This document shows positions 1-64,000 of a DNA stretch of 64,000 nt, one piece after another. The notes beneath the pieces were generated by a model. That model did no database searches. It worked only from the letters and a program-made list of their open reading frames with translations, and was not told the origin of the DNA. The stretch's first letter is position 1. Every line of letters begins with the position of its first letter. Made by a program: the position numbers and the translations under genes. Source of the DNA: Ferruginibacter sp. (GTDB taxonomy: Bacteria; Bacteroidota; Bacteroidia; Chitinophagales; Chitinophagaceae). The stretch is taken from the NCBI GenBank assembly GCA_017983695.1, contig JAGOAX010000010.1, positions 64,716 to 128,715 on the forward strand. The letters are read 5' to 3'.

Positions 1-129
1 GATTTGTTTGATCAATATGTTATTATCCGCCGCTGGGACGATCTTGCAAAAAAAACAGAACAACCATTACCCGATTTGTCGCATTATAAACAACTGATAA
101 TTGAGCATCTTTCATTGCAGTATAATTAA
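1..129 (+). CDS. phnZ: 3' end of HD-domain phosphonate dioxygenase, PhnZ-like (partial; not in ORF track)
   Basis: Frame 1 reads DLFDQYVIIRRWDDLAKKTEQPLPDLSHYKQLIIEHLSLQYN*; RRWDDxAK...P.L.HY matches the PhnZ C-terminus; sits directly upstream of a phosphonatase-like gene. Confidence 0.7.
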   Translation, partial: DLFDQYVIIRRWDDLAKKTEQPLPDLSHYKQLIIEHLSLQYN

Positions 130-144
130 ATAAAAAAATAAGGT

Positions 145-813
145 ATGATAAAAATGGTTGTATTTGATATGGCCGGCACCACTGTGCATGAAAACAACGT
201 GGTGTACAAAACTTTGCAAAAAGTCATTAACGAAGACGGGTATAATTTTTCATTAGCACAAGTACTTGCAGAAGGCGCTGGTAAAGAAAAACTGCAAGCG
301 ATAAAAGATATTATTGCAATGCAAAACATTGCACCGGATGATGCTATTGCAAATAAAATATACGGCTTATTTGTGGATGAACTGGCCACAGCATATGATA
401 GTTTTGAATTAAAACCACAACCTGGTGCCGAAGAAACTTTTCAATCTTTAAGGGATAGAAATATTTTGGCAGTATTAAATACCGGTTATAATGAAAAGAC
501 CGCCGTAAACATTTTAGAAAAATTACGTTGGGAAACCGGGAAGCAAATTGACGGGTTGATTACGGCAAGTGATGTACAAAATAACCGTCCTAACCCTGAT
601 ATGATTATGCTGGCTATGCAGAGGTTTGGGATTGAAAATGCAAGCGAAGTGGTTAAAGTGGGAGATTCTATCATTGATATTGAAGAAGGTAAAAATGCAG
701 GCTGTAGCCTTAGCATTGGCATTACCACCGGCGCACATACTTACGAACAACTGGTATCAGCCAATCCTGATCATATCATTCATCATTTACAAGAATTGTT
801 GCCATTAATTTAA
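145..813 (+). CDS. Phosphonatase-like HAD hydrolase (PhnX-like)
   Basis: FDMAGT motif I as in phosphonatases, cap AGKEK with Lys at the Schiff-base position, RPNPDM, KVGDSIIDIEEG, GITTG. Confidence 0.85.
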   Translation: MIKMVVFDMAGTTVHENNVVYKTLQKVINEDGYNFSLAQVLAEGAGKEKLQAIKDIIAMQNIAPDDAIANKIYGLFVDELATAYDSFELKPQPGAEETFQSLRDRNILAVLNTGYNEKTAVNILEKLRWETGKQIDGLITASDVQNNRPNPDMIMLAMQRFGIENASEVVKVGDSIIDIEEGKNAGCSLSIGITTGAHTYEQLVSANPDHIIHHLQELLPLI

Positions 814-819
814 TGGATC

Positions 820-2133
820 ATGCCAGCCACCATTTCATTAACAGAAAACAATACCAGCCGTGTAAAGCTAAGCAGGCAACCGTTGCTGCTGGTTATTTAT
901 ATTTCTTTATGTGCCTTTGTAATTTACAGTTGCATGTATGGTTTTAGAAAACCTTATACTGCTGCTACATACAATAACATTTTCTTTTTAGGCATTTCTT
1001 ATAAAGTATGTTTGGTAATTGCACAGGTGTTGGGTTATATGTGCAGCAAGTTTTATGGCATCAAATTTATTTCGGGTATGAAGCCAGAGCTCCGCTCTGT
1101 TTACATTGTTTTATTTATAGGTATTGCATGGGCATCGTTATTGCTGTTTGCAATAATTCCGCCGCCATACAATATCATCTGTATGTTTATTAATGGCCTT
1201 CCGCTGGGTATGGTATTTGGTTTGGTATTTGGTTTTTTAGAAGGCAGGAGAACAACAGAATTGATGGGAGCCATTTTAGCTACCAGTTTTATTTTTGCAT
1301 CGGGCCTGGCCAAAACCATTGGCAAATGGTTGATACTTGATTTTAATTTCAGTGATTGGTGGATGCCTTTTACTGCCGGTGCTTTTTTTGTAATCCCCCT
1401 TTGTATTTGTGTAAAGCTATTGCACCAGGCACCGCCGCCCAGTGCAGACGATATTGCACACCGCACCATTCGTAAACCAATGACTGCTGCAGAAAGAAAA
1501 CAATTTATAAAGCAGTTTGGTTTTGCCATTACACCAATCATATTGGCGTATGCAGTATTTACTATCGTAAGGGATTTTGTAGAAGACTTTGCCAACGAGT
1601 TGTGGACAGAAACAGGCTTTCAAAATAATGCAGGTGTATTTGCACAAACAAGTACAACTATTGCATTAATTACACTGGCCATTATTGCCGGTTTCTTTTT
1701 AATAAAAAGTAATTACAAAGCATTCAGGTTAAGTCATTTTTTAATAATGGCCGGAGTATTGTTATCTGCCATATCCACTTTTTGTTTTAGCGCTCATTTT
1801 ATTACACCGTTTACCTGGATGTTGTTTAGCACCACAGGCCTGTACCTGGCATACCTCCCCTTTAATTGTATTTACTTTGAGCGCATGTTAGCCACTTACA
1901 AAATAAATGGCAATATTGGTTTTGTAATGTACATAGCCGATGCATTTGGGTATTTGGGTACTGTAGCTGTTTTGCTGATAAAAGAATTTATACCGATTAA
2001 ATACAGCTGGATAAATTTTTTCAGTTTTCTTTTTTATGCAGCGGCAGCTTTAGGTGTGCTGCTTATCATTATCAGTTTAAGTACACACAGTAAATTATAT
2101 AAAAATTTATGCAACAAAAATCAGCCATCGTAA
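820..2133 (+). CDS. DUF5690 family MFS-like membrane transporter
   Basis: About 12 hydrophobic segments; YSCMYGFRKPY, LEGRRTTE, FASGLAK, RDFVEDF, YIADAFGYLG motifs. Confidence 0.8.
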   Translation: MPATISLTENNTSRVKLSRQPLLLVIYISLCAFVIYSCMYGFRKPYTAATYNNIFFLGISYKVCLVIAQVLGYMCSKFYGIKFISGMKPELRSVYIVLFIGIAWASLLLFAIIPPPYNIICMFINGLPLGMVFGLVFGFLEGRRTTELMGAILATSFIFASGLAKTIGKWLILDFNFSDWWMPFTAGAFFVIPLCICVKLLHQAPPPSADDIAHRTIRKPMTAAERKQFIKQFGFAITPIILAYAVFTIVRDFVEDFANELWTETGFQNNAGVFAQTSTTIALITLAIIAGFFLIKSNYKAFRLSHFLIMAGVLLSAISTFCFSAHFITPFTWMLFSTTGLYLAYLPFNCIYFERMLATYKINGNIGFVMYIADAFGYLGTVAVLLIKEFIPIKYSWINFFSFLFYAAAALGVLLIIISLSTHSKLYKNLCNKNQPS

Positions 2134-3251
2134 TTGGTGCCGGCATTGTTGGCCTTGCCAGTGCAAGAGCTCTTGCACAAAAGGGTTTTAGTGTAAAAGT
2201 ATTCGACCGCCATCCGCAGGCGATGGGTGCATCGATACGGAATTTTGGAATGGTATGGCCCATTGGCCAGCCATCCGGCACTATGTACAACCGTGCCATG
2301 CGCAGCAGAACAATCTGGAAGACCATTGCTAAGGAAGCCAACATCTGGCACGAAGAAACCGGCAGTCTTCACTTAGCATACAATGCAACAGAGTGGCAGG
2401 TATTACAAGAGCTGGAAAATATTTTTAAACAGGAAAAAAGAAATGTTACGCTTTTAGATAAAAATAAAATTGTAACCCTGTATGAACATGTTAACGCTGA
2501 TAATTTAATCGGCGGGTTATACAGTGCTGATGAAATGCTCATAGACCCCAGAGAAGCCATTGCAGCATTGCCTGAATACCTGGAAGAAAAATATGCTGTA
2601 GAATTTTACTGGAACAATTGTGCAAGTTATATTGCTGACCAAACAGTGTATGTTGGTAAAGAAGAATATGAAGCTGATATAATTTTTGTGTGTAGTGGTG
2701 CCGATTTTGAAACACTTTATCCTGAAGAATTTTCAAAACTACCCATAACAAAATGCAAATTACAAATGCTGCGTACCGTTCCCATGCCGGAACGCTATCG
2801 TATTAAAACTGCAATTTGCGGCGGCTTATCTTTATTGCATTACAGCAGTTTTAAAGCTGCGCCTTCGCTACCGATACTGCAAAAAAAGATGGCGGAAGAA
2901 ATGAAGCCGTATCTGGATTTGGGCATACATGTAATGGCTGCACAAAATGGCAAAGGAGAAATTACCATTGGCGATTCGCATGAATACGGATTGTACCTTG
3001 ACCCTTTTGACAGGGCATCCACCAATAAGCTAATTCTGGAGTATTTAAAAAGTTTTTTAAATATCAACAATAATTCCATTGCCGAGACCTGGAATGGTAT
3101 TTATCCCAAGCTAACCAACGGCGATACCGAAATTTTCTTTTCGCCTGACCATGGCGTATATATTTTGAATGGTGTTGGTGGTGCCGGCATGACCTTATCT
3201 TTTGGCCTTGCAGAAGAAGTGGTAGACCAGGTGGTGATGGTGACTGCGTAA
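2109..3251 (+). CDS. TIGR03364-type FAD-dependent oxidoreductase (DAO family, phosphonate-associated)
   Basis: GAGIVG Rossmann motif, GASIRNFGMVWP, GEITIGDSHEY, GVGGAGMTLSFGLAE. Confidence 0.85.
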   Translation: MQQKSAIVIGAGIVGLASARALAQKGFSVKVFDRHPQAMGASIRNFGMVWPIGQPSGTMYNRAMRSRTIWKTIAKEANIWHEETGSLHLAYNATEWQVLQELENIFKQEKRNVTLLDKNKIVTLYEHVNADNLIGGLYSADEMLIDPREAIAALPEYLEEKYAVEFYWNNCASYIADQTVYVGKEEYEADIIFVCSGADFETLYPEEFSKLPITKCKLQMLRTVPMPERYRIKTAICGGLSLLHYSSFKAAPSLPILQKKMAEEMKPYLDLGIHVMAAQNGKGEITIGDSHEYGLYLDPFDRASTNKLILEYLKSFLNINNNSIAETWNGIYPKLTNGDTEIFFSPDHGVYILNGVGGAGMTLSFGLAEEVVDQVVMVTA

Positions 3252-3364
3252 AAATTATTTATACTCTTCCATAACCGGTTAAATACATCAATTACTGCAC
3301 ACCCGGATATAATCATTGCCTTTGCACTTTAAAAATTTTATAGGCAGGGCAATAATGTACCGTG

Positions 3365-3442
3365 GTAACAATTTGGTAACATTAAGGAAACAATTCATTA
3401 ATGCTGCGATAACATTGCAGTAATCTCAACAGCCTCTCTTTG
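3365..3442 (+). promoter_or_regulatory. Putative Pho-box array (6 x 11-bp period) plus degenerate -7 element
   Basis: gtaaca 3365, gtaaca 3376, gaaaca 3387, ttaatg 3398, ataaca 3409, gtaatc 3420; TTTG at 3439 (19 nt after last unit start). Confidence 0.75.
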
Positions 3443-3446
3443 CAGC

Positions 3447-6239
3447 ATGAAAATTACGAACATGAGAAGCTACATCTTTATACTTACGTTTATTAGTTTA
3501 TCGTTTACAGCTCTTGCACAAAAAGGAAAGATAGAAGGAAAAATTACTGACTCAAAAACCGGTAACCCGATAGCTGGTATTTCAGTATTTGTTAAAGAAA
3601 CAGGAAAAGGTATTGCAACAGATCTGGAAGGCCGTTTTTCTTTTACGGTGGAAACGGGAAAGAAATATACTATTACCCTAAGCTCTACTAATTACGAAGC
3701 TAAAGAAATTACTGAGGTAGAAACCGGTGCCGATGGTATTGCACACCTTGATGTTACCTTAATACAAAAAGCTAAAACCGGCGAAGAAGTTATTGTAAAG
3801 AGCAGCACTGCAAAGAAAGAATCGGTAAGTGCCTTAATAGCATTTCAAAAAAACACCAATACAGTAGCTTCAGTTATTTCCGCCGAAGCTATCAGAAGAA
3901 GTCCTGACAGAAACACAGGTGAAGTGTTGAAGCGTTTACCAGGTACCAGCATTCAGGAAGGTAAGTTTTTGGTGGTAAGAGGTTTGGCCGACAGGTACAA
4001 CCAGGCGATGTTAAATGGTATTTTATTAACCAGTACTGAGCCAGACCGCAAAACTTTTTCTTTTGATATTATACCCAGTAATATGGTAGATAATATTGTA
4101 GTAAATAAAGCTTTTGTACCAGAACTTCCCGGGGAGTGGGCTGGTGGTTTAATACAGGTAAATACAAAAGATATTCCTACTAAAAATTTTTTCAATATTC
4201 AATTAAGCAGTGGTTTTAATACACAAACTATTGGTAAAGATTTTTACGAAGATAAAGGTGGCAAAACAGATTGGCTGGGTATAGATGACGGTACCAGAAA
4301 TTTACCTGCTGCATATACTACAAAAAGTGGTTTTGATACAGCAAGTTTTGCAAGTAAAACAGCTATGGGTAAGTCGATGCGTAATGCATGGGCACCCACA
4401 AAAATTGCAGCTCCTTTTAATACTGCTTTTGAATTGAATGGTGGATTTAAAGGAAAAGTATTTGGAAAAACACTGGGGGGCATTTTTGGTGTTACTTACC
4501 GCAAAAACAACAGCATTCAGGATATCGTAAACAGGCATAATAATTTTGAAAACGGAAGAGAGTTTAAGAATACTGACATTGATTTTAATGACGAACGCTA
4601 TTTACAAAGCACTGCAGTAAGTGCAATAGCCAGTTTATCGATGCAGCTGAACAATCTCAATAAAATTTCTTTAAAAAGTATTATAAGCACCAATACAGCT
4701 AACAGTACCATTTTAAGAAATGGTTTAGATGATACCCGTAACGAAGACATTATGGCTTATGAATATAGTTTTAAGCAAAATACTTTTTTTACTACACAAC
4801 TTACCGGCCAGCACAGCTTAACCAAGAGTTTAAAACTCAATTGGAATGGTGCTTTTACTATTTTAGATGGTTATTCTCCAGATCAAAGAAGGTTACAGTA
4901 TTCCAGAACTACCGGAACCGCAGATCCTTACAGAGCTATTGTATCCAATAACTTATCGCAGGCAAGTGGCAGCAGAATATATCAGATTTTAAACGATTAT
5001 ATCTACACCACCGGTGGTGATTTAACCTATACTTTAAAAAACAAGCAGACTATTAAAGGTGGTTACATGTTCCAGGTAAGAGACAGGTTGTTTGATGCAA
5101 AACTGTTTGCCAATTATTTGCCGGTTGATAATGATGCATTGAAACTATTGACACCTGATAAAATATTTGCACCCGAAAATTTTGGAAACGGCACCGATAA
5201 CAAGATAGCATTTGATGCCATCAAAGGAAGTACTTTCCGCTATTTGGCCAACACCATTTTAAATGCAGGCTACCTGCAAATGGATAACGAATTGTTTGAT
5301 AAACTGCGTTTGGTATGGGGTGTAAGAGTAGAACATTTTGACCAGTTGGTAGGTAGTGTAAAAAAATGGGATCCCCGTCACTCTTACTCAAAAGTAACTG
5401 ACTTTTTACCCGGCTTAAATGCTACCTACAAAATAAATCCAAAAACGAATCTCCGTTTGTCTGCTTCGCAAACAGTAATAAGGCCGGAGTTGAGAGAGCT
5501 TAGTGCACTTAACCTGTACGATTTTGAATTGAATGCTTCGGTTAATGGTAATCCAAACTTAAAACGCACCAAGATTACCAATTTAGATTTACGTTACGAA
5601 ATTTATAACCGCCCCGGAGAAGTATTTAGTGCGGGTGTATTTTACAAATATTTTAAAGATCCTATTGAGCAATTATTTAATGAAGGTATTGGTGGTGCAA
5701 GTACATTTAATTTTCAAAATGCTGAAAAAGCATATTCTGCAGGTATTGAATTAGAAGTAAGAAAAAAACTGGATTTTATTGCTGAGAAGATGGAAAACTT
5801 TACGCTGCAATCAAATATTGCTGTAATAAAAAGTAAGGTAACAGATGCGAAATTTAATTTAGACAGAAGCTTGCAAGGACAATCTAACTACCTGCTAAAT
5901 CTGGGGCTTTTATATGATGTGCCAAAACACGGTATAAACGCCACGGTATTATTTAATTTAATTGGCGAAAGAATATTTTTAGTAGGCGATAAAGCAGCCG
6001 GTGCATCATCTCCGGATGTGTACGAAGCACCACGCCCTTTATTGGATTTTCAATTAGCTAAAAAAGTAGCTAAAGGTAAGGCCGAAATAAAATTGAATGT
6101 ATCCGACATCATAAACAGGGTACAATATTTTTATCAAAACGCCAACAGCTCCAACGCTTTTCAAAAAAATACCGATGCCTACCGTTTTACCAGGAGGTTT
6201 GGTACAGCATTTAACGTAAGTATTAATTACTCTTTATAA
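3447..6239 (+). CDS. TonB-dependent receptor with N-terminal carboxypeptidase-regulatory-like domain (start may be 3462)
   Basis: Signal peptide, plug motifs (VVRGLADRYN, FSFDIIP, GEWAGGLI), barrel motifs (NPNLKRTKITNLDLRYE), C-terminal INYSL. Confidence 0.92.
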   Translation: MKITNMRSYIFILTFISLSFTALAQKGKIEGKITDSKTGNPIAGISVFVKETGKGIATDLEGRFSFTVETGKKYTITLSSTNYEAKEITEVETGADGIAHLDVTLIQKAKTGEEVIVKSSTAKKESVSALIAFQKNTNTVASVISAEAIRRSPDRNTGEVLKRLPGTSIQEGKFLVVRGLADRYNQAMLNGILLTSTEPDRKTFSFDIIPSNMVDNIVVNKAFVPELPGEWAGGLIQVNTKDIPTKNFFNIQLSSGFNTQTIGKDFYEDKGGKTDWLGIDDGTRNLPAAYTTKSGFDTASFASKTAMGKSMRNAWAPTKIAAPFNTAFELNGGFKGKVFGKTLGGIFGVTYRKNNSIQDIVNRHNNFENGREFKNTDIDFNDERYLQSTAVSAIASLSMQLNNLNKISLKSIISTNTANSTILRNGLDDTRNEDIMAYEYSFKQNTFFTTQLTGQHSLTKSLKLNWNGAFTILDGYSPDQRRLQYSRTTGTADPYRAIVSNNLSQASGSRIYQILNDYIYTTGGDLTYTLKNKQTIKGGYMFQVRDRLFDAKLFANYLPVDNDALKLLTPDKIFAPENFGNGTDNKIAFDAIKGSTFRYLANTILNAGYLQMDNELFDKLRLVWGVRVEHFDQLVGSVKKWDPRHSYSKVTDFLPGLNATYKINPKTNLRLSASQTVIRPELRELSALNLYDFELNASVNGNPNLKRTKITNLDLRYEIYNRPGEVFSAGVFYKYFKDPIEQLFNEGIGGASTFNFQNAEKAYSAGIELEVRKKLDFIAEKMENFTLQSNIAVIKSKVTDAKFNLDRSLQGQSNYLLNLGLLYDVPKHGINATVLFNLIGERIFLVGDKAAGASSPDVYEAPRPLLDFQLAKKVAKGKAEIKLNVSDIINRVQYFYQNANSSNAFQKNTDAYRFTRRFGTAFNVSINYSL

Positions 6240-6269
6240 TTTTTAAAATTTTAAAACATAAAAAACAAG

Positions 6270-7709
6270 ATGAAAAAGTACATTTTAATTCTATCAGCAA
6301 TTGTTGCACTAAGCAATACCGCTTGTAGAAAGATTGAAACAGACGGACAAATACAAGTGGTTACCATTAACACCGGCGGTGGCGGTGGTACAACAGGTCA
6401 AACTATTACAGTAGAAGGACGTATTACTTCGGATACCACCTTTAAAAAAGCCAATACCTACGTCTTAAAAGGTTTAGTGTATATAGCCAATAATAAAACA
6501 TTAACAATTGAACCAGGTACAACCATTAAAGGTTCATTCAGTGGCAGCGATGTTGCTGCATTAATTGTAACCCGTGGTGCAAAAATTGTAGCTAATGGTA
6601 CTGCAACAGAGCCTATTATTTTTACTTCTGCAAGCCCTAACCCACAAAGTGGCGATTGGGGTGGTATTGTAATTTGTGGTAAAGCGCCTATCAATACCAG
6701 TTTTAATGGTACTGCAGGTTTGTTTGAAGTAGAAGGTGGTGTTAATAATGCCAGTGGTGATGGTTTAGCAGGTAGCGGCGATGCAGTTGTACCTACAGCT
6801 ATTGCTAACGATAGTTCTGGCGTTTTACGTTATGTAAGAATAGAGTATGCAGGTTATGCATTTCAACCTGATAAAGAAATTAACAGTTTAACTATGGCTG
6901 CAGTAGGCAGCAAAACTGTAATTGAAAATGTACAAACTTATTTAGCAAAAGATGATGCTTTTGAATGGTTTGGTGGCACTGTAAATTGCAAATACCTGGT
7001 AGCTTATAAAACACAGGATGATGATTTTGATACTGATAACGGATATAGCGGTAAAGTACAGTTTGGATTAGCTATCAGGGATTCAGTAATTGCAGATGCC
7101 TCAAGATCGGAAGCATTTGAAAGTGATAATAATGCAGGGGGTACTACTGTTACACCAAAAACATCTGTTGTATTTAGTAATATGACGGCGATAGGCCCAA
7201 GGGCTACTGCCACAAGCGTAGGAAGTTCATTGTACAGGGCTGGTGCACATATCAGAAGAAACTCTGAAATGTCTTTATTAAATTCAGTAATTATTGGATG
7301 GCCCTTAGGAATTGAGGTAGATGGTACTACGGGTACAGCAACCGGCGCAAATGTGGGTACAGGTTTAGTATTGGCTAACAATTTTTTAGGGGGTAACACA
7401 GATAGCATTAAATATTCTGCCCCTGCAGGTTCTACTTATACCACTGCAGACTTAGTAACTTATTTTAAAGCAACTGCACAGGCAAACACTATATTAAATG
7501 GTACATTACCTAATACATTGTTTATACAGCCTTTTAACTACGCTACTCCAGATCCAACTCCCTTTGGCAATGCAACTGCAATAGTAACAAAAGCAAGTTT
7601 CACTAATGCAAAAGTTGCTGATGCCTTTTTTACTCCAACTAATTTTATAGGCGCTATTGCACCAAACGGTGCATTATCAAGCTGGTGGAAAGGCTGGACA
7701 AGATTTTAA
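6270..7709 (+). CDS. Lipoprotein with predicted right-handed beta-helix, partner of the TonB receptor
   Basis: Lipobox NTA-C; LTIEPGT, GDWGG, SGVLRYVRIEYAG, EINSLT, DDAFEWFGG, DDDFDTDNG, FESDN motifs. Confidence 0.8.
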   Translation: MKKYILILSAIVALSNTACRKIETDGQIQVVTINTGGGGGTTGQTITVEGRITSDTTFKKANTYVLKGLVYIANNKTLTIEPGTTIKGSFSGSDVAALIVTRGAKIVANGTATEPIIFTSASPNPQSGDWGGIVICGKAPINTSFNGTAGLFEVEGGVNNASGDGLAGSGDAVVPTAIANDSSGVLRYVRIEYAGYAFQPDKEINSLTMAAVGSKTVIENVQTYLAKDDAFEWFGGTVNCKYLVAYKTQDDDFDTDNGYSGKVQFGLAIRDSVIADASRSEAFESDNNAGGTTVTPKTSVVFSNMTAIGPRATATSVGSSLYRAGAHIRRNSEMSLLNSVIIGWPLGIEVDGTTGTATGANVGTGLVLANNFLGGNTDSIKYSAPAGSTYTTADLVTYFKATAQANTILNGTLPNTLFIQPFNYATPDPTPFGNATAIVTKASFTNAKVADAFFTPTNFIGAIAPNGALSSWWKGWTRF

Positions 7710-7738
7710 ATTATAAATAAAGAAGCCAAAAAATACCT

Positions 7739-7768
7739 AATCCCTTCAACTTATTGAAGGGATTTTTT
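7739..7768 (+). terminator. Rho-independent terminator of TonB receptor-lipoprotein operon
   Basis: aatcccttcaa-ctta-ttgaagggatt perfect 11-bp stem then T run. Confidence 0.85.
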
Positions 7769-7769
7769 A

Positions 7770-7826
7770 ATAACATTAATATCATTTTTGAATAATTATT
7801 TGGTAATACTACAAGGGCATCTTGCA
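7770..7826 (+). promoter_or_regulatory. Putative Pho-box array plus degenerate -7 element with no downstream CDS
   Basis: ataaca 7770, atcatt 7781, ataatt 7792, gtaata 7803; CTTGCA at 7821 (18 nt offset). Confidence 0.45.
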
Positions 7827-7829
7827 CCC

Positions 7830-7927
7830 GTAAACATAAAGCAGTTTAGTTTAATTTCTTAAGCAATAAGCAAATAGTCACATGCTTGTAAACCACCCGT
7901 TAGTCTTATCTGGGTGGTTCATTTTTT
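7830..7927 (+). ncRNA. Candidate phosphate-regulated small RNA (about 100 nt; 5' end approximate)
   Basis: Lies between the putative promoter and a GC-rich hairpin aaccacccg...tgggtggtt (7891-7919) followed by T6; no credible ORF. Confidence 0.3.
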
Positions 7928-7938
7928 ATCATCCGGTA

Positions 7939-7966
7939 TGTTAAATTAAGGTTACCAAATTGTTAC
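7939..7966 (-). promoter_or_regulatory. Reverse-oriented Pho-box-like array (3 x 11 bp)
   Basis: tgttaa 7939, ggttac 7950, tgttac 7961 (reverse complements ttaaca, gtaacc, gtaaca). Confidence 0.55.
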
Positions 7967-8058
7967 TATGCACATTTAAATCACATTCTTTTGCACAGCC
8001 TTGATTTAAAAAATTATGAAATTATATTCACATTCTAAAAAAACAAAAACTATAGTTT

Positions 8059-8550
8059 ATGAAATGGGTTAGCGTAAACAATGGTACTTCAAACGAAAAC
8101 TTTGAATTGTGGGAAGCCGATAAAAAATTAGCGGTTATCTCATTTAGCAATACCACACGTATTGCAAGAATTGTAAGCAACTTAGGCAAGCGGCTTTTCT
8201 TTTTTGAGAAAAAAGGATTGCTCACGCCAAAAGCTGTATTTAAAAATGAGTATGGTATAAAAATGGGTAAGCTGGAGCTGGAAAAACCCGGTGCCCAAAA
8301 TGGCTACCTGGAAATTGAAGAAAAAAAATACCGTTATGTTTTTAATGCCAATAATAATGGCGAACTAAATGTATATAACGAAACGATGAGTGAAACACTT
8401 ATTACCTGTAATTTCCCTGCTCCATCAAATTCGGTATCTAAAAATTCGTCTTTTTTAGATACTAAATTATCGAGCCTGTTACTTATACTTTGCTGGTATT
8501 CTTTTCAGCCTAAAAACACACATACCCAGGTAATGGAAGCCATTGCCTGA
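8059..8550 (+). CDS. Hypothetical protein
   Basis: 163-aa ORF with A-rich initiation region, TTTG element at 7990 upstream and terminator downstream. Confidence 0.75.
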   Translation: MKWVSVNNGTSNENFELWEADKKLAVISFSNTTRIARIVSNLGKRLFFFEKKGLLTPKAVFKNEYGIKMGKLELEKPGAQNGYLEIEEKKYRYVFNANNNGELNVYNETMSETLITCNFPAPSNSVSKNSSFLDTKLSSLLLILCWYSFQPKNTHTQVMEAIA

Positions 8551-8585
8551 TACTGATTTATTATTGTCATTAACTTTCTCCTGGT

Positions 8586-8616
8586 AAAAGTCACTTGTTA
8601 TACAAGTGACTTTTTT
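8586..8616 (+). terminator. Rho-independent terminator
   Basis: aaaagtcacttgt-tat-acaagtgactttt perfect 13-bp stem. Confidence 0.85.
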
Positions 8617-8627
8617 ATATTTACAGC

Positions 8628-9032
8628 ATGATGATGAAATATATTCTTTTGCTTCTATTGCTCCCGGTGCTGTTTTCCTGCACAAACCCCACCGGCATTA
8701 AAGAAATAATTACAGGTGCCGATAGTGTAGCCATCAATTATTTTAAAGGCGATGGCACTGCGGATACTGTAGTTAATATGGCAATGCTGAAAGATAAAAG
8801 CCAGATCAATAAACTGGCCGGTTATGTTGAAGCCGCCAAAGCAGAGCAATACAAATGCGGTTACGATGGCTCCATTCATATATTTAAAAGAGATGTAGTT
8901 TTGCAGGACATCAATTTTAGTTTTAACGATGTGCAATGCATGCATTTTTCATTTCTATTAAAAAATCAATTATACAGCACAAAACTTTCTGCCGAAGCGC
9001 TGCAGTTTATTAAATCAGTTAATAAAAAATAA
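8628..9032 (+). CDS. Hypothetical lipoprotein
   Basis: Signal peptide II with LFS-C lipobox. Confidence 0.75.
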   Translation: MMMKYILLLLLLPVLFSCTNPTGIKEIITGADSVAINYFKGDGTADTVVNMAMLKDKSQINKLAGYVEAAKAEQYKCGYDGSIHIFKRDVVLQDINFSFNDVQCMHFSFLLKNQLYSTKLSAEALQFIKSVNKK

Positions 9033-9044
9033 TACTGCCGTTTT

Positions 9045-9100
9045 GTAACAATTAAGTAATACTGTGTTTACAGCAGGTTTACATAGCAGGTGTTTCTTTG
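9045..9100 (+). promoter_or_regulatory. Putative Pho-box array (4 x 11 bp) plus degenerate -7 element
   Basis: gtaaca 9045, gtaata 9056, tttaca 9067, tttaca 9078; TTTG at 9097 (19 nt offset). Confidence 0.7.
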
Positions 9101-9114
9101 TAAAACATCTGTAA

Positions 9115-10188
9115 ATGAAAATCGCTTATCTTCTGGCATTCTGCCTGTTTACAAAACAATTGTTTTGTCAACAGGATAAATCCCCAAACATTTTTATTAT
9201 TACCACCGACGGCTTTCGCTGGCAGGAAATTTTTAATGGTGCCGATTCCACCATTATGGATAACCCCAGGTACGTAAAGGATACTGCCCTGCTAAAGCAA
9301 ATGTATTGGCATAAAGACACTGATGAAAGAAGAAAATTACTGATGCCTTTTATCTGGAAAACCCTTACCAAACAGGGTACAATTTACGGCAACCGCAATT
9401 ATAATAATAAAGTATCAGTTGCAAATCCTTATCGTTTTTCTTATGCTGGTTACAACGAAATTTTTACCGGCCATGCAGATAATACCGTAATTACTAATAG
9501 CAAAAAGTATAACCACAACCAAACTGTTTTAGATTTTTTGAATGAACAACCGGAGTACAAAAACAATGTGGCCGCTTTTACAAGCTGGAATTTATTTGAA
9601 TATATTTTTAATAAAAAAGAAAGTGGCATTTATTTAAACAGTGGTTACCAAACTATAGCACATGATTCGCTTACTGCCACAGAAATTCTTGCAAACGGTG
9701 TACAGCAACATGCTGTAAACAATTTACTAAGTACCCGGAATGATATGCTGACTTTTGTAACTGCAAAAGAATACATACAAACAAAACACCCTAAAGTAGT
9801 GTATATTGGTTTTGGCGAAACTGACGAATATGCCCATAGCGGCAAGTATGACGATTACCTGCAAAGCGCCCACTTATTTGATGAATACCTTTCGCAGCTT
9901 TGGTACATGGTTAATAAAGATCCCTTTTATAAAAACAATACCAGCTTTATTATTACTACCGATCATGGCCGGGGCAGTAAAACCAACAGCTGGGTAAGGC
10001 ACGATATGTTTACAAAAGGCAGTAGCAATACATGGCTGCTGACTCTGGGCCCTAAATTTGAAGCAAGGGGTGAAATGAAAAATAATGAAGAGATTTTTAA
10101 TGATCAGCTGGCACAAACCATAGCCCGTTTATTAGGGCATGAATTTACAGCAGATCATTTTGTAGCTGAGGCAATATCCCTGCAATAA
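9115..10188 (+). CDS. Secreted alkaline-phosphatase-superfamily protein
   Basis: Signal peptide; TTDGFRWQE, GETDEYAH and TTDHGRG metal-ligand motifs. Confidence 0.8.
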   Translation: MKIAYLLAFCLFTKQLFCQQDKSPNIFIITTDGFRWQEIFNGADSTIMDNPRYVKDTALLKQMYWHKDTDERRKLLMPFIWKTLTKQGTIYGNRNYNNKVSVANPYRFSYAGYNEIFTGHADNTVITNSKKYNHNQTVLDFLNEQPEYKNNVAAFTSWNLFEYIFNKKESGIYLNSGYQTIAHDSLTATEILANGVQQHAVNNLLSTRNDMLTFVTAKEYIQTKHPKVVYIGFGETDEYAHSGKYDDYLQSAHLFDEYLSQLWYMVNKDPFYKNNTSFIITTDHGRGSKTNSWVRHDMFTKGSSNTWLLTLGPKFEARGEMKNNEEIFNDQLAQTIARLLGHEFTADHFVAEAISLQ

Positions 10189-10196
10189 TGGCTGTT

Positions 10197-10469
10197 TTAT
10201 TTGGCTTTTTTAAGCGCAGGTTTTGCAATTTTTTTCTTTACTGTCTTTGCTGATTTAGTAACCACTTTTTTAGTTGGTTTAGCAATTACTTTTTTAACTG
10301 GCTTCTTTTCTATCCCAGCTACCAGTAATTTTGCAGCCTTTTTGATTCTTTTGTTAAATTTCTTTTCGCCAAGTTGCACCTTTAAAGCAGTTAGAGTGGT
10401 ATGCAACTGTTCTGTAACTGTTTTCAATATTTTTTCGCCAGCAACTGTAGTTTTCTTTTCTTTTGACAT
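10197..10469 (-). CDS. Small Lys-rich protein with histone H1-like tail
   Basis: Start at MSKEKK; C-terminal half KKPVKKVIAKPTKK...KKAK. Confidence 0.7.
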   Translation of the reverse strand: MSKEKKTTVAGEKILKTVTEQLHTTLTALKVQLGEKKFNKRIKKAAKLLVAGIEKKPVKKVIAKPTKKVVTKSAKTVKKKIAKPALKKAK

Positions 10470-10619
10470 CTGTATTTTATTAAATGATAACACAAACTTA
10501 ATATAAGATCAGGATTTCCAATGTTAAGTTTTAGCAGCGGTACAACAATTGATGCATTGCACTATTTTCCTGTACCGGCATTGGGATGTACCGGATAATA
10601 ATTTTAGATGAGCAAAGGC

Positions 10620-10790
10620 CTATTTCATTTTTTCTTCAGTATCCACATCCCCTTCTTCATTTTTTACTTTGTGGTAATCATTGTTCTGCTGTTGTTCAAA
10701 TTCTTTTTCATCCTTTGCATTGCGCTGCACCAGAAAAACAATTAAAGCAACGAGTGCTATACCCACAATAATTATTACTGTCCAGTTCAT
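10620..10790 (-). CDS. Small single-pass membrane protein, 56 aa (not in ORF track)
   Basis: MNWTVIIIVGIALVALIVFLVQRNAKDEKEFEQQQNNDYHKVKNEEGDVDTEEKMK*: TM helix plus charged tail. Confidence 0.75.
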   Translation of the reverse strand: MNWTVIIIVGIALVALIVFLVQRNAKDEKEFEQQQNNDYHKVKNEEGDVDTEEKMK

Positions 10791-10871
10791 ACATTTAAAA
10801 TTTGACTAAAGTTAACCTGTTTTTTGGGTAACGCATATTAATTCCCCTGTTATTGCTCCAAAAAAACTATA

Positions 10872-10926
10872 GTAACATTGTCTTAATAGTGGGGTAATAA
10901 TTTAGTAAAACACCGCCGGTAATTTG
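10872..10926 (+). promoter_or_regulatory. Putative Pho-box array (4 x 11 bp) plus degenerate -7 element
   Basis: gtaaca 10872, ttaata 10883, gtaata 10894, gtaaaa 10905; TTTG at 10923 (18 nt offset). Confidence 0.7.
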
Positions 10927-10944
10927 CAGTATAAAAATCTGTTG

Positions 10945-11637
10945 ATGCAAACTAACCCATCTATGTTTCGCCAAAATAAAATATACTTTACCGGCCTTAT
11001 AGCAGTATTATTATTCAGTACCCTGTTTTTATTGATCAATGGTAAAGCTGCAGCTTTTATTTCGCTTAACAGCTACCACCCTTTTTTATTGAACGTTTTT
11101 TTTATCAATTATACTTTTATGGGTGATGGCATTTTTGCATTGTGCCTAACTGCCGCAGTACTTTTTTATTTTAAAAGAAAACAAGAGGGTTTAGCATTAT
11201 TGTATTCATTTTTAATCTCCGGCATTGCTGTACAAATAATAAAAAACCTGGTAAACAGCCCAAGGCCAAAATTATTTTTTGAGGCTGGTCAATATTTACA
11301 TTTTATTGATGGGGTAAGCCTTGCAAATAATTCCAGCTTCCCGTCGGGCCATACAGCTACAGCATTTGCAATTGCCACAGTAATGGTGGTAATGATGAAA
11401 AATAAAAGCTGGCAGTTGTTTATTTTGATTGCAACAGTACTGGTAGGCTATTCCAGGATCTATTTAGCGCAACATTTTTTACTGGATATAATAATTGGTG
11501 CAATAATCGGTAGTGCATCTGGTGTATTATCGGTTTACTTAGCCAAAAATATAAAAGGCATTAAACGATCCATTAAAAAAATGCATCGTTTGTCTCCCGA
11601 TACGGCACCATTACCATCTGCCATACAGCCCGTATGA
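10945..11637 (+). CDS. PAP2-family membrane phosphatase
   Basis: C1 KNLVNSPRP, C2 SFPSGH, C3 SRIYLAQHFLLD; track start 10924 lies inside the -7 element so ATG 10945 (or 10963) is preferred. Confidence 0.9.
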   Translation: MQTNPSMFRQNKIYFTGLIAVLLFSTLFLLINGKAAAFISLNSYHPFLLNVFFINYTFMGDGIFALCLTAAVLFYFKRKQEGLALLYSFLISGIAVQIIKNLVNSPRPKLFFEAGQYLHFIDGVSLANNSSFPSGHTATAFAIATVMVVMMKNKSWQLFILIATVLVGYSRIYLAQHFLLDIIIGAIIGSASGVLSVYLAKNIKGIKRSIKKMHRLSPDTAPLPSAIQPV

Positions 11638-12017
11638 ATACAATGATTGATACCCGGTTTTTAAAGTTTGGAATAGTAGGATTAAGTGGCATGGCAATAG
11701 ATTTTTCTGTTACCTGGTTTTGTAAAGAGAAGTTACGCCTCAATAAATACATTGCTAATTCCACAGGATTTTGCTGCGCTGTTATTAATAATTTTATACT
11801 AAACCGCTACTGGACGTTTGGCAGCAACGGACATCCATTTGCCGGACAGTTTGCAAAATTTATTTTGGTTTCTCTGACAGGACTACTTATCAATAATTTA
11901 TTACTTTATTGCTGCTCAAAATATATCAAAACCAATTTTTACCTCATAAAACTTATTGTAACCGGCCTTGTTTTTTTCTGGAACTACTTTATAAATTTTC
12001 TTTTTACGTTTAATTAG
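11634..12017 (+). CDS. GtrA family lipid-linked sugar flippase
   Basis: 127 aa, 4 TM, KFGIVG...NFILNRYWTF; ATGA overlap with upstream gene. Confidence 0.9.
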   Translation: MNTMIDTRFLKFGIVGLSGMAIDFSVTWFCKEKLRLNKYIANSTGFCCAVINNFILNRYWTFGSNGHPFAGQFAKFILVSLTGLLINNLLLYCCSKYIKTNFYLIKLIVTGLVFFWNYFINFLFTFN

Positions 12018-12024
12018 CTGCAAT

Positions 12025-13572
12025 TTGAATTATAAAAAGAAAACCTTACTGCTTATTGGCTTTGCTACTTTATTGCGCTGGATTACCGCAGGTTGTATTG
12101 AGTTGGGTAACGACGAAGTGTATTACCGTATGTATGCACAGCACCTGCAATGGAATTATTTTGACCACCCGCCAATGGTAGGCTGGCTTATCAGGTTTAC
12201 AACTGCCAATCTTTTTTTTGATAATGAAATATTCATAAGGCTTGCTGCAATTATTGCTGCAGCCTTAACCAGTTGGATTTTCTTCCTCTCCGGTAAAAAA
12301 TTAGGTAATGACTACACCGGTTTTTTGGCTGTGGCAATTTATACGGCTACTATTTACGGAAGTATAATTGCCGGTACCTTTATTTTACCTGATTCGCCAC
12401 AAATGGTTTGCTGGGCCGCAGGTTTATATTTATTAATTGATATTGCAAAGCACTCTGATATCACCCGTATTAAAAAAAAGAAAGTAGTATGGTTTGGCGC
12501 AATAATGGGTTTAGGGATGCTTTGCAAAATTCATACTTCGTTTTTATGGCTCGGGTTTTTATTGTATATCCTTTTGTACAACAGGCAATGGTTAAGGCAA
12601 CCTGTATTATATCTCTCCGGCATAATTACCTTACTATTTTTTTACCCGGTTATACAATGGAATATCGATAACCATTTTGTTACTTATCTCTACCACAGCA
12701 ACAGGGTAAACATTAGCAAAGCCGGAATTGATTTCACGTCGTTTTTAACTTTTGCAGCAGGGCAGCTATTTTACTACAACCCGGTTATTTTTATTTGTAT
12801 TATTATAGCAACTGTTGCCGCTATTAAAAATAAATTGCCTGTATTATCTTTCCAAAAAAGAATATTGCTGCTTTGTAGCTTACCATTAATAATTACTGCC
12901 ACTATTATTTCCTTATTTAAAAATGTATTGCCGCACTGGACCGGACCGGCATACAGCAGCCTTATATTATTAACGGCCTGCTATTTTGCAAAGCAAAAAA
13001 GTGATGAAAAAATAATGCCCCAGCCCATACTTTTTGCTAACGCTTTACTTATTGTAATAATTATCAGCGGCATTATGCTGGCAAATCTTTTACCCGGCAC
13101 ACTAGGCAAAAAAGATAAGCAATTGTATGGTGAGGGAGATTTTACTTTAGATATGTATGGATGGAAAAGTTTGAAATCCGATTTTTCAAAAATAGTTGAA
13201 GCTGATATAAAAAATGGACTGATGAAACCTGGAGCAGTTATCATCGGCAATAAATGGTTTCCGGCAGCACATACAGATTTTTATGTGGCCATGCCGCTAA
13301 AAAAAGATTTTATTGCTATTGGTGATACTAATGAAATACATCAGTACGCCTGGATAAACACACAAAGGAAAAAGCTGCAACCGGGTGATAATGCTTATTG
13401 TATAGTACCCTCTAATTACAATACCGATGTACAAGCCTTTTATGATGAAAATTTTACAACAATACTACCTCCTCAAGTAATTGAGCAAAAAAGAAATGGT
13501 ACTGTTTGCCGATATTTTTATATCTGGCGGCTACTGCATTTCAAACAAAATCAAAATCCCCTTTTAAAATAA
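12025..13572 (+). CDS. GT-C glycosyltransferase (ArnT/PMT-like, family 39/83)
   Basis: DEVYY and YFDHPPMVGW motifs, many TM segments, periplasmic C-terminal domain. Confidence 0.85.
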   Translation: MNYKKKTLLLIGFATLLRWITAGCIELGNDEVYYRMYAQHLQWNYFDHPPMVGWLIRFTTANLFFDNEIFIRLAAIIAAALTSWIFFLSGKKLGNDYTGFLAVAIYTATIYGSIIAGTFILPDSPQMVCWAAGLYLLIDIAKHSDITRIKKKKVVWFGAIMGLGMLCKIHTSFLWLGFLLYILLYNRQWLRQPVLYLSGIITLLFFYPVIQWNIDNHFVTYLYHSNRVNISKAGIDFTSFLTFAAGQLFYYNPVIFICIIIATVAAIKNKLPVLSFQKRILLLCSLPLIITATIISLFKNVLPHWTGPAYSSLILLTACYFAKQKSDEKIMPQPILFANALLIVIIISGIMLANLLPGTLGKKDKQLYGEGDFTLDMYGWKSLKSDFSKIVEADIKNGLMKPGAVIIGNKWFPAAHTDFYVAMPLKKDFIAIGDTNEIHQYAWINTQRKKLQPGDNAYCIVPSNYNTDVQAFYDENFTTILPPQVIEQKRNGTVCRYFYIWRLLHFKQNQNPLLK

Positions 13573-13581
13573 AAGGGGATT
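13555..13581. terminator. Hairpin terminator between convergent remodelling operons
   Basis: aatcccctttt-aaaat-aaaaggggatt perfect 11-bp stem overlapping the stop codon. Confidence 0.7.
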
Positions 13582-13706
13582 AGTTTTTACTTACTAAAAC
13601 TACCAGGAGAAAAACTTTGCTGTTTATCAAAGTAAAAGTAGTGTGTCATTTTCATTCTGCGGTTAAGCCAGCGTTATACAATTATTAATCTTCCCATTTA
13701 TATATA

Positions 13707-15071
13707 CTACGGTTGCAAAGAAACTACTCCTGTATTTGTTAAAAACCGGCCATACCAGTTGCCGGATTCTTTTACAATTCTTTGCTGCGTTTCAAAATCA
13801 ACATACACAAGCCCAAACCTCGGATGAAACCCTTCTGCCCATTCAAAATTATCCAGTAAGGTCCAAACAAAATAACCATTCACATTCACGCCTTCTTTTT
13901 TTGCCAGCAACACCTGCGCCACATGATCTTGCAAATAAGCCATCCGTTGCCGGTCGTTTACCTGGCCATTAACAGGTTCGTCTTTAAATGCTGCACCATT
14001 TTCTGTAACAATAATTTCTTTTATACCAACATACTGACCGATCCTTTTCAACGCTTCATAAATAGCAGGCGGATAAATTTCCCAGTTCATCAAAGTATGC
14101 TCCACATTCCGCTTGTTGGCCTTTATAATTTTAGCCCGTACAAAAGGCATAAAGGGTGCATAACTTACCAGTTCCCGGGTATAATTCTGCAAGCCAATAA
14201 AATCCATATCAAAAGCCAGTTTCCCCTCATCTCCCGGATACATAAACCGTTCTATCCTTTCTAATATTTTTAATTCTTTTGTGGGATAGCCCATGCCCAG
14301 CAATGGTTCAATAAACATACGGTTCAATAAAGCATCTACTTTTTTTGCTGCAGCAATATCCCGGTCGGTATAACTATAGGGTTCAATATGAGAATAAGAA
14401 ATGGTGGTGCCTACTTTACAATCGTTACGCAGGGTTTTTATTATGCGGCCACCTTCGGCCTGGCATAACGCAGCATGATGTGCTGCTGATAAAAAATTGG
14501 TCAAGCCTTTTTTACCCGGCGCATGTACACCTAAAAAATATCCGGCTCCGGTAAATACCATCGGTTCGTTTAATACCATCCAGTGCTTAACCCTGTCGCC
14601 AAATTGCTTAATGCAGCAATCAGTAAAATATCCAAACCAGTGTATCACTTCTCTGTTTGTCCAGCCGCCTTTCTGTTGCAATGCTTCCGGTAAATCCCAA
14701 TGGTATAAAGTAATCCATGGTTCAATACCAAGTTCAAGGCAAAAATCAATAATGCGGTTATAAAAATCTATGCCCTTATGATTGATGGGACCAATACCCT
14801 GCGGCAAAATCCGGCTCCAGGAAATGGAGAACCTGTAATTGGGAATATTGAGTTCATACATCAGGGCAATATCTTCTGCATAGCGGTTGTAAAAATCGCA
14901 GGCTATATTGCCGTTGTGGTTATCAATTATTTTTTTCTTTTTCTGGGCAAAAGTATCCCATATAGAAAGCCCCTTGCCATCTGCAATATGTGCGCCTTCT
15001 ATCTGGTAAGCTGCTGTAGAAACCCCCCATTTAAAATCTGCTCCAAAATCTTCCTTTGTAAATAACATCAT
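13707..15071 (-). CDS. GH1 beta-glucosidase, cytoplasmic
   Basis: AYQIEG, YRFSISWSRI, TLYHWDLP, NEP acid/base, TENG nucleophile, DNFEW; no signal peptide. Confidence 0.95.
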   Translation of the reverse strand: MMLFTKEDFGADFKWGVSTAAYQIEGAHIADGKGLSIWDTFAQKKKKIIDNHNGNIACDFYNRYAEDIALMYELNIPNYRFSISWSRILPQGIGPINHKGIDFYNRIIDFCLELGIEPWITLYHWDLPEALQQKGGWTNREVIHWFGYFTDCCIKQFGDRVKHWMVLNEPMVFTGAGYFLGVHAPGKKGLTNFLSAAHHAALCQAEGGRIIKTLRNDCKVGTTISYSHIEPYSYTDRDIAAAKKVDALLNRMFIEPLLGMGYPTKELKILERIERFMYPGDEGKLAFDMDFIGLQNYTRELVSYAPFMPFVRAKIIKANKRNVEHTLMNWEIYPPAIYEALKRIGQYVGIKEIIVTENGAAFKDEPVNGQVNDRQRMAYLQDHVAQVLLAKKEGVNVNGYFVWTLLDNFEWAEGFHPRFGLVYVDFETQQRIVKESGNWYGRFLTNTGVVSLQP

Positions 15072-16160
15072 TTAGCCCCCTATTTGATTTAATATTTTTC
15101 CGAGGCTGATGTCTTTTAATTTTTTGGCTGAATAGGCCGTTTCTCCCAACGCAGCAGCAGCAGGAGGTTTAACTGTGCCGTGTTTCTTTATAATGCCATT
15201 GATGATTTTTTCTGTAATGTTGGGATAATTAACAGAGAGGATCAATTTGGATGTTGTCCAGGCCTGTATTTTTTCGAGGTGTTTTTCTTTTAAACTTTTT
15301 ATTACCGGCACACCCATGGTTTTTAAAGCAGCAGCATTACATTGCTGTTCGTATTGTCCCTTCATAGGAATTACCATCAGTTTCTTTTTTAAAAACAAAG
15401 CCTCTGCCGGTGTTTCAAATCCTGCTCCGCAAAGTATGCCGGTACAGTTGATCATGCTGTCAATGAAAGCATCATTACTAATGGGGCGTATGTGTACGTT
15501 TTTTTCTGTGTACTCTTTTTTAGAATGCTTGCTGAACACCTGCCAGTTAATATTTTTTACCTGGCTCAATATTTTAACAATACGTTTATCATCATAAGCA
15601 GGAAGGTAAACTGTATAATGGCCTTTATTTTCTGCAACAGCTTTGCGTACCTGGCTTCTTATTACCGGAGTAGAAATATTTTTATCGTAAGCGCCAAAAT
15701 GAAAACCGTAGGCTTCGGTAACCGGTGCATAATTATGTAAGATGGCTTTACCTACAGGATCTTTCTTTTCGGGCTTAGGAGATTTTTTATTGATAACTGC
15801 GGCCTGGTGGCTTAAACCAATACATGTTTTATGTTTCATTTTACAGGCCCAGGCGCTTACGGGTTCAAAATCGTTTATTACAAGATCGTACTGCTCTACT
15901 GGCAAACTCTTAATTTCTTTATACAGTTTTTTTAAATTGCTCTTCCGGTAAGTTGCTAATAGATCAATGCCCCCCTTCTTACCAAAAATAAAACTCAACC
16001 CTTTAAATTTATATTTTACCGGATAAGGCAATTCCACATCGGCTTGTATGCCACTTACCAAAATATCCAGCTCCCCCTTTTGCTGCAATATGGGAATAAT
16101 ATCTCTTGCCCTGCTTAAGTGGCCGTTACCTGTGCCTTGTATGGCATATAATATTTTCAT
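15072..16160 (-). CDS. MJ1255/VC2487-family GT-B glycosyltransferase
   Basis: MKILYAIQGTGNGHLSRA, DFEPVSAW, AGFETPAEAL, GQYEQQCNA. Confidence 0.88.
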   Translation of the reverse strand: MKILYAIQGTGNGHLSRARDIIPILQQKGELDILVSGIQADVELPYPVKYKFKGLSFIFGKKGGIDLLATYRKSNLKKLYKEIKSLPVEQYDLVINDFEPVSAWACKMKHKTCIGLSHQAAVINKKSPKPEKKDPVGKAILHNYAPVTEAYGFHFGAYDKNISTPVIRSQVRKAVAENKGHYTVYLPAYDDKRIVKILSQVKNINWQVFSKHSKKEYTEKNVHIRPISNDAFIDSMINCTGILCGAGFETPAEALFLKKKLMVIPMKGQYEQQCNAAALKTMGVPVIKSLKEKHLEKIQAWTTSKLILSVNYPNITEKIINGIIKKHGTVKPPAAAALGETAYSAKKLKDISLGKILNQIGG

Positions 16161-17017
16161 CAGTTGCGCATTAAATTAAATTCCTCCACCATGTTATCAA
16201 ATAAGGTACTGTTATCCAATTCTTCCTCTTCAATTACAGACGCTTTCATTTTCAGCATTTCCTGTTCATCAAATTTATATATCTGCCATTCATTGTTTAC
16301 GTATTCCAAAGCTGTTAAATTTTCTATCCAGTCGCCACTGTTTAAATATAAAATTTTTCCATGCCCGTTTACAATTTCTCTCATCTCCGGCTGATGAATA
16401 TGTCCGCACACCACATAATCGTAATTATTGCTTATGCCTATCGCTGCTGCAGTATCTTCAAAATTGTTAATAAATTTTACTGCACTCTTTACACTATTCT
16501 TTATTTTTTTTGAGAGGGAAAGTTTTCCCCTGCCAAATATTTTTTCTGAAATAAAATTTGCCACCCGGTTAATTAAAATCAGGGTATCATACCCAACAGC
16601 TCCCAATTTAGCCAGCCATTTACTATGTTGCATGGTTACATCAAATACGTCACCATGAAAAAACCAGGCTTTTTTTCCATCATCCAAATCAAGCACCACC
16701 TTGTTTACAATTCGTAACGATCCCATTTTAAACCCTGCAAACTTCCGCAGCATTTCATCGTGGTTGCCGGTAACATAATACAGTTTTACCCCTTTGCTCA
16801 TCCAGCCCATAATATGCTTCACCACTTTCATGTGGCTTTTAGGCCAGTACCGTTTGCTGAACTGCCAAATATCAACAATATCACCATTTAAGACTACAAT
16901 TTTTGGTTTGATAGTTATAAGATAGTGTAATAGCTCTTTGGCATGGCAACCATAAGTACCAAGGTGAACATCGGAGAGCACCAGAATATCCAGTTTTCTT
17001 TTTTTAGTTGCCGCCAT
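16160..17017 (-). CDS. PlcP/LpxH-like metallophosphoesterase (likely phospholipase C by context)
   Basis: SDVHLG, GDIVDIW, GNHD, HGDVFD, GHIH, NSGDW; coupled to a glycosyltransferase. Confidence 0.85.
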   Translation of the reverse strand: MAATKKRKLDILVLSDVHLGTYGCHAKELLHYLITIKPKIVVLNGDIVDIWQFSKRYWPKSHMKVVKHIMGWMSKGVKLYYVTGNHDEMLRKFAGFKMGSLRIVNKVVLDLDDGKKAWFFHGDVFDVTMQHSKWLAKLGAVGYDTLILINRVANFISEKIFGRGKLSLSKKIKNSVKSAVKFINNFEDTAAAIGISNNYDYVVCGHIHQPEMREIVNGHGKILYLNSGDWIENLTALEYVNNEWQIYKFDEQEMLKMKASVIEEEELDNSTLFDNMVEEFNLMRN

Positions 17018-17118
17018 TAACCAATTTTCAAAAACTTAAATGGCGAGCTAAGGAAAGCAATACGAAATAGAAACAGCCGCACAATAAAACTCAGCAAAAA
17101 GAATTGAAGATTTTTCAT
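17017..17118 (-). CDS. Candidate 33-aa hydrophobic small protein coupled to the plcP-like gene (not in ORF track)
   Basis: MKNLQFFLLSFIVRLFLFRIAFLSSPFKFLKIG*; stop overlaps next ATG (TAATG); A-rich leader taatttcaaaATG. Confidence 0.4.
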   Translation of the reverse strand: MKNLQFFLLSFIVRLFLFRIAFLSSPFKFLKIG

Positions 17119-17176
17119 TTTGAAATTATTGGGTTAGTAAAAAATTATCAAATAAAAAATAAAGGAACACAAACTG

Positions 17177-17215
17177 TCTTACCTGAATGTTACGCTAACA
17201 TTAAGTAAGTGTTAA
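17177..17215 (-). promoter_or_regulatory. Putative Pho-box array facing the plcP-like operon
   Basis: Reverse units ttaaca (17210), ttaatg (17199), gtaaca (17188), gtaaga (17177), 11-bp period. Confidence 0.65.
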
Positions 17216-17238
17216 TGAATACGTAGCCGTATCAATAC

Positions 17239-17294
17239 TTAATGATTTCGCAATACTGGCTTAACACAGGCTTAATAATGCAAAGGCAATTTTG
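17239..17294 (+). promoter_or_regulatory. Putative Pho-box array plus degenerate -7 element facing the choice-of-anchor I gene
   Basis: ttaatg 17239, gcaata 17250, ttaaca 17261, ttaata 17272; TTTG at 17291 (19 nt offset). Confidence 0.65.
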
Positions 17295-17374
17295 CTCCTT
17301 GATTCTATTAGCAGCAATTGTGGATTTTAAAGTATTGCCACAGTATGTATCATCATTACAGAAATATTAAACAC

Positions 17375-18883
17375 ATGAAAAAAGCAGCAACAGCATTATT
17401 ATTGGTAACCTTATTTATGGCATGTAAAAAATCGGATGATGCCCCTGCAGAAGTAATTGTTAATGAAGACCCGGCAACTTATAAAGAAATTGCCTCCCTT
17501 AACCTGGGTGGTTTAGGCTCCGCAGAGATCACCACTTTTGATCCGCAAACCAAACGCCTTTTTGCTGTAAACAATGGAACACTAAATAAAATAGATGTCA
17601 TTGATATTGCCAATCCGGCTGTAATCAGTGTAATACATTCTATAAGTCTTGCTACTTATGGCGGCTATGTAAACAGTGTTGATGTTAGTAATGGAAAACT
17701 GGCCGCTGCCATTGAAGCTTCTAACAAACAAAACCCGGGAAAAGTAGTGGTATTTAATACATCTACTTATGCAGAAGAAAAAGTAATAACCGTTGGTGCA
17801 TTACCGGATATGGTAGTTTACAGCCCCGATGGTAAGTACATACTTACTGCTAATGAAGCAGAACCAGATGCAACCTATACCAACGATCCGGAAGGCAGTG
17901 TATCTATAATAAATGTGACTGACAATTACAGCGTAACTACGTTGAACTTTGCCTCTTTCGCATCTCAATTAACCGCTTTAACAACCAAAGGCTTTCGTGT
18001 GTTTGGTCCCGGAAAAGATATTATTAAAGATGTGGAGCCGGAGTACATTACTGTTTCTTCCGATTCTAAAACAGCATGGGTAACATTGCAAGAGAATAAT
18101 GCTATTGCTGTAATTGATCTTACCACAAAAGCAATTACCAAAATATTTCCATTAGGATTTAAAGATTATAATACTGCTGCCAACGCAATAGACCCTAGTG
18201 ATAAAGAAGGCGGCATAAACTTTACTCCTTGGAAAGCTTTTGGTACTTATATGCCTGATGCAATAACTTCTACCAATTATAATGGCACTACGTATTTATT
18301 TACAGCCAACGAAGGAGATGCAAGAGAATACACCGGCTTTAGCGAAATAAAAAGAATAAAGGATATTACATTAGATGCTACTGCTTTTCCTACTGCAGCT
18401 ACGCTTAAATTAGATGCACAACTAGGCAGATTGAATATTACGACCACTTTAGGCGATACTGATAATGATGGTGACTTTGATGCCTTATACAGTTTTGGTG
18501 CAAGATCATTTAGCGTGTGGAATGGCAGCACCGGCGAGTTAGTATTTGACAGCAAGAACGAACTTGATGTAAAAGCAAAAGAACTGGGTGTATATGATGA
18601 TAACCGCAGCGATGATAAAGGTGCTGAACCGGAAGCTATTACTTTAGGCAAAGTAGGTACAAAAACAATTGCTTTTGTAGGTATGGAAAGAGTAGATGCA
18701 GTGGTTGTGTATGATGTAACCAATCCAACAGCACCTGTATTTATAAAAATGTTTGCAACAGGTGATGCACCCGAAGGTGTGCTGTTTATTCCTTCATCTA
18801 AAAGCCCCATTGGCCAAAGCCTGGTAGTTGTAAGCAGCGAAAATGATGGTGTGATAAAAATATATAGGGCAGATAAATTATAA
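17375..18883 (+). CDS. Choice-of-anchor I family lipoprotein (alkaline-phosphatase-associated beta-propeller)
   Basis: Lipobox FMA-C at MKKAA start; VGALPDM, ANEAEP, EPEYI, ANEGD, GARSFS, RSDDKGAEPE motifs. Confidence 0.85.
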   Translation: MKKAATALLLVTLFMACKKSDDAPAEVIVNEDPATYKEIASLNLGGLGSAEITTFDPQTKRLFAVNNGTLNKIDVIDIANPAVISVIHSISLATYGGYVNSVDVSNGKLAAAIEASNKQNPGKVVVFNTSTYAEEKVITVGALPDMVVYSPDGKYILTANEAEPDATYTNDPEGSVSIINVTDNYSVTTLNFASFASQLTALTTKGFRVFGPGKDIIKDVEPEYITVSSDSKTAWVTLQENNAIAVIDLTTKAITKIFPLGFKDYNTAANAIDPSDKEGGINFTPWKAFGTYMPDAITSTNYNGTTYLFTANEGDAREYTGFSEIKRIKDITLDATAFPTAATLKLDAQLGRLNITTTLGDTDNDGDFDALYSFGARSFSVWNGSTGELVFDSKNELDVKAKELGVYDDNRSDDKGAEPEAITLGKVGTKTIAFVGMERVDAVVVYDVTNPTAPVFIKMFATGDAPEGVLFIPSSKSPIGQSLVVVSSENDGVIKIYRADKL

Positions 18884-18899
18884 ATGAGAGATATGTAGC

Positions 18900-19298
18900 A
18901 TCGCAAGGGTAGGTAGTGTGTCGCAGTTGGATTATTTTCTATCCAATGCTAATCAAACTTTAGTAACCTTATCTTCCGCATCAATTACACCAATGACCTG
19001 TGTAATTAAGCCCTATGCCAAAGTGGAATTTATTAAAGCCGAAGTAGAGTTTCTATCCAATAATCAAACTGCCGTAAAATATTATGCCTTATTCTTTGTA
19101 GATTACCAGGCATGGTTTGAATACAGGCGTACCGGAATGCCGGTATTACCAATTAATGCCGGTATGGTGGGTAAACAAATGCCTACCCGTTTTAAATACC
19201 CGATTGCAGTAAGAACTAATAACCCGGTAAATTATCAACTTGCCGTAACTTCAATGGGCGGCGACGATAACACTACCAAAGTGTGGTGGGAAAAATAA
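18900..19298 (+). pseudogene. C-terminal remnant of a SusD/RagB-like lipoprotein
   Basis: YAKVEFIKAE, YYALFFVDYQAWFEYRRTGMP, RFKYP, MGGDDNTTKVWWEK are SusD C-terminal motifs; no signal peptide, in-frame stop at 18885, no susC upstream. Confidence 0.8.
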
Positions 19299-19320
19299 TT
19301 TACTTCATAAAACAACAACA

Positions 19321-20811
19321 ATGGAAAGAAGAAGTTTTCTTAAAAATTTTAGTTTAGCGGGTGCTTTACTTACAGTACCGCCAGCATTGGCCGAAGCTGC
19401 AACTTTTGCAGCACCTGTAAAAAAAGATATCGGCAATATAACACTCAAAGGAAAAGTACAAAGTAAAGGAACTGGTATAGCAGGTATTGCGGTAACCGAT
19501 GGCAACAACATAACACTCACCGATAAAAATGGTAACTACGAATTACTGAGCAACAATACTGCAGAGTTTGTTTACATCAGTATGCCGTCGGGCTACCAAT
19601 TTACCAACGATAAAGGTATTGCTAAATTTTATGTGCCGGTTAATGCCAGCAGCAATATTTTTAAAGCCGATTTTGAATTAGAAAAATTAGCGGTTGATGA
19701 TAAACAGCATTGCTTTGTGGTATGGGCCGATACACAAATGATATCTGAAAAAGATGTGGAGTTGCTGAAATCACAATCGGTGCCCGACTTACAACAATTG
19801 GTAGCTGCTTATCCAAAGCAAACTCTTTTTCATGGTATTGGTTGCGGCGATTTGGTATGGGATAAGTTTGAATTATTTGAAGGTTATAAACAGGCCATCG
19901 ATAGCACGGGTGTAACTTTCTTTAATGTAATTGGTAACCACGATATGGATCTGGATGCCCGTACCGATGAATTATCTGCCAAAACATTTAAAAAACAATT
20001 TGGCCCCACCTACTATTCTTTTAACAGGGGCGATATACATTACGTGGTGCTGGATGATGTATTTTTTATTGGCACTGCCAAGCAATACATTGGCTACATT
20101 ACCGAAAACCAGTTGCAATGGTTAGAGCAGGATCTGCTGCAGGTAAAACCTGGCAGCACTGTGGTAGTAAGTTTACATATACCTACCAACACCGGTGCTG
20201 CAAGAAGAAATAAAAAAGACGCAGAACTGGGATCAGTAGTTGCTAACAGGAAACAGTTGTATAAAATATTATCGCCGTACAAAGTGCATATCATGAGTGG
20301 CCACACTCATTTTAATGATACCTGGGAAGAAAACAATATTATGGAACATAACCATGGTACTGTTTGCGGCGCCTGGTGGACCGGCCCTGTTTGTGGCGAT
20401 GGTACGCCAAACGGTTACGGTGTGTATGAAGTAAACGGCAGTGAAATAAAATGGTATTACAAATCAACCGGCTTACCTAAAACAAATCAATTAAGATTGT
20501 ATGGTAAGGGTAAATCAAAAAATAACCCTGATGAGATTGTAGCCAATGTATGGAACTGGGATGTGAAATGGAAAGTTGAATGGTTTGAAGATGGTGTAGA
20601 AAAAGGTGGCATGGAACAACGTGCAGCATTAGATCCATTGGCAGTGGAATTATATGCTGGCCCGGAACTTCCGAAGAAACATAAGTTTGTAGAACCTACA
20701 CTGGCTGATCATATTTTCTTTGCAACCCCATCGGCCAATGCCAAACAAATTGAAGTAAGAGCAACTGATCGTTTTGGAAATATATTCAGCGAAAAACTAA
20801 GCATTGCATAG
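19321..20811 (+). CDS. Tat-exported calcineurin-like phosphoesterase
   Basis: MERRSFLK twin-arginine signal; DTQ, GCGDL, GNHD, SLHIP, SGHTH, CGAWW motifs. Confidence 0.9.
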   Translation: MERRSFLKNFSLAGALLTVPPALAEAATFAAPVKKDIGNITLKGKVQSKGTGIAGIAVTDGNNITLTDKNGNYELLSNNTAEFVYISMPSGYQFTNDKGIAKFYVPVNASSNIFKADFELEKLAVDDKQHCFVVWADTQMISEKDVELLKSQSVPDLQQLVAAYPKQTLFHGIGCGDLVWDKFELFEGYKQAIDSTGVTFFNVIGNHDMDLDARTDELSAKTFKKQFGPTYYSFNRGDIHYVVLDDVFFIGTAKQYIGYITENQLQWLEQDLLQVKPGSTVVVSLHIPTNTGAARRNKKDAELGSVVANRKQLYKILSPYKVHIMSGHTHFNDTWEENNIMEHNHGTVCGAWWTGPVCGDGTPNGYGVYEVNGSEIKWYYKSTGLPKTNQLRLYGKGKSKNNPDEIVANVWNWDVKWKVEWFEDGVEKGGMEQRAALDPLAVELYAGPELPKKHKFVEPTLADHIFFATPSANAKQIEVRATDRFGNIFSEKLSIA

Positions 20812-20826
20812 ATCAATTTTTCAATC

Positions 20827-20860
20827 AGCTTTACCTGTACAAGTTATAGGTAAAGCTTTT
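20827..20860. terminator. Bidirectional terminator
   Basis: agctttacctgta...tataggtaaagct stem between convergent genes. Confidence 0.75.
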
Positions 20861-21908
20861 AATCTTTCTTTTTAGGTAATGTAAAACCAAAGGTGGTACC
20901 TACATCAATTTTACTGCGTACATGAATGGTCTGACCATGGGCTTCCACAATATGTTTGCAAATAGAAAGACCTAAACCACTACCCCCAACTTTCCTGCTT
21001 CTTGCTAAATCGGTACGATAAAACCTTTCAAATATCCTGGGTAAATGTTCTTCTGCAATACCGGAGCCATCATCACTGATCTCTATTAATATTCTACGAC
21101 CATCTATCCGGTAAAAGCTACTTTCTATTGTGCCATTTTGCTTACCATACTTGATCGCATTGTCTACAAGATTTATAAAAACCTGCCGTATTTTTTCTTT
21201 ATCGGCATAAACAGTTAATGGTTGTTCGCAGCCTTTTTTAATAATGCATTTAATTTCTTTTTCTTCTGCTTTAATAGCTAAGGTTTCATACACTTCCTTC
21301 AGCAGGTCCTGTATCACAAAATTTTGCTGGTACAGCAATTGTTCGCCACTTTCTAATTTTGATATTTCATCAAGGTCATCTACTAAATTCACCAGTCGGT
21401 CAACATTACGGGAAGTGCTGTTTAAAAATTTTTTATTTACATCAGGATTTTCCAAAGCGCCATTTAATAAAGTATCTACATAACCCTGTATGGCAAAAAT
21501 CGGTGTCTTTAATTCATGACTCAGATTTTGCAAAAATTCTTTGCGGTAAGTTTCGTTTTGCTGCAGTAATTCTATTTCTTCTTTACGCTGTATGGCCCAT
21601 TTTTCCACGTCTTCCCTTACTTCATCAATGCCTTTCTGGGGTAAAATATTTTTATAGTAAAACTCTTCTCTTTTGCTGGCCTTGGTTTGATAAATGAGTT
21701 TGTAAATGAGTTTTATTTTGCGGTAAATAAAAGTTTGCAGTGCGTAAGATATTAATGCATAGCTGCCCAAAAACATGGCTACAAATGAAACCAACGGTAT
21801 CCACCAAACCGGTTTAAAAATAAAAACCACAATTGCCACCGGCACCGATAAACCCAATGCCGTTAATGCAGATAATTGTTGTGGTGAAAGATTTTTTTGT
21901 GAAGGCAT
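20859..21908 (-). CDS. phoR: Sensor histidine kinase, PhoR-like
   Basis: Two N-terminal TMs, SHELKTP H-box, NLVDNAIKYG, DDGSGI, GGSGLGL; located in a phosphorus cluster. Confidence 0.8.
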   Translation of the reverse strand: MPSQKNLSPQQLSALTALGLSVPVAIVVFIFKPVWWIPLVSFVAMFLGSYALISYALQTFIYRKIKLIYKLIYQTKASKREEFYYKNILPQKGIDEVREDVEKWAIQRKEEIELLQQNETYRKEFLQNLSHELKTPIFAIQGYVDTLLNGALENPDVNKKFLNSTSRNVDRLVNLVDDLDEISKLESGEQLLYQQNFVIQDLLKEVYETLAIKAEEKEIKCIIKKGCEQPLTVYADKEKIRQVFINLVDNAIKYGKQNGTIESSFYRIDGRRILIEISDDGSGIAEEHLPRIFERFYRTDLARSRKVGGSGLGLSICKHIVEAHGQTIHVRSKIDVGTTFGFTLPKKKD

Positions 21909-21987
21909 ACACCTATCCCCTAAAGGAAAAATTTATTTTAGCGAAGATATTAAGATAACATCAATAACTCCCTTTCGGGGATGCGGT

Positions 21988-22662
21988 CTATATTTCAAAC
22001 TTATACCCTACGCCTTTTACAGTGCTGATGCAATCAAGGTCTAATTTTTGGCGAATTTTGCGGATGTGTACATCAATGGTACGGTCGCCAACTATAACTT
22101 CAGTGCCCCAAATAGTGTTCAATATTTCGTTGCGTAAAAAAACTTTGCCGGGTTTGCCAGCCAGTAAAGCCAGTAATTCAAATTCTTTTCTGGCCAGTAC
22201 AATATCGTTTCCTTTAAAATTGATCATATATTTCTCCCTGTCAATTTCAAGATCACCCACTTTTAACACTTTGGGTCCATCATTACTAAACCTTCTGAAC
22301 AAGGCATTTACCTTACTCACTAAAACTTTAGGGCTTATAGGTTTTGTCAGGTAATCATCGGCCCCACTTTCCAACCCTTTCACTTCGGTGCCTTCATCAC
22401 TCAATGCAGTTAAAAAAATAATAAGGGTATTTTTAAAAGCGGGCAGGCTGCGTAAAGTATTACAAACTTCCATCCCGGTTTTACCCGGCATCATAATATC
22501 CAGTATTATCAAATCCGGAAGGGTTCGTTTTGCTTTTTCGATGGCTTCGTTGCCGTTCTTTGCAGTAATCACTTCAAAACCTTCTCCCTGCAAATTGTAT
22601 TGGATGATCTCCAGGATATCGGGCTCATCATCGGCAATTAATATTTTTTTAACAGTACTCAT
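21988..22662 (-). CDS. phoP: OmpR-family response regulator, PhoP/PhoB-like
   Basis: DDEPDI, LDIMMP, GADDYLTKP, DRTIDVHIRKIR, VKGVGYKF; start moved to ATG 22662 because the -7 box overlaps 22680. Confidence 0.82.
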   Translation of the reverse strand: MSTVKKILIADDEPDILEIIQYNLQGEGFEVITAKNGNEAIEKAKRTLPDLIILDIMMPGKTGMEVCNTLRSLPAFKNTLIIFLTALSDEGTEVKGLESGADDYLTKPISPKVLVSKVNALFRRFSNDGPKVLKVGDLEIDREKYMINFKGNDIVLARKEFELLALLAGKPGKVFLRNEILNTIWGTEVIVGDRTIDVHIRKIRQKLDLDCISTVKGVGYKFEI

Positions 22663-22675
22663 AAGTAAAACGTTG

Positions 22676-22685
22676 TGCAAAAGTA
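22676..22685 (-). promoter_or_regulatory. Housekeeping -7 element of phoPR
   Basis: TACTTTTGCA on the minus strand, a perfect TAnnTTTG. Confidence 0.7.
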
Positions 22686-22727
22686 GTCTTAATCAATATT
22701 CAATAAATCAGTTTAAAGGCTTTGCTG

Positions 22728-22744
22728 TATTATCAAATTGTTAA
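22728..22744 (-). promoter_or_regulatory. Possible two-unit Pho box upstream of phoP (autoregulation)
   Basis: Reverse units ttaaca (22739) and ataata (22728), 11 bp apart; only two units. Confidence 0.3.
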
Positions 22745-22821
22745 GCCAAACAGGCATAGTTTATGTTGATAATTAAGCCTGTAGGCAACCCTAATCAAAA
22801 TTTCAGCATCTTTGCAGCTGT

Positions 22822-25050
22822 ATGACTATGACAAAGAATATTTTTTTAATCCTTTTACTACTTATTTGCCGGGTTACCAGCTTCGGAATACCTATCGATA
22901 CTATTAAAGTACCTTTTCAACGACAGATCTTTCATGATAAGATTAATGGAGAGCAAAAGCTACTGGATAAAGCCGATGGTAAAACTGACGGCATTATAAA
23001 AGTATCGTATGATAACGATATAAACCTGGCTGTTACCGATGCGATAATAAGGGGCATTAATGAACTGGAGGACTCCGTTGAAGTGAATAAAAAACTGGCA
23101 GGGCACCGGGAAAAAGTAATGTACCTAAATTATATTGAACGGGTGGTAAGGGAATTTAGAAACGGATGGAGGCAACAGCTGCTTGATCCATTATATGCCC
23201 CGATACTGATAGATAATTTTAAAAAGATTATGACTGCTGATATTGACAGCATGAGTATGGTGCCATTTATTGAGGCTGCCCCCTATGAAGTAGGCAGAAT
23301 TAATATGGAGATATTTTCGGCCAACAGCGGATATAAGCAAAGCAAAAACCTGGTGTATTTAAAATTTTGTACCCTCTATCCTGATAAAGTTTTATCAACT
23401 CTGGCACCATACGCTAAAGAAACATTTGCCGACAGCCTGGTTATCCTGGCCTGTAAAAATGATCCTTCGCAGGCCTATAAATTTGCACAGGATGTAGCAT
23501 CACCTGTTGGCAGGGTAATTCATAACAGTGCCGACCCCTTGGTAAAAACCATTGCCACACTGAGTAAGCTGCCGGGGGCTCTTTTATATTTCCCCTTTTT
23601 AGATGATATAGTAAGCGGTAAAAAACAAATTGATAGCCTGCATAAAATTATTGGCAGCGGCGAAAAAGGTTATGACAGTGTTGCGTATTATAAACTACTG
23701 GTGCAAACAGAAATTGAATACAGTAAAAGAATGAGCAGGGGCGATACCGCAACAGCATTATTTGGTGCCAACGGCCTTAGGGATTTACTTAAAAGAAAAG
23801 CACTGCAACATTTTATTACACCAATAAATGACCTGCACGAAAAACCCGAAGCTGTGCGGATGAAAGCAATAGACTCTTTAAGCCCTGCGGATATTTATTA
23901 CATGATTGTAACCAATGAAGATGTTATTTATACCAGCAGTTACAAGCATAGTTTTAACCGCATGTTGCAAAGGCTGGGCAAAACCCCTGCTACCGATTCT
24001 TTATTATTGGCCGTAAACTTCGATTACTTTAAAAAGTTTATTAAAATGGCAGCCAATTTTAATAAACTGGATACCTTTTTAAATTTAATGCCGCCATCAA
24101 GTTCCGAAACTTTAATGAAAGCTTTTGTAGGCAGACTGGAAACCAACAAAACCCTTGAAGATGCCGTTGATGTGGCAGATTCGTACAGCAGCATTAATAA
24201 CAAAAAACTGCTGGCCAATATTTTAAAATATGTAGATGATAATGAGCTACGCTGTGTAAAGAACAACAACAAACGTGGTAAGATAATTTACAGCCTTTTA
24301 AAAACAATTTTTCTTTCGGCCGATAGTACCAATAAAATTGATTTGAGTGCTGCGATAGGCATACCGCCGGTTTATACTATTGAAAACAAGGCGCTGATGG
24401 GAGATGGTGACAGCAACCGTATTGTGCAACAGGTTTTCTTTTATGGTGATGAGGATGGGCAAAAATTTTTTCCGCAATATGTCAATTCTTTTTCTGCTAA
24501 AGAATGGAAGGTCAACAGCAGCTTTAAAGAATGGGTGGAAATAAAATCGATAAAAGGCCCAAAGGTTTGGATATATGTAAACCGTCCTTTAAATAACGAC
24601 AGGAATTTAGATGACACCGCACAGATACACCTGAATCAATACCTTACAAAAAATAATCTTAAACCATCAATTGTAACACACCGTGGGCATAGTTACTGGC
24701 TGCCCCGTACCATCGAACGTATGACAGGCGATGCAAAAATTATTGTATTAGGTAGTTGTGGCGGTTACAAAAATTTAAACCAGTTAATTGAAATAAATCC
24801 TGATGCCCATATTATTTCCACCAAGCAAATTGGTACCGGCAACATTAACCAGATAATTACAAATAAATTAAACCAGGTATTGCTTGCCGGCAAAACAGTT
24901 GTATGGAAAACCATGTGGGATGATCTTTCTTTATTTTTTGCCAAACAACCAAAAGATATAAAAGAAGCCTGGGAAGATTATATACCACCGTATAAAAACC
25001 TGGGTGCTATTTTTATTAAAGCTTATAATAAAAAATCGGAGGGAGAATAA
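22822..25050 (+). CDS. Large exported hypothetical protein with possible C-terminal His-Cys dyad
   Basis: 742-aa ORF with signal peptide; THRGHS and VLGSCGG near C-terminus. Confidence 0.75.
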   Translation: MTMTKNIFLILLLLICRVTSFGIPIDTIKVPFQRQIFHDKINGEQKLLDKADGKTDGIIKVSYDNDINLAVTDAIIRGINELEDSVEVNKKLAGHREKVMYLNYIERVVREFRNGWRQQLLDPLYAPILIDNFKKIMTADIDSMSMVPFIEAAPYEVGRINMEIFSANSGYKQSKNLVYLKFCTLYPDKVLSTLAPYAKETFADSLVILACKNDPSQAYKFAQDVASPVGRVIHNSADPLVKTIATLSKLPGALLYFPFLDDIVSGKKQIDSLHKIIGSGEKGYDSVAYYKLLVQTEIEYSKRMSRGDTATALFGANGLRDLLKRKALQHFITPINDLHEKPEAVRMKAIDSLSPADIYYMIVTNEDVIYTSSYKHSFNRMLQRLGKTPATDSLLLAVNFDYFKKFIKMAANFNKLDTFLNLMPPSSSETLMKAFVGRLETNKTLEDAVDVADSYSSINNKKLLANILKYVDDNELRCVKNNNKRGKIIYSLLKTIFLSADSTNKIDLSAAIGIPPVYTIENKALMGDGDSNRIVQQVFFYGDEDGQKFFPQYVNSFSAKEWKVNSSFKEWVEIKSIKGPKVWIYVNRPLNNDRNLDDTAQIHLNQYLTKNNLKPSIVTHRGHSYWLPRTIERMTGDAKIIVLGSCGGYKNLNQLIEINPDAHIISTKQIGTGNINQIITNKLNQVLLAGKTVVWKTMWDDLSLFFAKQPKDIKEAWEDYIPPYKNLGAIFIKAYNKKSEGE

Positions 25051-25134
25051 AACTATTTTTTGCTCCGCAAAATTCATCCTTACCACTAAGCCCAAAATTT
25101 TAAACTAAAAATCTTTCCCCCTTACCTTTGCTTC

Positions 25135-26943
25135 ATGAGCGATTCGGGCACTAAAAAAAAGGTATTCAATTTTTCATTATTACGCAGGGTATTTTATTTT
25201 GCACGGCCATATAAAAATAAATTTTATGGCTCATTGGTACTGTCCGTTATTCTTGCGGCAATGGCACCATTACGGCCATTATTAATTCAGCTTACCATTA
25301 ACAAAGGCATAAAAGAAAATACCTTTGGCAGCTTTATTGATGGACCCGGTGGTTTTATTATTGAAATTACCATTATACAAATTGCATTACTGCTTTTAGA
25401 AACTGTCTGCCGTTTCTTTTTTACTTTTCTTACAGCATCGCTGGGGCAAAGTGTGGTAAAGGACCTGCGTACAACAATCTATAATAAGATCCTTCATCTT
25501 AATTTAAAACAGTTTGATACCACCCCCATTGGCACACTTACCACCCGAACTATAAACGATATAGAATCTGTTAACGATGTTTTCAGCGACGGGCTTATTC
25601 CAATCATTGCCGACCTGCTTTCTATTATTTCTGTATTGACTTACATGTTTATTGTTGACTGGCAGTTAACATTGGTTTGCCTGGCGCCTTTTCCTATCTT
25701 AATTATTGCCACTTATTTTTTTAAAGAAAGTGTAAATAAATCTTTTATACGGGTGCGTAATGCGGTTGCCAACCTTAATGCATTTGTACAGGAACATATT
25801 ACCGGCATGAGTGTGGTACAGGCTTTTGCTGCAGAGAAAAGAGAGTTTGATAAATTCAATACCATTAATAAAGAGCACCGCAACGCCAACATAAAAGCCA
25901 TCTTTGCTTACTCTGTTTTTTTCCCAATTGTGGAGCTGGTAATGGCATTATCAATTGGCTTGCTGGTTTGGTGGGCTGCAAAAGATGCTATAACACTTTC
26001 TGTAGATGAGAGAAATAATATTGCAGGCATAATAACTTCATTTATCATCTGCTTAAACCTCCTGTTCAGGCCGCTAAGGGTTATTGCCGATAAATTTAAT
26101 GTATTGCAAATGGGCATGATTGCCAGCGAACGTGTTTTTAAAGTGCTGGATAATGAAGATACCGCAGTTAATGAAGGCAATATTACTCATACTAAAATAG
26201 CAGGCGCTGTAGCATTTGATAAAGTATGGTTTGCTTATACCAACGAAAATTATGTTTTAAAAAATATTTCTTTTACCATTAATGCAGGAGAAACATTAGC
26301 AATTGTTGGGCACACAGGCAGCGGCAAAACATCCATCATCAGTTTATTAAACCGCCTGTATCATATACAAAAAGGATCCATCAAAATAGATGAAAAAAAT
26401 ATTGAGGACTACCAGCTGGATGCACTGAGAAGCCATATTGGTGTAGTGCTGCAGGATGTATTTTTATTCAGTGGCTCTGTTATCGATAATGTAACACTCC
26501 GCAACCCCGATATAAAAAAAGAGGATGTTATACAGGCTGCAAAACTTATCGGCATACATGATTTTATTATGCAGCTGCCCGGTAATTATGATTACAATGT
26601 AATGGAAAGAGGTGCTACACTTTCTCTTGGCCAGCGCCAGTTATTATCTTTTGTGAGGGCATTATTATACAACCCATCAATATTAATTTTAGATGAAGCG
26701 ACTTCATCGGTAGATACCGAAAGCGAAAACCTGATACAACATGCCATTGATACATTGATTGCCGGCCGTACCTCTGTTGTAATTGCCCACCGCTTAAGCA
26801 CCATCCGCAAAGCCAGTAAAATTATGGTGCTGGATAAAGGAGAAATTAAAGAAATGGGTACCCACGAAGAGCTGCTGGCAAAACAGGGTTTTTATTATCA
26901 GCTGCATAAAATGCAGTTTGAAAAGAAGGTAAAGATGGTGTAG
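25135..26943 (+). CDS. ABC exporter, fused permease/ATPase (MsbA-like)
   Basis: TM domain, GHTGSGKT Walker A, LSLGQRQ, ILDEATS; TACCTTTG -7 element at 25123. Confidence 0.95.
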   Translation: MSDSGTKKKVFNFSLLRRVFYFARPYKNKFYGSLVLSVILAAMAPLRPLLIQLTINKGIKENTFGSFIDGPGGFIIEITIIQIALLLLETVCRFFFTFLTASLGQSVVKDLRTTIYNKILHLNLKQFDTTPIGTLTTRTINDIESVNDVFSDGLIPIIADLLSIISVLTYMFIVDWQLTLVCLAPFPILIIATYFFKESVNKSFIRVRNAVANLNAFVQEHITGMSVVQAFAAEKREFDKFNTINKEHRNANIKAIFAYSVFFPIVELVMALSIGLLVWWAAKDAITLSVDERNNIAGIITSFIICLNLLFRPLRVIADKFNVLQMGMIASERVFKVLDNEDTAVNEGNITHTKIAGAVAFDKVWFAYTNENYVLKNISFTINAGETLAIVGHTGSGKTSIISLLNRLYHIQKGSIKIDEKNIEDYQLDALRSHIGVVLQDVFLFSGSVIDNVTLRNPDIKKEDVIQAAKLIGIHDFIMQLPGNYDYNVMERGATLSLGQRQLLSFVRALLYNPSILILDEATSSVDTESENLIQHAIDTLIAGRTSVVIAHRLSTIRKASKIMVLDKGEIKEMGTHEELLAKQGFYYQLHKMQFEKKVKMV

Positions 26944-27008
26944 ATTAGATGAATGAATGAATTGAAAAATGTGATTGCGATTTTGCTTTATGAATAATTA
27001 ATTAAACA

Positions 27009-28073
27009 TTGAAAACGATAATAAAAGGCACGGGCACCCATTTGCCGGAAAGAGTAATAGAAAACTCCTGGTTTTTAAACCGGCAGTTTATGGATGAAAA
27101 TGGAGTGGTAAGCGCCAAGCCAAATGAAGAAATAGTTGCCAAACTTGAAGCCATTACCGGCATCAAATCACGAAGGTATATTTCTGAAAAAGGAGATTCT
27201 GTTCCCCTGATGGTTGCTGCTGCCGCCAATGCTATTAATGACGCCGGTATTGATAAAAACCAAATTGATGGAATTATTATTGCACACAACGCCGGCAATA
27301 TGCTGGAAGATGGCAAAGGGTTTCATACCGTGCCTAATATGGCGGCACTTTTAAAAAACAGGTTGGCAATAACCAACTACCAATGTTTTGCCTACGATAT
27401 TTTATTTGGTTGCCCCGGCTGGTTGCAGGGTATTATACAGGCTCACCAGGCTATACAAATGGGTGATGCTAAAAATGTACTGGTAGTTGGTATTGAAGTT
27501 GCCTCCCGCCTTTTAGACCCACACGATTTGGATTCGATGATTTTAGCCGATGGTTGCGGTGCCGCTGTTATTTCCGGCTCTGATGATGGTAATGCAGGAA
27601 TCATTTCCTATGCTACATTTTCCCATGCACAGGAAGACCTGGCATGTATCTATTTAAGTGGCTCGTACAATAAAGCCCTTGATGCCCCCACTTTATTTAA
27701 AATGAATGGCAAAGATGTTTATAAATATGCCACCGTATGGGTGCCCAAAGTAATAAAAGCTGCTTTAGATAAAGCCGGGCTTACTGCTGCCGATGTTGAC
27801 ATGTTTTTATTTCACCAGGCCAATGGTAAAATGCTGCATGCTTTTGCCAATAATCTGGCTCAAATGTATAATATTGAAGGCCTGAATTTTGACACCAAAA
27901 TACCCACCACCATCGATTTTACTGGTAATACATCGGTTGCCACCATCCCTACCATGCTGGACCTTATCCTTAAGCATCAGCTGGGTAATTACAGCATCAA
28001 CCCGGGTATGAAAGTTGTAATGGCATCTGTTGGTGCAGGCATGCATTGCAATGCTATTGTGTACCAGTTTTAA
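27009..28073 (+). CDS. 3-oxoacyl-ACP synthase III family protein (FabH-like)
   Basis: GCPG, FHQAN, GNTS catalytic triad, SVGAG. Confidence 0.9.
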   Translation: MKTIIKGTGTHLPERVIENSWFLNRQFMDENGVVSAKPNEEIVAKLEAITGIKSRRYISEKGDSVPLMVAAAANAINDAGIDKNQIDGIIIAHNAGNMLEDGKGFHTVPNMAALLKNRLAITNYQCFAYDILFGCPGWLQGIIQAHQAIQMGDAKNVLVVGIEVASRLLDPHDLDSMILADGCGAAVISGSDDGNAGIISYATFSHAQEDLACIYLSGSYNKALDAPTLFKMNGKDVYKYATVWVPKVIKAALDKAGLTAADVDMFLFHQANGKMLHAFANNLAQMYNIEGLNFDTKIPTTIDFTGNTSVATIPTMLDLILKHQLGNYSINPGMKVVMASVGAGMHCNAIVYQF

Positions 28074-28171
28074 AATTAAACACTGTAACTACAATAATCC
28101 CCGATTTTATCCTCTTCAATTTTTAATTTCCCGCCTGTCGCCTTATCTTTGCGCCAAAATAAGGGATTTGT

Positions 28172-29275
28172 ATGCTTGATAAGTGTTTAAAATCGTTACT
28201 GGTACTGGCTTTCAGCCTTTTTTTAACTGTTTTTGCAAACAACAGTTTTGCGCAAGGACATGATAAAGAAGAACATGGCGAAAAAGAGAAGAAAGGATTA
28301 GATATGAAAGGGGTGATTTTTGGCCATATTATGGACGGCCACGACTTTCACTTTTTTGATATGATCCATGAAGATGGCAGCAAACACCCAGTTTCTTTGC
28401 CATTACCCGTTATTTTATACTCTCCGCAAAAAGGGTTTTCCATGTTCATGTCTTCTAAATTTGAGCATGGCCACCACGAAGTGGATGGTTATAACCTGGT
28501 TGAAGGCAAAGTAGTTCCAACAGACCCAACTGTAAAAGTGTATGATTTTTCTTTAACCCGTAACGTGGTGCAAATGATACTTGCCCTTTCATTACTTGTT
28601 TGGATAATGACCTCAATAGCAAAAAAATATAAAAACGGGCAAGGGGTTACTTCGGCACCAAAAGGAATGCAAAGTCTTATAGAACCGGTAATTACTTTTA
28701 TAAGAGATGAAGTGGCTAAACCTTACTTAGGTTATAAAGCGGGCAGGTATTTACCTTACCTGTTAACAGTATTCTTCTTTATTTTGATCAATAACATTTT
28801 TGGGTTAATACCCGGTACAGCCAATGTAACCGGCAATATTGCTTTTACAGTTGTGCTAGGTGTTATTTCTTTTATAGTAATGCTGGCCAGCAGCAATAAA
28901 CATTTCTGGTTGCATATTTTCAATCCTCCGGGAGTACCAGGCTGGGTTAAATTTATTTTAGTACCGGTAGAGTTTATGAGTTTGTTTTTAAAACCATTCT
29001 CATTGATCATCCGTTTGTTTGCCAACATGGTGGCAGGCCACATCATCATTATTTGTTTGATCTCGTTGATATTTATTTTCGGGCAAATAAACCCGGCAAT
29101 CGGATATGGTTCTACTATAATTTCCATTCCTTTTACCATTTTTATTTATTTTATAGAAGTGCTGGTGGCGTTTTTACAGGCGTTCATTTTCACTAACCTT
29201 ACAGCAGTTTTAATTGGCCAGGCAATTGAAGGCGATCACAGCCACGATGATGCTCATGCCACAACTGCTCATTAA
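28172..29275 (+). CDS. atpB: F0F1 ATP synthase subunit a
   Basis: IRLFANMVAGH, LQAFIFTNLT; His-rich N-terminus; TATCTTTG -7 element at 28144. Confidence 0.97.
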   Translation: MLDKCLKSLLVLAFSLFLTVFANNSFAQGHDKEEHGEKEKKGLDMKGVIFGHIMDGHDFHFFDMIHEDGSKHPVSLPLPVILYSPQKGFSMFMSSKFEHGHHEVDGYNLVEGKVVPTDPTVKVYDFSLTRNVVQMILALSLLVWIMTSIAKKYKNGQGVTSAPKGMQSLIEPVITFIRDEVAKPYLGYKAGRYLPYLLTVFFFILINNIFGLIPGTANVTGNIAFTVVLGVISFIVMLASSNKHFWLHIFNPPGVPGWVKFILVPVEFMSLFLKPFSLIIRLFANMVAGHIIIICLISLIFIFGQINPAIGYGSTIISIPFTIFIYFIEVLVAFLQAFIFTNLTAVLIGQAIEGDHSHDDAHATTAH

Positions 29276-29293
29276 TACAGAATCATTATTTAA

Positions 29294-29551
<258 letters not shown>

Positions 29552-29573
29552 TCATAATCGCTGCAACAATCTT

Positions 29574-29608
29574 TTCTGCATCCAACGCACAGGGCCGAGG
29601 ATGCAGAA
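29574..29608 (+). other. Intercistronic hairpin between atpE and atpF
   Basis: ttctgcatcc...ggatgcagaa 10-bp stem. Confidence 0.55.
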
Positions 29609-29697
29609 TTTTTAAAACAGATTTTAATACCGGCTTTTGTACTGCCAGATTTTTATTTTAAACAAGCCAGCAGTAAACAGCCATAATAAATAACACT

Positions 29698-30189
29698 ATG
29701 TTTTTAATACCAGAATTCGGTTTGCTTTTTTGGACGCTTTTAGCCTTCCTTGTTGTGTTTTTTATCCTTAAAAAATTTGCATGGCCTGCTATTGTAAAAG
29801 GATTGACAGACCGTGAAAATTCTATTACTGAATCATTAGCTACTGCTGAAAAAGTAAAGAATGAAATGGCGCAGCTGAAAAATGATAATGAAGCATTATT
29901 GGTAAGAGCCAGGGAAGAAAGAGCGCAATTGCTTAAAGAAGCCAAGGAAATAAAAGACAAGATTGTAAACGATGCCAAAGATGAAGCTAAATTTCAGGCT
30001 TCGAAAATTATTGCTGATGCACAGGCAACTATTCACCAGCAAAAAATGGCTGCGTTAACTGATTTGAAAAACCAGATTGGTAACCTTGTAATTGAAACCA
30101 GCGAAAAAGTATTGCGTAAAGAATTAAGCAATAAAGCTGAGCATGAAAATTATATTAAAACACTGGCAAACGAAGTGAAACTGAATTAA
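29698..30189 (+). CDS. atpF: ATP synthase subunit b
   Basis: N-terminal TM, KKFAWPAI, coiled coil; operon position. Confidence 0.95.
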   Translation: MFLIPEFGLLFWTLLAFLVVFFILKKFAWPAIVKGLTDRENSITESLATAEKVKNEMAQLKNDNEALLVRAREERAQLLKEAKEIKDKIVNDAKDEAKFQASKIIADAQATIHQQKMAALTDLKNQIGNLVIETSEKVLRKELSNKAEHENYIKTLANEVKLN

Positions 30190-30193
30190 TATT

Positions 30194-30757
30194 ATGAACA
30201 ATCCACGTTTAGCAGGAAGATACGCCAAAAGTTTACTGGACCTGGCAACAGAGCAAAACCAGGTAGATGCGGTATATAATGATATGAAATGGCTTAGCAG
30301 CATTTGCAAAAGCAATGCTGATTTTGTTGCTGTTTTAACAAGCCCTATCATTAAATCTGATAAAAAGCAGGCCATTATAGAAGCTATTACCAATGGCAGG
30401 GTTACGCCTTTAACTGCTGCATTTATTGTTTTACTGGTTAAAAAAACGAGGGAAAGTAACCTGCACGAAATTGTAAATGCCTATATCGACCAGTTTAATT
30501 TACTGCGTAACATTCAAAAAGTAAAGATCACCACAGCATCGCCTTTAAGTGACGAACTGAAGAGTGTGATAATGATTAATATTAAAAATGCATTGCCACA
30601 GCAAAGTTTTGAAATTGAAACTGCAGTTAAAGATGAACTGATTGGCGGCTTTACTTTGGAGACAAAAGGCCAATTGGTAGATGCAAGTATTTTACGTGAC
30701 TTAAAAGATATCAGGAAACAGTTTATGGATAATGAGTACCTGCATAAACTGCGTTAA
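30194..30757 (+). CDS. atpH: ATP synthase subunit delta
   Basis: RLAGRYAKSLL, LIGGF, DASI. Confidence 0.95.
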   Translation: MNNPRLAGRYAKSLLDLATEQNQVDAVYNDMKWLSSICKSNADFVAVLTSPIIKSDKKQAIIEAITNGRVTPLTAAFIVLLVKKTRESNLHEIVNAYIDQFNLLRNIQKVKITTASPLSDELKSVIMINIKNALPQQSFEIETAVKDELIGGFTLETKGQLVDASILRDLKDIRKQFMDNEYLHKLR

Positions 30758-30777
30758 TAAAACAATTTCAACTATTA

Positions 30778-30809
30778 AAAAAAGCTGTTACAATTGTAGC
30801 AGCTTTTTT
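30778..30809. terminator. Bidirectional terminator ending the atp operon after atpH
   Basis: aaaaaagctgttaca...tgtagcagctttttt. Confidence 0.85.
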
Positions 30810-30816
30810 ATTTGCG

Positions 30817-31560
30817 CTAAAACTTAACCACCGGCGTTTTAATATCATGATAAAATAAAAAGGTCCATTTTTTTTCCTGCCCCTCCTGCCACCATTGCTG
30901 GCGCAGCTCCATACATTTTTTTCCGTCATAATCATACTTGGCAACAAAACGGCTTTTCATTTGCTGCAGTTGTGGCGCCACATCACCGCCAAAAAAAGCT
31001 ATCTCACCGTCTTCTTCAATCCAGAACACCTGGTGGTAAGGACAGTGTGCGCCTGTTACTTCGTACTTAATATAGCTGTCAATGTACCCGTTACCCTGTG
31101 TAAAAATCACTTTATCTGAGTTACCCAGAATTTCAAACTCATCCGGCGTGTAAGAGGGTTTGCCCTTTGCCATTGCAAAATCAAACTCATCTTTGTTTAC
31201 ATAATACGTTGCATTGGGAAAACTGATAAACTTATGATGGAGTATTTTATCTTCTTTGCTTACGCCCCCACTATGGTCTTTATGCAAATGACTCATTAGT
31301 ACTTTGGTAACATCCATGGGATTAATACCATTATCCAGCAAATTCTGGTGTATTTGCAAACTCCCTTCTTTATTGCTAAACCCTAAACCGGCATCAATTA
31401 AAATAATATCGTTTTTGGTTACAATGCAAAAGGGTTGTATTTCTACAAGCAGGCTGCCTACAGGCCTTGCCTGCAAATCATCTTCATCTTTATTAAAAGG
31501 AATGAACTGCTTAGTAGTATCAATCGTAAATGCGCCTTCGCTTAGTGGAATAATTTTCAT
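30817..31560 (-). CDS. MBL-fold metallo-hydrolase
   Basis: SHLHKDHSGG motif, GAHCPYH, GGD. Confidence 0.9.
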   Translation of the reverse strand: MKIIPLSEGAFTIDTTKQFIPFNKDEDDLQARPVGSLLVEIQPFCIVTKNDIILIDAGLGFSNKEGSLQIHQNLLDNGINPMDVTKVLMSHLHKDHSGGVSKEDKILHHKFISFPNATYYVNKDEFDFAMAKGKPSYTPDEFEILGNSDKVIFTQGNGYIDSYIKYEVTGAHCPYHQVFWIEEDGEIAFFGGDVAPQLQQMKSRFVAKYDYDGKKCMELRQQWWQEGQEKKWTFLFYHDIKTPVVKF

Positions 31561-31576
31561 GTTGCCTGAGCCCCGG

Positions 31577-31747
31577 CCCCCTCTATCTCCCCCCGTGGGG
31601 GAGGAAATGGAAAAGATTATGGAGAATTTATACCCTGTTAATTGCAGAGAATTTGATTAATAAAAAATTTAAGTGTAAAAGTAATTGAAAAGATATTTAA
31701 TAAATCATACTATTCAAAGTCCCCTCTTTGGGAGGGGATTTAGGGGA
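31577..31747. repeat. GC-rich palindrome-ended MITE/REP-like element
   Basis: Left ccccctctatctccccccgtgggggag, right tcccctctttgggaggggatttaggggag; each end is a hairpin and the ends are inverted; AT-rich interior. Confidence 0.65.
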
Positions 31748-31752
31748 GATCC

Positions 31753-33120
31753 TTATCGCAACACCATCTGTCTGTCTTTATCCAGTTTAATTAAAATAAA
31801 AATAAGAATGGTAAAAGTTATTAAAGAAGAGCCACCATAACTTAAGAGTGGTAATGTAATACCGGGAGATGGTGCCAGCCCAATGGTCATACATACATTT
31901 AATGCCACATGAAAAAACAATATACCTGCCACGCAATAGGCATATACCCTGCTGAAAGTACTGCGTTGCCTTTCTGCTATAAAAACTATACGCAGCATTA
32001 ATCCAAAATACAACAACATTAAAACCATGCAACCAAAAAAGCCAAAACTTTCTCCAACAGAAGAGAATATAAAATCTGTGTTTTGTGCCGGTACAAAATC
32101 GCCACGGGTTTGTGTGCCCTTCATAAATCCTTTACCCCAAAAGCCACCGCTGCCTATTGCTATTTTAGATTGCTTTACGTTATAACTCTCTACTTTTTCG
32201 CCAGAATTTTTTTTAACCGTACCCAACTTGGCAAATTCTTTTTGGATTTCTGCTATACGTTCAGGGTCCTTAAATTTATAATCATCGATACCAAAAGTTG
32301 AAAATATACGCACTACCTGGTGTGGGCGCAATACCTTTTCAAATAAAGCCGGCACCAAAAATTTTTGTACCCCAACACTTAAAAGCCATATACCTGCAAT
32401 GACTATAAAAACAGATTTATCTCTTTTTATTTTTCTACGGAAAGAATAAACAGCAAGCGCTGCAATAACAGTAAGTGCTATAAATAAATTATTGGGTGGC
32501 ACAACTATGCTGGCAACAATTAAAATTGCGAACGAAAATAATAAAACAAGATAAAGTGCCGGCAGTCCTTCCCTGAAAAAAGCAATGGCAAAAGAAAAGT
32601 AAACAATGGCTGCACCTGGCTCTTTTTGTAATACAGATAAAATAGCCGGTGTAAATGCAATTGCTGCAGCTATAACCTGCGACTGTGATTTATGAAAATT
32701 AGTTTCGGGCAACGAAAGATATTTTGCGAGGGCCAGGGATGTAAATATTTTACAAACTTCCACCGGCTGCACATTCATAAAGCCCAATGGTATCCAGCTT
32801 TTAGAACCACCGACTTCTTTACCCACAACAAATGTGGCCAGTATTAATAATATGCCACCGGCATAGCCGAGATTAGCAGTTGCGGTAAAAAATTTACTGT
32901 CGGTTAATAAAATAAAAGTGGCTATAATGATGCAGGCAATAAAATAAAAAAACTGTTTACTGTATTCTTTTTTAAAGCCCAAAAAACTTTGCACTACACC
33001 ATCCGTACTTTTATACTCCACCGAAAAAATACAAAGCAGGCCAATAATTATCAGTATGGCGTAAAGCCAAACCAATATCCAGTCGATACCTTTTGATATG
33101 GAGGGATTTCTTTGATACAT
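31753..33120 (-). CDS. rodA: Rod shape-determining protein RodA
   Basis: GSKSWI, QPVE, AIGSGG, TDFIF, GITLPLLSYGGSS; start at MYQRN. Confidence 0.95.
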   Translation of the reverse strand: MYQRNPSISKGIDWILVWLYAILIIIGLLCIFSVEYKSTDGVVQSFLGFKKEYSKQFFYFIACIIIATFILLTDSKFFTATANLGYAGGILLILATFVVGKEVGGSKSWIPLGFMNVQPVEVCKIFTSLALAKYLSLPETNFHKSQSQVIAAAIAFTPAILSVLQKEPGAAIVYFSFAIAFFREGLPALYLVLLFSFAILIVASIVVPPNNLFIALTVIAALAVYSFRRKIKRDKSVFIVIAGIWLLSVGVQKFLVPALFEKVLRPHQVVRIFSTFGIDDYKFKDPERIAEIQKEFAKLGTVKKNSGEKVESYNVKQSKIAIGSGGFWGKGFMKGTQTRGDFVPAQNTDFIFSSVGESFGFFGCMVLMLLYFGLMLRIVFIAERQRSTFSRVYAYCVAGILFFHVALNVCMTIGLAPSPGITLPLLSYGGSSLITFTILIFILIKLDKDRQMVLR

Positions 33121-33124
33121 GTTA

Positions 33125-33204
33125 GTGAGTGGTGAGTGGTGAGTAGTCAGTGGTGAGGCGCAATTTAATACTGCTTTACTCACAACTGACTACTCACAAC
33201 TCAC
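33125..33204. repeat. Inverted heptamer-repeat hairpin between mrdA and rodA
   Basis: 33132-33157 vs 33179-33204: 26-bp inverted repeat with 2 mismatches built from gtgagtg/ctcacaa units. Confidence 0.85.
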
Positions 33205-35342
33205 GGTTTGTTCGCTGAGTCTTTAATTTCTGGTTTTTTCTTCTCATTTGGAAGAATGGCCTCTGTTTTAATAATTATTTCCCTATCGTTACTGTCTTTC
33301 TTTGGCTGTTCTTTTTTTAAATCTTCTTTATCTTTTTTTAATTTATCCAATGCCTCATCTTCATCACTTTCATCCATTCCCAGGGTGTCTTTTATAATCC
33401 TGATATATCCTTTTGCAATAAGATAGGCGGAGTCTTTAGAATGAGATAAAGAATCCTGCCTTTTCAATTCTGTATAAATACGGGTGGGTATTAAATTGAG
33501 TTTCGATAATCTTTCTATTTCTGCAATTCTTCTTGGTTCAGTAATAGAATCTTTAAGATATTTTTCAATCATCAATCCAACTATTGGTGCTGCATAGGTA
33601 CCTCCAAAGCGTCCGCTATTTTCTACTACACACATAATGGCAATTTTGGGATTTTCTCTTGGTGCAAAACCACAAAAGAAAGCATGATTGGGTTGTTTTA
33701 CACCCCTGTAATAGTTTTCTACTGTACCGGTTTTACCACAAATATTTATACCTGCTACTTTTGATGCTGCGCCTGTTCCCCTGTCAACTACTCCCTGCAT
33801 GCCATCATGAACGGCTTCAAAAATACTATCGGGTATATCAATTGCACTATGCCTTTCTTTAAATGCTGTCAGCATCTCAAAGGTATCACCACCTTCAATT
33901 GAGTCAACTAAATGTGGTGTTTTATACCAGCCTTTGTTAGCTATATAAGCCATTTCATTGGCAACTTGTATGGGTGTTACATCCACTTCACCTTGTCCAA
34001 TACTTACCGATCGGAAGGTGCAATAATTCCATTTACCCTGTCCATAGATTTTGTTATACAATGCAGGGCTTGGTATTAAACCTCTTTTTTCCGAAGGTAC
34101 ATCCACACCTAATTTATGCCCCAGCCCGAAAGCCTGCATATATCTGTTCCATACGTTTAAGCTGCTATCGATGTTTGGATATTTTGGATTGTTAATTACC
34201 CGTTGCATTACTGTAGCAAAATAAGTATTGTCTGAAATGGTAATGGCATTACGTAAATCAAATGTACCAAAATCCAAACAGCGCATTGGCTTACCGCCAC
34301 CGCAACCATAAAATGCACCGCTACAGGAAACCCTGAAATCAGTTCCTATTACTCCTTCATGCAAACCAACAAGCGCCTGTAAAGTTTTAAAAGTAGAACC
34401 TGGTGAGTAAGTAGCACCAACAGTTCTGTTTAGTAATGGTAGTGCAGGGTTCAATAATAATTCTGCAATATGTTTTTTTCTTTCGGCACCGGTAAGCAAT
34501 TTTGGTTTAAATGTGGGGCTGCTTACCATACAAATAATACCGCCGGTTTTAGGGTCTATCGCCACAATAGAACCTAATTTATTCTCCATTAATTTTTCGC
34601 CCAGTTCCTGCAATTCTATATCTAATGCAGTGTGCATATTTTGCCCGGCAATGGCAACGGTATCAAACCTGCCGTTTTCAATACGTTCTGTTAAGCGGTT
34701 CTTATTATCCCGTTTCCATAACTCAATACCCCGCTGGCCCATCAATACTTTTTCGTAGGTTTTTTCCATACCGGTTTTACCAATATAATCACCCATTACA
34801 TAGCCGGTGTATTTGGGATTTTTTAAAACATTTGAATCTACCTCACTTAAATAACCCAATATATTTCCAGCCGCATCAAATGGATAGTCCCTTACTGATC
34901 TTTCCTGCAGGTAATACCCCGGCGCAAATTTGTACAGGTTCTCGGTAAGTTTTGCCATTTTTTCGTTGCTTAACAAAGCTTCAAAAACCGAAGGCCGGTA
35001 ACTTTTATTTTTTATAATGGCGTTGATGATCCTTTTTCTAAATTCAGCAGTGTCAATATTTAAAATATTACACAGGGTTGTCGTATCTGTTCCTTTTATC
35101 TTTCCGGGTACCACCATTAAATCGTAAATAGTGGTGTTTTGTAAAATAGACCGTCCTTTACGGTCGTACACAATTCCCCTGTCGGGGTAAATCACTTTTC
35201 TAAAAGTGCCCTGGTCTTCTGCCTGTATTTTATATTTAGAAGAAAATATTTGTAGGTTTATCAACTGCAGCAAAATAATTACAAACATGCCGATGAAAAC
35301 CAGCATGATAACATTTTTTCTTGATTGGTTAAAGACGGACAC
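33201..35342 (-). CDS. mrdA: Penicillin-binding protein 2
   Basis: SPGSTFK, SDN, KTGT motifs; dimerisation domain. Confidence 0.95.
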   Translation of the reverse strand: MSVFNQSRKNVIMLVFIGMFVIILLQLINLQIFSSKYKIQAEDQGTFRKVIYPDRGIVYDRKGRSILQNTTIYDLMVVPGKIKGTDTTTLCNILNIDTAEFRKRIINAIIKNKSYRPSVFEALLSNEKMAKLTENLYKFAPGYYLQERSVRDYPFDAAGNILGYLSEVDSNVLKNPKYTGYVMGDYIGKTGMEKTYEKVLMGQRGIELWKRDNKNRLTERIENGRFDTVAIAGQNMHTALDIELQELGEKLMENKLGSIVAIDPKTGGIICMVSSPTFKPKLLTGAERKKHIAELLLNPALPLLNRTVGATYSPGSTFKTLQALVGLHEGVIGTDFRVSCSGAFYGCGGGKPMRCLDFGTFDLRNAITISDNTYFATVMQRVINNPKYPNIDSSLNVWNRYMQAFGLGHKLGVDVPSEKRGLIPSPALYNKIYGQGKWNYCTFRSVSIGQGEVDVTPIQVANEMAYIANKGWYKTPHLVDSIEGGDTFEMLTAFKERHSAIDIPDSIFEAVHDGMQGVVDRGTGAASKVAGINICGKTGTVENYYRGVKQPNHAFFCGFAPRENPKIAIMCVVENSGRFGGTYAAPIVGLMIEKYLKDSITEPRRIAEIERLSKLNLIPTRIYTELKRQDSLSHSKDSAYLIAKGYIRIIKDTLGMDESDEDEALDKLKKDKEDLKKEQPKKDSNDREIIIKTEAILPNEKKKPEIKDSANKP

Positions 35343-35347
35343 TTTTT

Positions 35348-35379
35348 AGTTATGAGTTATAAGTGATAAGTTATGAGTT
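35348..35379. repeat. Heptamer tandem repeat (agttatg-type)
   Basis: agttatg agttata agtgata agttatg agtt. Confidence 0.75.
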
Positions 35380-35421
35380 TGTCCTTTGTAATTTTTTTTG
35401 AATTTTTACTTTTGACTTTCC

Positions 35422-35955
35422 TTAAACCGTATTGGTTCTGAATTTTTGTTTACGCACAAATAACAACTCTGTAATTATTATAAGTAATAAACTGATTGCG
35501 GTTGATAATATTGTTTTTAATAAAAAATACCAGATGTTACCAAACTGCCAGGCTTCCAGCAAAAACAACCAGCCATGGTGCATAATTGTAAGTACGGCCA
35601 CATAAATAAAATAGGGTAAGATGCCGCCCATGCTTTTTATAGATGGTTCTTCATAGTTGCCGTCTGCACCCTCTTGTGGTATTAAAAGGTTAACCAGAAA
35701 AGGGCGTACATAAGCAATAAGCACACAGGCCGCAGCATGAAAGCCGGGGTTGTGGCGGAAACTATCTAAGGTAAAACCAAGTGCAAAGGCAATTATCATT
35801 TGCCAGCTACGACTCATGTTAAAGGGTAACCACAAAATAAATATGAAATACAGGTAAGGGGTAACCATCTGGTGCAGGTGTATTTTGTCTAAAACAAAAA
35901 CCTGTACCAGCATTAACAGTATAAACCTGATGATATTTTTTACCAATGTGCTCAT
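35422..35955 (-). CDS. mreD: Rod shape-determining protein MreD
   Basis: Hydrophobic 177 aa between mreC and mrdA. Confidence 0.9.
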   Translation of the reverse strand: MSTLVKNIIRFILLMLVQVFVLDKIHLHQMVTPYLYFIFILWLPFNMSRSWQMIIAFALGFTLDSFRHNPGFHAAACVLIAYVRPFLVNLLIPQEGADGNYEEPSIKSMGGILPYFIYVAVLTIMHHGWLFLLEAWQFGNIWYFLLKTILSTAISLLLIIITELLFVRKQKFRTNTV

Positions 35956-35973
35956 GCCTGTTTTGTAATCTCT

Positions 35974-36831
35974 TTATTTATTTTGTTGTTTAGTCTTATC
36001 CAGTAACTGGTTTATTGCCTCCTGTTGCCTGTTATCAATTACGTAAACATATTGCAGGCTGTGAAAGTCTGCTGCTGTTCTAAATTTTATGATGAAATTA
36101 TTGCTGCTCTGTTCCGGTATAACTGCGGTAACAAAACCAATCAACATGCCTTTAGGAAAAGTGGTGCTGTTACCACTGGTAATAATAGTGTCTCCTTTAG
36201 CTACTTTTGCACTTTTAGATATCCTGCTTATAGAAAGTATATTCGGTTCTACCCCATCCCAGGAAAGTGTACCTGTTTCGCCACCCTTTAATAATTTACC
36301 ATCAATATGGCTATCCTTGTGCAGCAGGCTCATTACAACCGCATAGTCTTTACTTACTTCTGTTATTATACCTGCCACTGCATTATTAATATCAACAACT
36401 CCCATATCTTTTTTTAATTGCTGTGCTTCGCCACGCCCTAATACAATATAATTGCTTTGAGAAGATACAGAATTAGAAATTACTGCAGCCTGCATATAAT
36501 CGTAACGCCTGTATTGTTTTATCGAATCTACCAGTACCGTATCAAACACAATTTTATTAAGCGTATCGGGTAACAGAAAATCTGCTTTTAACAGGTTTAA
36601 TAATTTCTCGTTGGCTTTAACCAGTGAATCGTTGGTCTTTTTAAGATGAAAATAATTTTCTACCTTATTATATTGTTCATTTATTTTACCCGTAAGCTGG
36701 TTGGCCGTATTGTTGAATACAGCATTATGATATTTGTTGTAATGAACGATTAAATAAATACTGAATCCCTGCAATAACAGGAAGAAGAGGAAAGTAAAAT
36801 ACCGGCGGATGAAAAGAAAAATATTACGCAC
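35974..36831 (-). CDS. mreC: Rod shape-determining protein MreC
   Basis: N-terminal TM, coiled coil, GDTIITSG, FPKG. Confidence 0.93.
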   Translation of the reverse strand: MRNIFLFIRRYFTFLFFLLLQGFSIYLIVHYNKYHNAVFNNTANQLTGKINEQYNKVENYFHLKKTNDSLVKANEKLLNLLKADFLLPDTLNKIVFDTVLVDSIKQYRRYDYMQAAVISNSVSSQSNYIVLGRGEAQQLKKDMGVVDINNAVAGIITEVSKDYAVVMSLLHKDSHIDGKLLKGGETGTLSWDGVEPNILSISRISKSAKVAKGDTIITSGNSTTFPKGMLIGFVTAVIPEQSSNNFIIKFRTAADFHSLQYVYVIDNRQQEAINQLLDKTKQQNK

Positions 36832-36839
36832 CTGTGCAA

Positions 36840-36925
36840 GGAATTAGGAATTAGGAGTTGGGAATTGGGAATGAGGAGTTGGGAATCGGGCTACCCTAAT
36901 TACCAATTACTAATTACAAATTCCT
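36840..36925. repeat. Inverted heptamer arrays between mreB and mreC
   Basis: Seven ggaatta/ggagttg units (36840-36890) facing ccctaat/taccaat/tactaat units (36894-36925). Confidence 0.8.
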
Positions 36926-36932
36926 CAAAAAA

Positions 36933-37958
36933 CTATCTCATCACAAACGGGTATCTGTCATAATGCTTTAAAGCAATACCAGTACCACGTACCACACTCT
37001 TCAACGGATCGTCTGCAACATGCACCGGCAATTTAATTTTTGCCTGCAATCTTTTATCTAATCCTCTTAACAATGCACCACCACCGGTAATGTATAAACC
37101 ACGACGGTAAATATCCGATGCCAGTTCAGGCGGCGTTGTTTCCAAAGCTTTTAAAATAGCTTCTTCAATTTTAAAGATGCTTTTATCAAGCGCTTCGGCC
37201 ACTTCCTGGTAACTCACCATAACCTGCTTAGGAATACCGGTTACCAAATCTCTTCCGTTTACGGGAATATCATCAGGAGGATTATCCAGATCTTTCATAG
37301 CTGCACCTACCTGAATTTTAATCTGCTCGGCAGTACGTTCGCCAATTAACAGGCTATGATAACGGCGCAGTGCTTCCATTATATCTGCAGTAAACTCATC
37401 ACCGGCAATACGAATACTCTGGTCGCAAACAATACCTGCCAGTGCAATTACTGTAATACCTGTTGTACCACCACCAATATCAATAATCATATTACCAACC
37501 GGTTCTTCCACATCTATACCAATACCCAAGGCCGCAGCCATAGGTTCATGTATCAAATAAACTTCTTTTGCTCCTGCCTGCTCAGCACTATCTCTTACTG
37601 CTCTTTTTTCCACTTCGGTAATTGAAGACGGGATACAGATCATCATACGCCAGCTTGGGGCAAACAATGGTTTTTTAGGATAGATCATTTTGATCATTTC
37701 CCTTATCATCAACTCGGCAGCGTTAAAATCCGCTATCACACCATCTTTCAACGGACGGACGGTACGGATGCTTTCGTGGGTTTTTTCATGCATCATTAAT
37801 GCTTTTTTACCCACCGCCAGAATATTCTTTGGATTGTTGCGGTCAAGTGCAACAATAGAAGGTTCGTTTACCACAACCTCATCATTATGAATAATGAGGG
37901 TATTTGCAGTACCCAGGTCAATCGCAATTTCCTGTGTAAAAAAATTAAAAAGGCCCAT
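36933..37958 (-). CDS. mreB: Actin-like MreB
   Basis: IDLGTANT, DIGGGTT, TGGGALL. Confidence 0.98.
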   Translation of the reverse strand: MGLFNFFTQEIAIDLGTANTLIIHNDEVVVNEPSIVALDRNNPKNILAVGKKALMMHEKTHESIRTVRPLKDGVIADFNAAELMIREMIKMIYPKKPLFAPSWRMMICIPSSITEVEKRAVRDSAEQAGAKEVYLIHEPMAAALGIGIDVEEPVGNMIIDIGGGTTGITVIALAGIVCDQSIRIAGDEFTADIMEALRRYHSLLIGERTAEQIKIQVGAAMKDLDNPPDDIPVNGRDLVTGIPKQVMVSYQEVAEALDKSIFKIEEAILKALETTPPELASDIYRRGLYITGGGALLRGLDKRLQAKIKLPVHVADDPLKSVVRGTGIALKHYDRYPFVMR

Positions 37959-38122
37959 ATTTATTAAAGTGAAAAGGGATGTAAATTAATGGAGGCAAAG
38001 TTGAACTAAATTATTTGAATTAACAACGGCAAATCCTTTATTTTCCAAAGTTTTACATAAATATTAGTTTTTCAAAAAAGTGAAAAAGGGAGTTGTATTG
38101 CCATCGTTGGTTTTTAAATAAG

Positions 38123-39409
38123 TTATACATCATTAAATTCATAGCCGATATCGCTGCGGTAATACATATCATCAAAATACAATTGTTCCAGCATATAATT
38201 AGATTGTTCTGCCGCTTCGGGAATATTATCACCAAATGAAGTAACTACCAAAACCCTGCCACCATTGGTAACTACTTTATTTTTTTCTGTTGCTGTACCA
38301 GCCTGAAACACCAGGCTGTTTTCTAAAACTTCATCTTCCAAACCGCTAATTGGTTTCCCTTTTTCAAAATCACCGGGATACCCGCCACTAACTGCAACTA
38401 CAGCTACAGCGCAACGGCTATCGGTTTCAACCTGTATTTTCTGTAAGCCCTGTTGTGCAGTAGCAAGCAGCAATTCTACAAAATCATTTTTTATCCGTGG
38501 AAGTACCACTTCTGTTTCAGGGTCACCCATGCGGCAATTGTACTCAATTACTTTTGGGGTACCATTGTCGTTCATCAATCCTATAAAAACAAAACCCTTG
38601 TATTCAAGGCTGTCTTTTTTCAGCCCTGCAATAGTTGGTATAATTATCTGCTCTTCTACTTTTTTCAAAAAAGATTCGTCTGCAAAAGGTACCGGACTTA
38701 CCGCACCCATACCACCGGTATTCAACCCGGTATCTCCTTCTCCAATTCTTTTATAATCCTTTGCTGACGGTAGCACTAAATAATTTTCGCCGTCAGTTAA
38801 TACAAATACACTCAGCTCAATGCCTTTTAAAAATTCTTCCACCACCACTTTTTTACCGGCCTCTCCAAATTTAGAGCGGTGCAGCATCAGCTCAAATTCT
38901 GATAACGCCTCTATATTATTCTGGCAAATTAAAACCCCTTTACCAGCTGCCAGGCCATCGGCCTTTAAAACTACCGGCAATGAATGGGCTTTGATATAAC
39001 TCATCCCCTCATCGTAATTATCGTTTGTAAATTCTTTATAGGTGGCAGTAGGAATGTTATGCCTGCTCATAAAATCTTTTGCAAATGCTTTGCTGCCTTC
39101 CAGCTGGGCAGCAGCTTTAGACGGACCTATCACCAATATATCTTTTGTAGCTGCATTGTTTTTAAAAAAATCATACACTCCTTTCACCAATGGCTCTTCG
39201 GGGCCAACCAAAATCATTTTTATATCGTGTTTAATGCATGCTGCTGCAAGGGTATCAAAATCGCTTACACCTATTGGCAGGTTGGTACCCTGTGTGGATG
39301 TACCGGCATTACCGGGGGCAATAAAGAGTTTACTACAGAGTGGGCTTTGTTTAATCTTCCAGGCAAAAGCATGTTCCCTGCCGCCGGAACCAATTAAAAG
39401 AATATTCAT
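38123..39409 (-). CDS. purD: Phosphoribosylamine--glycine ligase
   Basis: GSGGREH, KADGLAAGKGV, NTGGMG, RMGDPE, TNGGRV. Confidence 0.98.
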   Translation of the reverse strand: MNILLIGSGGREHAFAWKIKQSPLCSKLFIAPGNAGTSTQGTNLPIGVSDFDTLAAACIKHDIKMILVGPEEPLVKGVYDFFKNNAATKDILVIGPSKAAAQLEGSKAFAKDFMSRHNIPTATYKEFTNDNYDEGMSYIKAHSLPVVLKADGLAAGKGVLICQNNIEALSEFELMLHRSKFGEAGKKVVVEEFLKGIELSVFVLTDGENYLVLPSAKDYKRIGEGDTGLNTGGMGAVSPVPFADESFLKKVEEQIIIPTIAGLKKDSLEYKGFVFIGLMNDNGTPKVIEYNCRMGDPETEVVLPRIKNDFVELLLATAQQGLQKIQVETDSRCAVAVVAVSGGYPGDFEKGKPISGLEDEVLENSLVFQAGTATEKNKVVTNGGRVLVVTSFGDNIPEAAEQSNYMLEQLYFDDMYYRSDIGYEFNDV

Positions 39410-39635
39410 TTTGATGTTGGTTATAAAGGTTTAAGCATGCGAATTTAAAATTATAGCAGCTTATTACCATATTAATTTTATAAGTGGCAATACCTTATAG
39501 TTCTGATATATAGATAATAGGTACGGCGTTGGTTTATCATTTTAAAATAGAGAGCATAAATTATGCCGTTCTAAACAGAATTTCTGTATTTTGAGATACT
39601 AAAACGAACTATAAAGCATTTAAAAACTACTATTT

Positions 39636-41315
39636 ATGAACGAACAGGTAATTAAAAAGCAGGCCCACCCTAAAGGCCTATGGGTTTTGTTTGGCACAGA
39701 AATGTGGGAGCGCTTTAACTTTTACGGGATGAGGACTATACTTACCCTGTTTATTGTTAACGCTTTAATGATGAGTAAAGAGCAGTCTTCTATAATATAT
39801 GGAGGATTTTTGGGGTTGTGCTATTTAACGCCAATGCTGGGCGGCTTTATTTCCGACAGGTTTTTAGGTAACAGAAACTGTATCATGCTTGGGGGTTTGT
39901 TAATGGCGACGGGACAAATGCTGTTGTTTTTTAGTGCCAGTATATTCGGTTCTAACCTCGAACTGGCAAGGACATTACTTTATATCGCACTTGGAACTAT
40001 CATTTTAGGTAATGGTTTTTTTAAACCTAATATCAGCAGTATGGTAAGCAGTCTTTACCCACCTGCTGAAAGAAGTAAGCTGGATACAGCATTTACCATT
40101 TTTTATATGGGTATAAACTGCGGCGCTTTTCTTGGCCAGTTGATTTGTCCTATCATTGGAGATGTGGTGGACAAAAGCGGTGTAAGAGATATTCATGCTT
40201 TTAAATGGGGGTATTTAGCTGCTTCACTGGCTATGCTCCTGGGTGTTACTACCTTTTATTTTTTAAAAGATAAATATGTAAGAACTCCGGACGGAAGGCC
40301 AATTGGCGGACTACCTAAAAATAATACTGCGGAAGATTATGCTGAAGGCGAGGCACAAACTGCTAAATTCTCTAATACTGCTTTAGGTATTGCCATAGTG
40401 ATTTTTATCGGACTAGGATTATTATTCTTTTATGTGTTTGAACAAAATGTAATTTACTCCATCATTTATGCCAGCGGCTTAACGCTTGCCGGATTAATCA
40501 TTTCTGATGGTTCTATCACAAAAATCGAACGTGACAGAATATTGGTGATCTATATTGTTTCCTTTTTCATTATTTTCTTTTGGGCCGCTTTTGAACAGGC
40601 TGGTTCCTCACTAACTTTTATTGCCGACAACCAAACTGACAGAAACTTTTTTGGCTGGAATATGCCCCCATCAATGGTTCAAATTTTTAATGGCATATTT
40701 GTAGTTGCGCTTGCAATACCATTCAGTATTTTATGGGATAAATTAAGAGCAAAAGGAAAAGAACCTATTTCGCCTATGAAGCAAGCTATTGGGCTGGCTT
40801 TAATTGCGTTAAGTTATTTTATTATTGCTCACAATGTAAAAGATTTAGGTAACAGTGGTTTATTAGCTGTACAATGGTTAATTCTGCTTTATCTTATTCA
40901 GACTTTTGGTGAACTTTGTTTATCGCCTATAGGCCTTTCGTTGGTTGGTAAACTGGCACCTAAAAGATTCTCCTCTTTGTTATACGGTGTGTTCTTTTTG
41001 TCCAATGCATCAGGTTATGCTTTAGCCGGTACACTTGGCTCTATTTTGCCAGCAACCGGAGAACAATTTAGCAAAGCTAAAGAATTAGGTATAGACCTGC
41101 AGGGGGTTTTAGACAAAACCGTAACACCAACTGCTAATCAGCTGCAAATGCTTGTTACAAATAAGATCAGTGCAGTAAATCCAACTTTTGCCGGGTTCAC
41201 CATTCACAATCTATTTGAATTCTTTATGGTGTTTGTAGTGTTGTGTGGTGTTGCTTCGCTGTTACTATTTTCACTTACACCCTTTCTGAAAAAAATGATG
41301 CATGGTGTAAAATAA
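39636..41315 (+). CDS. POT/PTR oligopeptide:H+ symporter 1
   Basis: EMWERFNFYG, GNGFFKPNIS, FYMGIN, ELCLSPIG. Confidence 0.95.
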   Translation: MNEQVIKKQAHPKGLWVLFGTEMWERFNFYGMRTILTLFIVNALMMSKEQSSIIYGGFLGLCYLTPMLGGFISDRFLGNRNCIMLGGLLMATGQMLLFFSASIFGSNLELARTLLYIALGTIILGNGFFKPNISSMVSSLYPPAERSKLDTAFTIFYMGINCGAFLGQLICPIIGDVVDKSGVRDIHAFKWGYLAASLAMLLGVTTFYFLKDKYVRTPDGRPIGGLPKNNTAEDYAEGEAQTAKFSNTALGIAIVIFIGLGLLFFYVFEQNVIYSIIYASGLTLAGLIISDGSITKIERDRILVIYIVSFFIIFFWAAFEQAGSSLTFIADNQTDRNFFGWNMPPSMVQIFNGIFVVALAIPFSILWDKLRAKGKEPISPMKQAIGLALIALSYFIIAHNVKDLGNSGLLAVQWLILLYLIQTFGELCLSPIGLSLVGKLAPKRFSSLLYGVFFLSNASGYALAGTLGSILPATGEQFSKAKELGIDLQGVLDKTVTPTANQLQMLVTNKISAVNPTFAGFTIHNLFEFFMVFVVLCGVASLLLFSLTPFLKKMMHGVK

Positions 41316-41333
41316 TTTCATTAATAACTTTTG

Positions 41334-41363
41334 AAAAAGGCGATCTCTTAGTCGCCTTTTTTT
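41334..41363 (+). terminator. Terminator after POT 1
   Basis: aaaaaggcga...tcgccttttttt. Confidence 0.8.
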
Positions 41364-41391
41364 ATTTAACTTACCAATCTAAAATATCAGC

Positions 41392-43029
41392 ATGAGCAAT
41401 TCTCCGAAACATCCCAAAGCACTTCCTTTTTTATTCTTTTCCGAAATGTGGGAACGTTTTGGTTACTACCTGATGATCGGGATCTTTTTTTTGTACCTCA
41501 CAAATGTAGAGCATGGTTTTTCTATGACCAATAAAGATGCTGCAGACCTTTATGGTACATTTATAGCGTTGGTTTTTCTTACCCCTTTTATAGGCGGCCT
41601 TTTGGCAGACCGGTATTTTGGTTACAGAAAATCTATTATTGCAGGAGGTTTAATGATGGGAGGTGGTTATTGCCTTATGGCTGTACATAGTTTGCCGATG
41701 CTCTATCTTTCAATGGCATTGGTAATCTTCGGCAATGGTTTTTTTAAACCCAATATCTCTACCCTGCTGGGCAATTTATATTCTACCCCACAATTTGAGA
41801 AAAGAAAAGATGAGGGCTATAATATCTTTTACATGGGTATTAATGTCGGTGCCTTTATCTGTAACTTTTTCAGTGCAGCAATTATAAGCATCTGGGGTTG
41901 GAAGTATGCTTTTGTGGCTGCAGGCATAGGTATGTTCCTGGGGGTTATCATCTTTATGGTGGGTACAAAGCATTATATATCCGGCGATATACGGAAGCCC
42001 ATGAATAAAGAGGATATGCCTTTTTCAAAGATCGTCCTTACAATTTTTGTTCCCACAATTATTGTAGGTATCCTGGGCTGGATAATACGTGGAAATATTT
42101 TCGGTTCAGATAGTACCGATGCTTTCATCTTTGGCTGTATCCCTGTTATTTATTTTTATTCTTCACTTTATTTTAAAGCAGAAGCTTCTGAGAAGAGGCC
42201 TATTGCTGCCCTGTTGGCAATATTTGCAGCCGTAATTTTATTCTGGGCTGTATTCAAACAAAACGGCACTGCACTTACCATCTGGGCAGATAATTATACC
42301 AGCAGAGAGGTAAGTGGTACAACAGGTAATGTATTCAGAAGTTTACGACAGGCGGATGATATGGTATATAAAAAGGATTCGGTGAATTTATATGATCATC
42401 TTTTCCGCTTGCAAAAAAAAGACGGTGAAGTTTTAAAAGAATATAACTATCCAACGTATTTTAAAAATGTAGTACCGCAAAATTTACCTGCCGATGGTGG
42501 CAAAGCTACCTTATGGGCTACGCCTATCAGTCAATCTATAAATCCCGGCTGGGTAATTTTATTAACGCCGCTTGTAGTAGCCTTCTTTGCTTTTTTAAGA
42601 GGAAAGAAAAAAGAGCCCTCCACTGCAACTAAGATTGCTTTTGGTTTATTTATTTCTGCATTATCAGTATTGGTAATGGTGGCTGCTGTACATGTAAGCG
42701 GTAATGGTGCCGAAAAAGCAAGCGTGTGGTGGCTGATAGGCACTTATGGCGTAATAACAGTAGGTGAATTATTATTAAGTCCAATGGGACTTTCTCTTGT
42801 ATCAAAATTAAGTCCTGTTCGTTTAACATCGTTAATGATGGGAGGATGGTTTCTGTCTACTTCAATCGGGAATAAACTTTCGGGCATTTTGGCCACCATG
42901 TGGGACGGCTATGAAAACAAAGCCAGTTTTTTTTGGGTGAATTTTGTGCTGCTGCTGATTGCTACGTTTATCATTTTTGCCATGCTTAAATGGCTGAACA
43001 GAATTATGAAAGAAAAAGGAGTTAGCTAA
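41392..43029 (+). CDS. POT/PTR symporter 2
   Basis: EMWERFGYY, GNGFFKPNIS, ELLLSPMG. Confidence 0.95.
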   Translation: MSNSPKHPKALPFLFFSEMWERFGYYLMIGIFFLYLTNVEHGFSMTNKDAADLYGTFIALVFLTPFIGGLLADRYFGYRKSIIAGGLMMGGGYCLMAVHSLPMLYLSMALVIFGNGFFKPNISTLLGNLYSTPQFEKRKDEGYNIFYMGINVGAFICNFFSAAIISIWGWKYAFVAAGIGMFLGVIIFMVGTKHYISGDIRKPMNKEDMPFSKIVLTIFVPTIIVGILGWIIRGNIFGSDSTDAFIFGCIPVIYFYSSLYFKAEASEKRPIAALLAIFAAVILFWAVFKQNGTALTIWADNYTSREVSGTTGNVFRSLRQADDMVYKKDSVNLYDHLFRLQKKDGEVLKEYNYPTYFKNVVPQNLPADGGKATLWATPISQSINPGWVILLTPLVVAFFAFLRGKKKEPSTATKIAFGLFISALSVLVMVAAVHVSGNGAEKASVWWLIGTYGVITVGELLLSPMGLSLVSKLSPVRLTSLMMGGWFLSTSIGNKLSGILATMWDGYENKASFFWVNFVLLLIATFIIFAMLKWLNRIMKEKGVS

Positions 43030-43045
43030 AAATCAAACATTCTAA

Positions 43046-44527
43046 ATGGATAATGTAACAATAGTAAGCACCCACCAACCCAAACAATTATACCTTCTTT
43101 TCTTTTCCGAAATGTGGGAGCGGTTTTCCTTTTATGGCATGAAGGGCTTGCTGATTGCTTATATGGTAAGCCAGTTAGGTTATGATGATCCCAAAGCATA
43201 CACTATATATGGCTCTTACGCTGCATTGGTGTATACCATGCCTATGTTTGGAGGTTTTATGGCAGATCGTTTTATTGGTTACCAGCGTGCTGTTATGTTT
43301 GGTGGTATATTAATGACACTGGGACATTTTATTTTAGCAATACCCAACGACTGGAGTTTTTTTTATGGCATGGCTTTTATCATTTGCGGCAATGGATTTT
43401 TTAAACCGAATATCAGCAGCCTGGTAGGTACATTGTATGGCGAAAATGATCCCAAGAGAGACAGTGGTTTTTCTATTTTTTATATGGGTATCAACATTGG
43501 TGCTGCTATTGGTGGTTTTTTATGTGCTTATATTGGTACCCAAATTAACTGGCATTATGGCTTTGGCCTGGCAGGTATTTTTATGGCCATTGGTTTTATA
43601 GTTTTTGTGTTTGGGAAAAAATCTTTAGGTGACCGGGGGTTACCTCCCAATACCGAGGCTTTAAAAAGCCCGGTTGTTGCTTTTATAAAACCCGAGTACC
43701 TTACATATGGAGGCACTTTATTAATAGTACCATTGGTGGTTACTTTGTTTCATCAATATCATGTGATGGATTATATCATGTTTGGCCTGGGTGTAATTTC
43801 CCTGGTATATGTACTTGCAGTTGGATTAAAATTAGAAAAAGAAGTCAAACTGAAATTATTTGCCGCACTCACACTCATCATTTTCTCCATCGTTTTCTGG
43901 GCCATTTATGAACAGAACGCAGGCTCTATGAACCTGTTGGCAGAAAGAAATTCGAAAATGATTTTGTTTGGTATTGAATTACCCCCATTATCAATGAATA
44001 ATTTTTTACCACCGGGATGGGTGATCATACTTACGCTATTTGTTGCGCCCCTCTGGCCATGGTTAAATAAACGAGGTAAGGAACCGGGTACACCAATGAA
44101 ATTTGCCTTTGCATTTATTTTATTGGGTGCAGGTTTTTTTGCTTTTTACCTTGGCTGCCGGGCCAATATAAGCTCTGGTATCATTCCATTGTGGCCCTTT
44201 GTTTGGGGTTACTGTTTTATTATCCTGGGAGAGCTTTGTTTATCTCCTATTGGTTTATCAATGGTAACAAAACTGTCGCCGGCTAAAATGGTTTCGCTGA
44301 TGATGGGCATTTGGTTTTTTGGAACTGCTATTGGTGAATTCCTTGCTGGCAAGATCGGTTCGTTGATGAGTGTTCCGAAAGAAATTCTGGCTAAAAACGA
44401 TCCTGTACTTTCTCTACCCTATTATGCCGATATCATTTTTAAGATCAGCATAGCATCAGTTGTTATTGGAATAGTAATGATATTCACTGTTCCCCTTTTA
44501 AAGCGGTGGATGGGAAATGTGAAATAG
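43046..44527 (+). CDS. POT/PTR symporter 3
   Basis: EMWERFSFYG, GNGFFKPNIS, ELCLSPIG. Confidence 0.95.
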   Translation: MDNVTIVSTHQPKQLYLLFFSEMWERFSFYGMKGLLIAYMVSQLGYDDPKAYTIYGSYAALVYTMPMFGGFMADRFIGYQRAVMFGGILMTLGHFILAIPNDWSFFYGMAFIICGNGFFKPNISSLVGTLYGENDPKRDSGFSIFYMGINIGAAIGGFLCAYIGTQINWHYGFGLAGIFMAIGFIVFVFGKKSLGDRGLPPNTEALKSPVVAFIKPEYLTYGGTLLIVPLVVTLFHQYHVMDYIMFGLGVISLVYVLAVGLKLEKEVKLKLFAALTLIIFSIVFWAIYEQNAGSMNLLAERNSKMILFGIELPPLSMNNFLPPGWVIILTLFVAPLWPWLNKRGKEPGTPMKFAFAFILLGAGFFAFYLGCRANISSGIIPLWPFVWGYCFIILGELCLSPIGLSMVTKLSPAKMVSLMMGIWFFGTAIGEFLAGKIGSLMSVPKEILAKNDPVLSLPYYADIIFKISIASVVIGIVMIFTVPLLKRWMGNVK

Positions 44528-44529
44528 GT

Positions 44530-45723
44530 TTATACAAAATTCAAATACGAATATTTATTGCCCAGTATCATTTTGTCATCAGCCCCAAGCCACTTACTTA
44601 AAACGGTGGCATATACATTTTTAAAATCAACTTTGTGTTTTAAATCTCCTTCATTCAAATCTGCCAGGTCGGGCATAGCATTTAAAACACCTTTTTGTTT
44701 TAAACCGCCACTGATAAAAAACATGTTATTGGCTGTGCCATGATCGGTACCGCCACTTGCATTTTGAGAAACCCGGCGGCCAAATTCGCTAAAGGTCATC
44801 ATCAGCACATCATCAAAACGATTGTTCTTTTTAAGATCGCCGGTAAACGCTTTTACTGCATCATTCAGTTCGGTAAATAATCTTTTTTGCTGGCCTTCCT
44901 GGTTTACATGTGTATCAAAACTACCCAGGCTAACATAATATACTTTGGTATTGATATCAGAAAAGATAAGTGATGCAATGGTTTTTAAATCTTTTCCTAA
45001 GTTCGTATTCGGGTAACTTGCTGCAGAGGGATGTGCTTTACTTTGCTGGTAAATATAATCGGCACTGCTGATGGTTTCACTCATTGTTTTGTATAAGTAA
45101 TCGATGGTTTCTTCTCCCTGCTGATGATTGGCACTTACATCTTTTAAAAATTTTCCGTTACTGGTGTTATATAATTTTTTAGGATCTTTAAAAGCAAGCC
45201 CCTTGCTTTGTTCACCTTTTAGTGCAAGGCTCAGCACATCATCCAGTTCCATAGCCTGCGTTGGTTTATCGCAACCTTTGCATTGTGCATCCAGGTAGCG
45301 GCCAACCCATCCCGTATTTACATATTCGTTACTGGCACTGGCACTATGCCATATATCCATACTTCTAAAATGCGAACGGTCGGGATTTGGATAACCTACA
45401 CTATTTAATATGCTTAAACTGCCATCGTCATACAATCCTTTAAAAGCTTCCAGCGCCGGATTCAATCCAACCTCATCGGTTATTATTAAAGATTTATCTT
45501 TTGCAATACCCAATTTTGGTCTTGCCTTATAATAAATATCATTCCGCACGGGTATCACTGTATTTAAACCATCGTTACCACCACTAAACTGGATAACTAC
45601 AACCACCTTATTGCCCGGTGGCACCATCATTGGTCTTTCAAATGCCTTTAAAAATTTAGGCAGCATAAAAGATGCTGTTGCCAATGAACCGATCTGTAAA
45701 AATTCTTTACGTTTTATTACCAT
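44530..45723 (-). CDS. DUF1501 family protein (Tat-like signal)
   Basis: GGNDGLN, PDRSHFRS, FDTH, SEFGRR, GTDHG. Confidence 0.92.
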   Translation of the reverse strand: MVIKRKEFLQIGSLATASFMLPKFLKAFERPMMVPPGNKVVVVIQFSGGNDGLNTVIPVRNDIYYKARPKLGIAKDKSLIITDEVGLNPALEAFKGLYDDGSLSILNSVGYPNPDRSHFRSMDIWHSASASNEYVNTGWVGRYLDAQCKGCDKPTQAMELDDVLSLALKGEQSKGLAFKDPKKLYNTSNGKFLKDVSANHQQGEETIDYLYKTMSETISSADYIYQQSKAHPSAASYPNTNLGKDLKTIASLIFSDINTKVYYVSLGSFDTHVNQEGQQKRLFTELNDAVKAFTGDLKKNNRFDDVLMMTFSEFGRRVSQNASGGTDHGTANNMFFISGGLKQKGVLNAMPDLADLNEGDLKHKVDFKNVYATVLSKWLGADDKMILGNKYSYLNFV

Positions 45724-45728
45724 GATAA

Positions 45729-45746
45729 TGAGTTATAAGTTATAAT
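45729..45746. repeat. Short agttata-type heptamer repeat
   Basis: tgagttataagttataatt, same family as 35348. Confidence 0.55.
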
Positions 45747-47194
45747 TAGCAAAGCTGATATTCCGGTGTGCTCATCAGGTTTACAATAGCGCTTTTAATA
45801 AAATTTTCCCTGTTTTCGCTGTTAACATATTTTTCCAGCAATGTATCGGGTACATGGCCTTTTGTTTGAAGCAGGGTATCGGCTATTTTTTGCAATAACT
45901 TTTCCCTTGGTATTTTTTCAAAAATTGCAGCAGCCAGGCTCCAGTCAATTTTTGCAGTACCGCCTTTAGTTACATCTTTTAATTTTTTTGCTGCCATTTC
46001 CATCATCCCGCCCTGCACATCATCATCTGTTTTAGGCATAATATCCATTATATCGTTGGCCGATAAAATCTGGGGAATCCGTAAACGCAACATCAGGCTG
46101 CTGCTGTCTATCCATGTTTTGCCACCAGGCCACCCGGCTACATTGGGTGGGTAAAACAATATTTGCCCAAGTGTTTTTTGAAACAATATTTGCGCCTGGT
46201 CATTCTCCATTTCCATGGGCAGCAACCTTCTTATACCTGCTAGTAATTCAATCGGCGATTTTATTTTTGTGCCGATATTTTTTTCTTCATAAAACCAATC
46301 GGCAGTAAAAATATCTTCCAGCAGTTTTTTAATATCATAATCACTCTGATAAAACCTGTTGCTCAACCACTCCACTTTTGCATCATCAGCCTTATCATTT
46401 ACAAAGTACCTGTATATTTTTTTGGTGATATATTTTGCCGTTTGTTTTTGTTCCAGTAAAATATTCAATACATCATCGCCATCAAAATTGCCGGTTTTAC
46501 CCAACACTGTTTTTTTATCATCATCGTGTTGAAATTTCCGGAATTCGAATTCACCTTTAAGGTTAAAGCCCCAACCGGTAAATGCCCTTGCTGCTTCTTT
46601 AATATCTGTTTCGGTATAATTGCCCCTGCCCATGGTAAACAATTCCATTACCTCACGGGCAAAATTTTCGTTGGGTTTTTTCTTCCTGTTTTGCTGGTTA
46701 TTTAAAAAAGAGATCATGGAGGGACTTTTACTTACCGCCCTCAACATATCTTTAAAATTACCCAACGCATTTTCTCTGATGGTCTGTAACAATTCCTGCT
46801 GAAAATAACTATTGATAACCCGGCAGGCAAAATGCCCATGCCAGAACAAACTCATTTTTTCTCTTAACTGGGCTTCGTTGTTGATCATTTCTTCCAGCCA
46901 GCGGATGTTCAGGTTTTTAAGATCCTCACGGGATTGTTCCCGCAGTTGTTTTTTCTGATCGTTGGTTAATTCGGGCTTTTGCATCTGGGCCACATCCTGT
47001 ATCCCTTTATACAAACCATCAACAAGGTTTTGGGCCACATTAATTTTTTCAGGTTTCTTTGCAGAAGTTTTCTGCAAAAGGCCCCATAATTCTTTTTGAG
47101 AAATTTTATCGAGGTCTGCTGCGTTTTCGGCCATAGGACCAAAACCTGCACGCCACAATAAATGTTGATTTTTTAAACGGTTGGAAACTGCCAT
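45746..47194 (-). CDS. DUF1800 family protein
   Basis: LREKMSLFWHGHF, PNENFAREVMELFTMG, PPNVAGW, PEYQL. Confidence 0.92.
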   Translation of the reverse strand: MAVSNRLKNQHLLWRAGFGPMAENAADLDKISQKELWGLLQKTSAKKPEKINVAQNLVDGLYKGIQDVAQMQKPELTNDQKKQLREQSREDLKNLNIRWLEEMINNEAQLREKMSLFWHGHFACRVINSYFQQELLQTIRENALGNFKDMLRAVSKSPSMISFLNNQQNRKKKPNENFAREVMELFTMGRGNYTETDIKEAARAFTGWGFNLKGEFEFRKFQHDDDKKTVLGKTGNFDGDDVLNILLEQKQTAKYITKKIYRYFVNDKADDAKVEWLSNRFYQSDYDIKKLLEDIFTADWFYEEKNIGTKIKSPIELLAGIRRLLPMEMENDQAQILFQKTLGQILFYPPNVAGWPGGKTWIDSSSLMLRLRIPQILSANDIMDIMPKTDDDVQGGMMEMAAKKLKDVTKGGTAKIDWSLAAAIFEKIPREKLLQKIADTLLQTKGHVPDTLLEKYVNSENRENFIKSAIVNLMSTPEYQLC

Positions 47195-47323
47195 AGTAAA
47201 ATGTATGATATTAAAACAATAACGACGGTTCGACTGATTTAATTACAACAAGTTTAATCTTTTATTTATTAATTTTAATATTGTCTTTTTAAACTGCCTT
47301 TTTTCAGGAATCTGTAAACATAA

Positions 47324-48376
47324 ATGAATATTAAAGCTTTTAAATACCTGTCGCCGGTTATTGTTTATGTATTAGCCTGGCTGGCCTTTACACAAACCGG
47401 ATGGCTTACCTGGTGCCCCATGCTTTACGCATGGGTTTTGCTACCGCTTGCGGAATTATTTATTGATGCCGATGCCAAAAATATGAGTGCCGCAGAAGAA
47501 GACCTGGCAAAAAAAAATCGTATGTACGATTACATGCTGTATATAATTGTGATATTACAGTTTGCTATGCTGTATAAATTTTTAAGCGTAATAGAGCAAC
47601 CCCATTTGCAGTGGTGGGAAATTATTGGGCGGGTTTGGACGATGGGTTTACTGTGTGGTACTTTTGGTATTAATGTTGGGCATGAGTTGGGGCACCGTAT
47701 AAATAAATTTGAACAGGCTTTGGCAAAAGCTTTACTGCTTACATCTTTATACCAGCACTTTTTTATTGAGCATAATAAAGGCCATCATAAAAATGTGGCT
47801 ACCCCACAAGACCCCAGCAGTGCAAGAATAAATGAACCCATCTATACTTTTTATTTCCGAACAATTATTTTCTCTTATTTATCTGCCTGGAAAATTGCCA
47901 ATGAAGAAATGAGAAAAAAAGGGCTTTCAATTTTTAATATCAAAAACGAAATGGTGCAGGCGCACTTTATTCAATTGTTGTTTTTGGTGGTAATACTTTC
48001 TGCATTCAGCTGGGCTGTTACACTTTATTTTTTATGTGCTGCCGCTATCGGTATCCTGCTTTTAGAAACTGTAAATTATATTGAACATTATGGCCTGCAA
48101 CGAAAACAAATTACCGAAGGAAAATATGAAAGAGTCCTGCCGGAACACAGCTGGAACAGCAATCATATTTTAGGAAGGCTGATGTTGTTTGAATTAAGCC
48201 GGCACAGCGATCATCATTATCTTGCCAGCAGAAAATACCAGGTATTGCAACACCATGATGATGCACCGCAGTTACCTACCGGTTACCCCGGCAGCATGAT
48301 ACTGGCTTTATTTCCTCCAGCCTGGTTTTATGTAATGAATAGAAAAATAAAACAACTGCAACCCAGTAATGAATAA
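47324..48376 (+). CDS. alkB: Alkane 1-monooxygenase, membrane diiron
   Basis: HELGH, EHNKGHH, NYIEHYGL, LSRHSDHH boxes. Confidence 0.88.
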   Translation: MNIKAFKYLSPVIVYVLAWLAFTQTGWLTWCPMLYAWVLLPLAELFIDADAKNMSAAEEDLAKKNRMYDYMLYIIVILQFAMLYKFLSVIEQPHLQWWEIIGRVWTMGLLCGTFGINVGHELGHRINKFEQALAKALLLTSLYQHFFIEHNKGHHKNVATPQDPSSARINEPIYTFYFRTIIFSYLSAWKIANEEMRKKGLSIFNIKNEMVQAHFIQLLFLVVILSAFSWAVTLYFLCAAAIGILLLETVNYIEHYGLQRKQITEGKYERVLPEHSWNSNHILGRLMLFELSRHSDHHYLASRKYQVLQHHDDAPQLPTGYPGSMILALFPPAWFYVMNRKIKQLQPSNE

Positions 48377-48378
48377 TA

Positions 48379-48828
48379 TTACTTTTTAGCATTTGCCCTT
48401 ACATATACCAACACGTTTTCTTTTTCAACATCAGTTAAACGTGCTTTTGATGCCATTACCTGCATAATGCTTACCCAGCGGTCAGACGTATAATCTGTTG
48501 TAACTTTTAATCCGTGACAACTGCCACATTTAGCATTATAGGTAGATTGGCCTTGTACTGCTGGGGAAGCTTTTGCCGGGTCAACAGGCAAGGACCTACT
48601 GCCTGCCGGAGTTGCCGGAACTGTACCTGCAGGAACTTCTTTAGTACCAGGTAGTGTTCCGGATTCTGATTTGCCAGAGGGTGTACCGGCAGGAACAGGT
48701 GGTGTAGCAGAAACGGCACCACTTGAAGAAGTACCGGAACCAATACCAGAACCGGCTGGTGCAGCAATTTTTTTAGCACATCCCCAAACCAATACTGATA
48801 CTGTAATAATGGTAAATATTTTTTTCAT
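48379..48828 (-). CDS. Monoheme cytochrome c lipoprotein with P/G/T/S linker
   Basis: VWG-C lipobox, low-complexity linker, CGSCH, candidate distal Met. Confidence 0.8.
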   Translation of the reverse strand: MKKIFTIITVSVLVWGCAKKIAAPAGSGIGSGTSSSGAVSATPPVPAGTPSGKSESGTLPGTKEVPAGTVPATPAGSRSLPVDPAKASPAVQGQSTYNAKCGSCHGLKVTTDYTSDRWVSIMQVMASKARLTDVEKENVLVYVRANAKK

Positions 48829-48901
48829 GTCTAAAATGTTTTAAGAAGAATAAATATAAGTTGTTTCTATAAAAACAATACAGCAACAACAATATTTTTT
48901 G

Positions 48902-50170
48902 TTAATGAATAGTTGTGGTACCAAAATAAGTATGTAACACCTGCGGTAAATTTATGCCGGTTTCAGTTTGATTATTTTCTAAGAGGCAGGCTACTATTCT
49001 TGGCAACGCCAATGAAGAGCCGTTAAGAGAATGTACCAATTGTGTTTTATTGCTTTCATCTTTAAAACGGATCTTCATCCGGTTTGACTGGAAGGTTTCG
49101 AAATTGCTGACACTACTCACTTCCAGCCATTTTTGCTGTGCTGCACTGTACACTTCAAAATCGTAAGTTAATGCACTGGTAAAACCCATATCGCCGCCAC
49201 ATAACCTTAAAATACGGTAAGGCAATTGTAATGTGTTTAAAAGTGTTTCAATATGTGCCACCATTTCTTCAAGCACTATATAACTTTTATCGGGGTGTAC
49301 CAGTTGTATAATTTCAACCTTATCAAACTGGTGTACCCTGTTCAATCCACGTACATCGCTGCCAAAACTTCCTGCTTCTCTTCTAAAACATGGTGTATAT
49401 GCTGTCATTTTAATTGGCAGCTCATTTTCCTTAACTATTTCATCACGGTAAATATTTGTTACCGGCACTTCTGCTGTGGGTATTAAATAAAATCCATCTG
49501 CAGTTGCATGATACATCTGTCCTTCTTTGTCCGGCAGTTGCCCCGTTCCATAAGCAGTTGCCTCGTTAACCATTAAAGGTGGCAGGTATTCAGTATATCC
49601 TGCGGCAATATTATAATCTAAAAAATATTGTATCAATGCTCTTTGCAATTTTGCTCCTTTTCCTTTATACAAAGGAAAACCGCTGCCTGTAATTTTTACA
49701 CCGGTTTCAAAATCCACCAGGTCATATTTTTTAATCAGGTCCCAGTGTGGTGTTGCTGTTGCAGGCAATATTGGCTTTATCCCCCCTTCTCTTACCACTT
49801 CATTATCCTCAGGTGTTTTTCCTATAGGTACAGTTATGTGAGGAAGATTAGGTAGTTTAAGAATAAGATCTTGCCAATGTGAATAATTATTTATTTCTTC
49901 TGAGCTTTCATTATATAGTTTTTTCAACTTTGCAATTTCAACTTTGCATTCTTCTACCAATCCAGAATTACCTTTTTGCATTTCAATGCTAATCTGCTTA
50001 TTCTTTTGGTTTAATAGCATCTTGTAATGTTCGATCTCTGCTTTAGTTGCTATAAATAGAGTGTGTAATCTTACGATTTCGTCAACCAATGATAAATCGT
50101 TAAAATTTTTTACACTTAACCTCTCTTTAACTAATTCAACATTCTGCTTGATAAAATTCACCTGTAACAT
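48902..50170 (-). CDS. serS: Serine--tRNA ligase
   Basis: GTGQLP, PTAEVP, FRREAG, GLNRVHQFDKVE, EVSSVSN; start at MLQVNF. Confidence 0.97.
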   Translation of the reverse strand: MLQVNFIKQNVELVKERLSVKNFNDLSLVDEIVRLHTLFIATKAEIEHYKMLLNQKNKQISIEMQKGNSGLVEECKVEIAKLKKLYNESSEEINNYSHWQDLILKLPNLPHITVPIGKTPEDNEVVREGGIKPILPATATPHWDLIKKYDLVDFETGVKITGSGFPLYKGKGAKLQRALIQYFLDYNIAAGYTEYLPPLMVNEATAYGTGQLPDKEGQMYHATADGFYLIPTAEVPVTNIYRDEIVKENELPIKMTAYTPCFRREAGSFGSDVRGLNRVHQFDKVEIIQLVHPDKSYIVLEEMVAHIETLLNTLQLPYRILRLCGGDMGFTSALTYDFEVYSAAQQKWLEVSSVSNFETFQSNRMKIRFKDESNKTQLVHSLNGSSLALPRIVACLLENNQTETGINLPQVLHTYFGTTTIH

Positions 50171-50219
50171 CTTATTAAAAATTTTGGCAAAGGTAAGGTT
50201 TTGATCTTTTTGCGAAAAG

Positions 50220-50304
50220 ATAGAACACAGATGGCGCTGATGAAACAGATAAAAAACAGATTGATCAGTGTAAACCAGTCCGATCCGTTTCATCTGTGTT
50301 CTAT
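50220..50304. repeat. Inverted-repeat element between divergent promoters
   Basis: atagaacacagatg (50220-50233) / catctgtgttctat (50291-50304) perfect 14 bp, internal acagat repeats. Confidence 0.8.
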
Positions 50305-50320
50305 ACTTTATATTTGCAAA

Positions 50321-50674
50321 ATGCAACATGTTCGGGACGATTTACAGGTGAGGTGGTTAAAGCTCCGCATTAAACTAAAAGAGCGCTTTGGCATAAAGCC
50401 CGATATGGATGGTGTGTTGCTGTTAATTGGTGTACAGGAACTGGGTGCCGGGCCACAAAAATTTACCAAGGAAGAAAAACAGGACCTGATGCATATTGCA
50501 GTATGTACTGTACTTTCGGCCAGTGGTTATTACAGTTTAGAAGGGCACGATGAAGAAGGCTGGCCGCATTTTATACAACTAAAAGAACTGCCCGGCTTTG
50601 TGATGATGGAACAGGAAAATTTTTTAAAAGACCACATACTTTTATATTTTCAAAACCAAAAATTTATCGACTGA
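50321..50674 (+). CDS. Hypothetical protein
   Basis: MQHVRDD start follows TATATTTG at 50309; DLMHIAVC...GWPHF. Confidence 0.8.
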   Translation: MQHVRDDLQVRWLKLRIKLKERFGIKPDMDGVLLLIGVQELGAGPQKFTKEEKQDLMHIAVCTVLSASGYYSLEGHDEEGWPHFIQLKELPGFVMMEQENFLKDHILLYFQNQKFID

Positions 50675-50680
50675 TCATTT

Positions 50681-51421
50681 ATGAACAAATTAAAAGTTTT
50701 AATCCCGGTTTTATTACTTACACTATTTGCTGTTACTGTAACTGCACAGGTTAAAAAGGCTCCGGTAAAAAAGAAACCGGTACCAGTAAAAAAAACAGTT
50801 AGTTTTAAACCTCCTGTAATTAAAAAAATTCCGGGTATCAGGGTTAAGCTTACAACAGACTCCGGCATAATTGTAATCCGCCTGTACGATTCCACACCGC
50901 TGCACCGTGATAATTTTGTAAAACTGGTAAATGAACATTTTTACGATAGCCTTTTATTTCACCGTGTAATAAAAGGGTTTATGATACAGGGCGGCGATCC
51001 GCTAAGTAAAAATGCTGACTCTGCAGCCATGCTGGGCATGGGTGGTGGCGATATGACAAGAATACCTGCAGAATTCAGAACTACACTGTTTCATAAAAAA
51101 GGTGTTTTAGCTGCTGCAAGAGATGGCAACCCGGAAAAAGCCAGCAGTGCCTGCCAGTTTTATATTGCACAGGGAAAAAAATATACTGATGCAGAACTGA
51201 ATATGCTGGAAGGGCAGATGGGACAAAAGTTTTCTGCTGCCAAACGATTAGCTTATAAAACTGTTGGCGGTATACCGTTTTTAGATATGAACTATACCGT
51301 GTATGGCGAAGTGGAAACCGGGCTTGAAGTAGTTGATAAAATTGCAGGCGTACCTACAAGCGGCGATCCTTTCAACAGGCCATTGGGCAATGTGAGAATG
51401 AGGATGGAAGTGGTAAAATAA
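50681..51421 (+). CDS. Cyclophilin-type peptidylprolyl isomerase
   Basis: FHRVIKGFMIQGGD, SSACQFYI, YTVYGEV. Confidence 0.95.
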   Translation: MNKLKVLIPVLLLTLFAVTVTAQVKKAPVKKKPVPVKKTVSFKPPVIKKIPGIRVKLTTDSGIIVIRLYDSTPLHRDNFVKLVNEHFYDSLLFHRVIKGFMIQGGDPLSKNADSAAMLGMGGGDMTRIPAEFRTTLFHKKGVLAAARDGNPEKASSACQFYIAQGKKYTDAELNMLEGQMGQKFSAAKRLAYKTVGGIPFLDMNYTVYGEVETGLEVVDKIAGVPTSGDPFNRPLGNVRMRMEVVK

Positions 51422-51423
51422 AA

Positions 51424-51455
51424 ATTTAGAGGTTTAGGCATTTAGAAGTTTAGGC
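51424..51455. repeat. Octamer-period repeat
   Basis: atttagag gtttaggc atttagaa gtttaggc. Confidence 0.65.
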
Positions 51456-51519
51456 TTTGTTACTGAAAAACTTTAATTTGCGCCATAATTAATTTATTAA
51501 AATATTTAACTGATAACAA

Positions 51520-51897
51520 ATGACTTTTCCAGCAAACCTGCGCTATACCAAAGACCACGAATGGATTTCTTTAGAAGGTAATGTTGCCACAATTGGTATT
51601 ACCGAATTTGCCCAGGGCGAACTGGGAGATATTGTTTATGTTGACATTAGCTCAAAAGGCAAAAGCTTTGGTGCAGAAGAAGTATTTGGAACTGTGGAAG
51701 CTGTAAAAACGGTAAGCGATCTTTTTTTACCGGTTAGCGGAACCATTACAGAAGTAAACCCTGCATTGGAAGCACAACCTGAACTGGTAAACACCGACCC
51801 ATACGGGCAGGGTTGGATGATTAAAATGACGGTAGATAATATTGAAGCCGTGGAAGCGTTATTGAATGCCGAAGCATATACTGCTTTGGTCGCTTAA
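51520..51897 (+). CDS. gcvH: Glycine cleavage system H protein
   Basis: YTKDHEW, VEAVKTVSD lipoyl-Lys motif, DPYGQGW. Confidence 0.97.
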   Translation: MTFPANLRYTKDHEWISLEGNVATIGITEFAQGELGDIVYVDISSKGKSFGAEEVFGTVEAVKTVSDLFLPVSGTITEVNPALEAQPELVNTDPYGQGWMIKMTVDNIEAVEALLNAEAYTALVA

Positions 51898-51905
51898 TAT
51901 AAAAA

Positions 51906-52322
51906 ATGGCAACTCAAAACAGTTCTCCCTTTTGGGGTATAGGTATTAAAAAATTTATTCCAGGCATTGCCTGGTTTTTTCTTATTCTCATTGCTGTATG
52001 CACACCTGGCGGGGATTTACCCAAAATGGGAGGATGGTTTACCCAGGTAGATTTTGATAAACTCATTCATGTAGGATTGTTTGCAGTACTGGCCTTTTTA
52101 TTTATGTACCCGTTTTCAACCACGGCATTATCTAAACAACAAAAATGGCATTATTTTATAAAGATTGCCATTGCCAGCTCCCTTTGGGGTTTAACCTCTG
52201 AATTGATTCAACGGTATTTTATACCCGGCAGAAGTTTTGACCTTTTTGATTGGGGAGCTGATAGCCTGGGCGGTCTTATTGCCATGGTGTTTTGCAAAAT
52301 AAAATTTTTAAACCGGGCTTAG
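51906..52322 (+). CDS. VanZ family protein
   Basis: DKLIHVGLF, SELIQ, IPGRSFDLFD. Confidence 0.9.
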   Translation: MATQNSSPFWGIGIKKFIPGIAWFFLILIAVCTPGGDLPKMGGWFTQVDFDKLIHVGLFAVLAFLFMYPFSTTALSKQQKWHYFIKIAIASSLWGLTSELIQRYFIPGRSFDLFDWGADSLGGLIAMVFCKIKFLNRA

Positions 52323-52387
52323 CGGCATATAGCTATACTATACAGCCACAGCTTGTTTCCTCCACTTTAACTGCTTATATTTGTACA

Positions 52388-53143
52388 ATGCTAAATGTTG
52401 ACAACATGGAATACAACACAGGTAGAAACCACCTGATGATGAAGGAGTACGGACGCCACATCCAGAAAATGGTTGAATATCTTTTATCAATACAGGATAA
52501 GGAAGAACGCCAGCGGAATGCTTACGCTGTTATTGAATTAATGGGCTTTTTAAACCCACACTTAAAAAACGTGGAGGATTTTCGCCATAAACTATGGGAT
52601 CATCTTTTTTTAATAAGTGATTTTACATTGGATGTGGAAAGTCCCTATCCCATCCCCACCAAAGAAACTTTAAAAGCTAAACCGGAGGTATTAAGGTATC
52701 CAAAAAAATACCCCAAGTTCAATCACCTGGGTAAAAATATTGAAGTAGTAATTGATAAAGCACTTAAAGAAGAAAATCCCGACAAAAAACAGGGCTTTGC
52801 AAATGCTATTGCTTACTACATGAAATTGACGTATAGCAACTGGCATAAAGAGCTGGTGCATGATGATAATATTCAGAGTGAATTATCTACCATTACACAG
52901 GGCGAACTGGAATTTAACAACCGTCCATTTGTAAAACACCGTACCGATAACCGCAGCGAAGATGATTATGGTGGAGGAAGAACAAATAACTACCGTAAAA
53001 ATTTTGGTGGCAGAGATAATAACCGGAACAGAGGCGGCAGCGATAACAGGAATAACAGGGGTGGTAGCGATAACAGGAATAACAGAGGTGGTGGTGGAGA
53101 TAACCGGAATAATAATAACAGAAATTTTAAGAAAAGATATTGA
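52388..53143 (+). CDS. DUF4290 family protein with N/R/G-rich tail
   Basis: MEYNT, EYGRHIQKM, HKLWDHL; start at MLNVDN or MEYN. Confidence 0.88.
   Translation: MLNVDNMEYNTGRNHLMMKEYGRHIQKMVEYLLSIQDKEERQRNAYAVIELMGFLNPHLKNVEDFRHKLWDHLFLISDFTLDVESPYPIPTKETLKAKPEVLRYPKKYPKFNHLGKNIEVVIDKALKEENPDKKQGFANAIAYYMKLTYSNWHKELVHDDNIQSELSTITQGELEFNNRPFVKHRTDNRSEDDYGGGRTNNYRKNFGGRDNNRNRGGSDNRNNRGGSDNRNNRGGGGDNRNNNNRNFKKRY
53039..53092 (+). repeat. 27-bp coding tandem repeat (SDNRNNRGG x2)
   Basis: agcgataacaggaataacagRggtggt twice, with degenerate flanking copies. Confidence 0.9.
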
Positions 53144-53145
53144 CA

Positions 53146-53279
53146 ACACGAATTAGGCTAATTGCACTAATTACACGAATTAAAATAATTACCTGATGTA
53201 TTTACGTCAGGTTTTTTATTTGTTATTTTTAATTCGTGTACTGAGCTTGTCGAAAGTATTAGTGGCTTAAATTCGTGTA
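53146..53279. repeat. acacgaatt/aattcgtgt inverted element enclosing a terminator, with a 17-nt REP-like insertion
   Basis: Left cactaattacacgaatt; right aattcgtgta[ctgagcttgtcgaaagt]attagtg. Confidence 0.75.
53191..53217 (+). terminator. Terminator after the DUF4290 gene
   Basis: acctgatgt...acgtcaggt plus T run. Confidence 0.75.
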
Positions 53280-53291
53280 ATAAAAAATAAT

Positions 53292-54596
53292 ATGCAATCA
53301 TTTGAAGTAAGAGGCGGTAAAAAATTATCAGGAGAAATTACTCCGCAGGGTGCAAAGAACGAAGCGCTGCAAATTATTTCAGCAGTATTACTTACTGCCG
53401 AAAAAGTAACCATTAAAAATATCCCAGACATTATTGATGTTAACTTGCTGATTGACCTGTTGGGGGAAATGAACGTAAAAACAGAACGCATAAGCCGGGA
53501 CACCTGCATTTTTCATGCTGATAATGTAGATGTGGAATATTTACACAGCGAAGCTTATCATAAAAAAAGCGGTAAACTTCGTGGCTCTGTAATGCTGGCC
53601 GGGCCAATGCTGGCAAGATTTAAAAAAGCCTACATTCCAAAACCCGGTGGCGATAAAATTGGCCGCAGAAGATTAGATACACATATCATCGGTTTTGAAA
53701 AATTAGGCGCCGCCTTCTCTTACCACGAAGATGGATTTTTTCATTTGCAGGCAAACGAATTAAAAGGCACAGCTATTCAACTGGATGAACCCAGCGTAAC
53801 CGGCACTGCAAATATTGTAATGGCAGCGGTTTTAGCAAAAGGCACAACCAGTATTTATAATGCCGCCTGTGAGCCTTACCTGCAACAGCTTTGCCGTATG
53901 CTTAACCAAATGGGTGCAAAAATATCGGGCATTGGCAGCAATCTTTTAATAATTGAAGGTGTGGATACTTTGGGCGGCACCACCCACAGCATGTTGCCCG
54001 ATATGATTGAAGTAGGAAGTTTTATTGGCCTTGCCGCCATGACGCAGAGCGACATCACTATAAAAAATGCAGGCATACAGCACCTGGGCATTATTCCCGA
54101 AAAATTTCAGCAGCTGGGTATACAAATGAATTTTAATGGCGATGATATTCATATTCCATCGCAGGAAATATATGAGATCAATAAATACATGGATGGTGGC
54201 GTGCTTACTATTTACGATCACCCCTGGCCGGGCTTTACACCCGATTTACTGAGCATCGTTTTAGTAACAGCCATACAGGCAAAGGGTAGTGTGCTCATTC
54301 ATCAAAAAATGTTTGAGAGCCGGTTGTTTTTTGTAGATAAGCTTATAGATATGGGGGCACAAATTATTTTATGCGATCCTCACCGTGCTGTGGTAATTGG
54401 TTTAGAAAGAGAACAACAGCTCCGTGGCATTACTATGAGCAGCCCCGACATACGTGCAGGTGTGGCTTTGCTAATTGCCGCATTAAGTGCACAGGGAAAA
54501 AGCGTAATTCAAAATATTGAGCAGATAGACAGAGGCTACCAGAATATTGATACCAGGCTAATACAATTGGGTGCAGATATTAAAAGGATAAATTAA
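53292..54596 (+). CDS. murA: UDP-N-acetylglucosamine 1-carboxyvinyltransferase
   Basis: GAKNEAL, PGGDKIGRR, HPWPGFTPD, DIRAG, IDRGY. Confidence 0.97.
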   Translation: MQSFEVRGGKKLSGEITPQGAKNEALQIISAVLLTAEKVTIKNIPDIIDVNLLIDLLGEMNVKTERISRDTCIFHADNVDVEYLHSEAYHKKSGKLRGSVMLAGPMLARFKKAYIPKPGGDKIGRRRLDTHIIGFEKLGAAFSYHEDGFFHLQANELKGTAIQLDEPSVTGTANIVMAAVLAKGTTSIYNAACEPYLQQLCRMLNQMGAKISGIGSNLLIIEGVDTLGGTTHSMLPDMIEVGSFIGLAAMTQSDITIKNAGIQHLGIIPEKFQQLGIQMNFNGDDIHIPSQEIYEINKYMDGGVLTIYDHPWPGFTPDLLSIVLVTAIQAKGSVLIHQKMFESRLFFVDKLIDMGAQIILCDPHRAVVIGLEREQQLRGITMSSPDIRAGVALLIAALSAQGKSVIQNIEQIDRGYQNIDTRLIQLGADIKRIN

Positions 54597-54605
54597 ACAG
54601 TTGTT

Positions 54606-55028
54606 GTGAAAAATATCATTTACTTACTTATTGCATTTTTTGCTGTCACGTTTCTTTTTTCCTGCCAAAGCAAAACTATAAAAATGCTTGTAAAAAAATG
54701 GGATTGTGTACAGATTGAAAACCTGGCACCCATTGATAAAAATTTTGCAACACCACAGGATTCGGCTGCAGCAATAAAAATAGAAACAGCACTTAAGGCT
54801 TTAACATGGACCTTCAACAGCAATTACACTTACGATTGCAGTGTGGGTAACAGCATTACTGTGCAGGGCACTTACGAAATTACACCCGACGATAAAACAC
54901 TTATACTCACACCGATTTCTAAAAACAATATTAACAGGTATACCATCACTACAGTATCTGAAAATGAATTGACATTAAGCAGTACCGGTACTACATTGCC
55001 ATTAATTCTTCATTTCAGGCCACATTAA
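54606..55028 (+). CDS. Lipocalin-like lipoprotein
   Basis: LFS-C lipobox, KKW, GTY, ENELTL pattern. Confidence 0.65.
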   Translation: MKNIIYLLIAFFAVTFLFSCQSKTIKMLVKKWDCVQIENLAPIDKNFATPQDSAAAIKIETALKALTWTFNSNYTYDCSVGNSITVQGTYEITPDDKTLILTPISKNNINRYTITTVSENELTLSSTGTTLPLILHFRPH

Positions 55029-55051
55029 AACAAAAAACATTTTCTTTGCAC

Positions 55052-55627
55052 ATGGCTTCAGCAAAAAACAAATTATTGATTATTACTGCCCCTTCCGGGG
55101 CAGGTAAAACTTCTATAACCAAACACCTGATGCAGCATTTTCCGCAGCTGGCTTTTTCGGTTTCTGCCGCTACACGCCAACGCCGGGGTATGGAAAAAGA
55201 TGGTGTGGATTATCATTTTATAAGCACCGAAGATTTTAAACAAAAAATACAACACAACGAATTTATTGAGTGGGAAATGGTGTACGAAGGAAAGTATTAC
55301 GGCACTTTAAAAACAGAGTTGGAAAAAATATGGGGGCAGCATAAAATCCCTGTTTTAGATATTGATATTAAAGGCGCCATTCATGTACAGCAGCAATTTC
55401 CCGAAACTTCTTTAAGCCTGTTTATTGAACCCCCATCAGTAGATGAATTAAAAAAAAGACTGCAAAGCCGTGGTACCGAAACTGCAGAATCGTTGGCGGC
55501 AAGGGTTAATAAAGCATCTTATGAGTTGTCTTTTAAAGATCATTTCAACAAAATAATTGTAAACGATGATTTACAAAAGGCCTGTGCCGCAGCGGTAAAT
55601 ATTGTTGGTGATTTCATTAAATCATAA
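55052..55627 (+). CDS. gmk: Guanylate kinase
   Basis: APSGAGKT, SATTR, YYGT, LDID. Confidence 0.97.
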   Translation: MASAKNKLLIITAPSGAGKTSITKHLMQHFPQLAFSVSAATRQRRGMEKDGVDYHFISTEDFKQKIQHNEFIEWEMVYEGKYYGTLKTELEKIWGQHKIPVLDIDIKGAIHVQQQFPETSLSLFIEPPSVDELKKRLQSRGTETAESLAARVNKASYELSFKDHFNKIIVNDDLQKACAAAVNIVGDFIKS

Positions 55628-55692
55628 TCTCCCTTTAACCCGCTTTACACCCCCGAAAAAACGAATTGTTTTTTCTTCCTTATTTTTATAGT

Positions 55693-56979
55693 ATGGACTG
55701 GATGGCACTTATTGCAATTATTGCGTCTTTAATGCTTATCGGCTTTTTTTCCGGTATAGAAATAGCTTTTATATCGGCCAATAAATTATCTATTGAATTA
55801 AACCGTAAGCAGGGTACACACAGCGGTAAAATATGGGGCGCTTACTCCGATAACCCCACCCGCTTTATAGGCACTACTTTGGTAGGCGTTAATATTGTAA
55901 TGGTGGTGTATGGCTTACTTATTGGAGGTATGCTTACCCCGATTTGGGAGTGGTTTGAAAAGCAACTATCTAATTCACTTACTGAATCTGTTAAATACAT
56001 TAAACTTTTTGTAGAAACACTGCTCTCCACCTTTATATTACTATTTGTGGAGTTTATGTTTAAGGCATTTTTCAGGGCAAGAAATAATGAAATATTAGGC
56101 AATGGTTTCATTAGTTATATTGTTAGTTTTCTTTACTGGCTGCTATCTTCTCTTGCCGCATTTTTTGTAAACACCGCCGAATGGATGTTAAAGAATTTAT
56201 TTGATGTAAAGTTGAATGAAAAGAAAGATGTGTTCAGTAAAATTGACCTGGAACATTTTATGCAGCAAAGTAAAAGCCATGAAGAAGAAGATACCAGTGA
56301 AATAAATAAAGAGTTATTTGATAATGCCTTATCACTAAGTGAAATAAAATTAAGGGAATGCCTTATTCCCCGCCGGGAAATTGAAGGAGTTGACAGTAAA
56401 ACCCCTATTGAAGAAGTAAAAGCAAAATTTATTAGTACCCAGCTTAGTAAGCTGGTAGTGTATGAAGGTAATATCGACAGTATTACAGGATATATTCACC
56501 AGTTGGATCTTTTTAAAAATCCTGCTACTGTAAAAGAAGTATTACTTCCTATTCCCACAGTTCCGGAAAGTATGAGTGCCACCGACCTGATGAATAAATT
56601 CAGTAAAGAAAGAAAAAGTATTGCGTGGGTGATAGATGAATTTGGCGGCACTGCCGGTATTGTAACAATGGAAGATATACTGGAAGAAATTTTTGGCGAC
56701 ATTAAAGATGAATATGACACGGAAGAGTTTGTTGAAAAACAACTGTCTGCCAATGAATTTATTTTTAGTGGTAGGCTGGAGCTGGATTATATTACCGAAA
56801 AGTACAAGCTGGAATTTCCCGATGATGACAATGCGGAAACACTATCAGGTTACATTATTCAAAACAATGAAGCTATTCCTAAACAAAAAGAACGTATCAT
56901 TTTTGGTAATTACGAATTTGATATTTTAAATGTAAGCGACACCCGTATTGAAACGGTAAAAGTAAAAGTGCTGAAATGA
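55693..56979 (+). CDS. Hemolysin/CNNM family protein (DUF21-CBS-CorC)
   Basis: FFSGIEIAF, CBS pair, DEFGGTAGIVTMEDILEEIFGDIKDEYD. Confidence 0.92.
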   Translation: MDWMALIAIIASLMLIGFFSGIEIAFISANKLSIELNRKQGTHSGKIWGAYSDNPTRFIGTTLVGVNIVMVVYGLLIGGMLTPIWEWFEKQLSNSLTESVKYIKLFVETLLSTFILLFVEFMFKAFFRARNNEILGNGFISYIVSFLYWLLSSLAAFFVNTAEWMLKNLFDVKLNEKKDVFSKIDLEHFMQQSKSHEEEDTSEINKELFDNALSLSEIKLRECLIPRREIEGVDSKTPIEEVKAKFISTQLSKLVVYEGNIDSITGYIHQLDLFKNPATVKEVLLPIPTVPESMSATDLMNKFSKERKSIAWVIDEFGGTAGIVTMEDILEEIFGDIKDEYDTEEFVEKQLSANEFIFSGRLELDYITEKYKLEFPDDDNAETLSGYIIQNNEAIPKQKERIIFGNYEFDILNVSDTRIETVKVKVLK

Positions 56980-58103
56980 CAATTGCTGTTAATGCCTGTT
57001 TTTTGAATGATAACCATCTTACCAATAATGGTAATTTTATTTTTGAATGTTTCAGCAGGCTTGCCAAAAAATTTCCTCAACATCAGTTTCTTTTTATAAG
57101 CGATAAAGGAATTAACCAACAATATATTTCAGCTAACAACATACTGCCTGTTATTGCCGGGCCAAAAATTAAAAACCCGTTATTGCTGCAATACTGGTTA
57201 AACTTTAAAGTACCTGCTATATTACGTAAACACAAAGCCGATGTGTTTGTAAGTATTGGTTACTGTTCACAGCGTACAAAACTGCCGCAATGCCTGGTAA
57301 TAAATGAACTTTCTTTTTTACATCATCCACAATTTTTTACCCGGAGCTGGTTTCGTTTTTATAAAAAAAATACACCCGGTTTTTTGAACAAAGCAACAAT
57401 TATTACAACTGCTGCCCAGTTTTTAAAACAGGATATTATTGAAACCTATAAAATGAATGCCGGTAAAATTGATGTAGTATACCAGGGCACCAATAAAATA
57501 TTTACTCAGGCCGATTGGCAACAAAAAGAAAATAGTAAAGCAGCATACACATCAGGCAAAGAATATTTTTTATACACAGGCGAAATTAACAGCAATAAAA
57601 ACCTGGTAAATTTATTAAAAGCATTTTCGTTTTTTAAAAAACGTCAAAAAAGCAATATGCAGTTGGTGCTGGCAACAACAACCGTTTTTACAGATGCTGC
57701 TTTTACAAAAAGCTTGGCTGCCTATAAATACAGGGAAGAGATAAAGCTGCTGGATAAGTTATCCTCTGAAACACTTGCAACAATTACAGCAGCTGCCTAT
57801 GCATTGGTGTACCCGGTTTTTTACGACGGCTTTTGTACACCAGCCCTTGAAGCCATGCAGGCCGGTGTACCAGTTATTACAAGTAATAAAACTGCAATGC
57901 CCGAAATTTGTGGTAATGCCGCTTTATATATTAATCCTGACGATTTTAATGATATTGCTGATAAAATGATGCTGCTTTTTAAAGATGAAAATAAGCGTAA
58001 CGAACTTATAGCAAGTGGACTGCACCAGGTTGCAAAATATAATTGGCCTATAACGACAGAACTGCTTTGGCAGGCAATAGAAAAATGTAATACGGCAGTA
58101 TAA
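56976..58103 (+). CDS. GT4 glycosyltransferase
   Basis: KNLVNLLKAF, YPVFYDGF...ALEAMQAG (Asp at the usual EGFG Glu). Confidence 0.88.
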   Translation: MTIAVNACFLNDNHLTNNGNFIFECFSRLAKKFPQHQFLFISDKGINQQYISANNILPVIAGPKIKNPLLLQYWLNFKVPAILRKHKADVFVSIGYCSQRTKLPQCLVINELSFLHHPQFFTRSWFRFYKKNTPGFLNKATIITTAAQFLKQDIIETYKMNAGKIDVVYQGTNKIFTQADWQQKENSKAAYTSGKEYFLYTGEINSNKNLVNLLKAFSFFKKRQKSNMQLVLATTTVFTDAAFTKSLAAYKYREEIKLLDKLSSETLATITAAAYALVYPVFYDGFCTPALEAMQAGVPVITSNKTAMPEICGNAALYINPDDFNDIADKMMLLFKDENKRNELIASGLHQVAKYNWPITTELLWQAIEKCNTAV

Positions 58104-58199
58104 TAATTACCTACGCCTGTTATACCATTCTTTTTCACAAACCAGTTAACTTTGCTCCCGGTTAGCATAGTAGCTGATTATCAAACCAGATTATTTTTT

Positions 58200-58544
58200 A
58201 TGAATCAATCAACAATAAAAATTGATGTATTACTTGACCCAAACAAAGTGCCTGAGCAAATAAGCTGGAATGCTACAGACAGCAGCGCCGACATGGCACA
58301 AAAAGCCAAAGCTATGTGTATTGCTTTTTGGGATGGTGCTGATAAAACCGCCATGCGTATTGACCTGTGGACAAAAGACATGATGATGGATGAAATGGCC
58401 GATTTTTATTACCAGATGCTGATGGGCATGGCCGACTCGTTTAAAAGAGCTACGCAACAACAGGAAATGAGTGATGACATGAAAAAATTTGCCAAGCATT
58501 TTTTTGATACTTTCAGGGCTATACAATTGAAAGAGAATAAATAA
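58200..58544 (+). CDS. gldC: Gliding motility protein GldC
   Basis: LDPNKVPEQISW, MRIDLWTKDM, ADSFKRAT. Confidence 0.9.
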   Translation: MNQSTIKIDVLLDPNKVPEQISWNATDSSADMAQKAKAMCIAFWDGADKTAMRIDLWTKDMMMDEMADFYYQMLMGMADSFKRATQQQEMSDDMKKFAKHFFDTFRAIQLKENK

Positions 58545-58571
58545 ACAAATTAACCAGTTAACTATATTACT

Positions 58572-59024
58572 ATGGCATTAGAACAACAAATAATGGCAGA
58601 AATGAAAGATGCCATGAAAGCGAAAGATGAAGCAACTTTAAGAGGATTACGTGCTATTAAAGCCGAAATTATTAAAGCCAAAACAGAACCCGGCGCCGGT
58701 GGCGAAATAGATGAGGCCACCGAGCAAAAGTTTTTGCAAAAGATGATGAAACAACGCAGGGACTCTTTGGAGATTTTTGAAAAACAGGGCCGTGCCGACC
58801 TGGCTGCAAAAGAAAAAGAAGAGATGGCAATAATTGAAAGATTCTTACCAAAGCAACTAAGTGAGGCTGAATTAAAAACTGCCATAGAAAAAATTATTGC
58901 AACTACAGGCGCTGCTTCGCCGGCAGATATGGGTAAAGTAATGGGAGTTGCCAGCAAACAACTGGCAGGCCTTGCCGATGGAAAAACCATCAGTAATATT
59001 GTAAAAGAATTATTGAGCAGCTAA
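58572..59024 (+). CDS. GatB/YqeY domain protein
   Basis: MKDAMKAKD, GRADLA, DMGKVMG, ADGKTIS. Confidence 0.95.
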   Translation: MALEQQIMAEMKDAMKAKDEATLRGLRAIKAEIIKAKTEPGAGGEIDEATEQKFLQKMMKQRRDSLEIFEKQGRADLAAKEKEEMAIIERFLPKQLSEAELKTAIEKIIATTGAASPADMGKVMGVASKQLAGLADGKTISNIVKELLSS

Positions 59025-59039
59025 TACGCAGCACTATAA

Positions 59040-59576
59040 ATGATAGATATAATTTTTGCCATAATCATTATCATTGCATGTATTAAAGGGTATCAAAAGG
59101 GCTTGATAATAGCAGTATTTTCTATCATCGCTTTTATTATTGGCCTGGCAGCTGCATTAAAATTATCTGCAGTTGTTGCCGGATGGTTGAACGGGCAGGC
59201 AAATATTTCTGCAAAATGGCTGCCTTTTATATCATTTGCATTAGTGTTTTTTGTTGTGGTATTGCTGGTACGCATGGGTGGAAAACTGATTGAAAAAACT
59301 TTTCAAATGGTATTGCTGGGCTGGGTAAACCGCTTAGGTGGCATTGTTTTTTATGTTGCTTTATATATTATCATTTTCAGTGTTTTTTTATTTTATGCCG
59401 AAAAGGGTAAGCTCTTGCAACCATCCACCATACAATCCTCGCAAACCTATAACTTTGTACAGCCCTGGGGGCCATTAGTGATTGATAATTTTGGAAAAAT
59501 AATACCGTTGTTTAAAGATATGTTTACCGATCTTGAAGCGTTTTTTAGTACCGCAGGTAACAAAATGCAGCATTAA
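59040..59576 (+). CDS. CvpA family protein
   Basis: Hydrophobic, KGYQKGLI, NRLGG. Confidence 0.9.
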   Translation: MIDIIFAIIIIIACIKGYQKGLIIAVFSIIAFIIGLAAALKLSAVVAGWLNGQANISAKWLPFISFALVFFVVVLLVRMGGKLIEKTFQMVLLGWVNRLGGIVFYVALYIIIFSVFLFYAEKGKLLQPSTIQSSQTYNFVQPWGPLVIDNFGKIIPLFKDMFTDLEAFFSTAGNKMQH

Positions 59577-59655
59577 TTTTTAAGCTTATTTTATTTAACG
59601 TATTTTGCAGTTACTGAACCAATTAAAGCAACGGGTAAAACCATTTAACTAACGG

Positions 59656-60432
59656 ATGAGCTACCAAATAAAACAAGACGGCAAATTTAAATTTATAGAA
59701 GAAGGAGAAGGCGAACCGCTGATGCTGTTGCATGGATTGTTTGGCGCATTAAGTAACTTTCAGGACCTGATAACACACTTTAGCAAAACCAATAAAGTAG
59801 TGGTGCCGATATTACCATTGCTCGACCTTGATCTGCTACACACTTCTGTTGGCGGGCTGCAAAAATTTGTACACCGTTTTATAGAACATCGTAATTACAA
59901 AAACATTCACCTGCTGGGTAATTCTCTTGGCGGACATGTGGGATTAGTACTTGTTTTAAAACATCCCGAGCATATTAAATCTTTAATACTTACCGGTAGC
60001 TCTGGCCTGTTTGAAAATGGTATGGGAGACAGCTACCCCAAACGTGGCGATAAAGAATACATCCGCAAAAAAACACAGCTTACTTTTTATAATCCCGATC
60101 TGGCAACTGAAGAGCTGGTAAATGAAGTTTTTGAAATTACCAATAACAGGCTGAAAGTGATAAAAATTATTGCATTGGCAAAAAGCGCCATTCGTAATAA
60201 TTTAGGCGAAGAATTAAACCAGGTAAAACAACCTACCTGCCTCATTTGGGGCAATAATGATACCATTACCCCTCCATTTGTAGGCAAAGAATTTAACCGC
60301 CTTTTACCCAATAGCGAACTCCATTTTATAGACAAGTGCGGCCATGCCCCAATGATGGAAGTGCCGGTGGAATTTAACCAGATACTGGAACAGTTTTTAA
60401 ATAAAATAAAAGCTCCTGCTGCAACAGTTTAA
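59656..60432 (+). CDS. Alpha/beta fold hydrolase
   Basis: LHGLFG, GNSLGG, CGHAPMME. Confidence 0.93.
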   Translation: MSYQIKQDGKFKFIEEGEGEPLMLLHGLFGALSNFQDLITHFSKTNKVVVPILPLLDLDLLHTSVGGLQKFVHRFIEHRNYKNIHLLGNSLGGHVGLVLVLKHPEHIKSLILTGSSGLFENGMGDSYPKRGDKEYIRKKTQLTFYNPDLATEELVNEVFEITNNRLKVIKIIALAKSAIRNNLGEELNQVKQPTCLIWGNNDTITPPFVGKEFNRLLPNSELHFIDKCGHAPMMEVPVEFNQILEQFLNKIKAPAATV

Positions 60433-60518
60433 CAAAAATTTGTGTCTGCATACTATTAACTATTAGCATTCGTTATCATCTTAATATCAGTAGCAGTAAT
60501 AAATCTTAAATAACAGCA

Positions 60519-61178
60519 ATGTTAACCGTAGAACTTATAAACAACAATATCCCCCGCTTAAAACTGCAGGATACCGCAGGTAAGGCGCTGCAGTTGATTA
60601 ACGACTTTCGTGTTACACACCTGCCTGTTATTGCCGATGAAAAATACCTTGGTTTAATAAGTGAAGAAGATTTACAGGATGCAGATGAAAAAATGCCAAT
60701 TGAGTTAATGCAGGAAAACTTTATTGATGCAGCTGTTCATGAAAACGAACATTTTTTAACTGCTGTTAACTGCTGTAATCAATACGATACTACTGTGGTA
60801 CCCGTAGTTAATGAAGAAAAAGAACTGGTAGGTGTTATAACATCACCCGACCTGTTAAAGGCACTGGGCAATTTTGCAGGCACCAACGAAATTGGCGGCA
60901 TTATTGTACTGGAAATGGAACGCAGCCAGTTTGCCATTTCGGAAATCAGCCGCATTGTAGAAAGTAATGATGCCACTATTTTACATTTAAACACTACTGT
61001 TCATCCCGAAACCGGCATGTTAACAGTTACCATTCATGCCAATAAAAAAGAAATTGCAGCCATTGTTGCTACTTTTGAAAGATATGAATATGATGTCATA
61101 TACTTTTTTGGCAATGAAAATTTTGAGAATGAAATACATTCCAACTATCGCCACCTGATGAATTATCTCGATATTTAA
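60519..61178 (+). CDS. CBS-domain protein
   Basis: Two CBS repeats plus ACT-like C-terminus. Confidence 0.88.
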   Translation: MLTVELINNNIPRLKLQDTAGKALQLINDFRVTHLPVIADEKYLGLISEEDLQDADEKMPIELMQENFIDAAVHENEHFLTAVNCCNQYDTTVVPVVNEEKELVGVITSPDLLKALGNFAGTNEIGGIIVLEMERSQFAISEISRIVESNDATILHLNTTVHPETGMLTVTIHANKKEIAAIVATFERYEYDVIYFFGNENFENEIHSNYRHLMNYLDI

Positions 61179-61256
61179 TTATTGAAACAGTTTGCTGTTT
61201 AATTTCATCTGACAAAATTTATTCATCACCAGCCGCTATTATGAAGTAACGAAGCA

Positions 61257-62714
61257 ATGCCAGGTCTCAAAAAAATATCCCTTAGCATACTGTTACTTTT
61301 AGTTTTCTCATTTGCAAGAGCACAGAACCAAAACAAAGTACTTCTTACCAACACAGCAATACCTTTACAGGACAGTACCGGTAAACTTCATGTTAAAGAC
61401 ATCATCATTAAAGGCAATAAGCAAACAAAATCCTACATCATTCTTCGTGAAATACATTTTAAAAAAGGCGACTCTCTAATTATAGCATCATTGAATAAAG
61501 AACTGGAGCAGGCCAGGCAGCAGGTGTATAACACCACTTTGTTCAGCGAAGTAAAATTTGAGCTGGTGGTGCTTTCTGCTTATGACATCATGCTTATTGT
61601 AGATGTAAGAGAGCGCTGGTACATTTACCCGGTGCCGCAATTTAAACCTGTTGACAGAAATTTTAATGAATGGATTAAAACCTATAATGCCAGTTTAAAA
61701 AGAGTGAACTACGGATTAAAATTTGTGCATTACAATTTAAGTGGCCGCCGGGATCAATTACGTATTTATTTATTAAACGGCTTCAGCAGGGATTTTTCGT
61801 TTAGCTATTCTGCACCTTACAGCAACAAGGCGCTAACAGAAGGTTTTGTGGTAGGTGCCGGTTACTCTCAAAAAAAAGAAATACCCTACAAAACAGATTA
61901 CAATAACAAGCTTTTGTTTTATACTTCCGACAGCCTGCGCAGCAAATTTGTAGGCAGTACATTTTATATCAATGCTGGCTATACCATGCGTAAAGGTTTT
62001 TTTGTAAAGCAATTTTTTAATGCTTCCTTTTCCACCATAGCTGTAACAGACAGTATCTTATCACCAAAAAATAATCCCAACTATTTAAACTCAATTAAGC
62101 CTTCGGTAAATATTTTTGAAGTCTCTTATGCCTACCAATATGTTAATGTAAATAATGTATTGTATGCCACAAAAGGAAAATCATGGTTTGCTGCTGTTTC
62201 AAAAAGAGGGCTGGGCTTTACAGGAGGCATTAATGCATTAACCATTGAAGCCGCGTTAAACAAATATTTTGACATGGGTAAAAAATGGTACAGCAGCATT
62301 CAGCTAAATGGAAAATTGCGGTTGCCTTTACGTCAGGCTTATATTAATCAAAGAGGATTGGGTTATGGCGATAGTTATTTAAGAGGGTTGGAATATTTAG
62401 TTATTGATGGTGTGGGTACAACCTTAGTAAAATCAACATTAAAAAAGAAAGTGGCTGAATTTAAAATTCCTGTACCCTTTAAACTTAAATCACTCTCACA
62501 CATTCCATTTACCATATTTGCAAAAACCTATGCCGATTTTGGATATGTGTACAATAAAAAAGAATTTGACACTTATCTTAGTAACAGGCTACTTTATACC
62601 GGAGGTTTCGGTATTGACATACTCACCTTTTACGATATAAACCTGCGATTCGAATACAGTTTTAACCAATTAAACCAAAAGGGACTATTTTTACATACCC
62701 AAAGCGGATTTTAA
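61257..62714 (+). CDS. POTRA/Omp85 (BamA/TamA-like) outer membrane protein
   Basis: GNKQTKSYIILRE, VRERWYIYP, LRGLEY, C-terminal Phe. Confidence 0.85.
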   Translation: MPGLKKISLSILLLLVFSFARAQNQNKVLLTNTAIPLQDSTGKLHVKDIIIKGNKQTKSYIILREIHFKKGDSLIIASLNKELEQARQQVYNTTLFSEVKFELVVLSAYDIMLIVDVRERWYIYPVPQFKPVDRNFNEWIKTYNASLKRVNYGLKFVHYNLSGRRDQLRIYLLNGFSRDFSFSYSAPYSNKALTEGFVVGAGYSQKKEIPYKTDYNNKLLFYTSDSLRSKFVGSTFYINAGYTMRKGFFVKQFFNASFSTIAVTDSILSPKNNPNYLNSIKPSVNIFEVSYAYQYVNVNNVLYATKGKSWFAAVSKRGLGFTGGINALTIEAALNKYFDMGKKWYSSIQLNGKLRLPLRQAYINQRGLGYGDSYLRGLEYLVIDGVGTTLVKSTLKKKVAEFKIPVPFKLKSLSHIPFTIFAKTYADFGYVYNKKEFDTYLSNRLLYTGGFGIDILTFYDINLRFEYSFNQLNQKGLFLHTQSGF

Positions 62715-62739
62715 ACAATAAGCTTAAAAAGGTACAGGA

Positions 62740-63618
62740 ATGAAAATAGCAATTTACAGCAGGGGTTTAGAAGAGAATCAGCATAAAGAGATCAATTCTT
62801 TAATAACTGAATTGGTACAGCATAATGTGGAGCCGGTTTTTTACCAGGATTTTTTTAATAAATTTTATTCTGCTGTTGATCTCAAGTCGAAATATTCAAC
62901 ATTCAATTCATCCGACGACCTGGATGATACTATTGATTGCATGATAAGCCTTGGCGGCGATGGCACTTTATTAGATACGGTTACTTTGGTACGGGATAAA
63001 GGCACACCGGTTTTAGGTATTAATTATGGCAGACTTGGTTTTTTAGCCAACATTGGTAAAGGCGATTTAAAAACAGCAATAGATGCATTGGTAAGCCGCA
63101 CCTATGTTATTGATAAAAGAACATTAATTCATTTAGATGCCAACGTGCCATTGTTTGGTGACGTGCCATATGGCTTAAATGAATTCACTTTATTAAAGCA
63201 GGATTCTTCTTCCATGATAAAAATTCATACCTATTTAAACGGAGAATTTTTAAATACGTATTGGGCAGATGGCCTTATTGTGGCAACACCAACAGGTTCT
63301 ACCGGCTATTCACTCAGTTGCAATGGCCCGGTTGTTTTTCCTGACAGCGGAAGCTTTGTAATAACTCCAGTAGCGCCGCATAATCTTAACATCCGCCCAA
63401 TTGTAGTACCCGACGATACCATTATTTCTTTTGAAGTGGAAGGCAGAACAGATGCCTTTTTATGTACACTCGACAGCCGCAGGGAAATTGTTACCAAAGA
63501 AATTCAGTTAGCTGTACGTAAAGAAAATTTTGGCATAAACCTTATCAGGCTTAATGAAAATAATTTTTTACAAACGCTGAGGAATAAATTGAGTTGGGGA
63601 TTGGATGTGAGGAATTGA
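62740..63618 (+). CDS. nadK: NAD kinase
   Basis: SLGGDGT, GRLGFL, LNE, TPTGSTGYSLS. Confidence 0.97.
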   Translation: MKIAIYSRGLEENQHKEINSLITELVQHNVEPVFYQDFFNKFYSAVDLKSKYSTFNSSDDLDDTIDCMISLGGDGTLLDTVTLVRDKGTPVLGINYGRLGFLANIGKGDLKTAIDALVSRTYVIDKRTLIHLDANVPLFGDVPYGLNEFTLLKQDSSSMIKIHTYLNGEFLNTYWADGLIVATPTGSTGYSLSCNGPVVFPDSGSFVITPVAPHNLNIRPIVVPDDTIISFEVEGRTDAFLCTLDSRREIVTKEIQLAVRKENFGINLIRLNENNFLQTLRNKLSWGLDVRN

Positions 63619-63718
63619 TTTTTTGTAACGGATTTTTTATGGTATTTCCGACTGAACAAATTCATTTGAGCAGGGCTGTATAGCATTCTTTTATTACTTA
63701 TTATTGTTCATTTTTATC

Positions 63719-64000
63719 ATGCACAGCAAAATAAAAAGACTACGCTCTATCTTTATCATTTACTGGATTTTACTGGCCTATATTATTGCAGCATTAGTAT
63801 GGTGGTTTATTGCATTAAACAGGCAAAACGAACAGATGGCCAATTATAAAATACAGGAACTTAAAACAGAGGAGCCGTCATATAAAGAACGATTAGCTAA
63901 AATTGAGGACGTAGAAAAAAGAAAAACAGCCCAATACATCGGCGAGGGTGTCACATTCTTTTTACTGATAGTTGCAGGTGCTGTTTTTGTTTTCCGTGCT
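63719..64000 (+). CDS. N-terminus of membrane sensor histidine kinase (partial; not in ORF track)
   Basis: MHSKIKRLRSIFIIYWILLAYIIAALVWWF...KTAQYIGEGVTFFLL, two-TM sensor start running off the window. Confidence 0.65.
   Translation, partial: MHSKIKRLRSIFIIYWILLAYIIAALVWWFIALNRQNEQMANYKIQELKTEEPSYKERLAKIEDVEKRKTAQYIGEGVTFFLLIVAGAVFVFRA

What the first reader, a model, noticed from the sequence alone, without database searches (positions are those of the whole stretch)
1..22744. 22-kb phosphorus-starvation cluster with its own PhoPR-like system
Seen: most genes here encode phosphonate catabolism, phosphatases/phosphoesterases, an outer-membrane receptor or lipid-remodelling enzymes; the block ends in a PhoP/PhoR-like pair; shared repeat arrays sit upstream of its operons. 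Known: PhoBR/PhoPR regulons are usually scattered. Inference: a co-located regulon that scavenges organic P and also spares P from the envelope. No pstSCAB/phoU lies in the window.
Basis: partly seen in the sequence, partly recalled or inferred. Interest (0 to 1): 0.8.

Follow-up and report, generated by a model that had tools for sequence, protein, structure and literature searches.

The report
Phosphate-starvation supercluster around phoBR
A Ferruginibacter-like wastewater bacterium that has lost the usual high-affinity phosphate pump keeps nearly all its recognisable phosphate-starvation genes, their PhoBR regulator and a shared regulator-binding motif in one stretch of about 40 kb; this is a large, clear example of a cluster type already described in Flavobacterium.

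Summary
The phosphorus genes run from about 17 kb upstream of the window to the regulator at 22680, about 40 kb in all.

- **Content:** the genome's only Pit phosphate transporter with a DUF47 partner, a porin-like barrel, SusCD, two PF04185 phosphoesterases, a PhnZ/PhnX-like phosphonate operon, a TonB receptor with a beta-helix-like lipoprotein, PAP2-GtrA-GT-C, PlcP-GT-GH1, further phosphoesterases, and HK-RR.
- **Regulator:** the HK-RR pair is not an extra system. It is the genome's only PhoBR ortholog. In another family of the same order, its ortholog follows pstSCAB-phoU.
- **What the genome lacks:** PstSCAB, PhoU, Na/Pi cotransporter, PhoA, PhoD and PhoX.
- **Repeat arrays:** the "repeat arrays" are 11-bp-phased [G/T]TAA[C/T]A units. 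Nine of 12 strict genome-wide hits lie in the cluster.
- **Conservation:** across about 100 related genomes (24 congeners, 80 Chitinophagaceae loci) the arrays sit upstream of orthologous operon-leading genes. Internal and flanking genes have none.
- **Recurrence:** near-colinear superclusters recur in other Chitinophagaceae.

The concept is already published: the Flavobacterium johnsoniae PUSIV/pus4 phoBR cluster, Pst-less Bacteroidetes, and PlcP lipid remodelling. No expression data exist for this organism. Verdict: a confirmed new member of a known kind, of moderate interest.

The parts
1..129 (+). 3' end of the PhnZ-like HD-domain phosphonate oxygenase gene. It starts upstream of the window at L011:19542.
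   Evidence: TIGR03276 Phn-HD scores 212.1 bits, just under the 214.6 cut-off. HD domain.
145..813 (+). PhnX-like phosphonatase-family HAD hydrolase
   Evidence: TIGR03351 scores 226.7 bits, over the 218.9 cut-off.
820..2133 (+). DUF5690 membrane protein, a candidate aminophosphonate importer
   Evidence: PF18943, E = 4e-153. The function is inferred from the operon context.
2109..3251 (+). TIGR03364 FAD-dependent oxidoreductase (aminophosphonate oxidation)
   Evidence: 421 bits against a cut-off of 285.
3365..3392 (+). Pho-box-like array GTAACA-N5-GTAACA-N5-GAAACA upstream of the TonB receptor
   Evidence: Arrays are present upstream of 72% (<=1 mismatch) or 86% (<=2 mismatches) of 74 orthologs.
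3447..6239 (+). TonB-dependent receptor with CarbopepD_reg, Plug and OMP_b-brl_3 domains
   Evidence: This is the same Pfam set as low-Pi-induced Fjoh_0545 in PMC8115612.
6270..7709 (+). Surface lipoprotein partner of the receptor, probably a beta-helix (FII/ElpS-like)
   Evidence: Lipobox. AF2 model with pLDDT 67 whose only Foldseek hits, all weak, are right-handed beta-helices. Paired with the receptor in 75 of 80 loci.
7939..7966 (-). Reversed three-unit array about 95 bp upstream of the 163-aa gene
   Evidence: The array is reversed in all 18 orthologous promoters that carry one.
8059..8550 (+). Conserved 163-aa protein of unknown function. It is a member of the array-defined regulon.
   Evidence: 81% of 21 orthologs carry an array.
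8628..9032 (+). 134-aa protein of unknown function
   Evidence: no family match. An ortholog is present in 7 of 80 loci.
9045..9072 (+). Array upstream of the AP-superfamily-like gene
   Evidence: 43% of 14 orthologs carry an array at <=2 mismatches.
9115..10188 (+). Alkaline-phosphatase-superfamily-like protein (weak match to 'Metalloenzyme')
   Evidence: PF01676, E = 1.8e-6. No solved relative found.
10872..10910 (+). Four-unit array upstream of the PAP2 operon
   Evidence: 64% (<=1 mismatch) or 91% (<=2 mismatches) of 11 orthologs carry an array.
10924..13572 (+). PAP2 phosphatase, GtrA-like protein and PMT_2 (GT-C, ArnT-like) glycosyltransferase operon. Inferred role: removing phosphate from an envelope lipid and adding a sugar in its place.
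   Evidence: The target, lipid A or another lipid, was not shown.
13707..17017 (-). PlcP-like metallophosphoesterase (16160-17017), MJ1255/VC2487-family glycosyltransferase (15072-16160) and GH1 beta-glucosidase (13707-15071) operon. Role: replacing phospholipid with glycolipid.
   Evidence: The PlcP-GT pairing is known from PMC4796936. PlcP and a GT are induced by low Pi in F. johnsoniae.
17188..17215 (-). Array upstream of the PlcP operon
   Evidence: Arrays also sit upstream of PlcP in G023 and G006. Only 13% of 23 more distant orthologs have one.
17250..17277 (+). Array upstream of the choice-of-anchor I gene
17318..18883 (+). Choice-of-anchor I beta-propeller lipoprotein. A phosphoesterase role is inferred, not shown.
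18918..19298 (+). SusD-like C-terminal fragment, the remnant of a truncated SusCD pair
   Evidence: only profile positions 372-415 of 415 are matched..
19321..20811 (+). Calcineurin-like phosphoesterase with MetallophosN/C domains
20859..21908 (-). PhoR ortholog: two TM helices, a short linker, DHp and CA domains, and no detectable PAS domain
   Evidence: The ortholog in G028 is 54% identical and sits in pstSCAB-phoU-RR-HK.
21988..22680 (-). PhoB ortholog (OmpR-family response regulator)
   Evidence: It is the best PhoB match in the genome. The syntenic ortholog lies next to phoU in G028.
22728..22744 (-). Weak two-unit array (TTAACA-N5-ATAATA) in the RR / 742-aa-gene intergenic region. Possible autoregulation.
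   Evidence: 21-36% of orthologous intergenic regions have an array at <=2 mismatches, against 3% background.

Best explanation
This is the PhoBR-controlled phosphate-starvation (Pho) regulon of a Ferruginibacter-like Chitinophagaceae bacterium. It is consolidated into one locus of about 40 kb (contig C33:47.7-87.4 kb; window 1-22680 plus 17 kb upstream).

**How it most likely works.** Steps 1, 2, 4 and 5 are inferred from homology and from the conserved cis-elements. Only step 3, the genome-wide absences, was shown directly.

1. Under Pi limitation the membrane kinase (PhoR ortholog) phosphorylates the OmpR-family regulator (PhoB ortholog).
2. The regulator binds 11-bp-phased [G/T]TAA[C/T]A direct repeats that replace the -33 element. 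The last repeat lies about 12 nt upstream of a TTTG -7-like box. From there it activates about 8-10 transcription units.
3. These units import Pi through a porin-like barrel and the genome's only Pit transporter. This lineage has lost PstSCAB and PhoU.
4. They capture and hydrolyse organic P at the cell surface and in the periplasm. The parts are SusCD, two TonB receptors, a beta-helix-like lipoprotein, PF04185 and calcineurin-type phosphoesterases, and a choice-of-anchor I propeller. They also catabolise aminophosphonates through PhnZ-like, PhnX-like, DUF5690 and FAD-oxidase proteins.
5. They lower the cell's P quota by exchanging phospholipids for glycolipids (PlcP + GT), and probably by removing phosphate from another envelope lipid and adding a sugar (PAP2-GtrA-GT-C).
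For: **Gene content:**

**Regulator identity**
- It is the best PhoB match in the genome.
- The RR and HK orthologs (58% and 54% identical) in G028 are encoded directly after pstS-pstC-pstA-pstB-phoU, with DUF47-Pit alongside.
- That syntenic PhoB also scores below the curated cut-offs. The sub-threshold score here is therefore a feature of the clade.

**Absences across the whole genome (99.6% complete)**
- No PhoU, PstB or canonical PstS.
- No Na/Pi cotransporter.
- No PhoD, PhoX or PhoA.
- The single PHO4/Pit gene lies in the cluster.

**The motif**
- 9 of 12 strict arrays genome-wide fall in the cluster. Shuffles give 4-8 in total.
- The outside hits are intragenic or wrongly oriented.
- The outside two-unit candidates precede PurK, PFK, NagA, PepT and a GT4.

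**Independent support from other genomes**
- A blind pattern scan of 24 congeners lands next to orthologs of the same genes.
- In 80 Chitinophagaceae loci, arrays (<=2 mismatches) precede TBDR930 (86%), the 163-aa gene (86%), PAP2 (91%) and the porin-like gene (68%).
- Operon-internal genes and the flanking epimerase and ABC genes have none. Background is 3%.

**Recurrence:** near-colinear superclusters occur in L141, L144, L081 and L082.

**Experimental precedent:** homologous parts (TBDT with the same Pfam set, FII lipoprotein, GT, PlcP, PhoB) are strongly induced by Pi depletion in F. johnsoniae (PMC8115612).

**Transcription in situ:** metatranscriptome contigs cover parts of the receptor, lipoprotein, PlcP operon and choice-of-anchor I genes. 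This is weak evidence.
Against: - There are no expression, binding or mutant data for this uncultured organism. Pi-responsiveness rests on homology, synteny and the motif.
- The motif definition was derived from the cluster itself, so the in-genome enrichment is partly circular. The cross-genome footprint is the independent test.
- The RR and HK score below NCBIfam's PhoB/PhoR equivalog cut-offs.
- The HK lacks a detectable PAS domain.
- Arrays upstream of the PlcP, AP-like and SusC operons are much less conserved in distant relatives: 13%, 43% and 10%.
- No array directly precedes the phosphonate genes. Their control depends on their being part of a long SusC-to-FAD-oxidase operon. That operon is inferred only from intergenic gaps of at most about 15 bp.
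- Several members have no assignable function: the 163-aa and 134-aa proteins, the AP-like protein and the choice-of-anchor I protein.
Confidence: 0.8

Rival explanations
1. The HK-RR pair senses something other than phosphate, such as divalent cations, antimicrobial peptides or envelope stress, as PhoPQ and PmrAB do. On this reading the locus is an envelope-remodelling and nutrient-uptake regulon in which the P-related enzymes are incidental.
For: PAP2 phosphatases and ArnT-like GT-C enzymes are classic members of PhoPQ/PmrAB regulons (general knowledge). The RR and HK miss the PhoB/PhoR equivalog cut-offs, and the HK has no PAS domain.
Against: - The orthologous pair in G028 is the last two genes of pstSCAB-phoU-RR-HK.
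- PhoB and PhoR are the top-scoring families.
- The array-marked genes are overwhelmingly P-acquisition genes, including the sole Pit transporter.
- F. johnsoniae homologs respond to Pi, with Fe and N limitation run as controls.
Confidence: 0.06
2. The genes are neighbours but are not one regulon. On this reading the phased arrays are a generic promoter or UP-like element, or the site of a different regulator, and only part of the cluster answers to the adjacent HK-RR.
For: - No binding data exist.
- Array conservation is patchy for the PlcP, AP-like and SusC promoters.
- One array class works in reversed orientation, which is unusual for PhoB-type activation.
Against: - The arrays are essentially confined to this locus in a 4.5-Mb genome, so they are not a generic promoter element.
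- 11-bp-phased direct repeats are the binding mode of the OmpR/PhoB family (established knowledge).
- Arrays track the same orthologs even where gene order is scrambled, and those orthologs are often re-linked to HK-RR.
Confidence: 0.1
3. The 40-kb juxtaposition is a mis-assembly or binning artefact of the metagenome-assembled genome.
For: The genome is a MAG from wastewater.
Against: - The same gene order, from the phosphoesterase through the phosphonate genes, receptor, PAP2 operon and PlcP operon to the HK, occurs on single contigs of other assemblies (L141, L144; compact forms L081, L082, L074, L077, L111).
- Several independent DNA runs hold 79-99% of the sampled words of 3300-9300.
- GC content is uniform at 0.35-0.40.
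Confidence: 0.02

Closest known systems
Flavobacterium johnsoniae PUSIV / pus4 'PhoBR operon' (Fjoh_0541-0549) and the other Pus loci (Lidbury et al. 2021, PMC8115612; bioRxiv 10.64898/2026.09.03.749221)
   Same: - phoBR sits next to a TonB-dependent transporter with the same Pfam set (Plug, CarbopepD_reg_2, OMP_b-brl_3).
- It has a non-SusD lipoprotein partner (FII, pectin-lyase-fold), a glycosyltransferase for lipid remodelling and a porin.
- The organism lacks PstSABC.
- SusCD-type 'PusCD' pairs sit with phosphoesterases and phosphonate genes.
   Different: - Here all modules are fused into one locus of about 40 kb, rather than four loci plus orphans (PlcP is an orphan in F. johnsoniae).
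- The locus also holds the only Pit transporter with DUF47 and a PAP2-GtrA-GT-C operon.
- The family is different (Chitinophagaceae).
- Induction by low Pi is not shown here.
Canonical PhoBR-PstSCAB-PhoU Pho regulon and Pho box of E. coli
   Same: - An OmpR-family RR and a two-TM histidine kinase.
- Direct repeats with 11-bp periodicity overlapping the upstream promoter element.
- A regulon of Pi uptake, phosphoesterases and phosphonate use.
   Different: - No PstSCAB or PhoU anywhere in the genome.
- No PAS domain detected in the kinase.
- The repeat unit is [G/T]TAA[C/T]A rather than CTGTCAT.
- The regulon is physically consolidated rather than dispersed.
- One promoter class carries the array in reversed orientation.
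phoBR-linked, strain-variable phosphate-acquisition gene regions of Prochlorococcus (Martiny et al. 2006, cited in PMC2151091) and phosphate islands of HIMB59 (PMC10734472)
   Same: P-acquisition genes are grouped with or near phoBR. Gene content varies between close relatives, as the module order does in this genus.
   Different: - Different phyla and different gene sets; those organisms keep pstSCAB.
- Here the layout is widely conserved in the family rather than being a hypervariable island.
- I saw no mobile-element genes in the calls made.
PlcP-Agt lipid remodelling module (Sebastian et al. 2016, PMC4796936)
   Same: An LpxH-like metallophosphoesterase with intact DxH / GD / GNHD / GHxH motifs is directly coupled to a glycosyltransferase. 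The module is expected to be Pho-regulated.
   Different: The glycosyltransferase belongs to the MJ1255/VC2487 family, and the operon carries a third gene, a GH1 beta-glucosidase. Activity is untested.
ElpS-type phosphate-starvation lipoprotein of Caulobacter crescentus (as referred to in PMC8115612)
   Same: A low-Pi-associated surface lipoprotein encoded next to a TonB-dependent receptor.
   Different: Homology was not tested here: no Pfam hit. The model gives only weak matches to the beta-helix fold.

Membership tests
PhoB/PhoR two-component system | OmpR-family RR (receiver plus winged helix) and a membrane HK with HisKA and HATPase_c domains | tested here: met
   Response_reg + Trans_reg_C, and HisKA + HATPase_c; two N-terminal TM helices with a loop of about 3 residues, as in E. 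coli PhoR.
PhoB/PhoR two-component system | Score above the curated equivalog cut-offs (TIGR02154, NF053854, TIGR02966, NF053855) | tested here: not met
   RR 222 bits against 296, and 202 against 270. HK 230 against 334, and 185 against 500. The PhoB encoded next to phoU in G028 also fails (219 against 270), so the cut-offs do not discriminate in this order.
PhoB/PhoR two-component system | Genetic linkage to pstSCAB-phoU | tested here: inconclusive
   Absent from this genome. Present for the ortholog in G028 as pstS-C-A-B-phoU-RR-HK. PhoU is missing in 75 of 151 genomes of the order and in 11 of 13 of the family.
PhoB/PhoR two-component system | PAS domain in PhoR between the membrane anchor and the DHp domain | tested here: not met
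   only about 60 residues lie between TM2 and the H-box. Profiles that contain a PAS domain match from their DHp part onward.
PhoB/PhoR two-component system | Direct-repeat Pho boxes with 11-bp phase upstream of P-acquisition genes | tested here: met
PhoB/PhoR two-component system | Activation by Pi limitation | not testable with these tools
   The organism is uncultured and no Pi-contrast RNA data exist.
Bacteroidota Pus4/PUSIV-type phoBR cluster | TBDT (Plug + CarbopepD_reg + OMP_b-brl_3) with a non-SusD surface lipoprotein, next to phoBR | tested here: met
   against the Fjoh_0545 domains. Receptor-lipoprotein pairing in 75 of 80 loci, with the HK within 10 kb in 35 of 80.
Bacteroidota Pus4/PUSIV-type phoBR cluster | The lipoprotein has a pectin-lyase-like beta-helix fold (FII/ElpS-like) | tested here: inconclusive
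   AF2 model with pLDDT 67 and pTM 0.73. All top Foldseek hits are beta-helix proteins, but E >= 0.04 and TM <= 0.3.
PlcP-glycosyltransferase lipid remodelling | LpxH-like metallophosphoesterase with intact metal-binding motifs, adjacent to a glycosyltransferase | tested here: met
   the motifs DVH, GD, GNHDE and GHIH are present, and there is a 1-nt overlap with the GT gene.
PlcP-glycosyltransferase lipid remodelling | Phospholipase C activity and glycolipid accumulation under low Pi | not testable with these tools
   Needs lipidomics.
Aminophosphonate catabolism (PhnZ / PhnX-like / TIGR03364 module) | Matches to the family models over their cut-offs | tested here: met
   TIGR03351 scores 226.7 against 218.9, and TIGR03364 scores 421 against 285. 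Phn-HD scores 212.1 against 214.6, marginally under. No PhnY-type dioxygenase or PhnW was seen in the cluster.
Lipid A phosphatase + ArnT-like modification (LpxE/LpxF + GT-C) | Specific assignment of the PAP2 and GT-C proteins to lipid A enzymes | tested here: not met
   The PAP2 protein's best NCBIfam hits are undecaprenyl-diphosphatases far below cut-off (59 bits against 250). The PMT_2 protein has no NCBIfam hit. The lipid A target remains an inference.

The most novel reading that the evidence does not exclude
The locus is a complete, self-sufficient Pho system that works without Pst or PhoU. This reading has three parts.

1. Essentially the whole cis-defined regulon, the only Pi importer, the sensor and the regulator sit in one module.
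2. A PAS-less PhoR reads phosphate status by a route other than PstB/PhoU. That route could be the co-conserved Pit-DUF47 (PhoU-like) pair encoded at the other end of the cluster, or an intracellular signal.
3. The Pho-box-driven PAP2-GtrA-GT-C operon removes phosphate from lipid A, or from another outer-membrane lipid, and replaces it with a sugar as a phosphorus-sparing response.

The last part would be a new branch of the bacterial Pho response.
Probability: 0.2. Interest if true: 0.7.

Novelty: new member of a known kind. Interest (0 to 1): 0.4.

Why it matters
Chitinophagaceae are abundant in soil, freshwater and activated sludge, where phosphorus turnover matters for wastewater P removal and rhizosphere P supply. 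This locus offers four things.

1. **A sequence-level Pho box for the family.** It is supported by a footprint across about 100 genomes and can be used to predict Pho regulons in MAGs.
2. **A compact parts list.** It shows how a bacterium without Pst, PhoU, PhoA, PhoD or PhoX may cope with low phosphate.
3. **Unknowns to characterise.** A few conserved array-marked genes have no known function: the 163-aa protein, the beta-helix-like lipoprotein, the choice-of-anchor I propeller and the AP-like protein.
4. **A testable lead.** An envelope PAP2 / GT-C operon may belong to the phosphate-starvation response.

The general concept, phoBR-anchored P-utilisation clusters in Pst-less Bacteroidota, is already published. 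The value is therefore in extension and resource rather than in a new principle.

Tried and rejected
- **Rfam search:** a scan of the window plus the upstream 20 kb found no family.
- **Solved-structure search by sequence:** searches for the porin-like, choice-of-anchor I and AP-like proteins gave nothing useful.
- **First synteny sample, reading rejected:** ten genomes with +/-40 kb around the RR suggested that the aggregation was specific to this strain. I rejected this after the pattern scan and the 80-locus survey showed recurrent, near-colinear superclusters.
- **Reversed array at 7939-7966, reading rejected:** I first took it for the promoter of a minus-strand sRNA. In every relative it sits about 95 bp upstream of the 163-aa gene.
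- **Hits outside the cluster:** the three-unit and two-unit array hits are intragenic, wrongly oriented, or upstream of housekeeping genes. I treated them as chance.
- **Metatranscriptome contigs:** these show only that related genes are transcribed somewhere, not that they are co-induced.
- **Literature:** paper searches found no published Pho box for Bacteroidota and nothing on choice-of-anchor I phosphatases. Martiny et al. 2006 is not held.
- **Pit-DUF47 as the sensor partner:** S. aureus PitR (DUF47) did not interact with PhoR or with transporters in two-hybrid tests (PMC11705898). That route therefore stays speculative.

Full report
**What is in the interval**

On the plus strand, in order:
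- the end of a PhnZ-like HD oxygenase gene (TIGR03276, 212 bits against a cut-off of 214.6);
- a PhnX-like HAD (TIGR03351, over cut-off);
- DUF5690;
- a TIGR03364 FAD oxidoreductase;
- a TonB receptor (Plug, CarbopepD_reg, OMP_b-brl_3) with a 479-aa lipoprotein;
- two small unknown genes;
- a weak alkaline-phosphatase-superfamily protein;
- PAP2-GtrA-PMT_2.

On the minus strand lies an operon of an LpxH/PlcP-like metallophosphoesterase, an MJ1255/VC2487-family glycosyltransferase and a GH1 beta-glucosidase. After it come a choice-of-anchor I propeller, a 126-aa SusD C-terminal remnant and a MetallophosN/C phosphoesterase. The interval ends with a histidine kinase and an OmpR-family regulator, whose best family matches are PhoR and PhoB. 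About 17 of 22 genes have a phosphorus-related prediction.

**The cluster is larger than the finding**

The window is C33:64716-128715 of a 4.48-Mb genome that is 99.6% complete. The 20 kb upstream (L011) continue the theme:
- a PHO4/Pit transporter with a DUF47 (PhoU_div) partner, on the minus strand;
- a divergently transcribed 441-aa outer-membrane protein;
- a tightly packed run of SusC, SusD, two PF04185 phosphoesterases with beta-propellers, a 702-aa TonB receptor and the HD oxygenase, which runs into the window.

The 441-aa protein has a signal peptide and a C-terminal Phe. Its AF2 model has low confidence (pLDDT 55) but is a barrel of 16-18 strands, and its best Foldseek matches are Omp32, OmpF and OmpU porins.

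Gaps from SusC to the FAD oxidoreductase are at most about 15 bp. This suggests one operon of about 16 kb. The left border is an epimerase gene. The right border is a 742-aa unknown gene followed by an ABC exporter. The whole cluster is about 40 kb.

**The regulator is the organism's PhoBR, not an extra copy**

- The RR is the top PhoB match in the genome.
- Both proteins fall below NCBIfam's equivalog cut-offs.
- In G028, a genome of another family in the same order, the orthologs (58% and 54% identity, the single best hit) are the last genes of pstS-pstC-pstA-pstB-phoU-RR-HK, with DUF47-Pit divergent alongside.
- That syntenic PhoB also misses the cut-offs.
- The kinase has two TM helices separated by about 3 residues, a linker of about 60 residues, and DHp and CA domains. 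No PAS domain is detectable.

**What the genome lacks**

- No PhoU domain.
- No PstB over cut-off.
- One PBP_like_2 protein, located elsewhere.
- No Na/Pi cotransporter.
- A single Pit gene, the one in the cluster.
- No PhoD, PhoX or PhoA.

PhoU is missing from 75 of 151 genomes of the order and from 11 of 13 of the family. This agrees with the published statement that plant-associated Bacteroidetes lack PstSABC (PMC8115612).

**The repeat arrays**

The intergenic regions carry direct repeats of [G/T]TAA[C/T]A every 11 bp. The last unit lies about 12 nt upstream of a TTTG / TAnnTTTG-like box.

- A strict scan (three units, at most 1 mismatch) of both strands of the genome gives 12 hits. Nine lie in C33:50267-81992. 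Shuffled genomes give 4-8 hits in total, and the reversed-pattern control gives 3.
- With a TTTG requirement, 7 of 13 hits are in the cluster.
- The hits outside the cluster are intragenic or wrongly oriented.
- The two-unit candidates outside the cluster precede PurK, PFK, NagA, PepT and a GT4.

Because the motif was read from the cluster itself, the enrichment within this genome is partly circular. The independent evidence comes from other genomes.

**Comparative evidence**

- A blind pattern scan of 24 congeners, followed by tblastn of the cluster proteins against the contigs that were hit, places the arrays upstream of orthologs of the porin-like gene, the receptor-lipoprotein pair, the 163-aa gene, the AP-like gene, PAP2-GtrA-PMT_2, PlcP-GT-GH1 and choice-of-anchor I. 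This holds whatever the gene order.
- A survey of 80 loci around orthologs of the lipoprotein identifies the organism as Ferruginibacter-like Chitinophagaceae.
- In those loci, the share of genes with an array within 250 bp upstream was as follows:

| Gene | Orthologs | Array at <=1 mismatch | Array at <=2 mismatches | Orientation |
|---|---|---|---|---|
| TonB receptor (TBDR930) | 74 | 72% | 86% | forward |
| 163-aa gene | 21 | 81% | 86% | always reversed |
| PAP2 | 11 | 64% | 91% | forward |
| Porin-like gene | 37 | 43% | 68% | forward |
| AP-like gene | 14 | 21% | 43% | forward |
| PlcP | 23 | 9% | 13% | forward |
| RR / 742-aa-gene intergenic region | 28 / 25 | 4% / 4% | 21% / 36% | mixed |
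| Every operon-internal gene scored on at least 5 orthologs (lipoprotein, GtrA, PMT_2, GH1, GT, HK, SusD, PitA, HD, DUF5690), the epimerase and the ABC exporter | varies | 0% | 0% | n/a |
| Background | n/a | 1.6% | 3.3% | n/a |

**Synteny**

The pairing of RR-HK with the 742-aa gene and the ABC exporter is stable. The other modules vary between genomes:
- phoBR stands alone in G013, G007, G010, G016 and G023;
- Pit-porin-receptor lies next to phoBR in G017 and G019;
- PlcP lies next to phoBR in G006 and G014.

Near-colinear superclusters exist in L141 and L144, running from the phosphoesterase through the phosphonate operon, receptor, PAP2 operon and PlcP operon to the HK. Compact full versions exist in L081, L082, L074, L077, L111 and L127. 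The consolidated layout is therefore recurrent in the family. It is neither unique to this genome nor an assembly artefact.

**Relation to what is known**

Lidbury et al. (PMC8115612) showed that F. johnsoniae induces four 'PUS' clusters under low Pi. One of them, PUSIV, contains phoBR, a TBDT with the same Pfam set as the receptor here, the FII lipoprotein (pectin-lyase fold), OprP and a glycosyltransferase. They also showed induction of an orphan PlcP. A 2026 preprint names these loci pus1-4.

The lipoprotein here models as a beta-helix-like protein, but it has no significant structural match. PlcP with a glycosyltransferase is the established lipid-remodelling module (PMC4796936). phoBR-linked, strain-variable P-gene regions are known in Prochlorococcus (PMC2151091). 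I found no published Pho box for Bacteroidota.

**What remains inferred**

- Induction by low Pi.
- Binding of the RR to the arrays.
- The extent of the long SusC-to-oxidase operon.
- The target of PAP2-GtrA-GT-C. There is no specific match to lipid A enzymes.
- How a PAS-less PhoR senses phosphate without PstB or PhoU.

A role for Pit-DUF47 in sensing is attractive because the pair stays with the cluster in 49 of 80 loci. However, S. aureus PitR showed no interaction with PhoR (PMC11705898). Intracellular signals are an alternative (PMC11389368, title and abstract).

**Verdict**

This is a large, well-marked Chitinophagaceae member of the published class of phoBR-anchored phosphate-utilisation clusters of Pst-less Bacteroidota. 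The new material is:
- a family-wide Pho-box footprint;
- the finding that, in this genome, nearly all recognisable Pho functions and all strict arrays sit in one locus;
- a Pho-box-marked PAP2 / GT-C operon.

Noticed in passing
window 7770-7925 (+): Candidate small RNA. A weak four-unit array (ATAACA..GTAATA) with a CTTGCA box lies at the usual offset. About 95 nt without an ORF follow, then a GC hairpin with a T-run. The array, the box, an internal TTTCTTAAGCAA / ATGCTTG stretch and the terminator are conserved at the same place in G011 and G012. There is no Rfam match.
   Followed up: partly
L011:6926-7150 (C33:51641-51865), upstream of the window: A second orphan promoter-plus-terminator unit. 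Two arrays and a TTTG box are followed by about 135 nt and the hairpin GCAGGGC...GTCCTGC with T7. It lies between the porin-like gene and SusC. A reversed array at L011:7200-7216 sits about 108 bp before the SusC start.
   Followed up: no
window 7939-7966 and the orthologous promoters: The promoter of the 163-aa gene carries its array in reversed orientation, about 95 bp before the start codon, in all 18 genomes that have one. The sequence is almost invariant: GTAACAATTTGGTAAC[A/C]TTAATTTAA[C/T]A. This is a different promoter architecture from the forward arrays.
   Followed up: partly
window 18918-19298: A 126-aa ORF that matches only the last 45-80 residues of SusD-like profiles. It is a remnant of a truncated SusCD pair in front of the MetallophosN/C phosphoesterase, and so a scar of rearrangement inside the cluster.
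   Followed up: partly
window 13707-15071 (-): A cytoplasmic-type GH1 beta-glucosidase (TIGR03356 over cut-off) is the third gene of the PlcP-glycosyltransferase operon. It stays with the operon in at least 9 related loci. It might degrade the glycolipid when phosphate returns, but this is untested.
   Followed up: no
window 10197-10493 (-) and about 10600-10790 (-): Two small minus-strand ORFs interrupt the plus-strand run between the AP-like gene and PAP2. One is a lysine-rich, histone-H1-like 98-aa protein. The other is a small protein of about 60 aa with one TM helix. This was read from the sequence, and neither has a P-related prediction.
   Followed up: no
C33:128419-130124, from window 63704 to about 1.4 kb beyond the window end: The second-best PhoB-like regulator of the genome (187 bits) follows a 331-aa ORF. 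A GTAACA-N5-GTGACA pair lies inside that ORF. This is probably an unrelated OmpR-type system.
   Followed up: no
window 22822-25050 (+): A 742-aa protein with no Pfam or NCBIfam match is divergently transcribed from the RR in nearly all relatives examined. 36% of its upstream regions have an array at <=2 mismatches. It may be a further regulon member of unknown function.
   Followed up: partly
whole genome: PhoA, PhoD and PhoX families are all absent. Phosphoester hydrolysis must therefore rest on the cluster's PF04185, calcineurin-type, AP-like and choice-of-anchor I proteins, or on enzymes not searched for, such as PafA-type enzymes.
   Followed up: partly

Follow-up and report, generated by a model that had tools for sequence, protein, structure and literature searches.

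The window – the whole stretch of 64,000 nucleotides of a Ferruginibacter genome that was analysed – carries genes for a TonB receptor, a Metalloenzyme protein, a PAP2 protein, a PlcP-like Metallophos protein with a glycosyltransferase, and a choice-of-anchor I protein; Metallophos N/C and phosphonate genes are also present. The flank adds PHO4/Pit and PhoU_div, SusC/D, two Phosphoesterase genes and a TonB receptor. Seven arrays of phased hexamers were located in the window, the period being exactly 11 bp in all, and reading of the sequence confirmed the seven positions given in a first-pass annotation of this DNA. Arrays are named here by position and strand; each offset is counted from the first base of the last hexamer up to the TTTG (or CTTG) of the -7 box.

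3363..3428, + strand: six-unit array 3365+ (GTAACA, GTAACA, GAAACA, TTAATG, ATAACA, GTAATC; hexamers at 3365, 3376, 3387, 3398, 3409 and 3420)
3435..3442, + strand: -7 box TCTCTTTG of 3365+, its TTTG beginning 19 nt past the start of the last hexamer
3447-7709: TonB-dependent receptor operon (Pfam), downstream, putative target of 3365+
7768..7811, + strand: weak four-unit array 7770+ (ATAACA, ATCATT, ATAATT, GTAATA)
7817-7824, + strand: -7 box GCATCTTG of 7770+, offset 18
7936..7968, - strand: three-unit array 7939- (GTAACA, GTAACC, TTAACA), in inverted orientation
9043..9086, + strand: four-unit array 9045+ (GTAACA, GTAATA, TTTACA, TTTACA)
9093-9100, + strand: -7 box TTTCTTTG of 9045+, offset 19
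9115-10188: alkaline-phosphatase-superfamily (Metalloenzyme) gene, downstream, putative target of 9045+
10870..10913, + strand: four-unit array 10872+ (GTAACA, TTAATA, GTAATA, GTAAAA)
10919-10926, + strand: -7 box GTAATTTG of 10872+, offset 18
10924-13572: PAP2-GtrA-PMT_2 operon, downstream, putative target of 10872+
16160-17017: PlcP-like metallophosphoesterase gene of a leftward operon, with glycosyltransferase and GH1, putative target of 17177-
17160-17167, - strand: -7 box TTCCTTTA of 17177-, offset 19
17174..17217, - strand: four-unit array 17177- (TTAACA, TTAATG, GTAACA, GTAAGA)
17237..17280, + strand: four-unit array 17239+ (TTAATG, GCAATA, TTAACA, TTAATA)
17287-17294, + strand: -7 box CAATTTTG of 17239+, offset 19
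17318-18883: choice-of-anchor I gene, downstream, putative target of 17239+
20859..21908, - strand: histidine kinase, PhoR/PnpS-like (349 aa, shorter than the models)
21988..22680, - strand: OmpR/PhoB-family response regulator, likely (predicted) binder, with its own canonical promoter TACTTTTG
22728..22744, - strand: two phased units (TTAACA N5 ATAATA) upstream of the regulator gene, not at the 19-nt offset

The units share the consensus tgGTAACAtt with the core TAA: positions 2 (T) and 4 (A) of the hexamer are near-invariant, while G or T at position 1 and C or T at position 5 are conserved. The pattern (G/T/A)TAA(C/T)A originally proposed fits 16 of the 29 units exactly; the remainder, off at one or two positions, show the motif to be degenerate. 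The five arrays on the + strand were said to end 18-19 nt before TTTG or CTTG, and they do so, with offsets of 19, 18, 19, 18 and 19. This fixed spacing extends to 17177-, which also obeys the 19-nt rule, but gives way to an offset of 21, with three units, in the beta-barrel-like gene family. The inverted array 7939- lies about 123 nt upstream of a gene of unassigned function (8059-8550); no -7 box was found on its own (-) strand, and its position and orientation are kept in six genomes.

The sites of this genome cluster in a phosphorus-scavenging island of roughly 40 kb, and the best PhoB/PhoR-like pair of the genome lies in it too. Predicted targets within the window would be the TonB-dependent receptor operon, the alkaline-phosphatase-like enzyme, the PAP2-GtrA-glycosyltransferase operon, the PlcP-type lipid-remodelling operon, the choice-of-anchor I protein and one or two small ORF-less transcripts; just upstream of it they would include a secreted beta-barrel-like protein beside Pit/PhoU_div and a SusC/D-phosphoesterase operon. 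A more distant probable target is ppk1. A scan of the 4.48 Mb with a matrix built only from relatives placed eight of the ten best three-unit matches inside C33:50265-81995 – those at C33:50265 and C33:51628 being additional to the seven arrays first noted – and a ninth 29 nt upstream of ppk1.

Five full-length OmpR-type regulators are encoded in the genome, and the one at 21988-22680 is the best match to PhoB (TIGR02154), scoring about 222 bits (221.6-222.1) against 181.8 for the next best, a lead of 40 bits. It falls below the curated cut-offs (about 222 against 296.2 for TIGR02154; 201.9 against 270 for NF053854), and we therefore call it PhoB-like, best match of the genome though it is, rather than a proven PhoB. 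The kinase likewise scores under its cut-offs (256.8 against 400 for PnpS; 229.6 against 334.2 for PhoR, TIGR02966 / NF053855), only its C-terminal HisKA-HATPase part matching these models. The most likely binder would be this PhoB-like protein, acting with the kinase at 20859-21908. No four-unit array was found in the promoter of the regulator gene; the two phased units at 22728..22744 may be an autoregulation site.

Evidence against chance comes in part from the window itself. The pair DTAAYA-N5-DTAAYA occurs there nine times against an expectation of 1.77, a count reached in none of 100 shuffles – an excess over shuffled DNA for which the first-pass annotation had proposed a check – and all nine pairs fall in the first 23 kb. 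Across the whole genome, chains of the strict pattern [GTA]TAA[CT]A are not enriched at period 11 (101 pairs and two triples, like other periods): the pattern asks for too exact a match, and the signal is dominated by coding periodicity. A matrix scan outside the window, of all DNA or of intergenic DNA only, likewise gave no general period-11 excess; hence the set of sites is small and clustered. The conclusion that the motif is false, drawn from the missing genome-wide excess, was set aside in favour of such a small, clustered regulon. Since the matrix was derived from the 29 units of the seven arrays first picked by eye, the scores of these arrays in their own genome (34.4 bits for 3365+, the best match of the genome scan; 32.7 for 10872+; 30.1 for 17177-; 29.8 for 17239+; 19.3 for 7770+) are circular, and only the cross-genome tests are independent; with the relatives-only matrix 7939- scores 22.1 bits.

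It is the other genomes that provide the decisive support: in orthologous upstream regions, four-unit arrays appear only at period 11. Arrays of at least 14 bits were sought upstream of orthologues at periods 7-16, in DNA outside the matrix training. Period-11 arrays precede the PlcP gene in 15/19 relatives, the beta-barrel-like gene in 10/13, the Metalloenzyme gene in 7/17, PAP2 in 2/5 and choice-of-anchor I in 2/3; the other periods together gave a single match across the five families (Metalloenzyme, period 9). The housekeeping control, purD, gave 0/28 at every period tested. Among 75 named species, including Ferruginibacter, Sediminibacterium, Ginsengibacter, Segetibacter and Parafilimonas, the PlcP-like gene has a period-11 array in 50 and, at each of the other periods tested (7-16), an array in at most one; the upstream regions of the remaining 25, and of the PlcP genes of one low-GC family, are without an array. 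Cultured relatives with the box at this promoter include Ginsengibacter hankyongi BR5-29 (29.6 bits) and Segetibacter sp. 3557_3 (23.6 bits). The 50 PlcP arrays are followed by TTTG at +19 in 30 cases and TTTA at +19 in eight, with +18 in two and +20 in one, and six of the seven Metalloenzyme array promoters have TTTG at offset 19. Array, 11-bp phase and 19-nt offset persist over dozens of species in spite of drift in the units themselves. The attribution to Chitinophagaceae proved too narrow, since arrays are also present in other families of the phylum.

A further anchor is provided by the pst operon, which could not be checked in this genome because pstC is absent from it; its only PstS-like gene lies inside a TonB/ExbBD-type cluster. 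In the family, pstC is present in just 38 of 121 genomes. The 1.5-kb flanks of pstC in relatives contain arrays in 2/30 cases, a scarcity that by itself would seem to count against a role in phosphate control. That argument was dropped: a gene of 400-450 aa without annotation precedes pstS and accounts for the low figure, and fetching DNA further upstream revealed an array (15.9-33.3 bits) directly upstream of the operon in 14 of the 15 family genomes having one, with at most 1/15 at other periods. The order is the unannotated gene, pstS (confirmed by Pfam) and pstC, and all 15 pst promoters have TTTG (14) or TTTA (1) exactly at offset 19. A 435-aa secreted protein of the Ferruginibacter genome has no significant BLASTP match to the gene preceding pstS in relatives and belongs to no Pfam family, so that its label "porin-like" is a presumptive one.

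The first-pass annotation had further described a weakened -7 box that lacks its leading TA. Both sets of octamers, the five of the + arrays and the three housekeeping ones called perfect (25123, 28144, 50309), read as described, and TAnnTTTG occurs in none of 15 pst promoters and in one of nine array promoters of this genome; its frequency at PlcP promoters (7/38) equals the background, 20.5% of all upstream TTTG. The missing TA is a tendency, not a rule, whereas TTTG itself stands at a fixed place. Counted from the first base of the promoter-proximal hexamer, the TTTG of the Bacteroidota -7 box begins 19 nt on, or sometimes 18; assuming that the G of this TTTG lies near -7, the array would span about -24 to -62 and would replace the -33 element. 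Transcription would then require the activator on the array to recruit RNA polymerase, in the manner of class II PhoB promoters. Metatranscriptome contigs gave only sparse, scattered fragments of related strains.

Taken with their targets, these observations make it highly probable, in our view, that the lineage uses these arrays as its Pho box, with PhoB/PhoP-type dimers bound in tandem in place of a -33 element. One winged-helix domain of a response regulator of this type, in its phosphorylated form, would sit on each 11-bp unit, the dimers lying head-to-tail, so that four units would accommodate two dimers and six units three; the genes downstream would be activated when phosphate is low. 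The sequence hallmarks of a Pho box are present: 11-bp direct repeats, part conserved and part variable, a fixed position relative to the promoter, and pst and phosphorus-scavenging genes downstream. The first reading of the arrays, as Pho boxes at activator-dependent promoters with a predicted PhoB/PhoP-type binder, is supported by the phosphorus targets, the conserved phase and offset, the pst arrays and the adjacent PhoB-like regulator.

Genuine OmpR-family sites might nonetheless serve another master: any of the genome's four remaining OmpR-type regulators, or a redox regulator resembling ArcA, the last being considered because ArcA's repeat, TGTTAA, reads TTAACA on the opposite strand. 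The sub-threshold PhoB score of the adjacent regulator among five full-length candidates, its promoter devoid of a four-unit array, and the reported similarity of the Riemerella PhoP motif to the E. coli ArcA motif (PMC9603813) speak for such an assignment; yet it is phosphorus-scavenging genes that lie downstream, along with the pst operon in relatives, and the adjacent regulator sits inside the island well ahead of the others on the PhoB model. We consider this explanation unlikely.

That no dedicated regulator exists, the phased A/T-rich words being intrinsically bent DNA or an UP-element-like booster, appears very improbable: A/T-rich units phased near the helical repeat are what it would lead one to expect, but it leaves unexplained the conserved G/T and C/T positions, the near-invariant T2 and A4, the confinement of arrays to phosphorus genes with none at purD, and a spacing to the -7 box that is fixed to the nucleotide. 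Least credible, to the point of being negligible, is that arrays were picked by eye as chance matches in A/T-rich intergenic DNA. The inexact fit of nearly half the units, the lack of a period-11 excess beyond the window and the weakness of 7770+ would sit well with chance, but the shuffles and above all the period tests (PlcP: 50/75 at period 11, no more than 1/75 at any other; pst: 14/15 and no more than 1/15) do not. For the set as a whole chance is refuted; for 7770+ alone it is possible.

A Pho box, then, is our preferred reading: a familiar kind of switch, newly spelled out for Chitinophagaceae. The core region recognised by PhoP of Bacillus subtilis comprises four TT(A/T/C)ACA repeats with a period of about 11 bp, at roughly -20 to -60. 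The arrays resemble it in their near-identical half-site (TTAACA/GTAACA), in direct repeats of 11 bp, typically four units and hence two dimers, and in lying on the coding strand, immediately ahead of the proximal promoter element. They differ in phylum, sigma factor and promoter type (-33/-7 TAnnTTTG here, -35/-10 there), in having G and T equally common at position 1, in having three to six units, and in that binding is here a prediction. The Pho box of E. coli consists of two 11-nt direct repeats with a CTGTCAT core (PMC4415409); it too combines a conserved with a variable part in each 11-nt unit, replaces the upstream promoter element and precedes pst, phosphatase and ppk-type genes, whereas here the core is different, there are usually at least four units, and the genome is without Pst or PhoU. 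PHO boxes of Streptomyces coelicolor (GTTCACC; PMC2275107) share the variable count of 11-nt direct repeat units, some of them core and some extension units, but have a GC-rich core and another promoter type, and are footprint-validated.

Closest by phylum is PhoP of Riemerella anatipestifer, an OmpR/PhoB-type regulator whose most conserved nucleotides by DAP-seq, TTTAACA, contain the core TTAACA (PMC9603813). In that study 583 peaks were reported and PhoP was given a role in both virulence and aerotolerance; neither an 11-bp array nor a fixed promoter offset is described (PMC9603813). TTAACA repeats occur in one of its EMSA probes at a spacing of 9 bp. E. coli ArcA sites, as cited within PMC9603813, are TGTTAA direct repeats of 11 bp, and so match in reverse complement, in spacing and in variable repeat count; ArcA governs respiration genes, mostly by repression, unlike the phosphorus genes targeted here.

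Bacteroidota are major recyclers of organic phosphorus, notably the Chitinophagaceae of wastewater and soil. For their Pho regulon the sole definition comes from proteomics in Flavobacterium, a phoBR knockout there being unobtainable and no operator described (bioRxiv 10.1101/719427), and a broad survey did not identify PhoPR in genomes of several taxa including Bacteroidota (PMC13170248). With a geometry as strict as that seen here – 11-bp units, the last unit lying 19 nt ahead of the -7 TTTG – the regulon can be predicted from nothing more than genomes or metagenome-assembled genomes, and unannotated genes and candidate small RNAs can be marked as phosphate-starvation-responsive. The array promoters also offer a defined template for work on how the unusual Bacteroidota promoter is activated.

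A wider proposal is more tentative, and in our judgement falls somewhat short of probable: that most of the family may run a Pho regulon without Pst or PhoU, in which a PhoB-type activator would be wired by the 19-nt rule to a -33/-7 promoter with no properly spaced -33 element, and in which the Pit/PhoU_div (PitR-like) pair would probably partner the short kinase in phosphate sensing. It would include a box-driven family of small RNAs sharing TTAGCAAGTTTTCTCATGCTTG (7831-7925 of the window, with a paralogue about 21 kb upstream). Downstream of the -7 box of 7770+ lie about 100 nt without an ORF and then a terminator hairpin (7891-7925), and the array is a candidate driver of a phosphate-controlled small RNA. 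An Rfam search of the window and flank gave no match, and the consensus fold was uninformative, MAFFT having misaligned the terminators. Array, -7 box and terminator are found at the same place in four to five genomes of the genus.

Evidence that the repeat arrays of the window are Pho boxes, as the first-pass annotation had proposed, comes from the pst operons of relatives, from specificity for an 11-bp period and from surroundings rich in phosphorus genes. We consider it very probable that a PhoB/PhoP-type regulator controlling the response to phosphate starvation binds the arrays. Seven arrays of a (G/T)TAACA-like hexamer are found where they had been claimed, each with a period of exactly 11 bp (offset: nt from the start of the last hexamer to the TTTG-type core of the Bacteroidota -7 box):

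3365, + strand: offset 19
7770, + strand: weakest of the seven; offset 18, to CTTG at 7821
9045, + strand: offset 19
10872, + strand: offset 18
17239, + strand: offset 19
7939, - strand: no -7 box after the array on its own strand
17177, - strand: -7 box TTCCTTTA at 17160-17167, offset 19

The fixed distance to the -7 box claimed for the five + strand arrays is borne out, and their quoted -7 octamers, together with three "perfect" housekeeping octamers, were confirmed by reading the sequence; the box of the array at 17177 was located by applying the offset rule from 50 arrays at PlcP-like genes of relatives. The pattern (G/T/A)TAA(C/T)A proved too strict: it is exact in 16 of the 29 units, the others being off at one or two positions. 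Aligned as 11-mers the units give tgGTAACAtt, with T2 and A4 of the hexamer nearly invariant, G or T at position 1 and C or T at position 5. The window has 9 pairs of phased units (DTAAYA-N5-DTAAYA) versus 1.77 expected – a number reached by none of 100 dinucleotide-preserving shuffles – and all 9 pairs fall within the first 23 kb. Spacers are frequently ATTTG (for example at 3371-3376), leading to TTTG being repeated within arrays. A further four-unit match of 14.1 bits (13647-13690, - strand) is probably due to chance, since it falls where genes 12025-13572 and 13707-15071 converge, in the gap separating their ends, a place in which no promoter is expected.

A weight matrix built from the 29 units is circular when applied to the same arrays; the comparison with other genomes, whose sequences were excluded from matrix building, is independent. 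In relatives, the upstream 300 nt of each orthologue was scored for four units at every period from 7 to 16, with a threshold of at least 14 bits for the best score. Arrays of period 11 were present as follows:

PlcP-like genes (window 16160-17017): 15 of 19
genes for a 435-aa protein: 10 of 13
Metalloenzyme genes (window 9115-10188): 7 of 17
PAP2 genes (operon at window 10924-13572): 2 of 5
choice-of-anchor I genes (window 17318-18883): 2 of 3

At other periods these five families yielded no arrays except in one Metalloenzyme region (period 9), and the 28 regions of the purD control yielded none at any of the periods tested. Among named relatives (Ferruginibacter, Sediminibacterium, Ginsengibacter and other Chitinophagaceae) the PlcP-like promoter carries a period-11 array in 50 of 75 species, and in at most one at any other period. 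With these genera as relatives, the family assignment made in the first-pass annotation is reasonable. Unit sequences vary among these species while the phase is retained, and the signal is therefore not plain sequence conservation. The offset is equally constrained: TTTG stands at 19 in 30 of the 50 arrays and TTTA at 19 in 8, with deviating offsets of 18 in two and 20 in one; the 435-aa protein family departs from the rule, its arrays having three units at offset 21. In a phylum-wide sample period 11 was found in 11 of 29 and periods 9, 10, 12 and 13 in none; four- to six-unit arrays extend to a family of another class than the window's, and one low-GC family of the sample had no arrays.

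The pst operon is the critical case. The window's own genome (99.6% complete) has no pstC, a gene that only 38 of 121 family genomes carry, and its sole PBP_like_2 (PstS-like) gene sits in a TonB/ExbBD-like cluster. Among relatives, where pstS is PBP_like_2, arrays in only 2 of 30 regions of 1.5 kb upstream of pstC appeared to count against a Pho box; this was overturned once the operon start was reached, the low figure arising because an unannotated gene precedes pstS. That gene, with which the operon begins, encodes 400-450 aa with a signal peptide and the C-terminal end ...VYRLTFYYIYGK; it has no Pfam match, and its product is probably an outer-membrane beta-barrel and possibly a phosphate porin. 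Immediately upstream of it stands a four-unit array (15.9-33.3 bits) in 14 of 15 genomes, the fifteenth having two good units and the same offset. All the promoters show an offset of exactly 19, to TTTG (14) or TTTA (1), a typical site being GCTTAACATTA AGGTAACATTA GAATAATGTTG CGGTAACATAT caaatcgtccTTTGca; away from period 11 there was a single match, with period 9. The same box is thus borne by the hallmark Pho operon.

Within the window's own genome neither the strict pattern nor the 29-unit matrix, over all DNA or intergenic DNA only, gave a genome-wide excess of period 11, which indicates that the set of sites is small. It is also concentrated: with a matrix from relatives only, 8 of the 10 best three-unit matches in 4.48 Mb fall in 32 kb of C33, the contig holding the window. 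Sites beyond the seven arrays, all among the best non-training matches of the 29-unit matrix, include:

C33:50265, some 14 kb before the window starts: match of 25.2 bits, flanked by a PhoU_div/PHO4 (Pit) pair and by a secreted 435-aa protein without annotation
C33:51641-51701: six-unit array with TTTG at offset 19, then about 140 nt without an ORF, then a terminator
ahead of a SusC/D-phosphoesterase operon: three-unit array
another contig, 29 nt upstream of ppk1: match of 19.1 bits

An array-like match of 15-20 bits outside the window (C32:251683-251726, - strand), between two + strand genes and with no gene downstream on its own strand, is possibly a false positive.

The first 23 kb of the window and the preceding 17 kb form a phosphorus-scavenging island, in a genome recovered from a wastewater metagenome. 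The island contains:

Pit with PhoU_div, SusC/D, two Phosphoesterase-family proteins and TonB-dependent receptors
phosphonate genes (HAD, DUF5690, TIGR03364-family oxidase)
an alkaline-phosphatase-superfamily enzyme, PAP2-GtrA-PMT_2, a choice-of-anchor I protein and a Metallophos N/C protein
a PlcP-like metallophosphoesterase with a glycosyltransferase and GH1
a histidine kinase (20859-21908) and response regulator (21988-22680)

The Pit/PhoU_div pair adjoining a Pho box recalls the PitA-PitR control of PhoPR in S. aureus (PMC13170248). Among five full-length OmpR-type regulators that of the island ranks first as a PhoB match (221.6 bits; next 181.8) and does not reach the curated PhoB cut-off; the kinase, short at 349 aa, likewise scores too low for its own cut-off. 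The regulator's own promoter is canonical (TACTTTTG), with just two phased units farther upstream. That this adjacent regulator binds the arrays is likely, if a little less so than the Pho-box reading itself.

The closest known likeness is the PhoP core site of B. subtilis, with four TT(A/T/C)ACA repeats some 11 bp apart. A Pho box consists by definition of direct repeats of 11 nt (PMC4415409). In Riemerella anatipestifer, of the same phylum, the nucleotides best conserved in a DAP-seq analysis of PhoP were TTTAACA, a motif the authors liken to that of E. coli ArcA; the paper describes neither a phased array nor a promoter offset, and one probe has repeats 9 bp apart (PMC9603813). No box is defined in the B. 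fragilis PhoB paper (PMC3547664) or in a Flavobacterium Pho-regulon study, where phoBR was not deletable and pstSABC was missing in most isolates (bioRxiv 10.1101/719427), and a literature search found no "Pho box" description for Bacteroidetes, Flavobacterium or Bacteroidota. The operator is of a well-known, unsurprising kind; it has a well-defined geometry with respect to the Bacteroidota -7 box and is useful for regulon prediction.

If binding follows the PhoB and PhoP precedents, one winged-helix domain would occupy each 11-bp unit, with dimers arranged head-to-tail. With the G of TTTG placed near -7, the proximal hexamer would run from about -29 to -24, and an array of four units would reach about -62. 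Flavobacterium promoters have a -33 to -7 spacing of roughly 19 nt. The TTTG often found in the spacer before the last unit precedes the -7 octamer by about 15 nt, and on that spacing would be some 4 nt too near it to act as a -33 element; the array promoters would therefore lack a usable -33 element and need an activator. The accompanying claim of a weakened -7 box holds in part. TAnnTTTG, which makes up 20.5% of all TTTG in own-genome upstream regions, occurs in one of nine own-genome array promoters (that of SusC, TACTTTTG) and in none of the 15 pst promoters, but at 7 of 38 PlcP promoters it is about as common as in the background. There TAnTTTG is the commoner form (13 of 38 versus 9.8% background).

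Two arrays are orphans, each followed by 100-140 nt without an ORF and then by a terminator:

window 7817-7925: orphan Pho-box promoter
C33:51641-51865 (6926-7150 of L001, the locus upstream of the window): orphan Pho-box promoter

At the 7770 site relatives have better arrays in the same place, then a -7 box at offset 18 and a conserved TTAGCAAGTTTTCTCATGCTTG just before a terminator whose stem sequence varies among genomes; the same 18-mer recurs after the six-unit array of L001. Recurrence of array, -7 box, 18-mer and terminator at both loci suggests a family of candidate paralogous small RNAs, driven by a Pho box and predicted to be induced by phosphate starvation. The candidates have no Rfam match and their consensus fold is uninformative. 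Read on the opposite strand, the shared sequence includes CATGAGAAAA, resembling a start-codon region. The inverted array at 7939, about 123 nt upstream of the orthologues of gene 8059 and strongly conserved in six genomes, could serve in repression, or in activation from an unusual position. Between it and gene 8059 lies a stretch conserved genus-wide (7967-8058; ctatgcacatttaa..cacattcttt... and ttgaaattatattcac), which may act as a second operator or form a structured leader.

Follow-up and report, generated by a model that had tools for sequence, protein, structure and literature searches.

The window, meaning the whole 64,000-nt stretch of Ferruginibacter DNA that was analysed, carries on its plus strand a gene for a TonB-dependent receptor (3447..6239; 930 aa), followed in the same orientation by a gene for a predicted surface lipoprotein (6270..7709; 479 aa). 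The two are separated by an AT-rich gap of 30 nt, in which a search for a hairpin returned none, and the unit ends at an intrinsic terminator on the same strand (7739..7770) composed of an 11-bp stem (7739-7764), a 4-nt loop and a T-run. In the Ferruginibacter genome the pair directly follows a phosphonate-catabolism operon. Translation of the receptor more likely starts at ATG 3462 than at ATG 3447, as judged from the alignment of relatives, because the TTTG of the -7-like element ends at 3442 and leaves just 4 nt to ATG 3447. Starting at 3462, the product begins with MRSYIFILTF, a normal signal peptide.

Promoter Array

Upstream of the receptor gene lies an array of six units (3364..3429, plus strand) with (G/T/A)TAA(C/T)A cores, putative PhoB/PhoP-type sites that overlap the -33 position. 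The units keep an exact 11-nt register: GGTAACAATTT / GGTAACATTAA / GGAAACAATTC / ATTAATGCTGC / GATAACATTGC / AGTAATCTCAA. Four of the cores are good (GTAACA, GTAACA, GAAACA and ATAACA) and two are degenerate (TTAATG and GTAATC). The array is followed by TCTCTTTG (3435..3442, plus strand), a weakened form of the -7 element of Bacteroidota promoters, whose consensus, as in Bacteroides, is TAnnTTTG. The last unit ends exactly 13 nt 5' of the TTTG, and across the phylum the majority of some 60 related loci keep this offset. At least three consecutive good units were present in 36 of 64 receptor-upstream regions of relatives, compared with 4 of 1222 random 200-nt windows drawn from the same loci.

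The design resembles that of the Pho boxes. Those of E. coli PhoB and B. subtilis PhoP are direct repeats, the B. subtilis unit being TT(A/T/C)ACA; they likewise have an 11-bp period, substitute for the upstream promoter element and precede phosphate-starvation genes. The Ferruginibacter array differs in having six units, where classical Pho boxes have 2-4, and in being coupled to the TAnnTTTG promoter type. The unit also matches TTTAACA, the core of the PhoP motif obtained by DAP-seq in R. anatipestifer (PMC9603813), and its hexamer core differs hardly at all from the units of B. subtilis and R. anatipestifer.

The first-pass annotation had described a two-gene operon with six repeat units upstream, the longest Pho-like array, and a terminator downstream. 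Both reading frames, the array and the hairpin were recovered, no longer array of this type occurs in the window, and its four-unit score is equalled at just 7 places in the 4.48-Mb genome, 5 of which fall inside the island of phosphate-related genes around the pair. Control of the operon by phosphate starvation, which that annotation had also put forward for an outer-membrane system, is strongly indicated by the conserved PhoB-type array together with the content of the island and the published expression of homologues (PMC8115612, PMC2996285).

Phosphate Island

The island holds PlcP-Agt, PAP2 and phosphatase-like genes, PiT/DUF47, and a PhoB-like regulator with its kinase. Its best arrays precede genes for a PlcP-like phosphoesterase with a glycosyltransferase, a PAP2 protein, a phosphatase-like metalloenzyme, a choice-of-anchor I protein and a 441-aa outer-membrane protein; genome-wide, this type of array marks PlcP-glycosyltransferase, PAP2 and phosphatase-like genes and little else. 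The candidate cognate regulator pair (20859..22680, minus strand) lies 13 kb downstream of the receptor and lipoprotein genes. It comprises an OmpR/PhoB-type response regulator (21988-22680, minus strand), which at 221.6 bits is the top match in the genome to PhoB (TIGR02154), and a kinase with HisKA and HATPase Pfam domains (20859-21908, minus strand). A search 5' of the regulator gene turned up no array at the promoter offset. Pst is absent from the Ferruginibacter genome. A true SusC/SusD pair and genes with phosphoesterase domains sit 10 kb upstream of the window.

Receptor and Lipoprotein

The receptor consists of plug and barrel, with PF13715 (CarboxypepD_reg-like) at its N-terminus and PF07715, PF00593 and PF14905 as further Pfam domains. 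Its score against TIGR01782 is 213 bits, under the cut-off of 310. Identity with SusC was ruled out, since the SusC/RagA model TIGR04056 gives 40.5 bits where 368.25 are needed, and the match is confined to the N-terminal domain. The lipoprotein, for its part, matched neither SusD (PF07980, PF12771, PF14322) nor any other model in the local Pfam and NCBIfam copies, and profile searches against both collections found no CAZyme domain in either protein. The lipoprotein does carry the precomputed label PF28492.1, a model newer than the Pfam copy searched, as do 120 of 120 homologues among the matches listed.

The N-terminus of the lipoprotein has a signal peptide and a lipobox cysteine, Cys19 (LSNTAC), as in relatives. 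An acidic stretch, CRKIETDG, comes next, followed by a Gly-rich tether and the beta-helix. The acidic stretch after the cysteine (RKIETDG) resembles the Bacteroidota surface-lipoprotein export signal, and the protein is predicted to be exposed at the surface. The AF2 model (pLDDT 89.9, pTM 0.89) is a right-handed beta-helix with residues 1-39 disordered. No PDB chain was matched by sequence; by structure, essentially all PDB matches and nearly all BFVD matches in Foldseek were beta-helix proteins, at a level (best E 8e-4 to 2e-3, TM <=0.40) that indicates the generic fold alone. Among the closest folds are those of Ca2+-dependent polysaccharide lyases (PL6 and PL9, with TM <=0.33), epimerases and tailspike depolymerases.

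The best-conserved region of the family is formed by three acidic motifs, DDAFEWFGG (residues 228-236), QDDDFDTDNG (249-258) and FESDNN (283-288), arranged as a ladder over three consecutive sequence repeats (DDxFExFGG, DDDFDTDNG and EAFESDNN). Across 240 domain copies from 150 representatives with pairwise identity <=50%, residues D228, D229, E232, D250, D254, E284, E203 and N205 are conserved at 97-99%, and D251 and D286 at 92-93%. This ladder most likely binds Ca2+ or another cation, a prediction drawn from the near-invariant Asp, Glu and Asn residues. The earlier description of the pair as distinct from SusCD, with a beta-helix lipoprotein bearing clustered acidic motifs, is thus upheld by the profile scores, the structural model and the conservation of all three motifs.

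Distribution and Genomic Neighbours

A receptor homologue stands immediately 5' of the lipoprotein gene in 70 of 70 related loci with enough DNA, a set that spans Chitinophagaceae, Prevotella, Rikenellaceae, Hymenobacter and Chryseobacterium. The pair is adjoined by the same regulator and kinase genes as those of the island in 20 related loci, and has DUF47 nearby in 19, a homologue of the 441-aa outer-membrane protein in 14 and PlcP in 10. Homologues from Flavobacteriales (Chryseobacterium, loci L040 and L047) are 47-48% identical and stand beside phoBR-like genes, while those from Bacteroidales share 41-45% identity with the window lipoprotein; in two Bacteroidales loci pstSCAB or PiT follows the pair. 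In the few loci checked, the family often adjoins pstSCAB, PiT/DUF47, a porin-like protein or phoBR. In 19 of the 65 genomes for which both positions are listed, a family gene and pstC are no more than 15 kb apart, and the family is present in 101 of 115 Pst-less Bacteroidota genomes. Neither the island genes that were tested nor the downstream genes annotated in a few loci included a hydrolase recurring beside the pair. The Ferruginibacter genome holds a single copy of the family, and some relatives are secreted, multi-copy proteins with T9SS C-terminal domains; these paralogues fit an extracellular role.

Relation to Described Systems

The pair is not new, a point that the first-pass annotation had missed: it belongs to the very widespread kind already described as ElpS, BT4056 and the FI and FII proteins of Flavobacterium. 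This placement draws on the fold, the domain set of the receptor, the order of the genes, the PF28492 label and the 40-48% identical homologues from Flavobacteriales and Bacteroidales.

In F. johnsoniae, Fjoh_0545 (TBDT) and Fjoh_0546 (the FII lipoprotein) make up the Pus4 or 'PhoBR operon' pair, and Fjoh_3857 with Fjoh_3856 (FI) makes up Pus3. All four are induced when Pi is depleted and repressed when N or Fe is limiting, and FI (18.7% of the exoproteome) and FII are both major exoproteome components (Lidbury et al. 2021, PMC8115612). Fjoh_0545 has PF07715, PF13715 and PF14905 in common with the window receptor; Fjoh_0546 likewise lacks a classical Pfam domain, has a pectin-lyase-type fold and is encoded 3' of the TBDT; and phoB/phoR, a porin and lipid-remodelling genes likewise form a cluster with the F. 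johnsoniae pair. Ferruginibacter differs in the phosphonate operon directly 5' and in the distance of the regulator, and its one lipoprotein copy contrasts with the three (FI, FII and FIII) of F. johnsoniae.

BT4055/4056 of B. thetaiotaomicron represent a putative TBDT 'lid' family whose homologues adjoin in 621 genera, and AlphaFold-Multimer placed BT4056 on the outward-facing side of the receptor with few high-confidence contacts (Price & Arkin 2023, bioRxiv 10.1101/2023.03.17.533168). Here, too, a non-SusC TBDT and a lipoprotein of the pectin-lyase superfamily are very widely kept neighbours. The lid geometry is a prediction for BT4055/4056. Among published pairs, BT4055/4056 are low-phosphate-induced, like Fjoh_0545/0546 and ElpS/CC0171.

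ElpS (CC0170) is a Pi-starvation surface lipoprotein of Caulobacter crescentus encoded beside the TBDR CC0171. It is cleaved off the cell surface by a T2SS-dependent protease, its overproduction led to more phosphatase activity in the supernatant, and neither the refolded nor the immunoprecipitated protein had phosphatase activity on pNPP; the cc0171 receptor gene was reported as constitutive (Le Blastier et al. 2010, PMC2996285). ElpS shares 31-36% identity with the Flavobacterium forms across about half the length (PMC8115612). The adjoining receptor gene and the phosphate-starvation response recall the pair in the window with its predicted phosphate control, but ElpS is a distant relative from Alphaproteobacteria with T2SS-dependent release and a constitutive partner, whereas the Ferruginibacter genes have one common promoter and Bacteroidota surface-lipoprotein export is expected.

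The SusCD and PusCD systems have in common with the pair the logic of a TBDT joined to a surface lipoprotein, low-phosphate control and occurrence in Bacteroidota. In F. johnsoniae, PusCD1/2 import inositol-phosphate head groups, and the function of Pus3 and Pus4 was not yet predictable as of September 2026 (bioRxiv 10.64898/2026.09.03.749221). Their lipoproteins are of the SusD-type TPR kind, whereas that of Ferruginibacter is a beta-helix; its receptor fails the SusC model and, unlike PusCD, no dedicated phosphodiesterase is attached.

Proposed Mechanism and Alternative Explanations

The reading preferred here, with a probability of about 0.72, is a PhoB/PhoP-activated operon of the ElpS/BT4056/FI-FII type, in which a TonB-dependent transporter is partnered by a surface-exposed lipoprotein. 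On phosphate exhaustion, the PhoB-like regulator of the island would bind the six 11-nt-phased (G/T)TAACA units, which may stand in for the -33 element, and turn the promoter on. The lipoprotein would be exported to the cell surface and held there on its Gly-rich tether of about 25 residues, where the Asp/Glu/Asn ladder may hold Ca2+ or another cation and thereby bind one fixed phosphorus-bearing ligand. The ligand would then be passed to the receptor and drawn into the periplasm by TonB energy; periplasmic phosphate would enter the cytoplasm via PiT/DUF47, the genome being without Pst.

As to the ligand, inorganic, condensed or metal-complexed phosphate suits the neighbours no less well than an organic polymer does. 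We lean towards the former, because limited checks found genes for phosphate transport and regulation recurring beside the pair but no hydrolase, and because the binding residues hardly vary across thousands of proteins. Carried further, this leads to the proposal, tentative and in our estimate rather doubtful, that inorganic phosphate itself (free, as pyro- or polyphosphate, or complexed with Ca or Fe) would cross the outer membrane by a high-affinity, TonB-energised route, with the acidic, cation-loaded beta-helix as captor. If true, the pair would partly replace high-affinity Pst in many PiT-only, Pst-less Bacteroidota. We know of no description of TonB-dependent uptake of inorganic phosphate.

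Somewhat less probable still, the beta-helix may act as a lyase or hydrolase on an anionic organic phosphorus polymer (DNA, teichoic acid or phytate, for example), or may bind it, and the receptor would import the fragments. The Ca2+-dependent lyases, epimerases and depolymerases among the nearest folds would suit such a role, as would a near-invariant polar site compatible with catalysis, the phosphoesterases in the island, and relatives that are secreted, multi-copy and T9SS-linked like many degradative enzymes. The Foldseek matches, however, are weak and of a generic fold, no hydrolase accompanies the pair in the tested island genes or the few annotated downstream genes, and invariance across thousands of proteins points to one simple ligand. 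The first-pass annotation had favoured DNA, teichoic acid or polyP as the substrate, with a lyase as one option; this found no direct support: the neighbours seen to recur are Pi transporters and regulators, and ElpS was inactive on pNPP (PMC2996285).

It is improbable that the lipoprotein is instead a released factor that activates or metal-loads extracellular phosphatases, as proposed for ElpS, with the receptor independent of it. The release of ElpS, the effect of its overproduction and the constitutive cc0171 suit such a non-lid role (PMC2996285), as do the prominence of FI and FII in the exoproteome (PMC8115612), the few confident AF-Multimer contacts (bioRxiv 10.1101/2023.03.17.533168) and an acidic ladder that could be a Ca2+ store. 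Against this stand the receptor adjacency in 70 of 70 loci and, in the window, the 30-nt spacer with a common promoter and terminator, which together make physical or functional coupling hard to avoid; the genes are, moreover, kept as neighbours in 621 genera (bioRxiv 10.1101/2023.03.17.533168).

Iron chelates and glycans are the usual cargo of TonB receptors, the beta-helix fold is common in carbohydrate-active proteins, and the top NCBIfam match of the receptor is the TonB-Xanth-Caul subfamily, which includes sugar importers. Even so, an ordinary glycan or iron-chelate system with upstream repeats unconnected to phosphate is very improbable, given a pair without CAZyme domains, an array that marks PlcP-glycosyltransferase, PAP2 and phosphatase-like genes, neighbours in relatives such as phoBR-like genes, PiT/DUF47, pstSCAB and the 441-aa outer-membrane protein, and homologues induced solely by Pi depletion and repressed under Fe or N limitation (PMC8115612).

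Gene organization and family membership of the pair

The TonB-dependent receptor ORF (3447-6239, plus strand, 930 aa) and the co-oriented lipoprotein ORF (6270-7709, plus strand, 479 aa) share one reading frame and are separated by an AT-rich spacer of 30 nt that lacks a hairpin, and a terminator with an 11-bp stem (7739-7764) lies 3' of the lipoprotein gene. Apart from one probable correction of the start codon, this arrangement agrees with the first-pass annotation, which had described two co-oriented genes with a repeat array upstream and a terminator downstream. A search of 3200-8100 against Rfam yielded no credible RNA family; the single sub-threshold match, to a fly lncRNA model, was dismissed as chance.

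The receptor consists of a CarboxypepD_reg-like N-terminal domain, a plug, and a barrel (Pfam PF13715, PF07715, PF00593, and PF14905). It reaches 40.5 bits against the SusC model TIGR04056, whose cut-off is 368, and is thus not a SusC; its best NCBIfam model, TIGR01782 (TonB-Xanth-Caul), also remains below its own cut-off. The lipoprotein carries a signal peptide and a lipobox cysteine (LSNTAC) at its N-terminus, and searches against the Pfam release used, NCBIfam, and PDB sequences returned nothing for it. The proposal that the pair is not of the SusCD type is thus borne out by the receptor, far under the TIGR04056 cut-off, and by a lipoprotein without a Pfam or NCBIfam match. Its homologues all bear the recent Pfam label PF28492.1, a model that the searched release does not contain and of which no mention was found in the literature.

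Several relatives have already been described. In F. johnsoniae, Lidbury et al. (2021) reported Fjoh_0545, a TBDT induced at low Pi that shares its three Pfam domains with the receptor described here, and the hypothetical lipoprotein FII (Fjoh_0546), with a pectin-lyase fold, both located within the phoBR cluster; a second lipoprotein, FI (Fjoh_3856), is paired with the TBDT Fjoh_3857 (PMC8115612). Both pairs are upregulated on Pi depletion and downregulated under nitrogen and iron limitation, and FI alone accounts for 18.7% of the exoproteome (PMC8115612). The family's lipoprotein is among the most abundant exported proteins of this bacterium under phosphate scarcity. The FI and FII proteins are related to Caulobacter ElpS (PMC8115612), a Pi-starvation surface lipoprotein that shows no intrinsic phosphatase activity and whose gene adjoins that of the TBDR CC0171 (PMC2996285). 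Price and Arkin described BT4055/BT4056 as a putative TBDT-lid pair whose neighbourhood is conserved in 621 genera, with AlphaFold-Multimer placing BT4056 on the outer face of BT4055 (bioRxiv 10.1101/2023.03.17.533168). A preprint of September 2026 by the Lidbury and Newcastle groups regards the function of Pus3 and Pus4 as not yet predictable (bioRxiv 10.64898/2026.09.03.749221).

The Pfam label and fold of the lipoprotein, the architecture of the receptor, the order of the genes, and intermediate homologues together assign the pair to this already known and very widespread kind. It belongs among the most widespread phosphate-starvation gene pairs of Bacteroidota and some Proteobacteria, and the Ferruginibacter copy represents no new type of system. 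The interest rests on the family-level question rather than on this copy: identifying the ligand would close a gap in our understanding of phosphorus acquisition by Bacteroidota of soil, gut, freshwater, and wastewater.

The two genes form a unit. A receptor homologue lies immediately 5' of the lipoprotein gene, on the same strand, in all 70 related loci with enough DNA, over which lipoprotein identity falls from 67% to 40%; loci with the pair come from Chitinophagaceae, Sphingobacteriales, Chryseobacterium, Hymenobacter, Prevotella, Rikenellaceae, and Tannerellaceae. The lipoprotein family comprises 7427 matches in clusters at 90% and 8630 representatives at 50%; of the Bacteroidota genomes sampled, 197 of 301 carry it, as do 113 of the 143 genera. 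Many of the relatives P0121-P0270 are giants that carry the beta-helix domain in 2 to 14 copies in tandem, and others bear a T9SS C-terminal sorting domain in place of the lipobox, so the domain is used in both secreted and tethered forms.

Fold and conserved site of the lipoprotein

An AlphaFold2 model built from a 26-sequence alignment reached a pLDDT of 89.9 and a pTM of 0.89. Residues 1-39, corresponding to the signal peptide and a Gly-rich tether, are disordered in the model, while the remainder forms stacked short strands. Foldseek searches of the PDB and of viral models returned right-handed beta-helix proteins almost throughout, including tailspikes, PL6 and PL9 lyases, alginate epimerases, NosD, and polygalacturonases, at weak scores (best E 8e-4 to 2e-3, TM ≤0.40). 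The predicted fold class, a right-handed beta-helix, can therefore be regarded as settled, although none of the relatives has a solved structure. A profile search of the PDB with the family alignment matched only the T9SS C-terminal domain of other alignment rows.

The clustered acidic motifs follow one pattern in three consecutive copies, KDDAFEWFGG, QDDDFDTDNG, and RSEAFESDNN, which we take to occupy successive rungs of the helix. Among 240 domain copies from 150 representatives with mutual identity of ≤50%, D228, D229, E232, D250, D254, E284, E203, N205, N304, and N338 are 96-99% conserved, and D251 and D286 92-93%, providing a short list for mutagenesis. An invariant polar site of this kind suggests one fixed chemistry, either a bound cation with a simple ligand or catalysis, and would set the lipoprotein apart from SusD-like proteins with their variable binding sites. 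Of what the first-pass annotation had proposed for this protein, the beta-helix is upheld by the confident model, the acidic motifs are near-invariant, and metal binding is plausible from the conserved residues; lyase activity finds no support. The Foldseek matches indicate generic beta-helix likeness only and yield no functional assignment.

Repeat array and promoter architecture

Six units, GGTAACAATTT, GGTAACATTAA, GGAAACAATTC, ATTAATGCTGC, GATAACATTGC, and AGTAATCTCAA, stand in exact 11-nt register at 3364-3429. In a scan of the whole 4.48-Mb genome, only 7 sites reached an equally high four-unit score, and 5 of them fall within 32 kb on the contig of the window. Besides that of the receptor gene (3364-3429), top arrays precede a phosphatase-like metalloenzyme gene (9115), the PAP2 operon (10924), and, on the minus strand, a metallophosphoesterase-glycosyltransferase pair (17017-15072); the fifth precedes the gene of a 441-aa outer-membrane protein a short way beyond the edge of the window. 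A slightly weaker array precedes a choice-of-anchor I protein gene (17318). From context, the metallophosphoesterase reads as PlcP-like and the 441-aa protein, which has no Pfam match, as a phosphate porin. A looser threshold gave 44 sites in the genome versus 22 in shuffled sequence and thus mostly noise, so only the top sites were used.

Units of the (G/T)TAACA type recur 5' of the receptor gene in about 60 related loci, and runs of three or more good units are present in 36 of the 64 regions upstream of receptor genes, compared with 4 of 1222 windows drawn at random from these loci. The array at 3364-3429 is real, functional-looking, and beyond chance. Its last unit ends exactly 13 nt 5' of a TTTG that we assign to the 3' end of a Bacteroidota -7 element (TAnnTTTG), and at this distance the array takes the place of the -33 element, the position from which PhoB-type activators act elsewhere. 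The hexamer is identical to the PhoP unit of B. subtilis, TT(A/T/C)ACA. It also matches TTTAACA, the core of the PhoP DAP-seq motif of R. anatipestifer, another member of the Bacteroidota (PMC9603813). The copy supplies a promoter architecture that is phylum-wide.

The TTTG ends at 3442, and ATG 3447 begins just 4 nt beyond it, probably ahead of the transcript start; because of this position, translation of the receptor more likely begins at ATG 3462, which gives a normal signal peptide, MRSYIFILTFISLSFTALA followed by Q. A further three-unit array, GTAACA/GTAACC/TTAACA, lies past the terminator on the minus strand (7930-7966) and has no TTTG at the 13-nt distance typical of the others. Between 7770 and 7927, Rfam gives no match.

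Genomic neighbourhood and candidate ligands

When the proteins of the window's own phosphate-related island were used as the only queries, the neighbours of the pair in its relatives were the PhoB-like regulator with its kinase (20 loci), DUF47 (PhoU-like), often with PiT (19), homologues of the 441-aa outer-membrane protein (14), PlcP (10), and an Agt-like glycosyltransferase (9). In one Bacteroidales MAG (L062:2741-12162), the same-strand genes after the pair encode first a 331-aa protein without a Pfam match and then four proteins with PstS-, PstC/A-, and PstB-type domains; in a second (L057:2772-8541), a PiT (PHO4) gene comes after the pair. A lipoprotein-family gene lies ≤15 kb from pstC in 19 of the 65 genomes for which both positions are listed. 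Among the island genes tested and ten annotated downstream genes, no hydrolase recurred beside the pair, in contrast to PusCD loci.

The genome itself (99.6% complete) has neither PstC nor PstB above cut-off, and of 15 genomes sampled from its family, 12 likewise lack PstC. The genes for PiT/DUF47 and for the 441-aa outer-membrane protein lie just upstream of the window (C33:47730-51636 on its contig), and PiT with its DUF47 (PhoU-like) partner seems to be the basis of phosphate import. With one lipoprotein-family copy, this Pst-less genome offers a clean single-copy case. Across Bacteroidota, the family occurs in 101 of 115 Pst-less and 96 of 186 Pst-bearing genomes, and only 14 of 301 have neither. 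These raw counts, uncorrected for phylogeny, give a strong inverse association (odds ratio 0.15, p = 4e-11) that is largely due to one family with Pst and without the lipoprotein; it is not significant inside the window's own class (p = 0.2) and is therefore a lead rather than a result.

The first-pass annotation had proposed a polymeric or diester phosphorus source (DNA, teichoic acid, polyP). That class is unsupported; the recurring neighbours are phosphate transporters and regulators, with no hydrolase among the genes checked. Taken together, the neighbours, the lack of a recurring hydrolase, and the Pst/PiT gene content suggest that an inorganic, condensed, or metal-bound phosphate ligand is at least as likely as an organic polymer. 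What stands of the original interpretation is a phosphate-starvation outer-membrane system, backed by the array, the island, and the expression of homologues, with a beta-helix partner; the substrate class and the lyase activity lack support.

Candidate regulator and accompanying genes

The strongest match to PhoB in the whole genome (221.6 bits) is encoded at 21988-22680, next to the gene of a HisKA kinase (20859-21908). A promoter-offset array was not found 5' of the regulator gene, where the intergenic region (22670-22830) holds only a TTAACA/ATAATA two-unit dimer at a different offset, giving no clear sign of autoregulation through the same box.

Two small genes without a family match lie 3' of the pair and encode a 134-aa lipoprotein (8628-9032) and a 163-aa protein (8059-8550); homologues of the former stand beside the pair or the phosphatase-like gene in 7 related loci, and those of the latter in 5.
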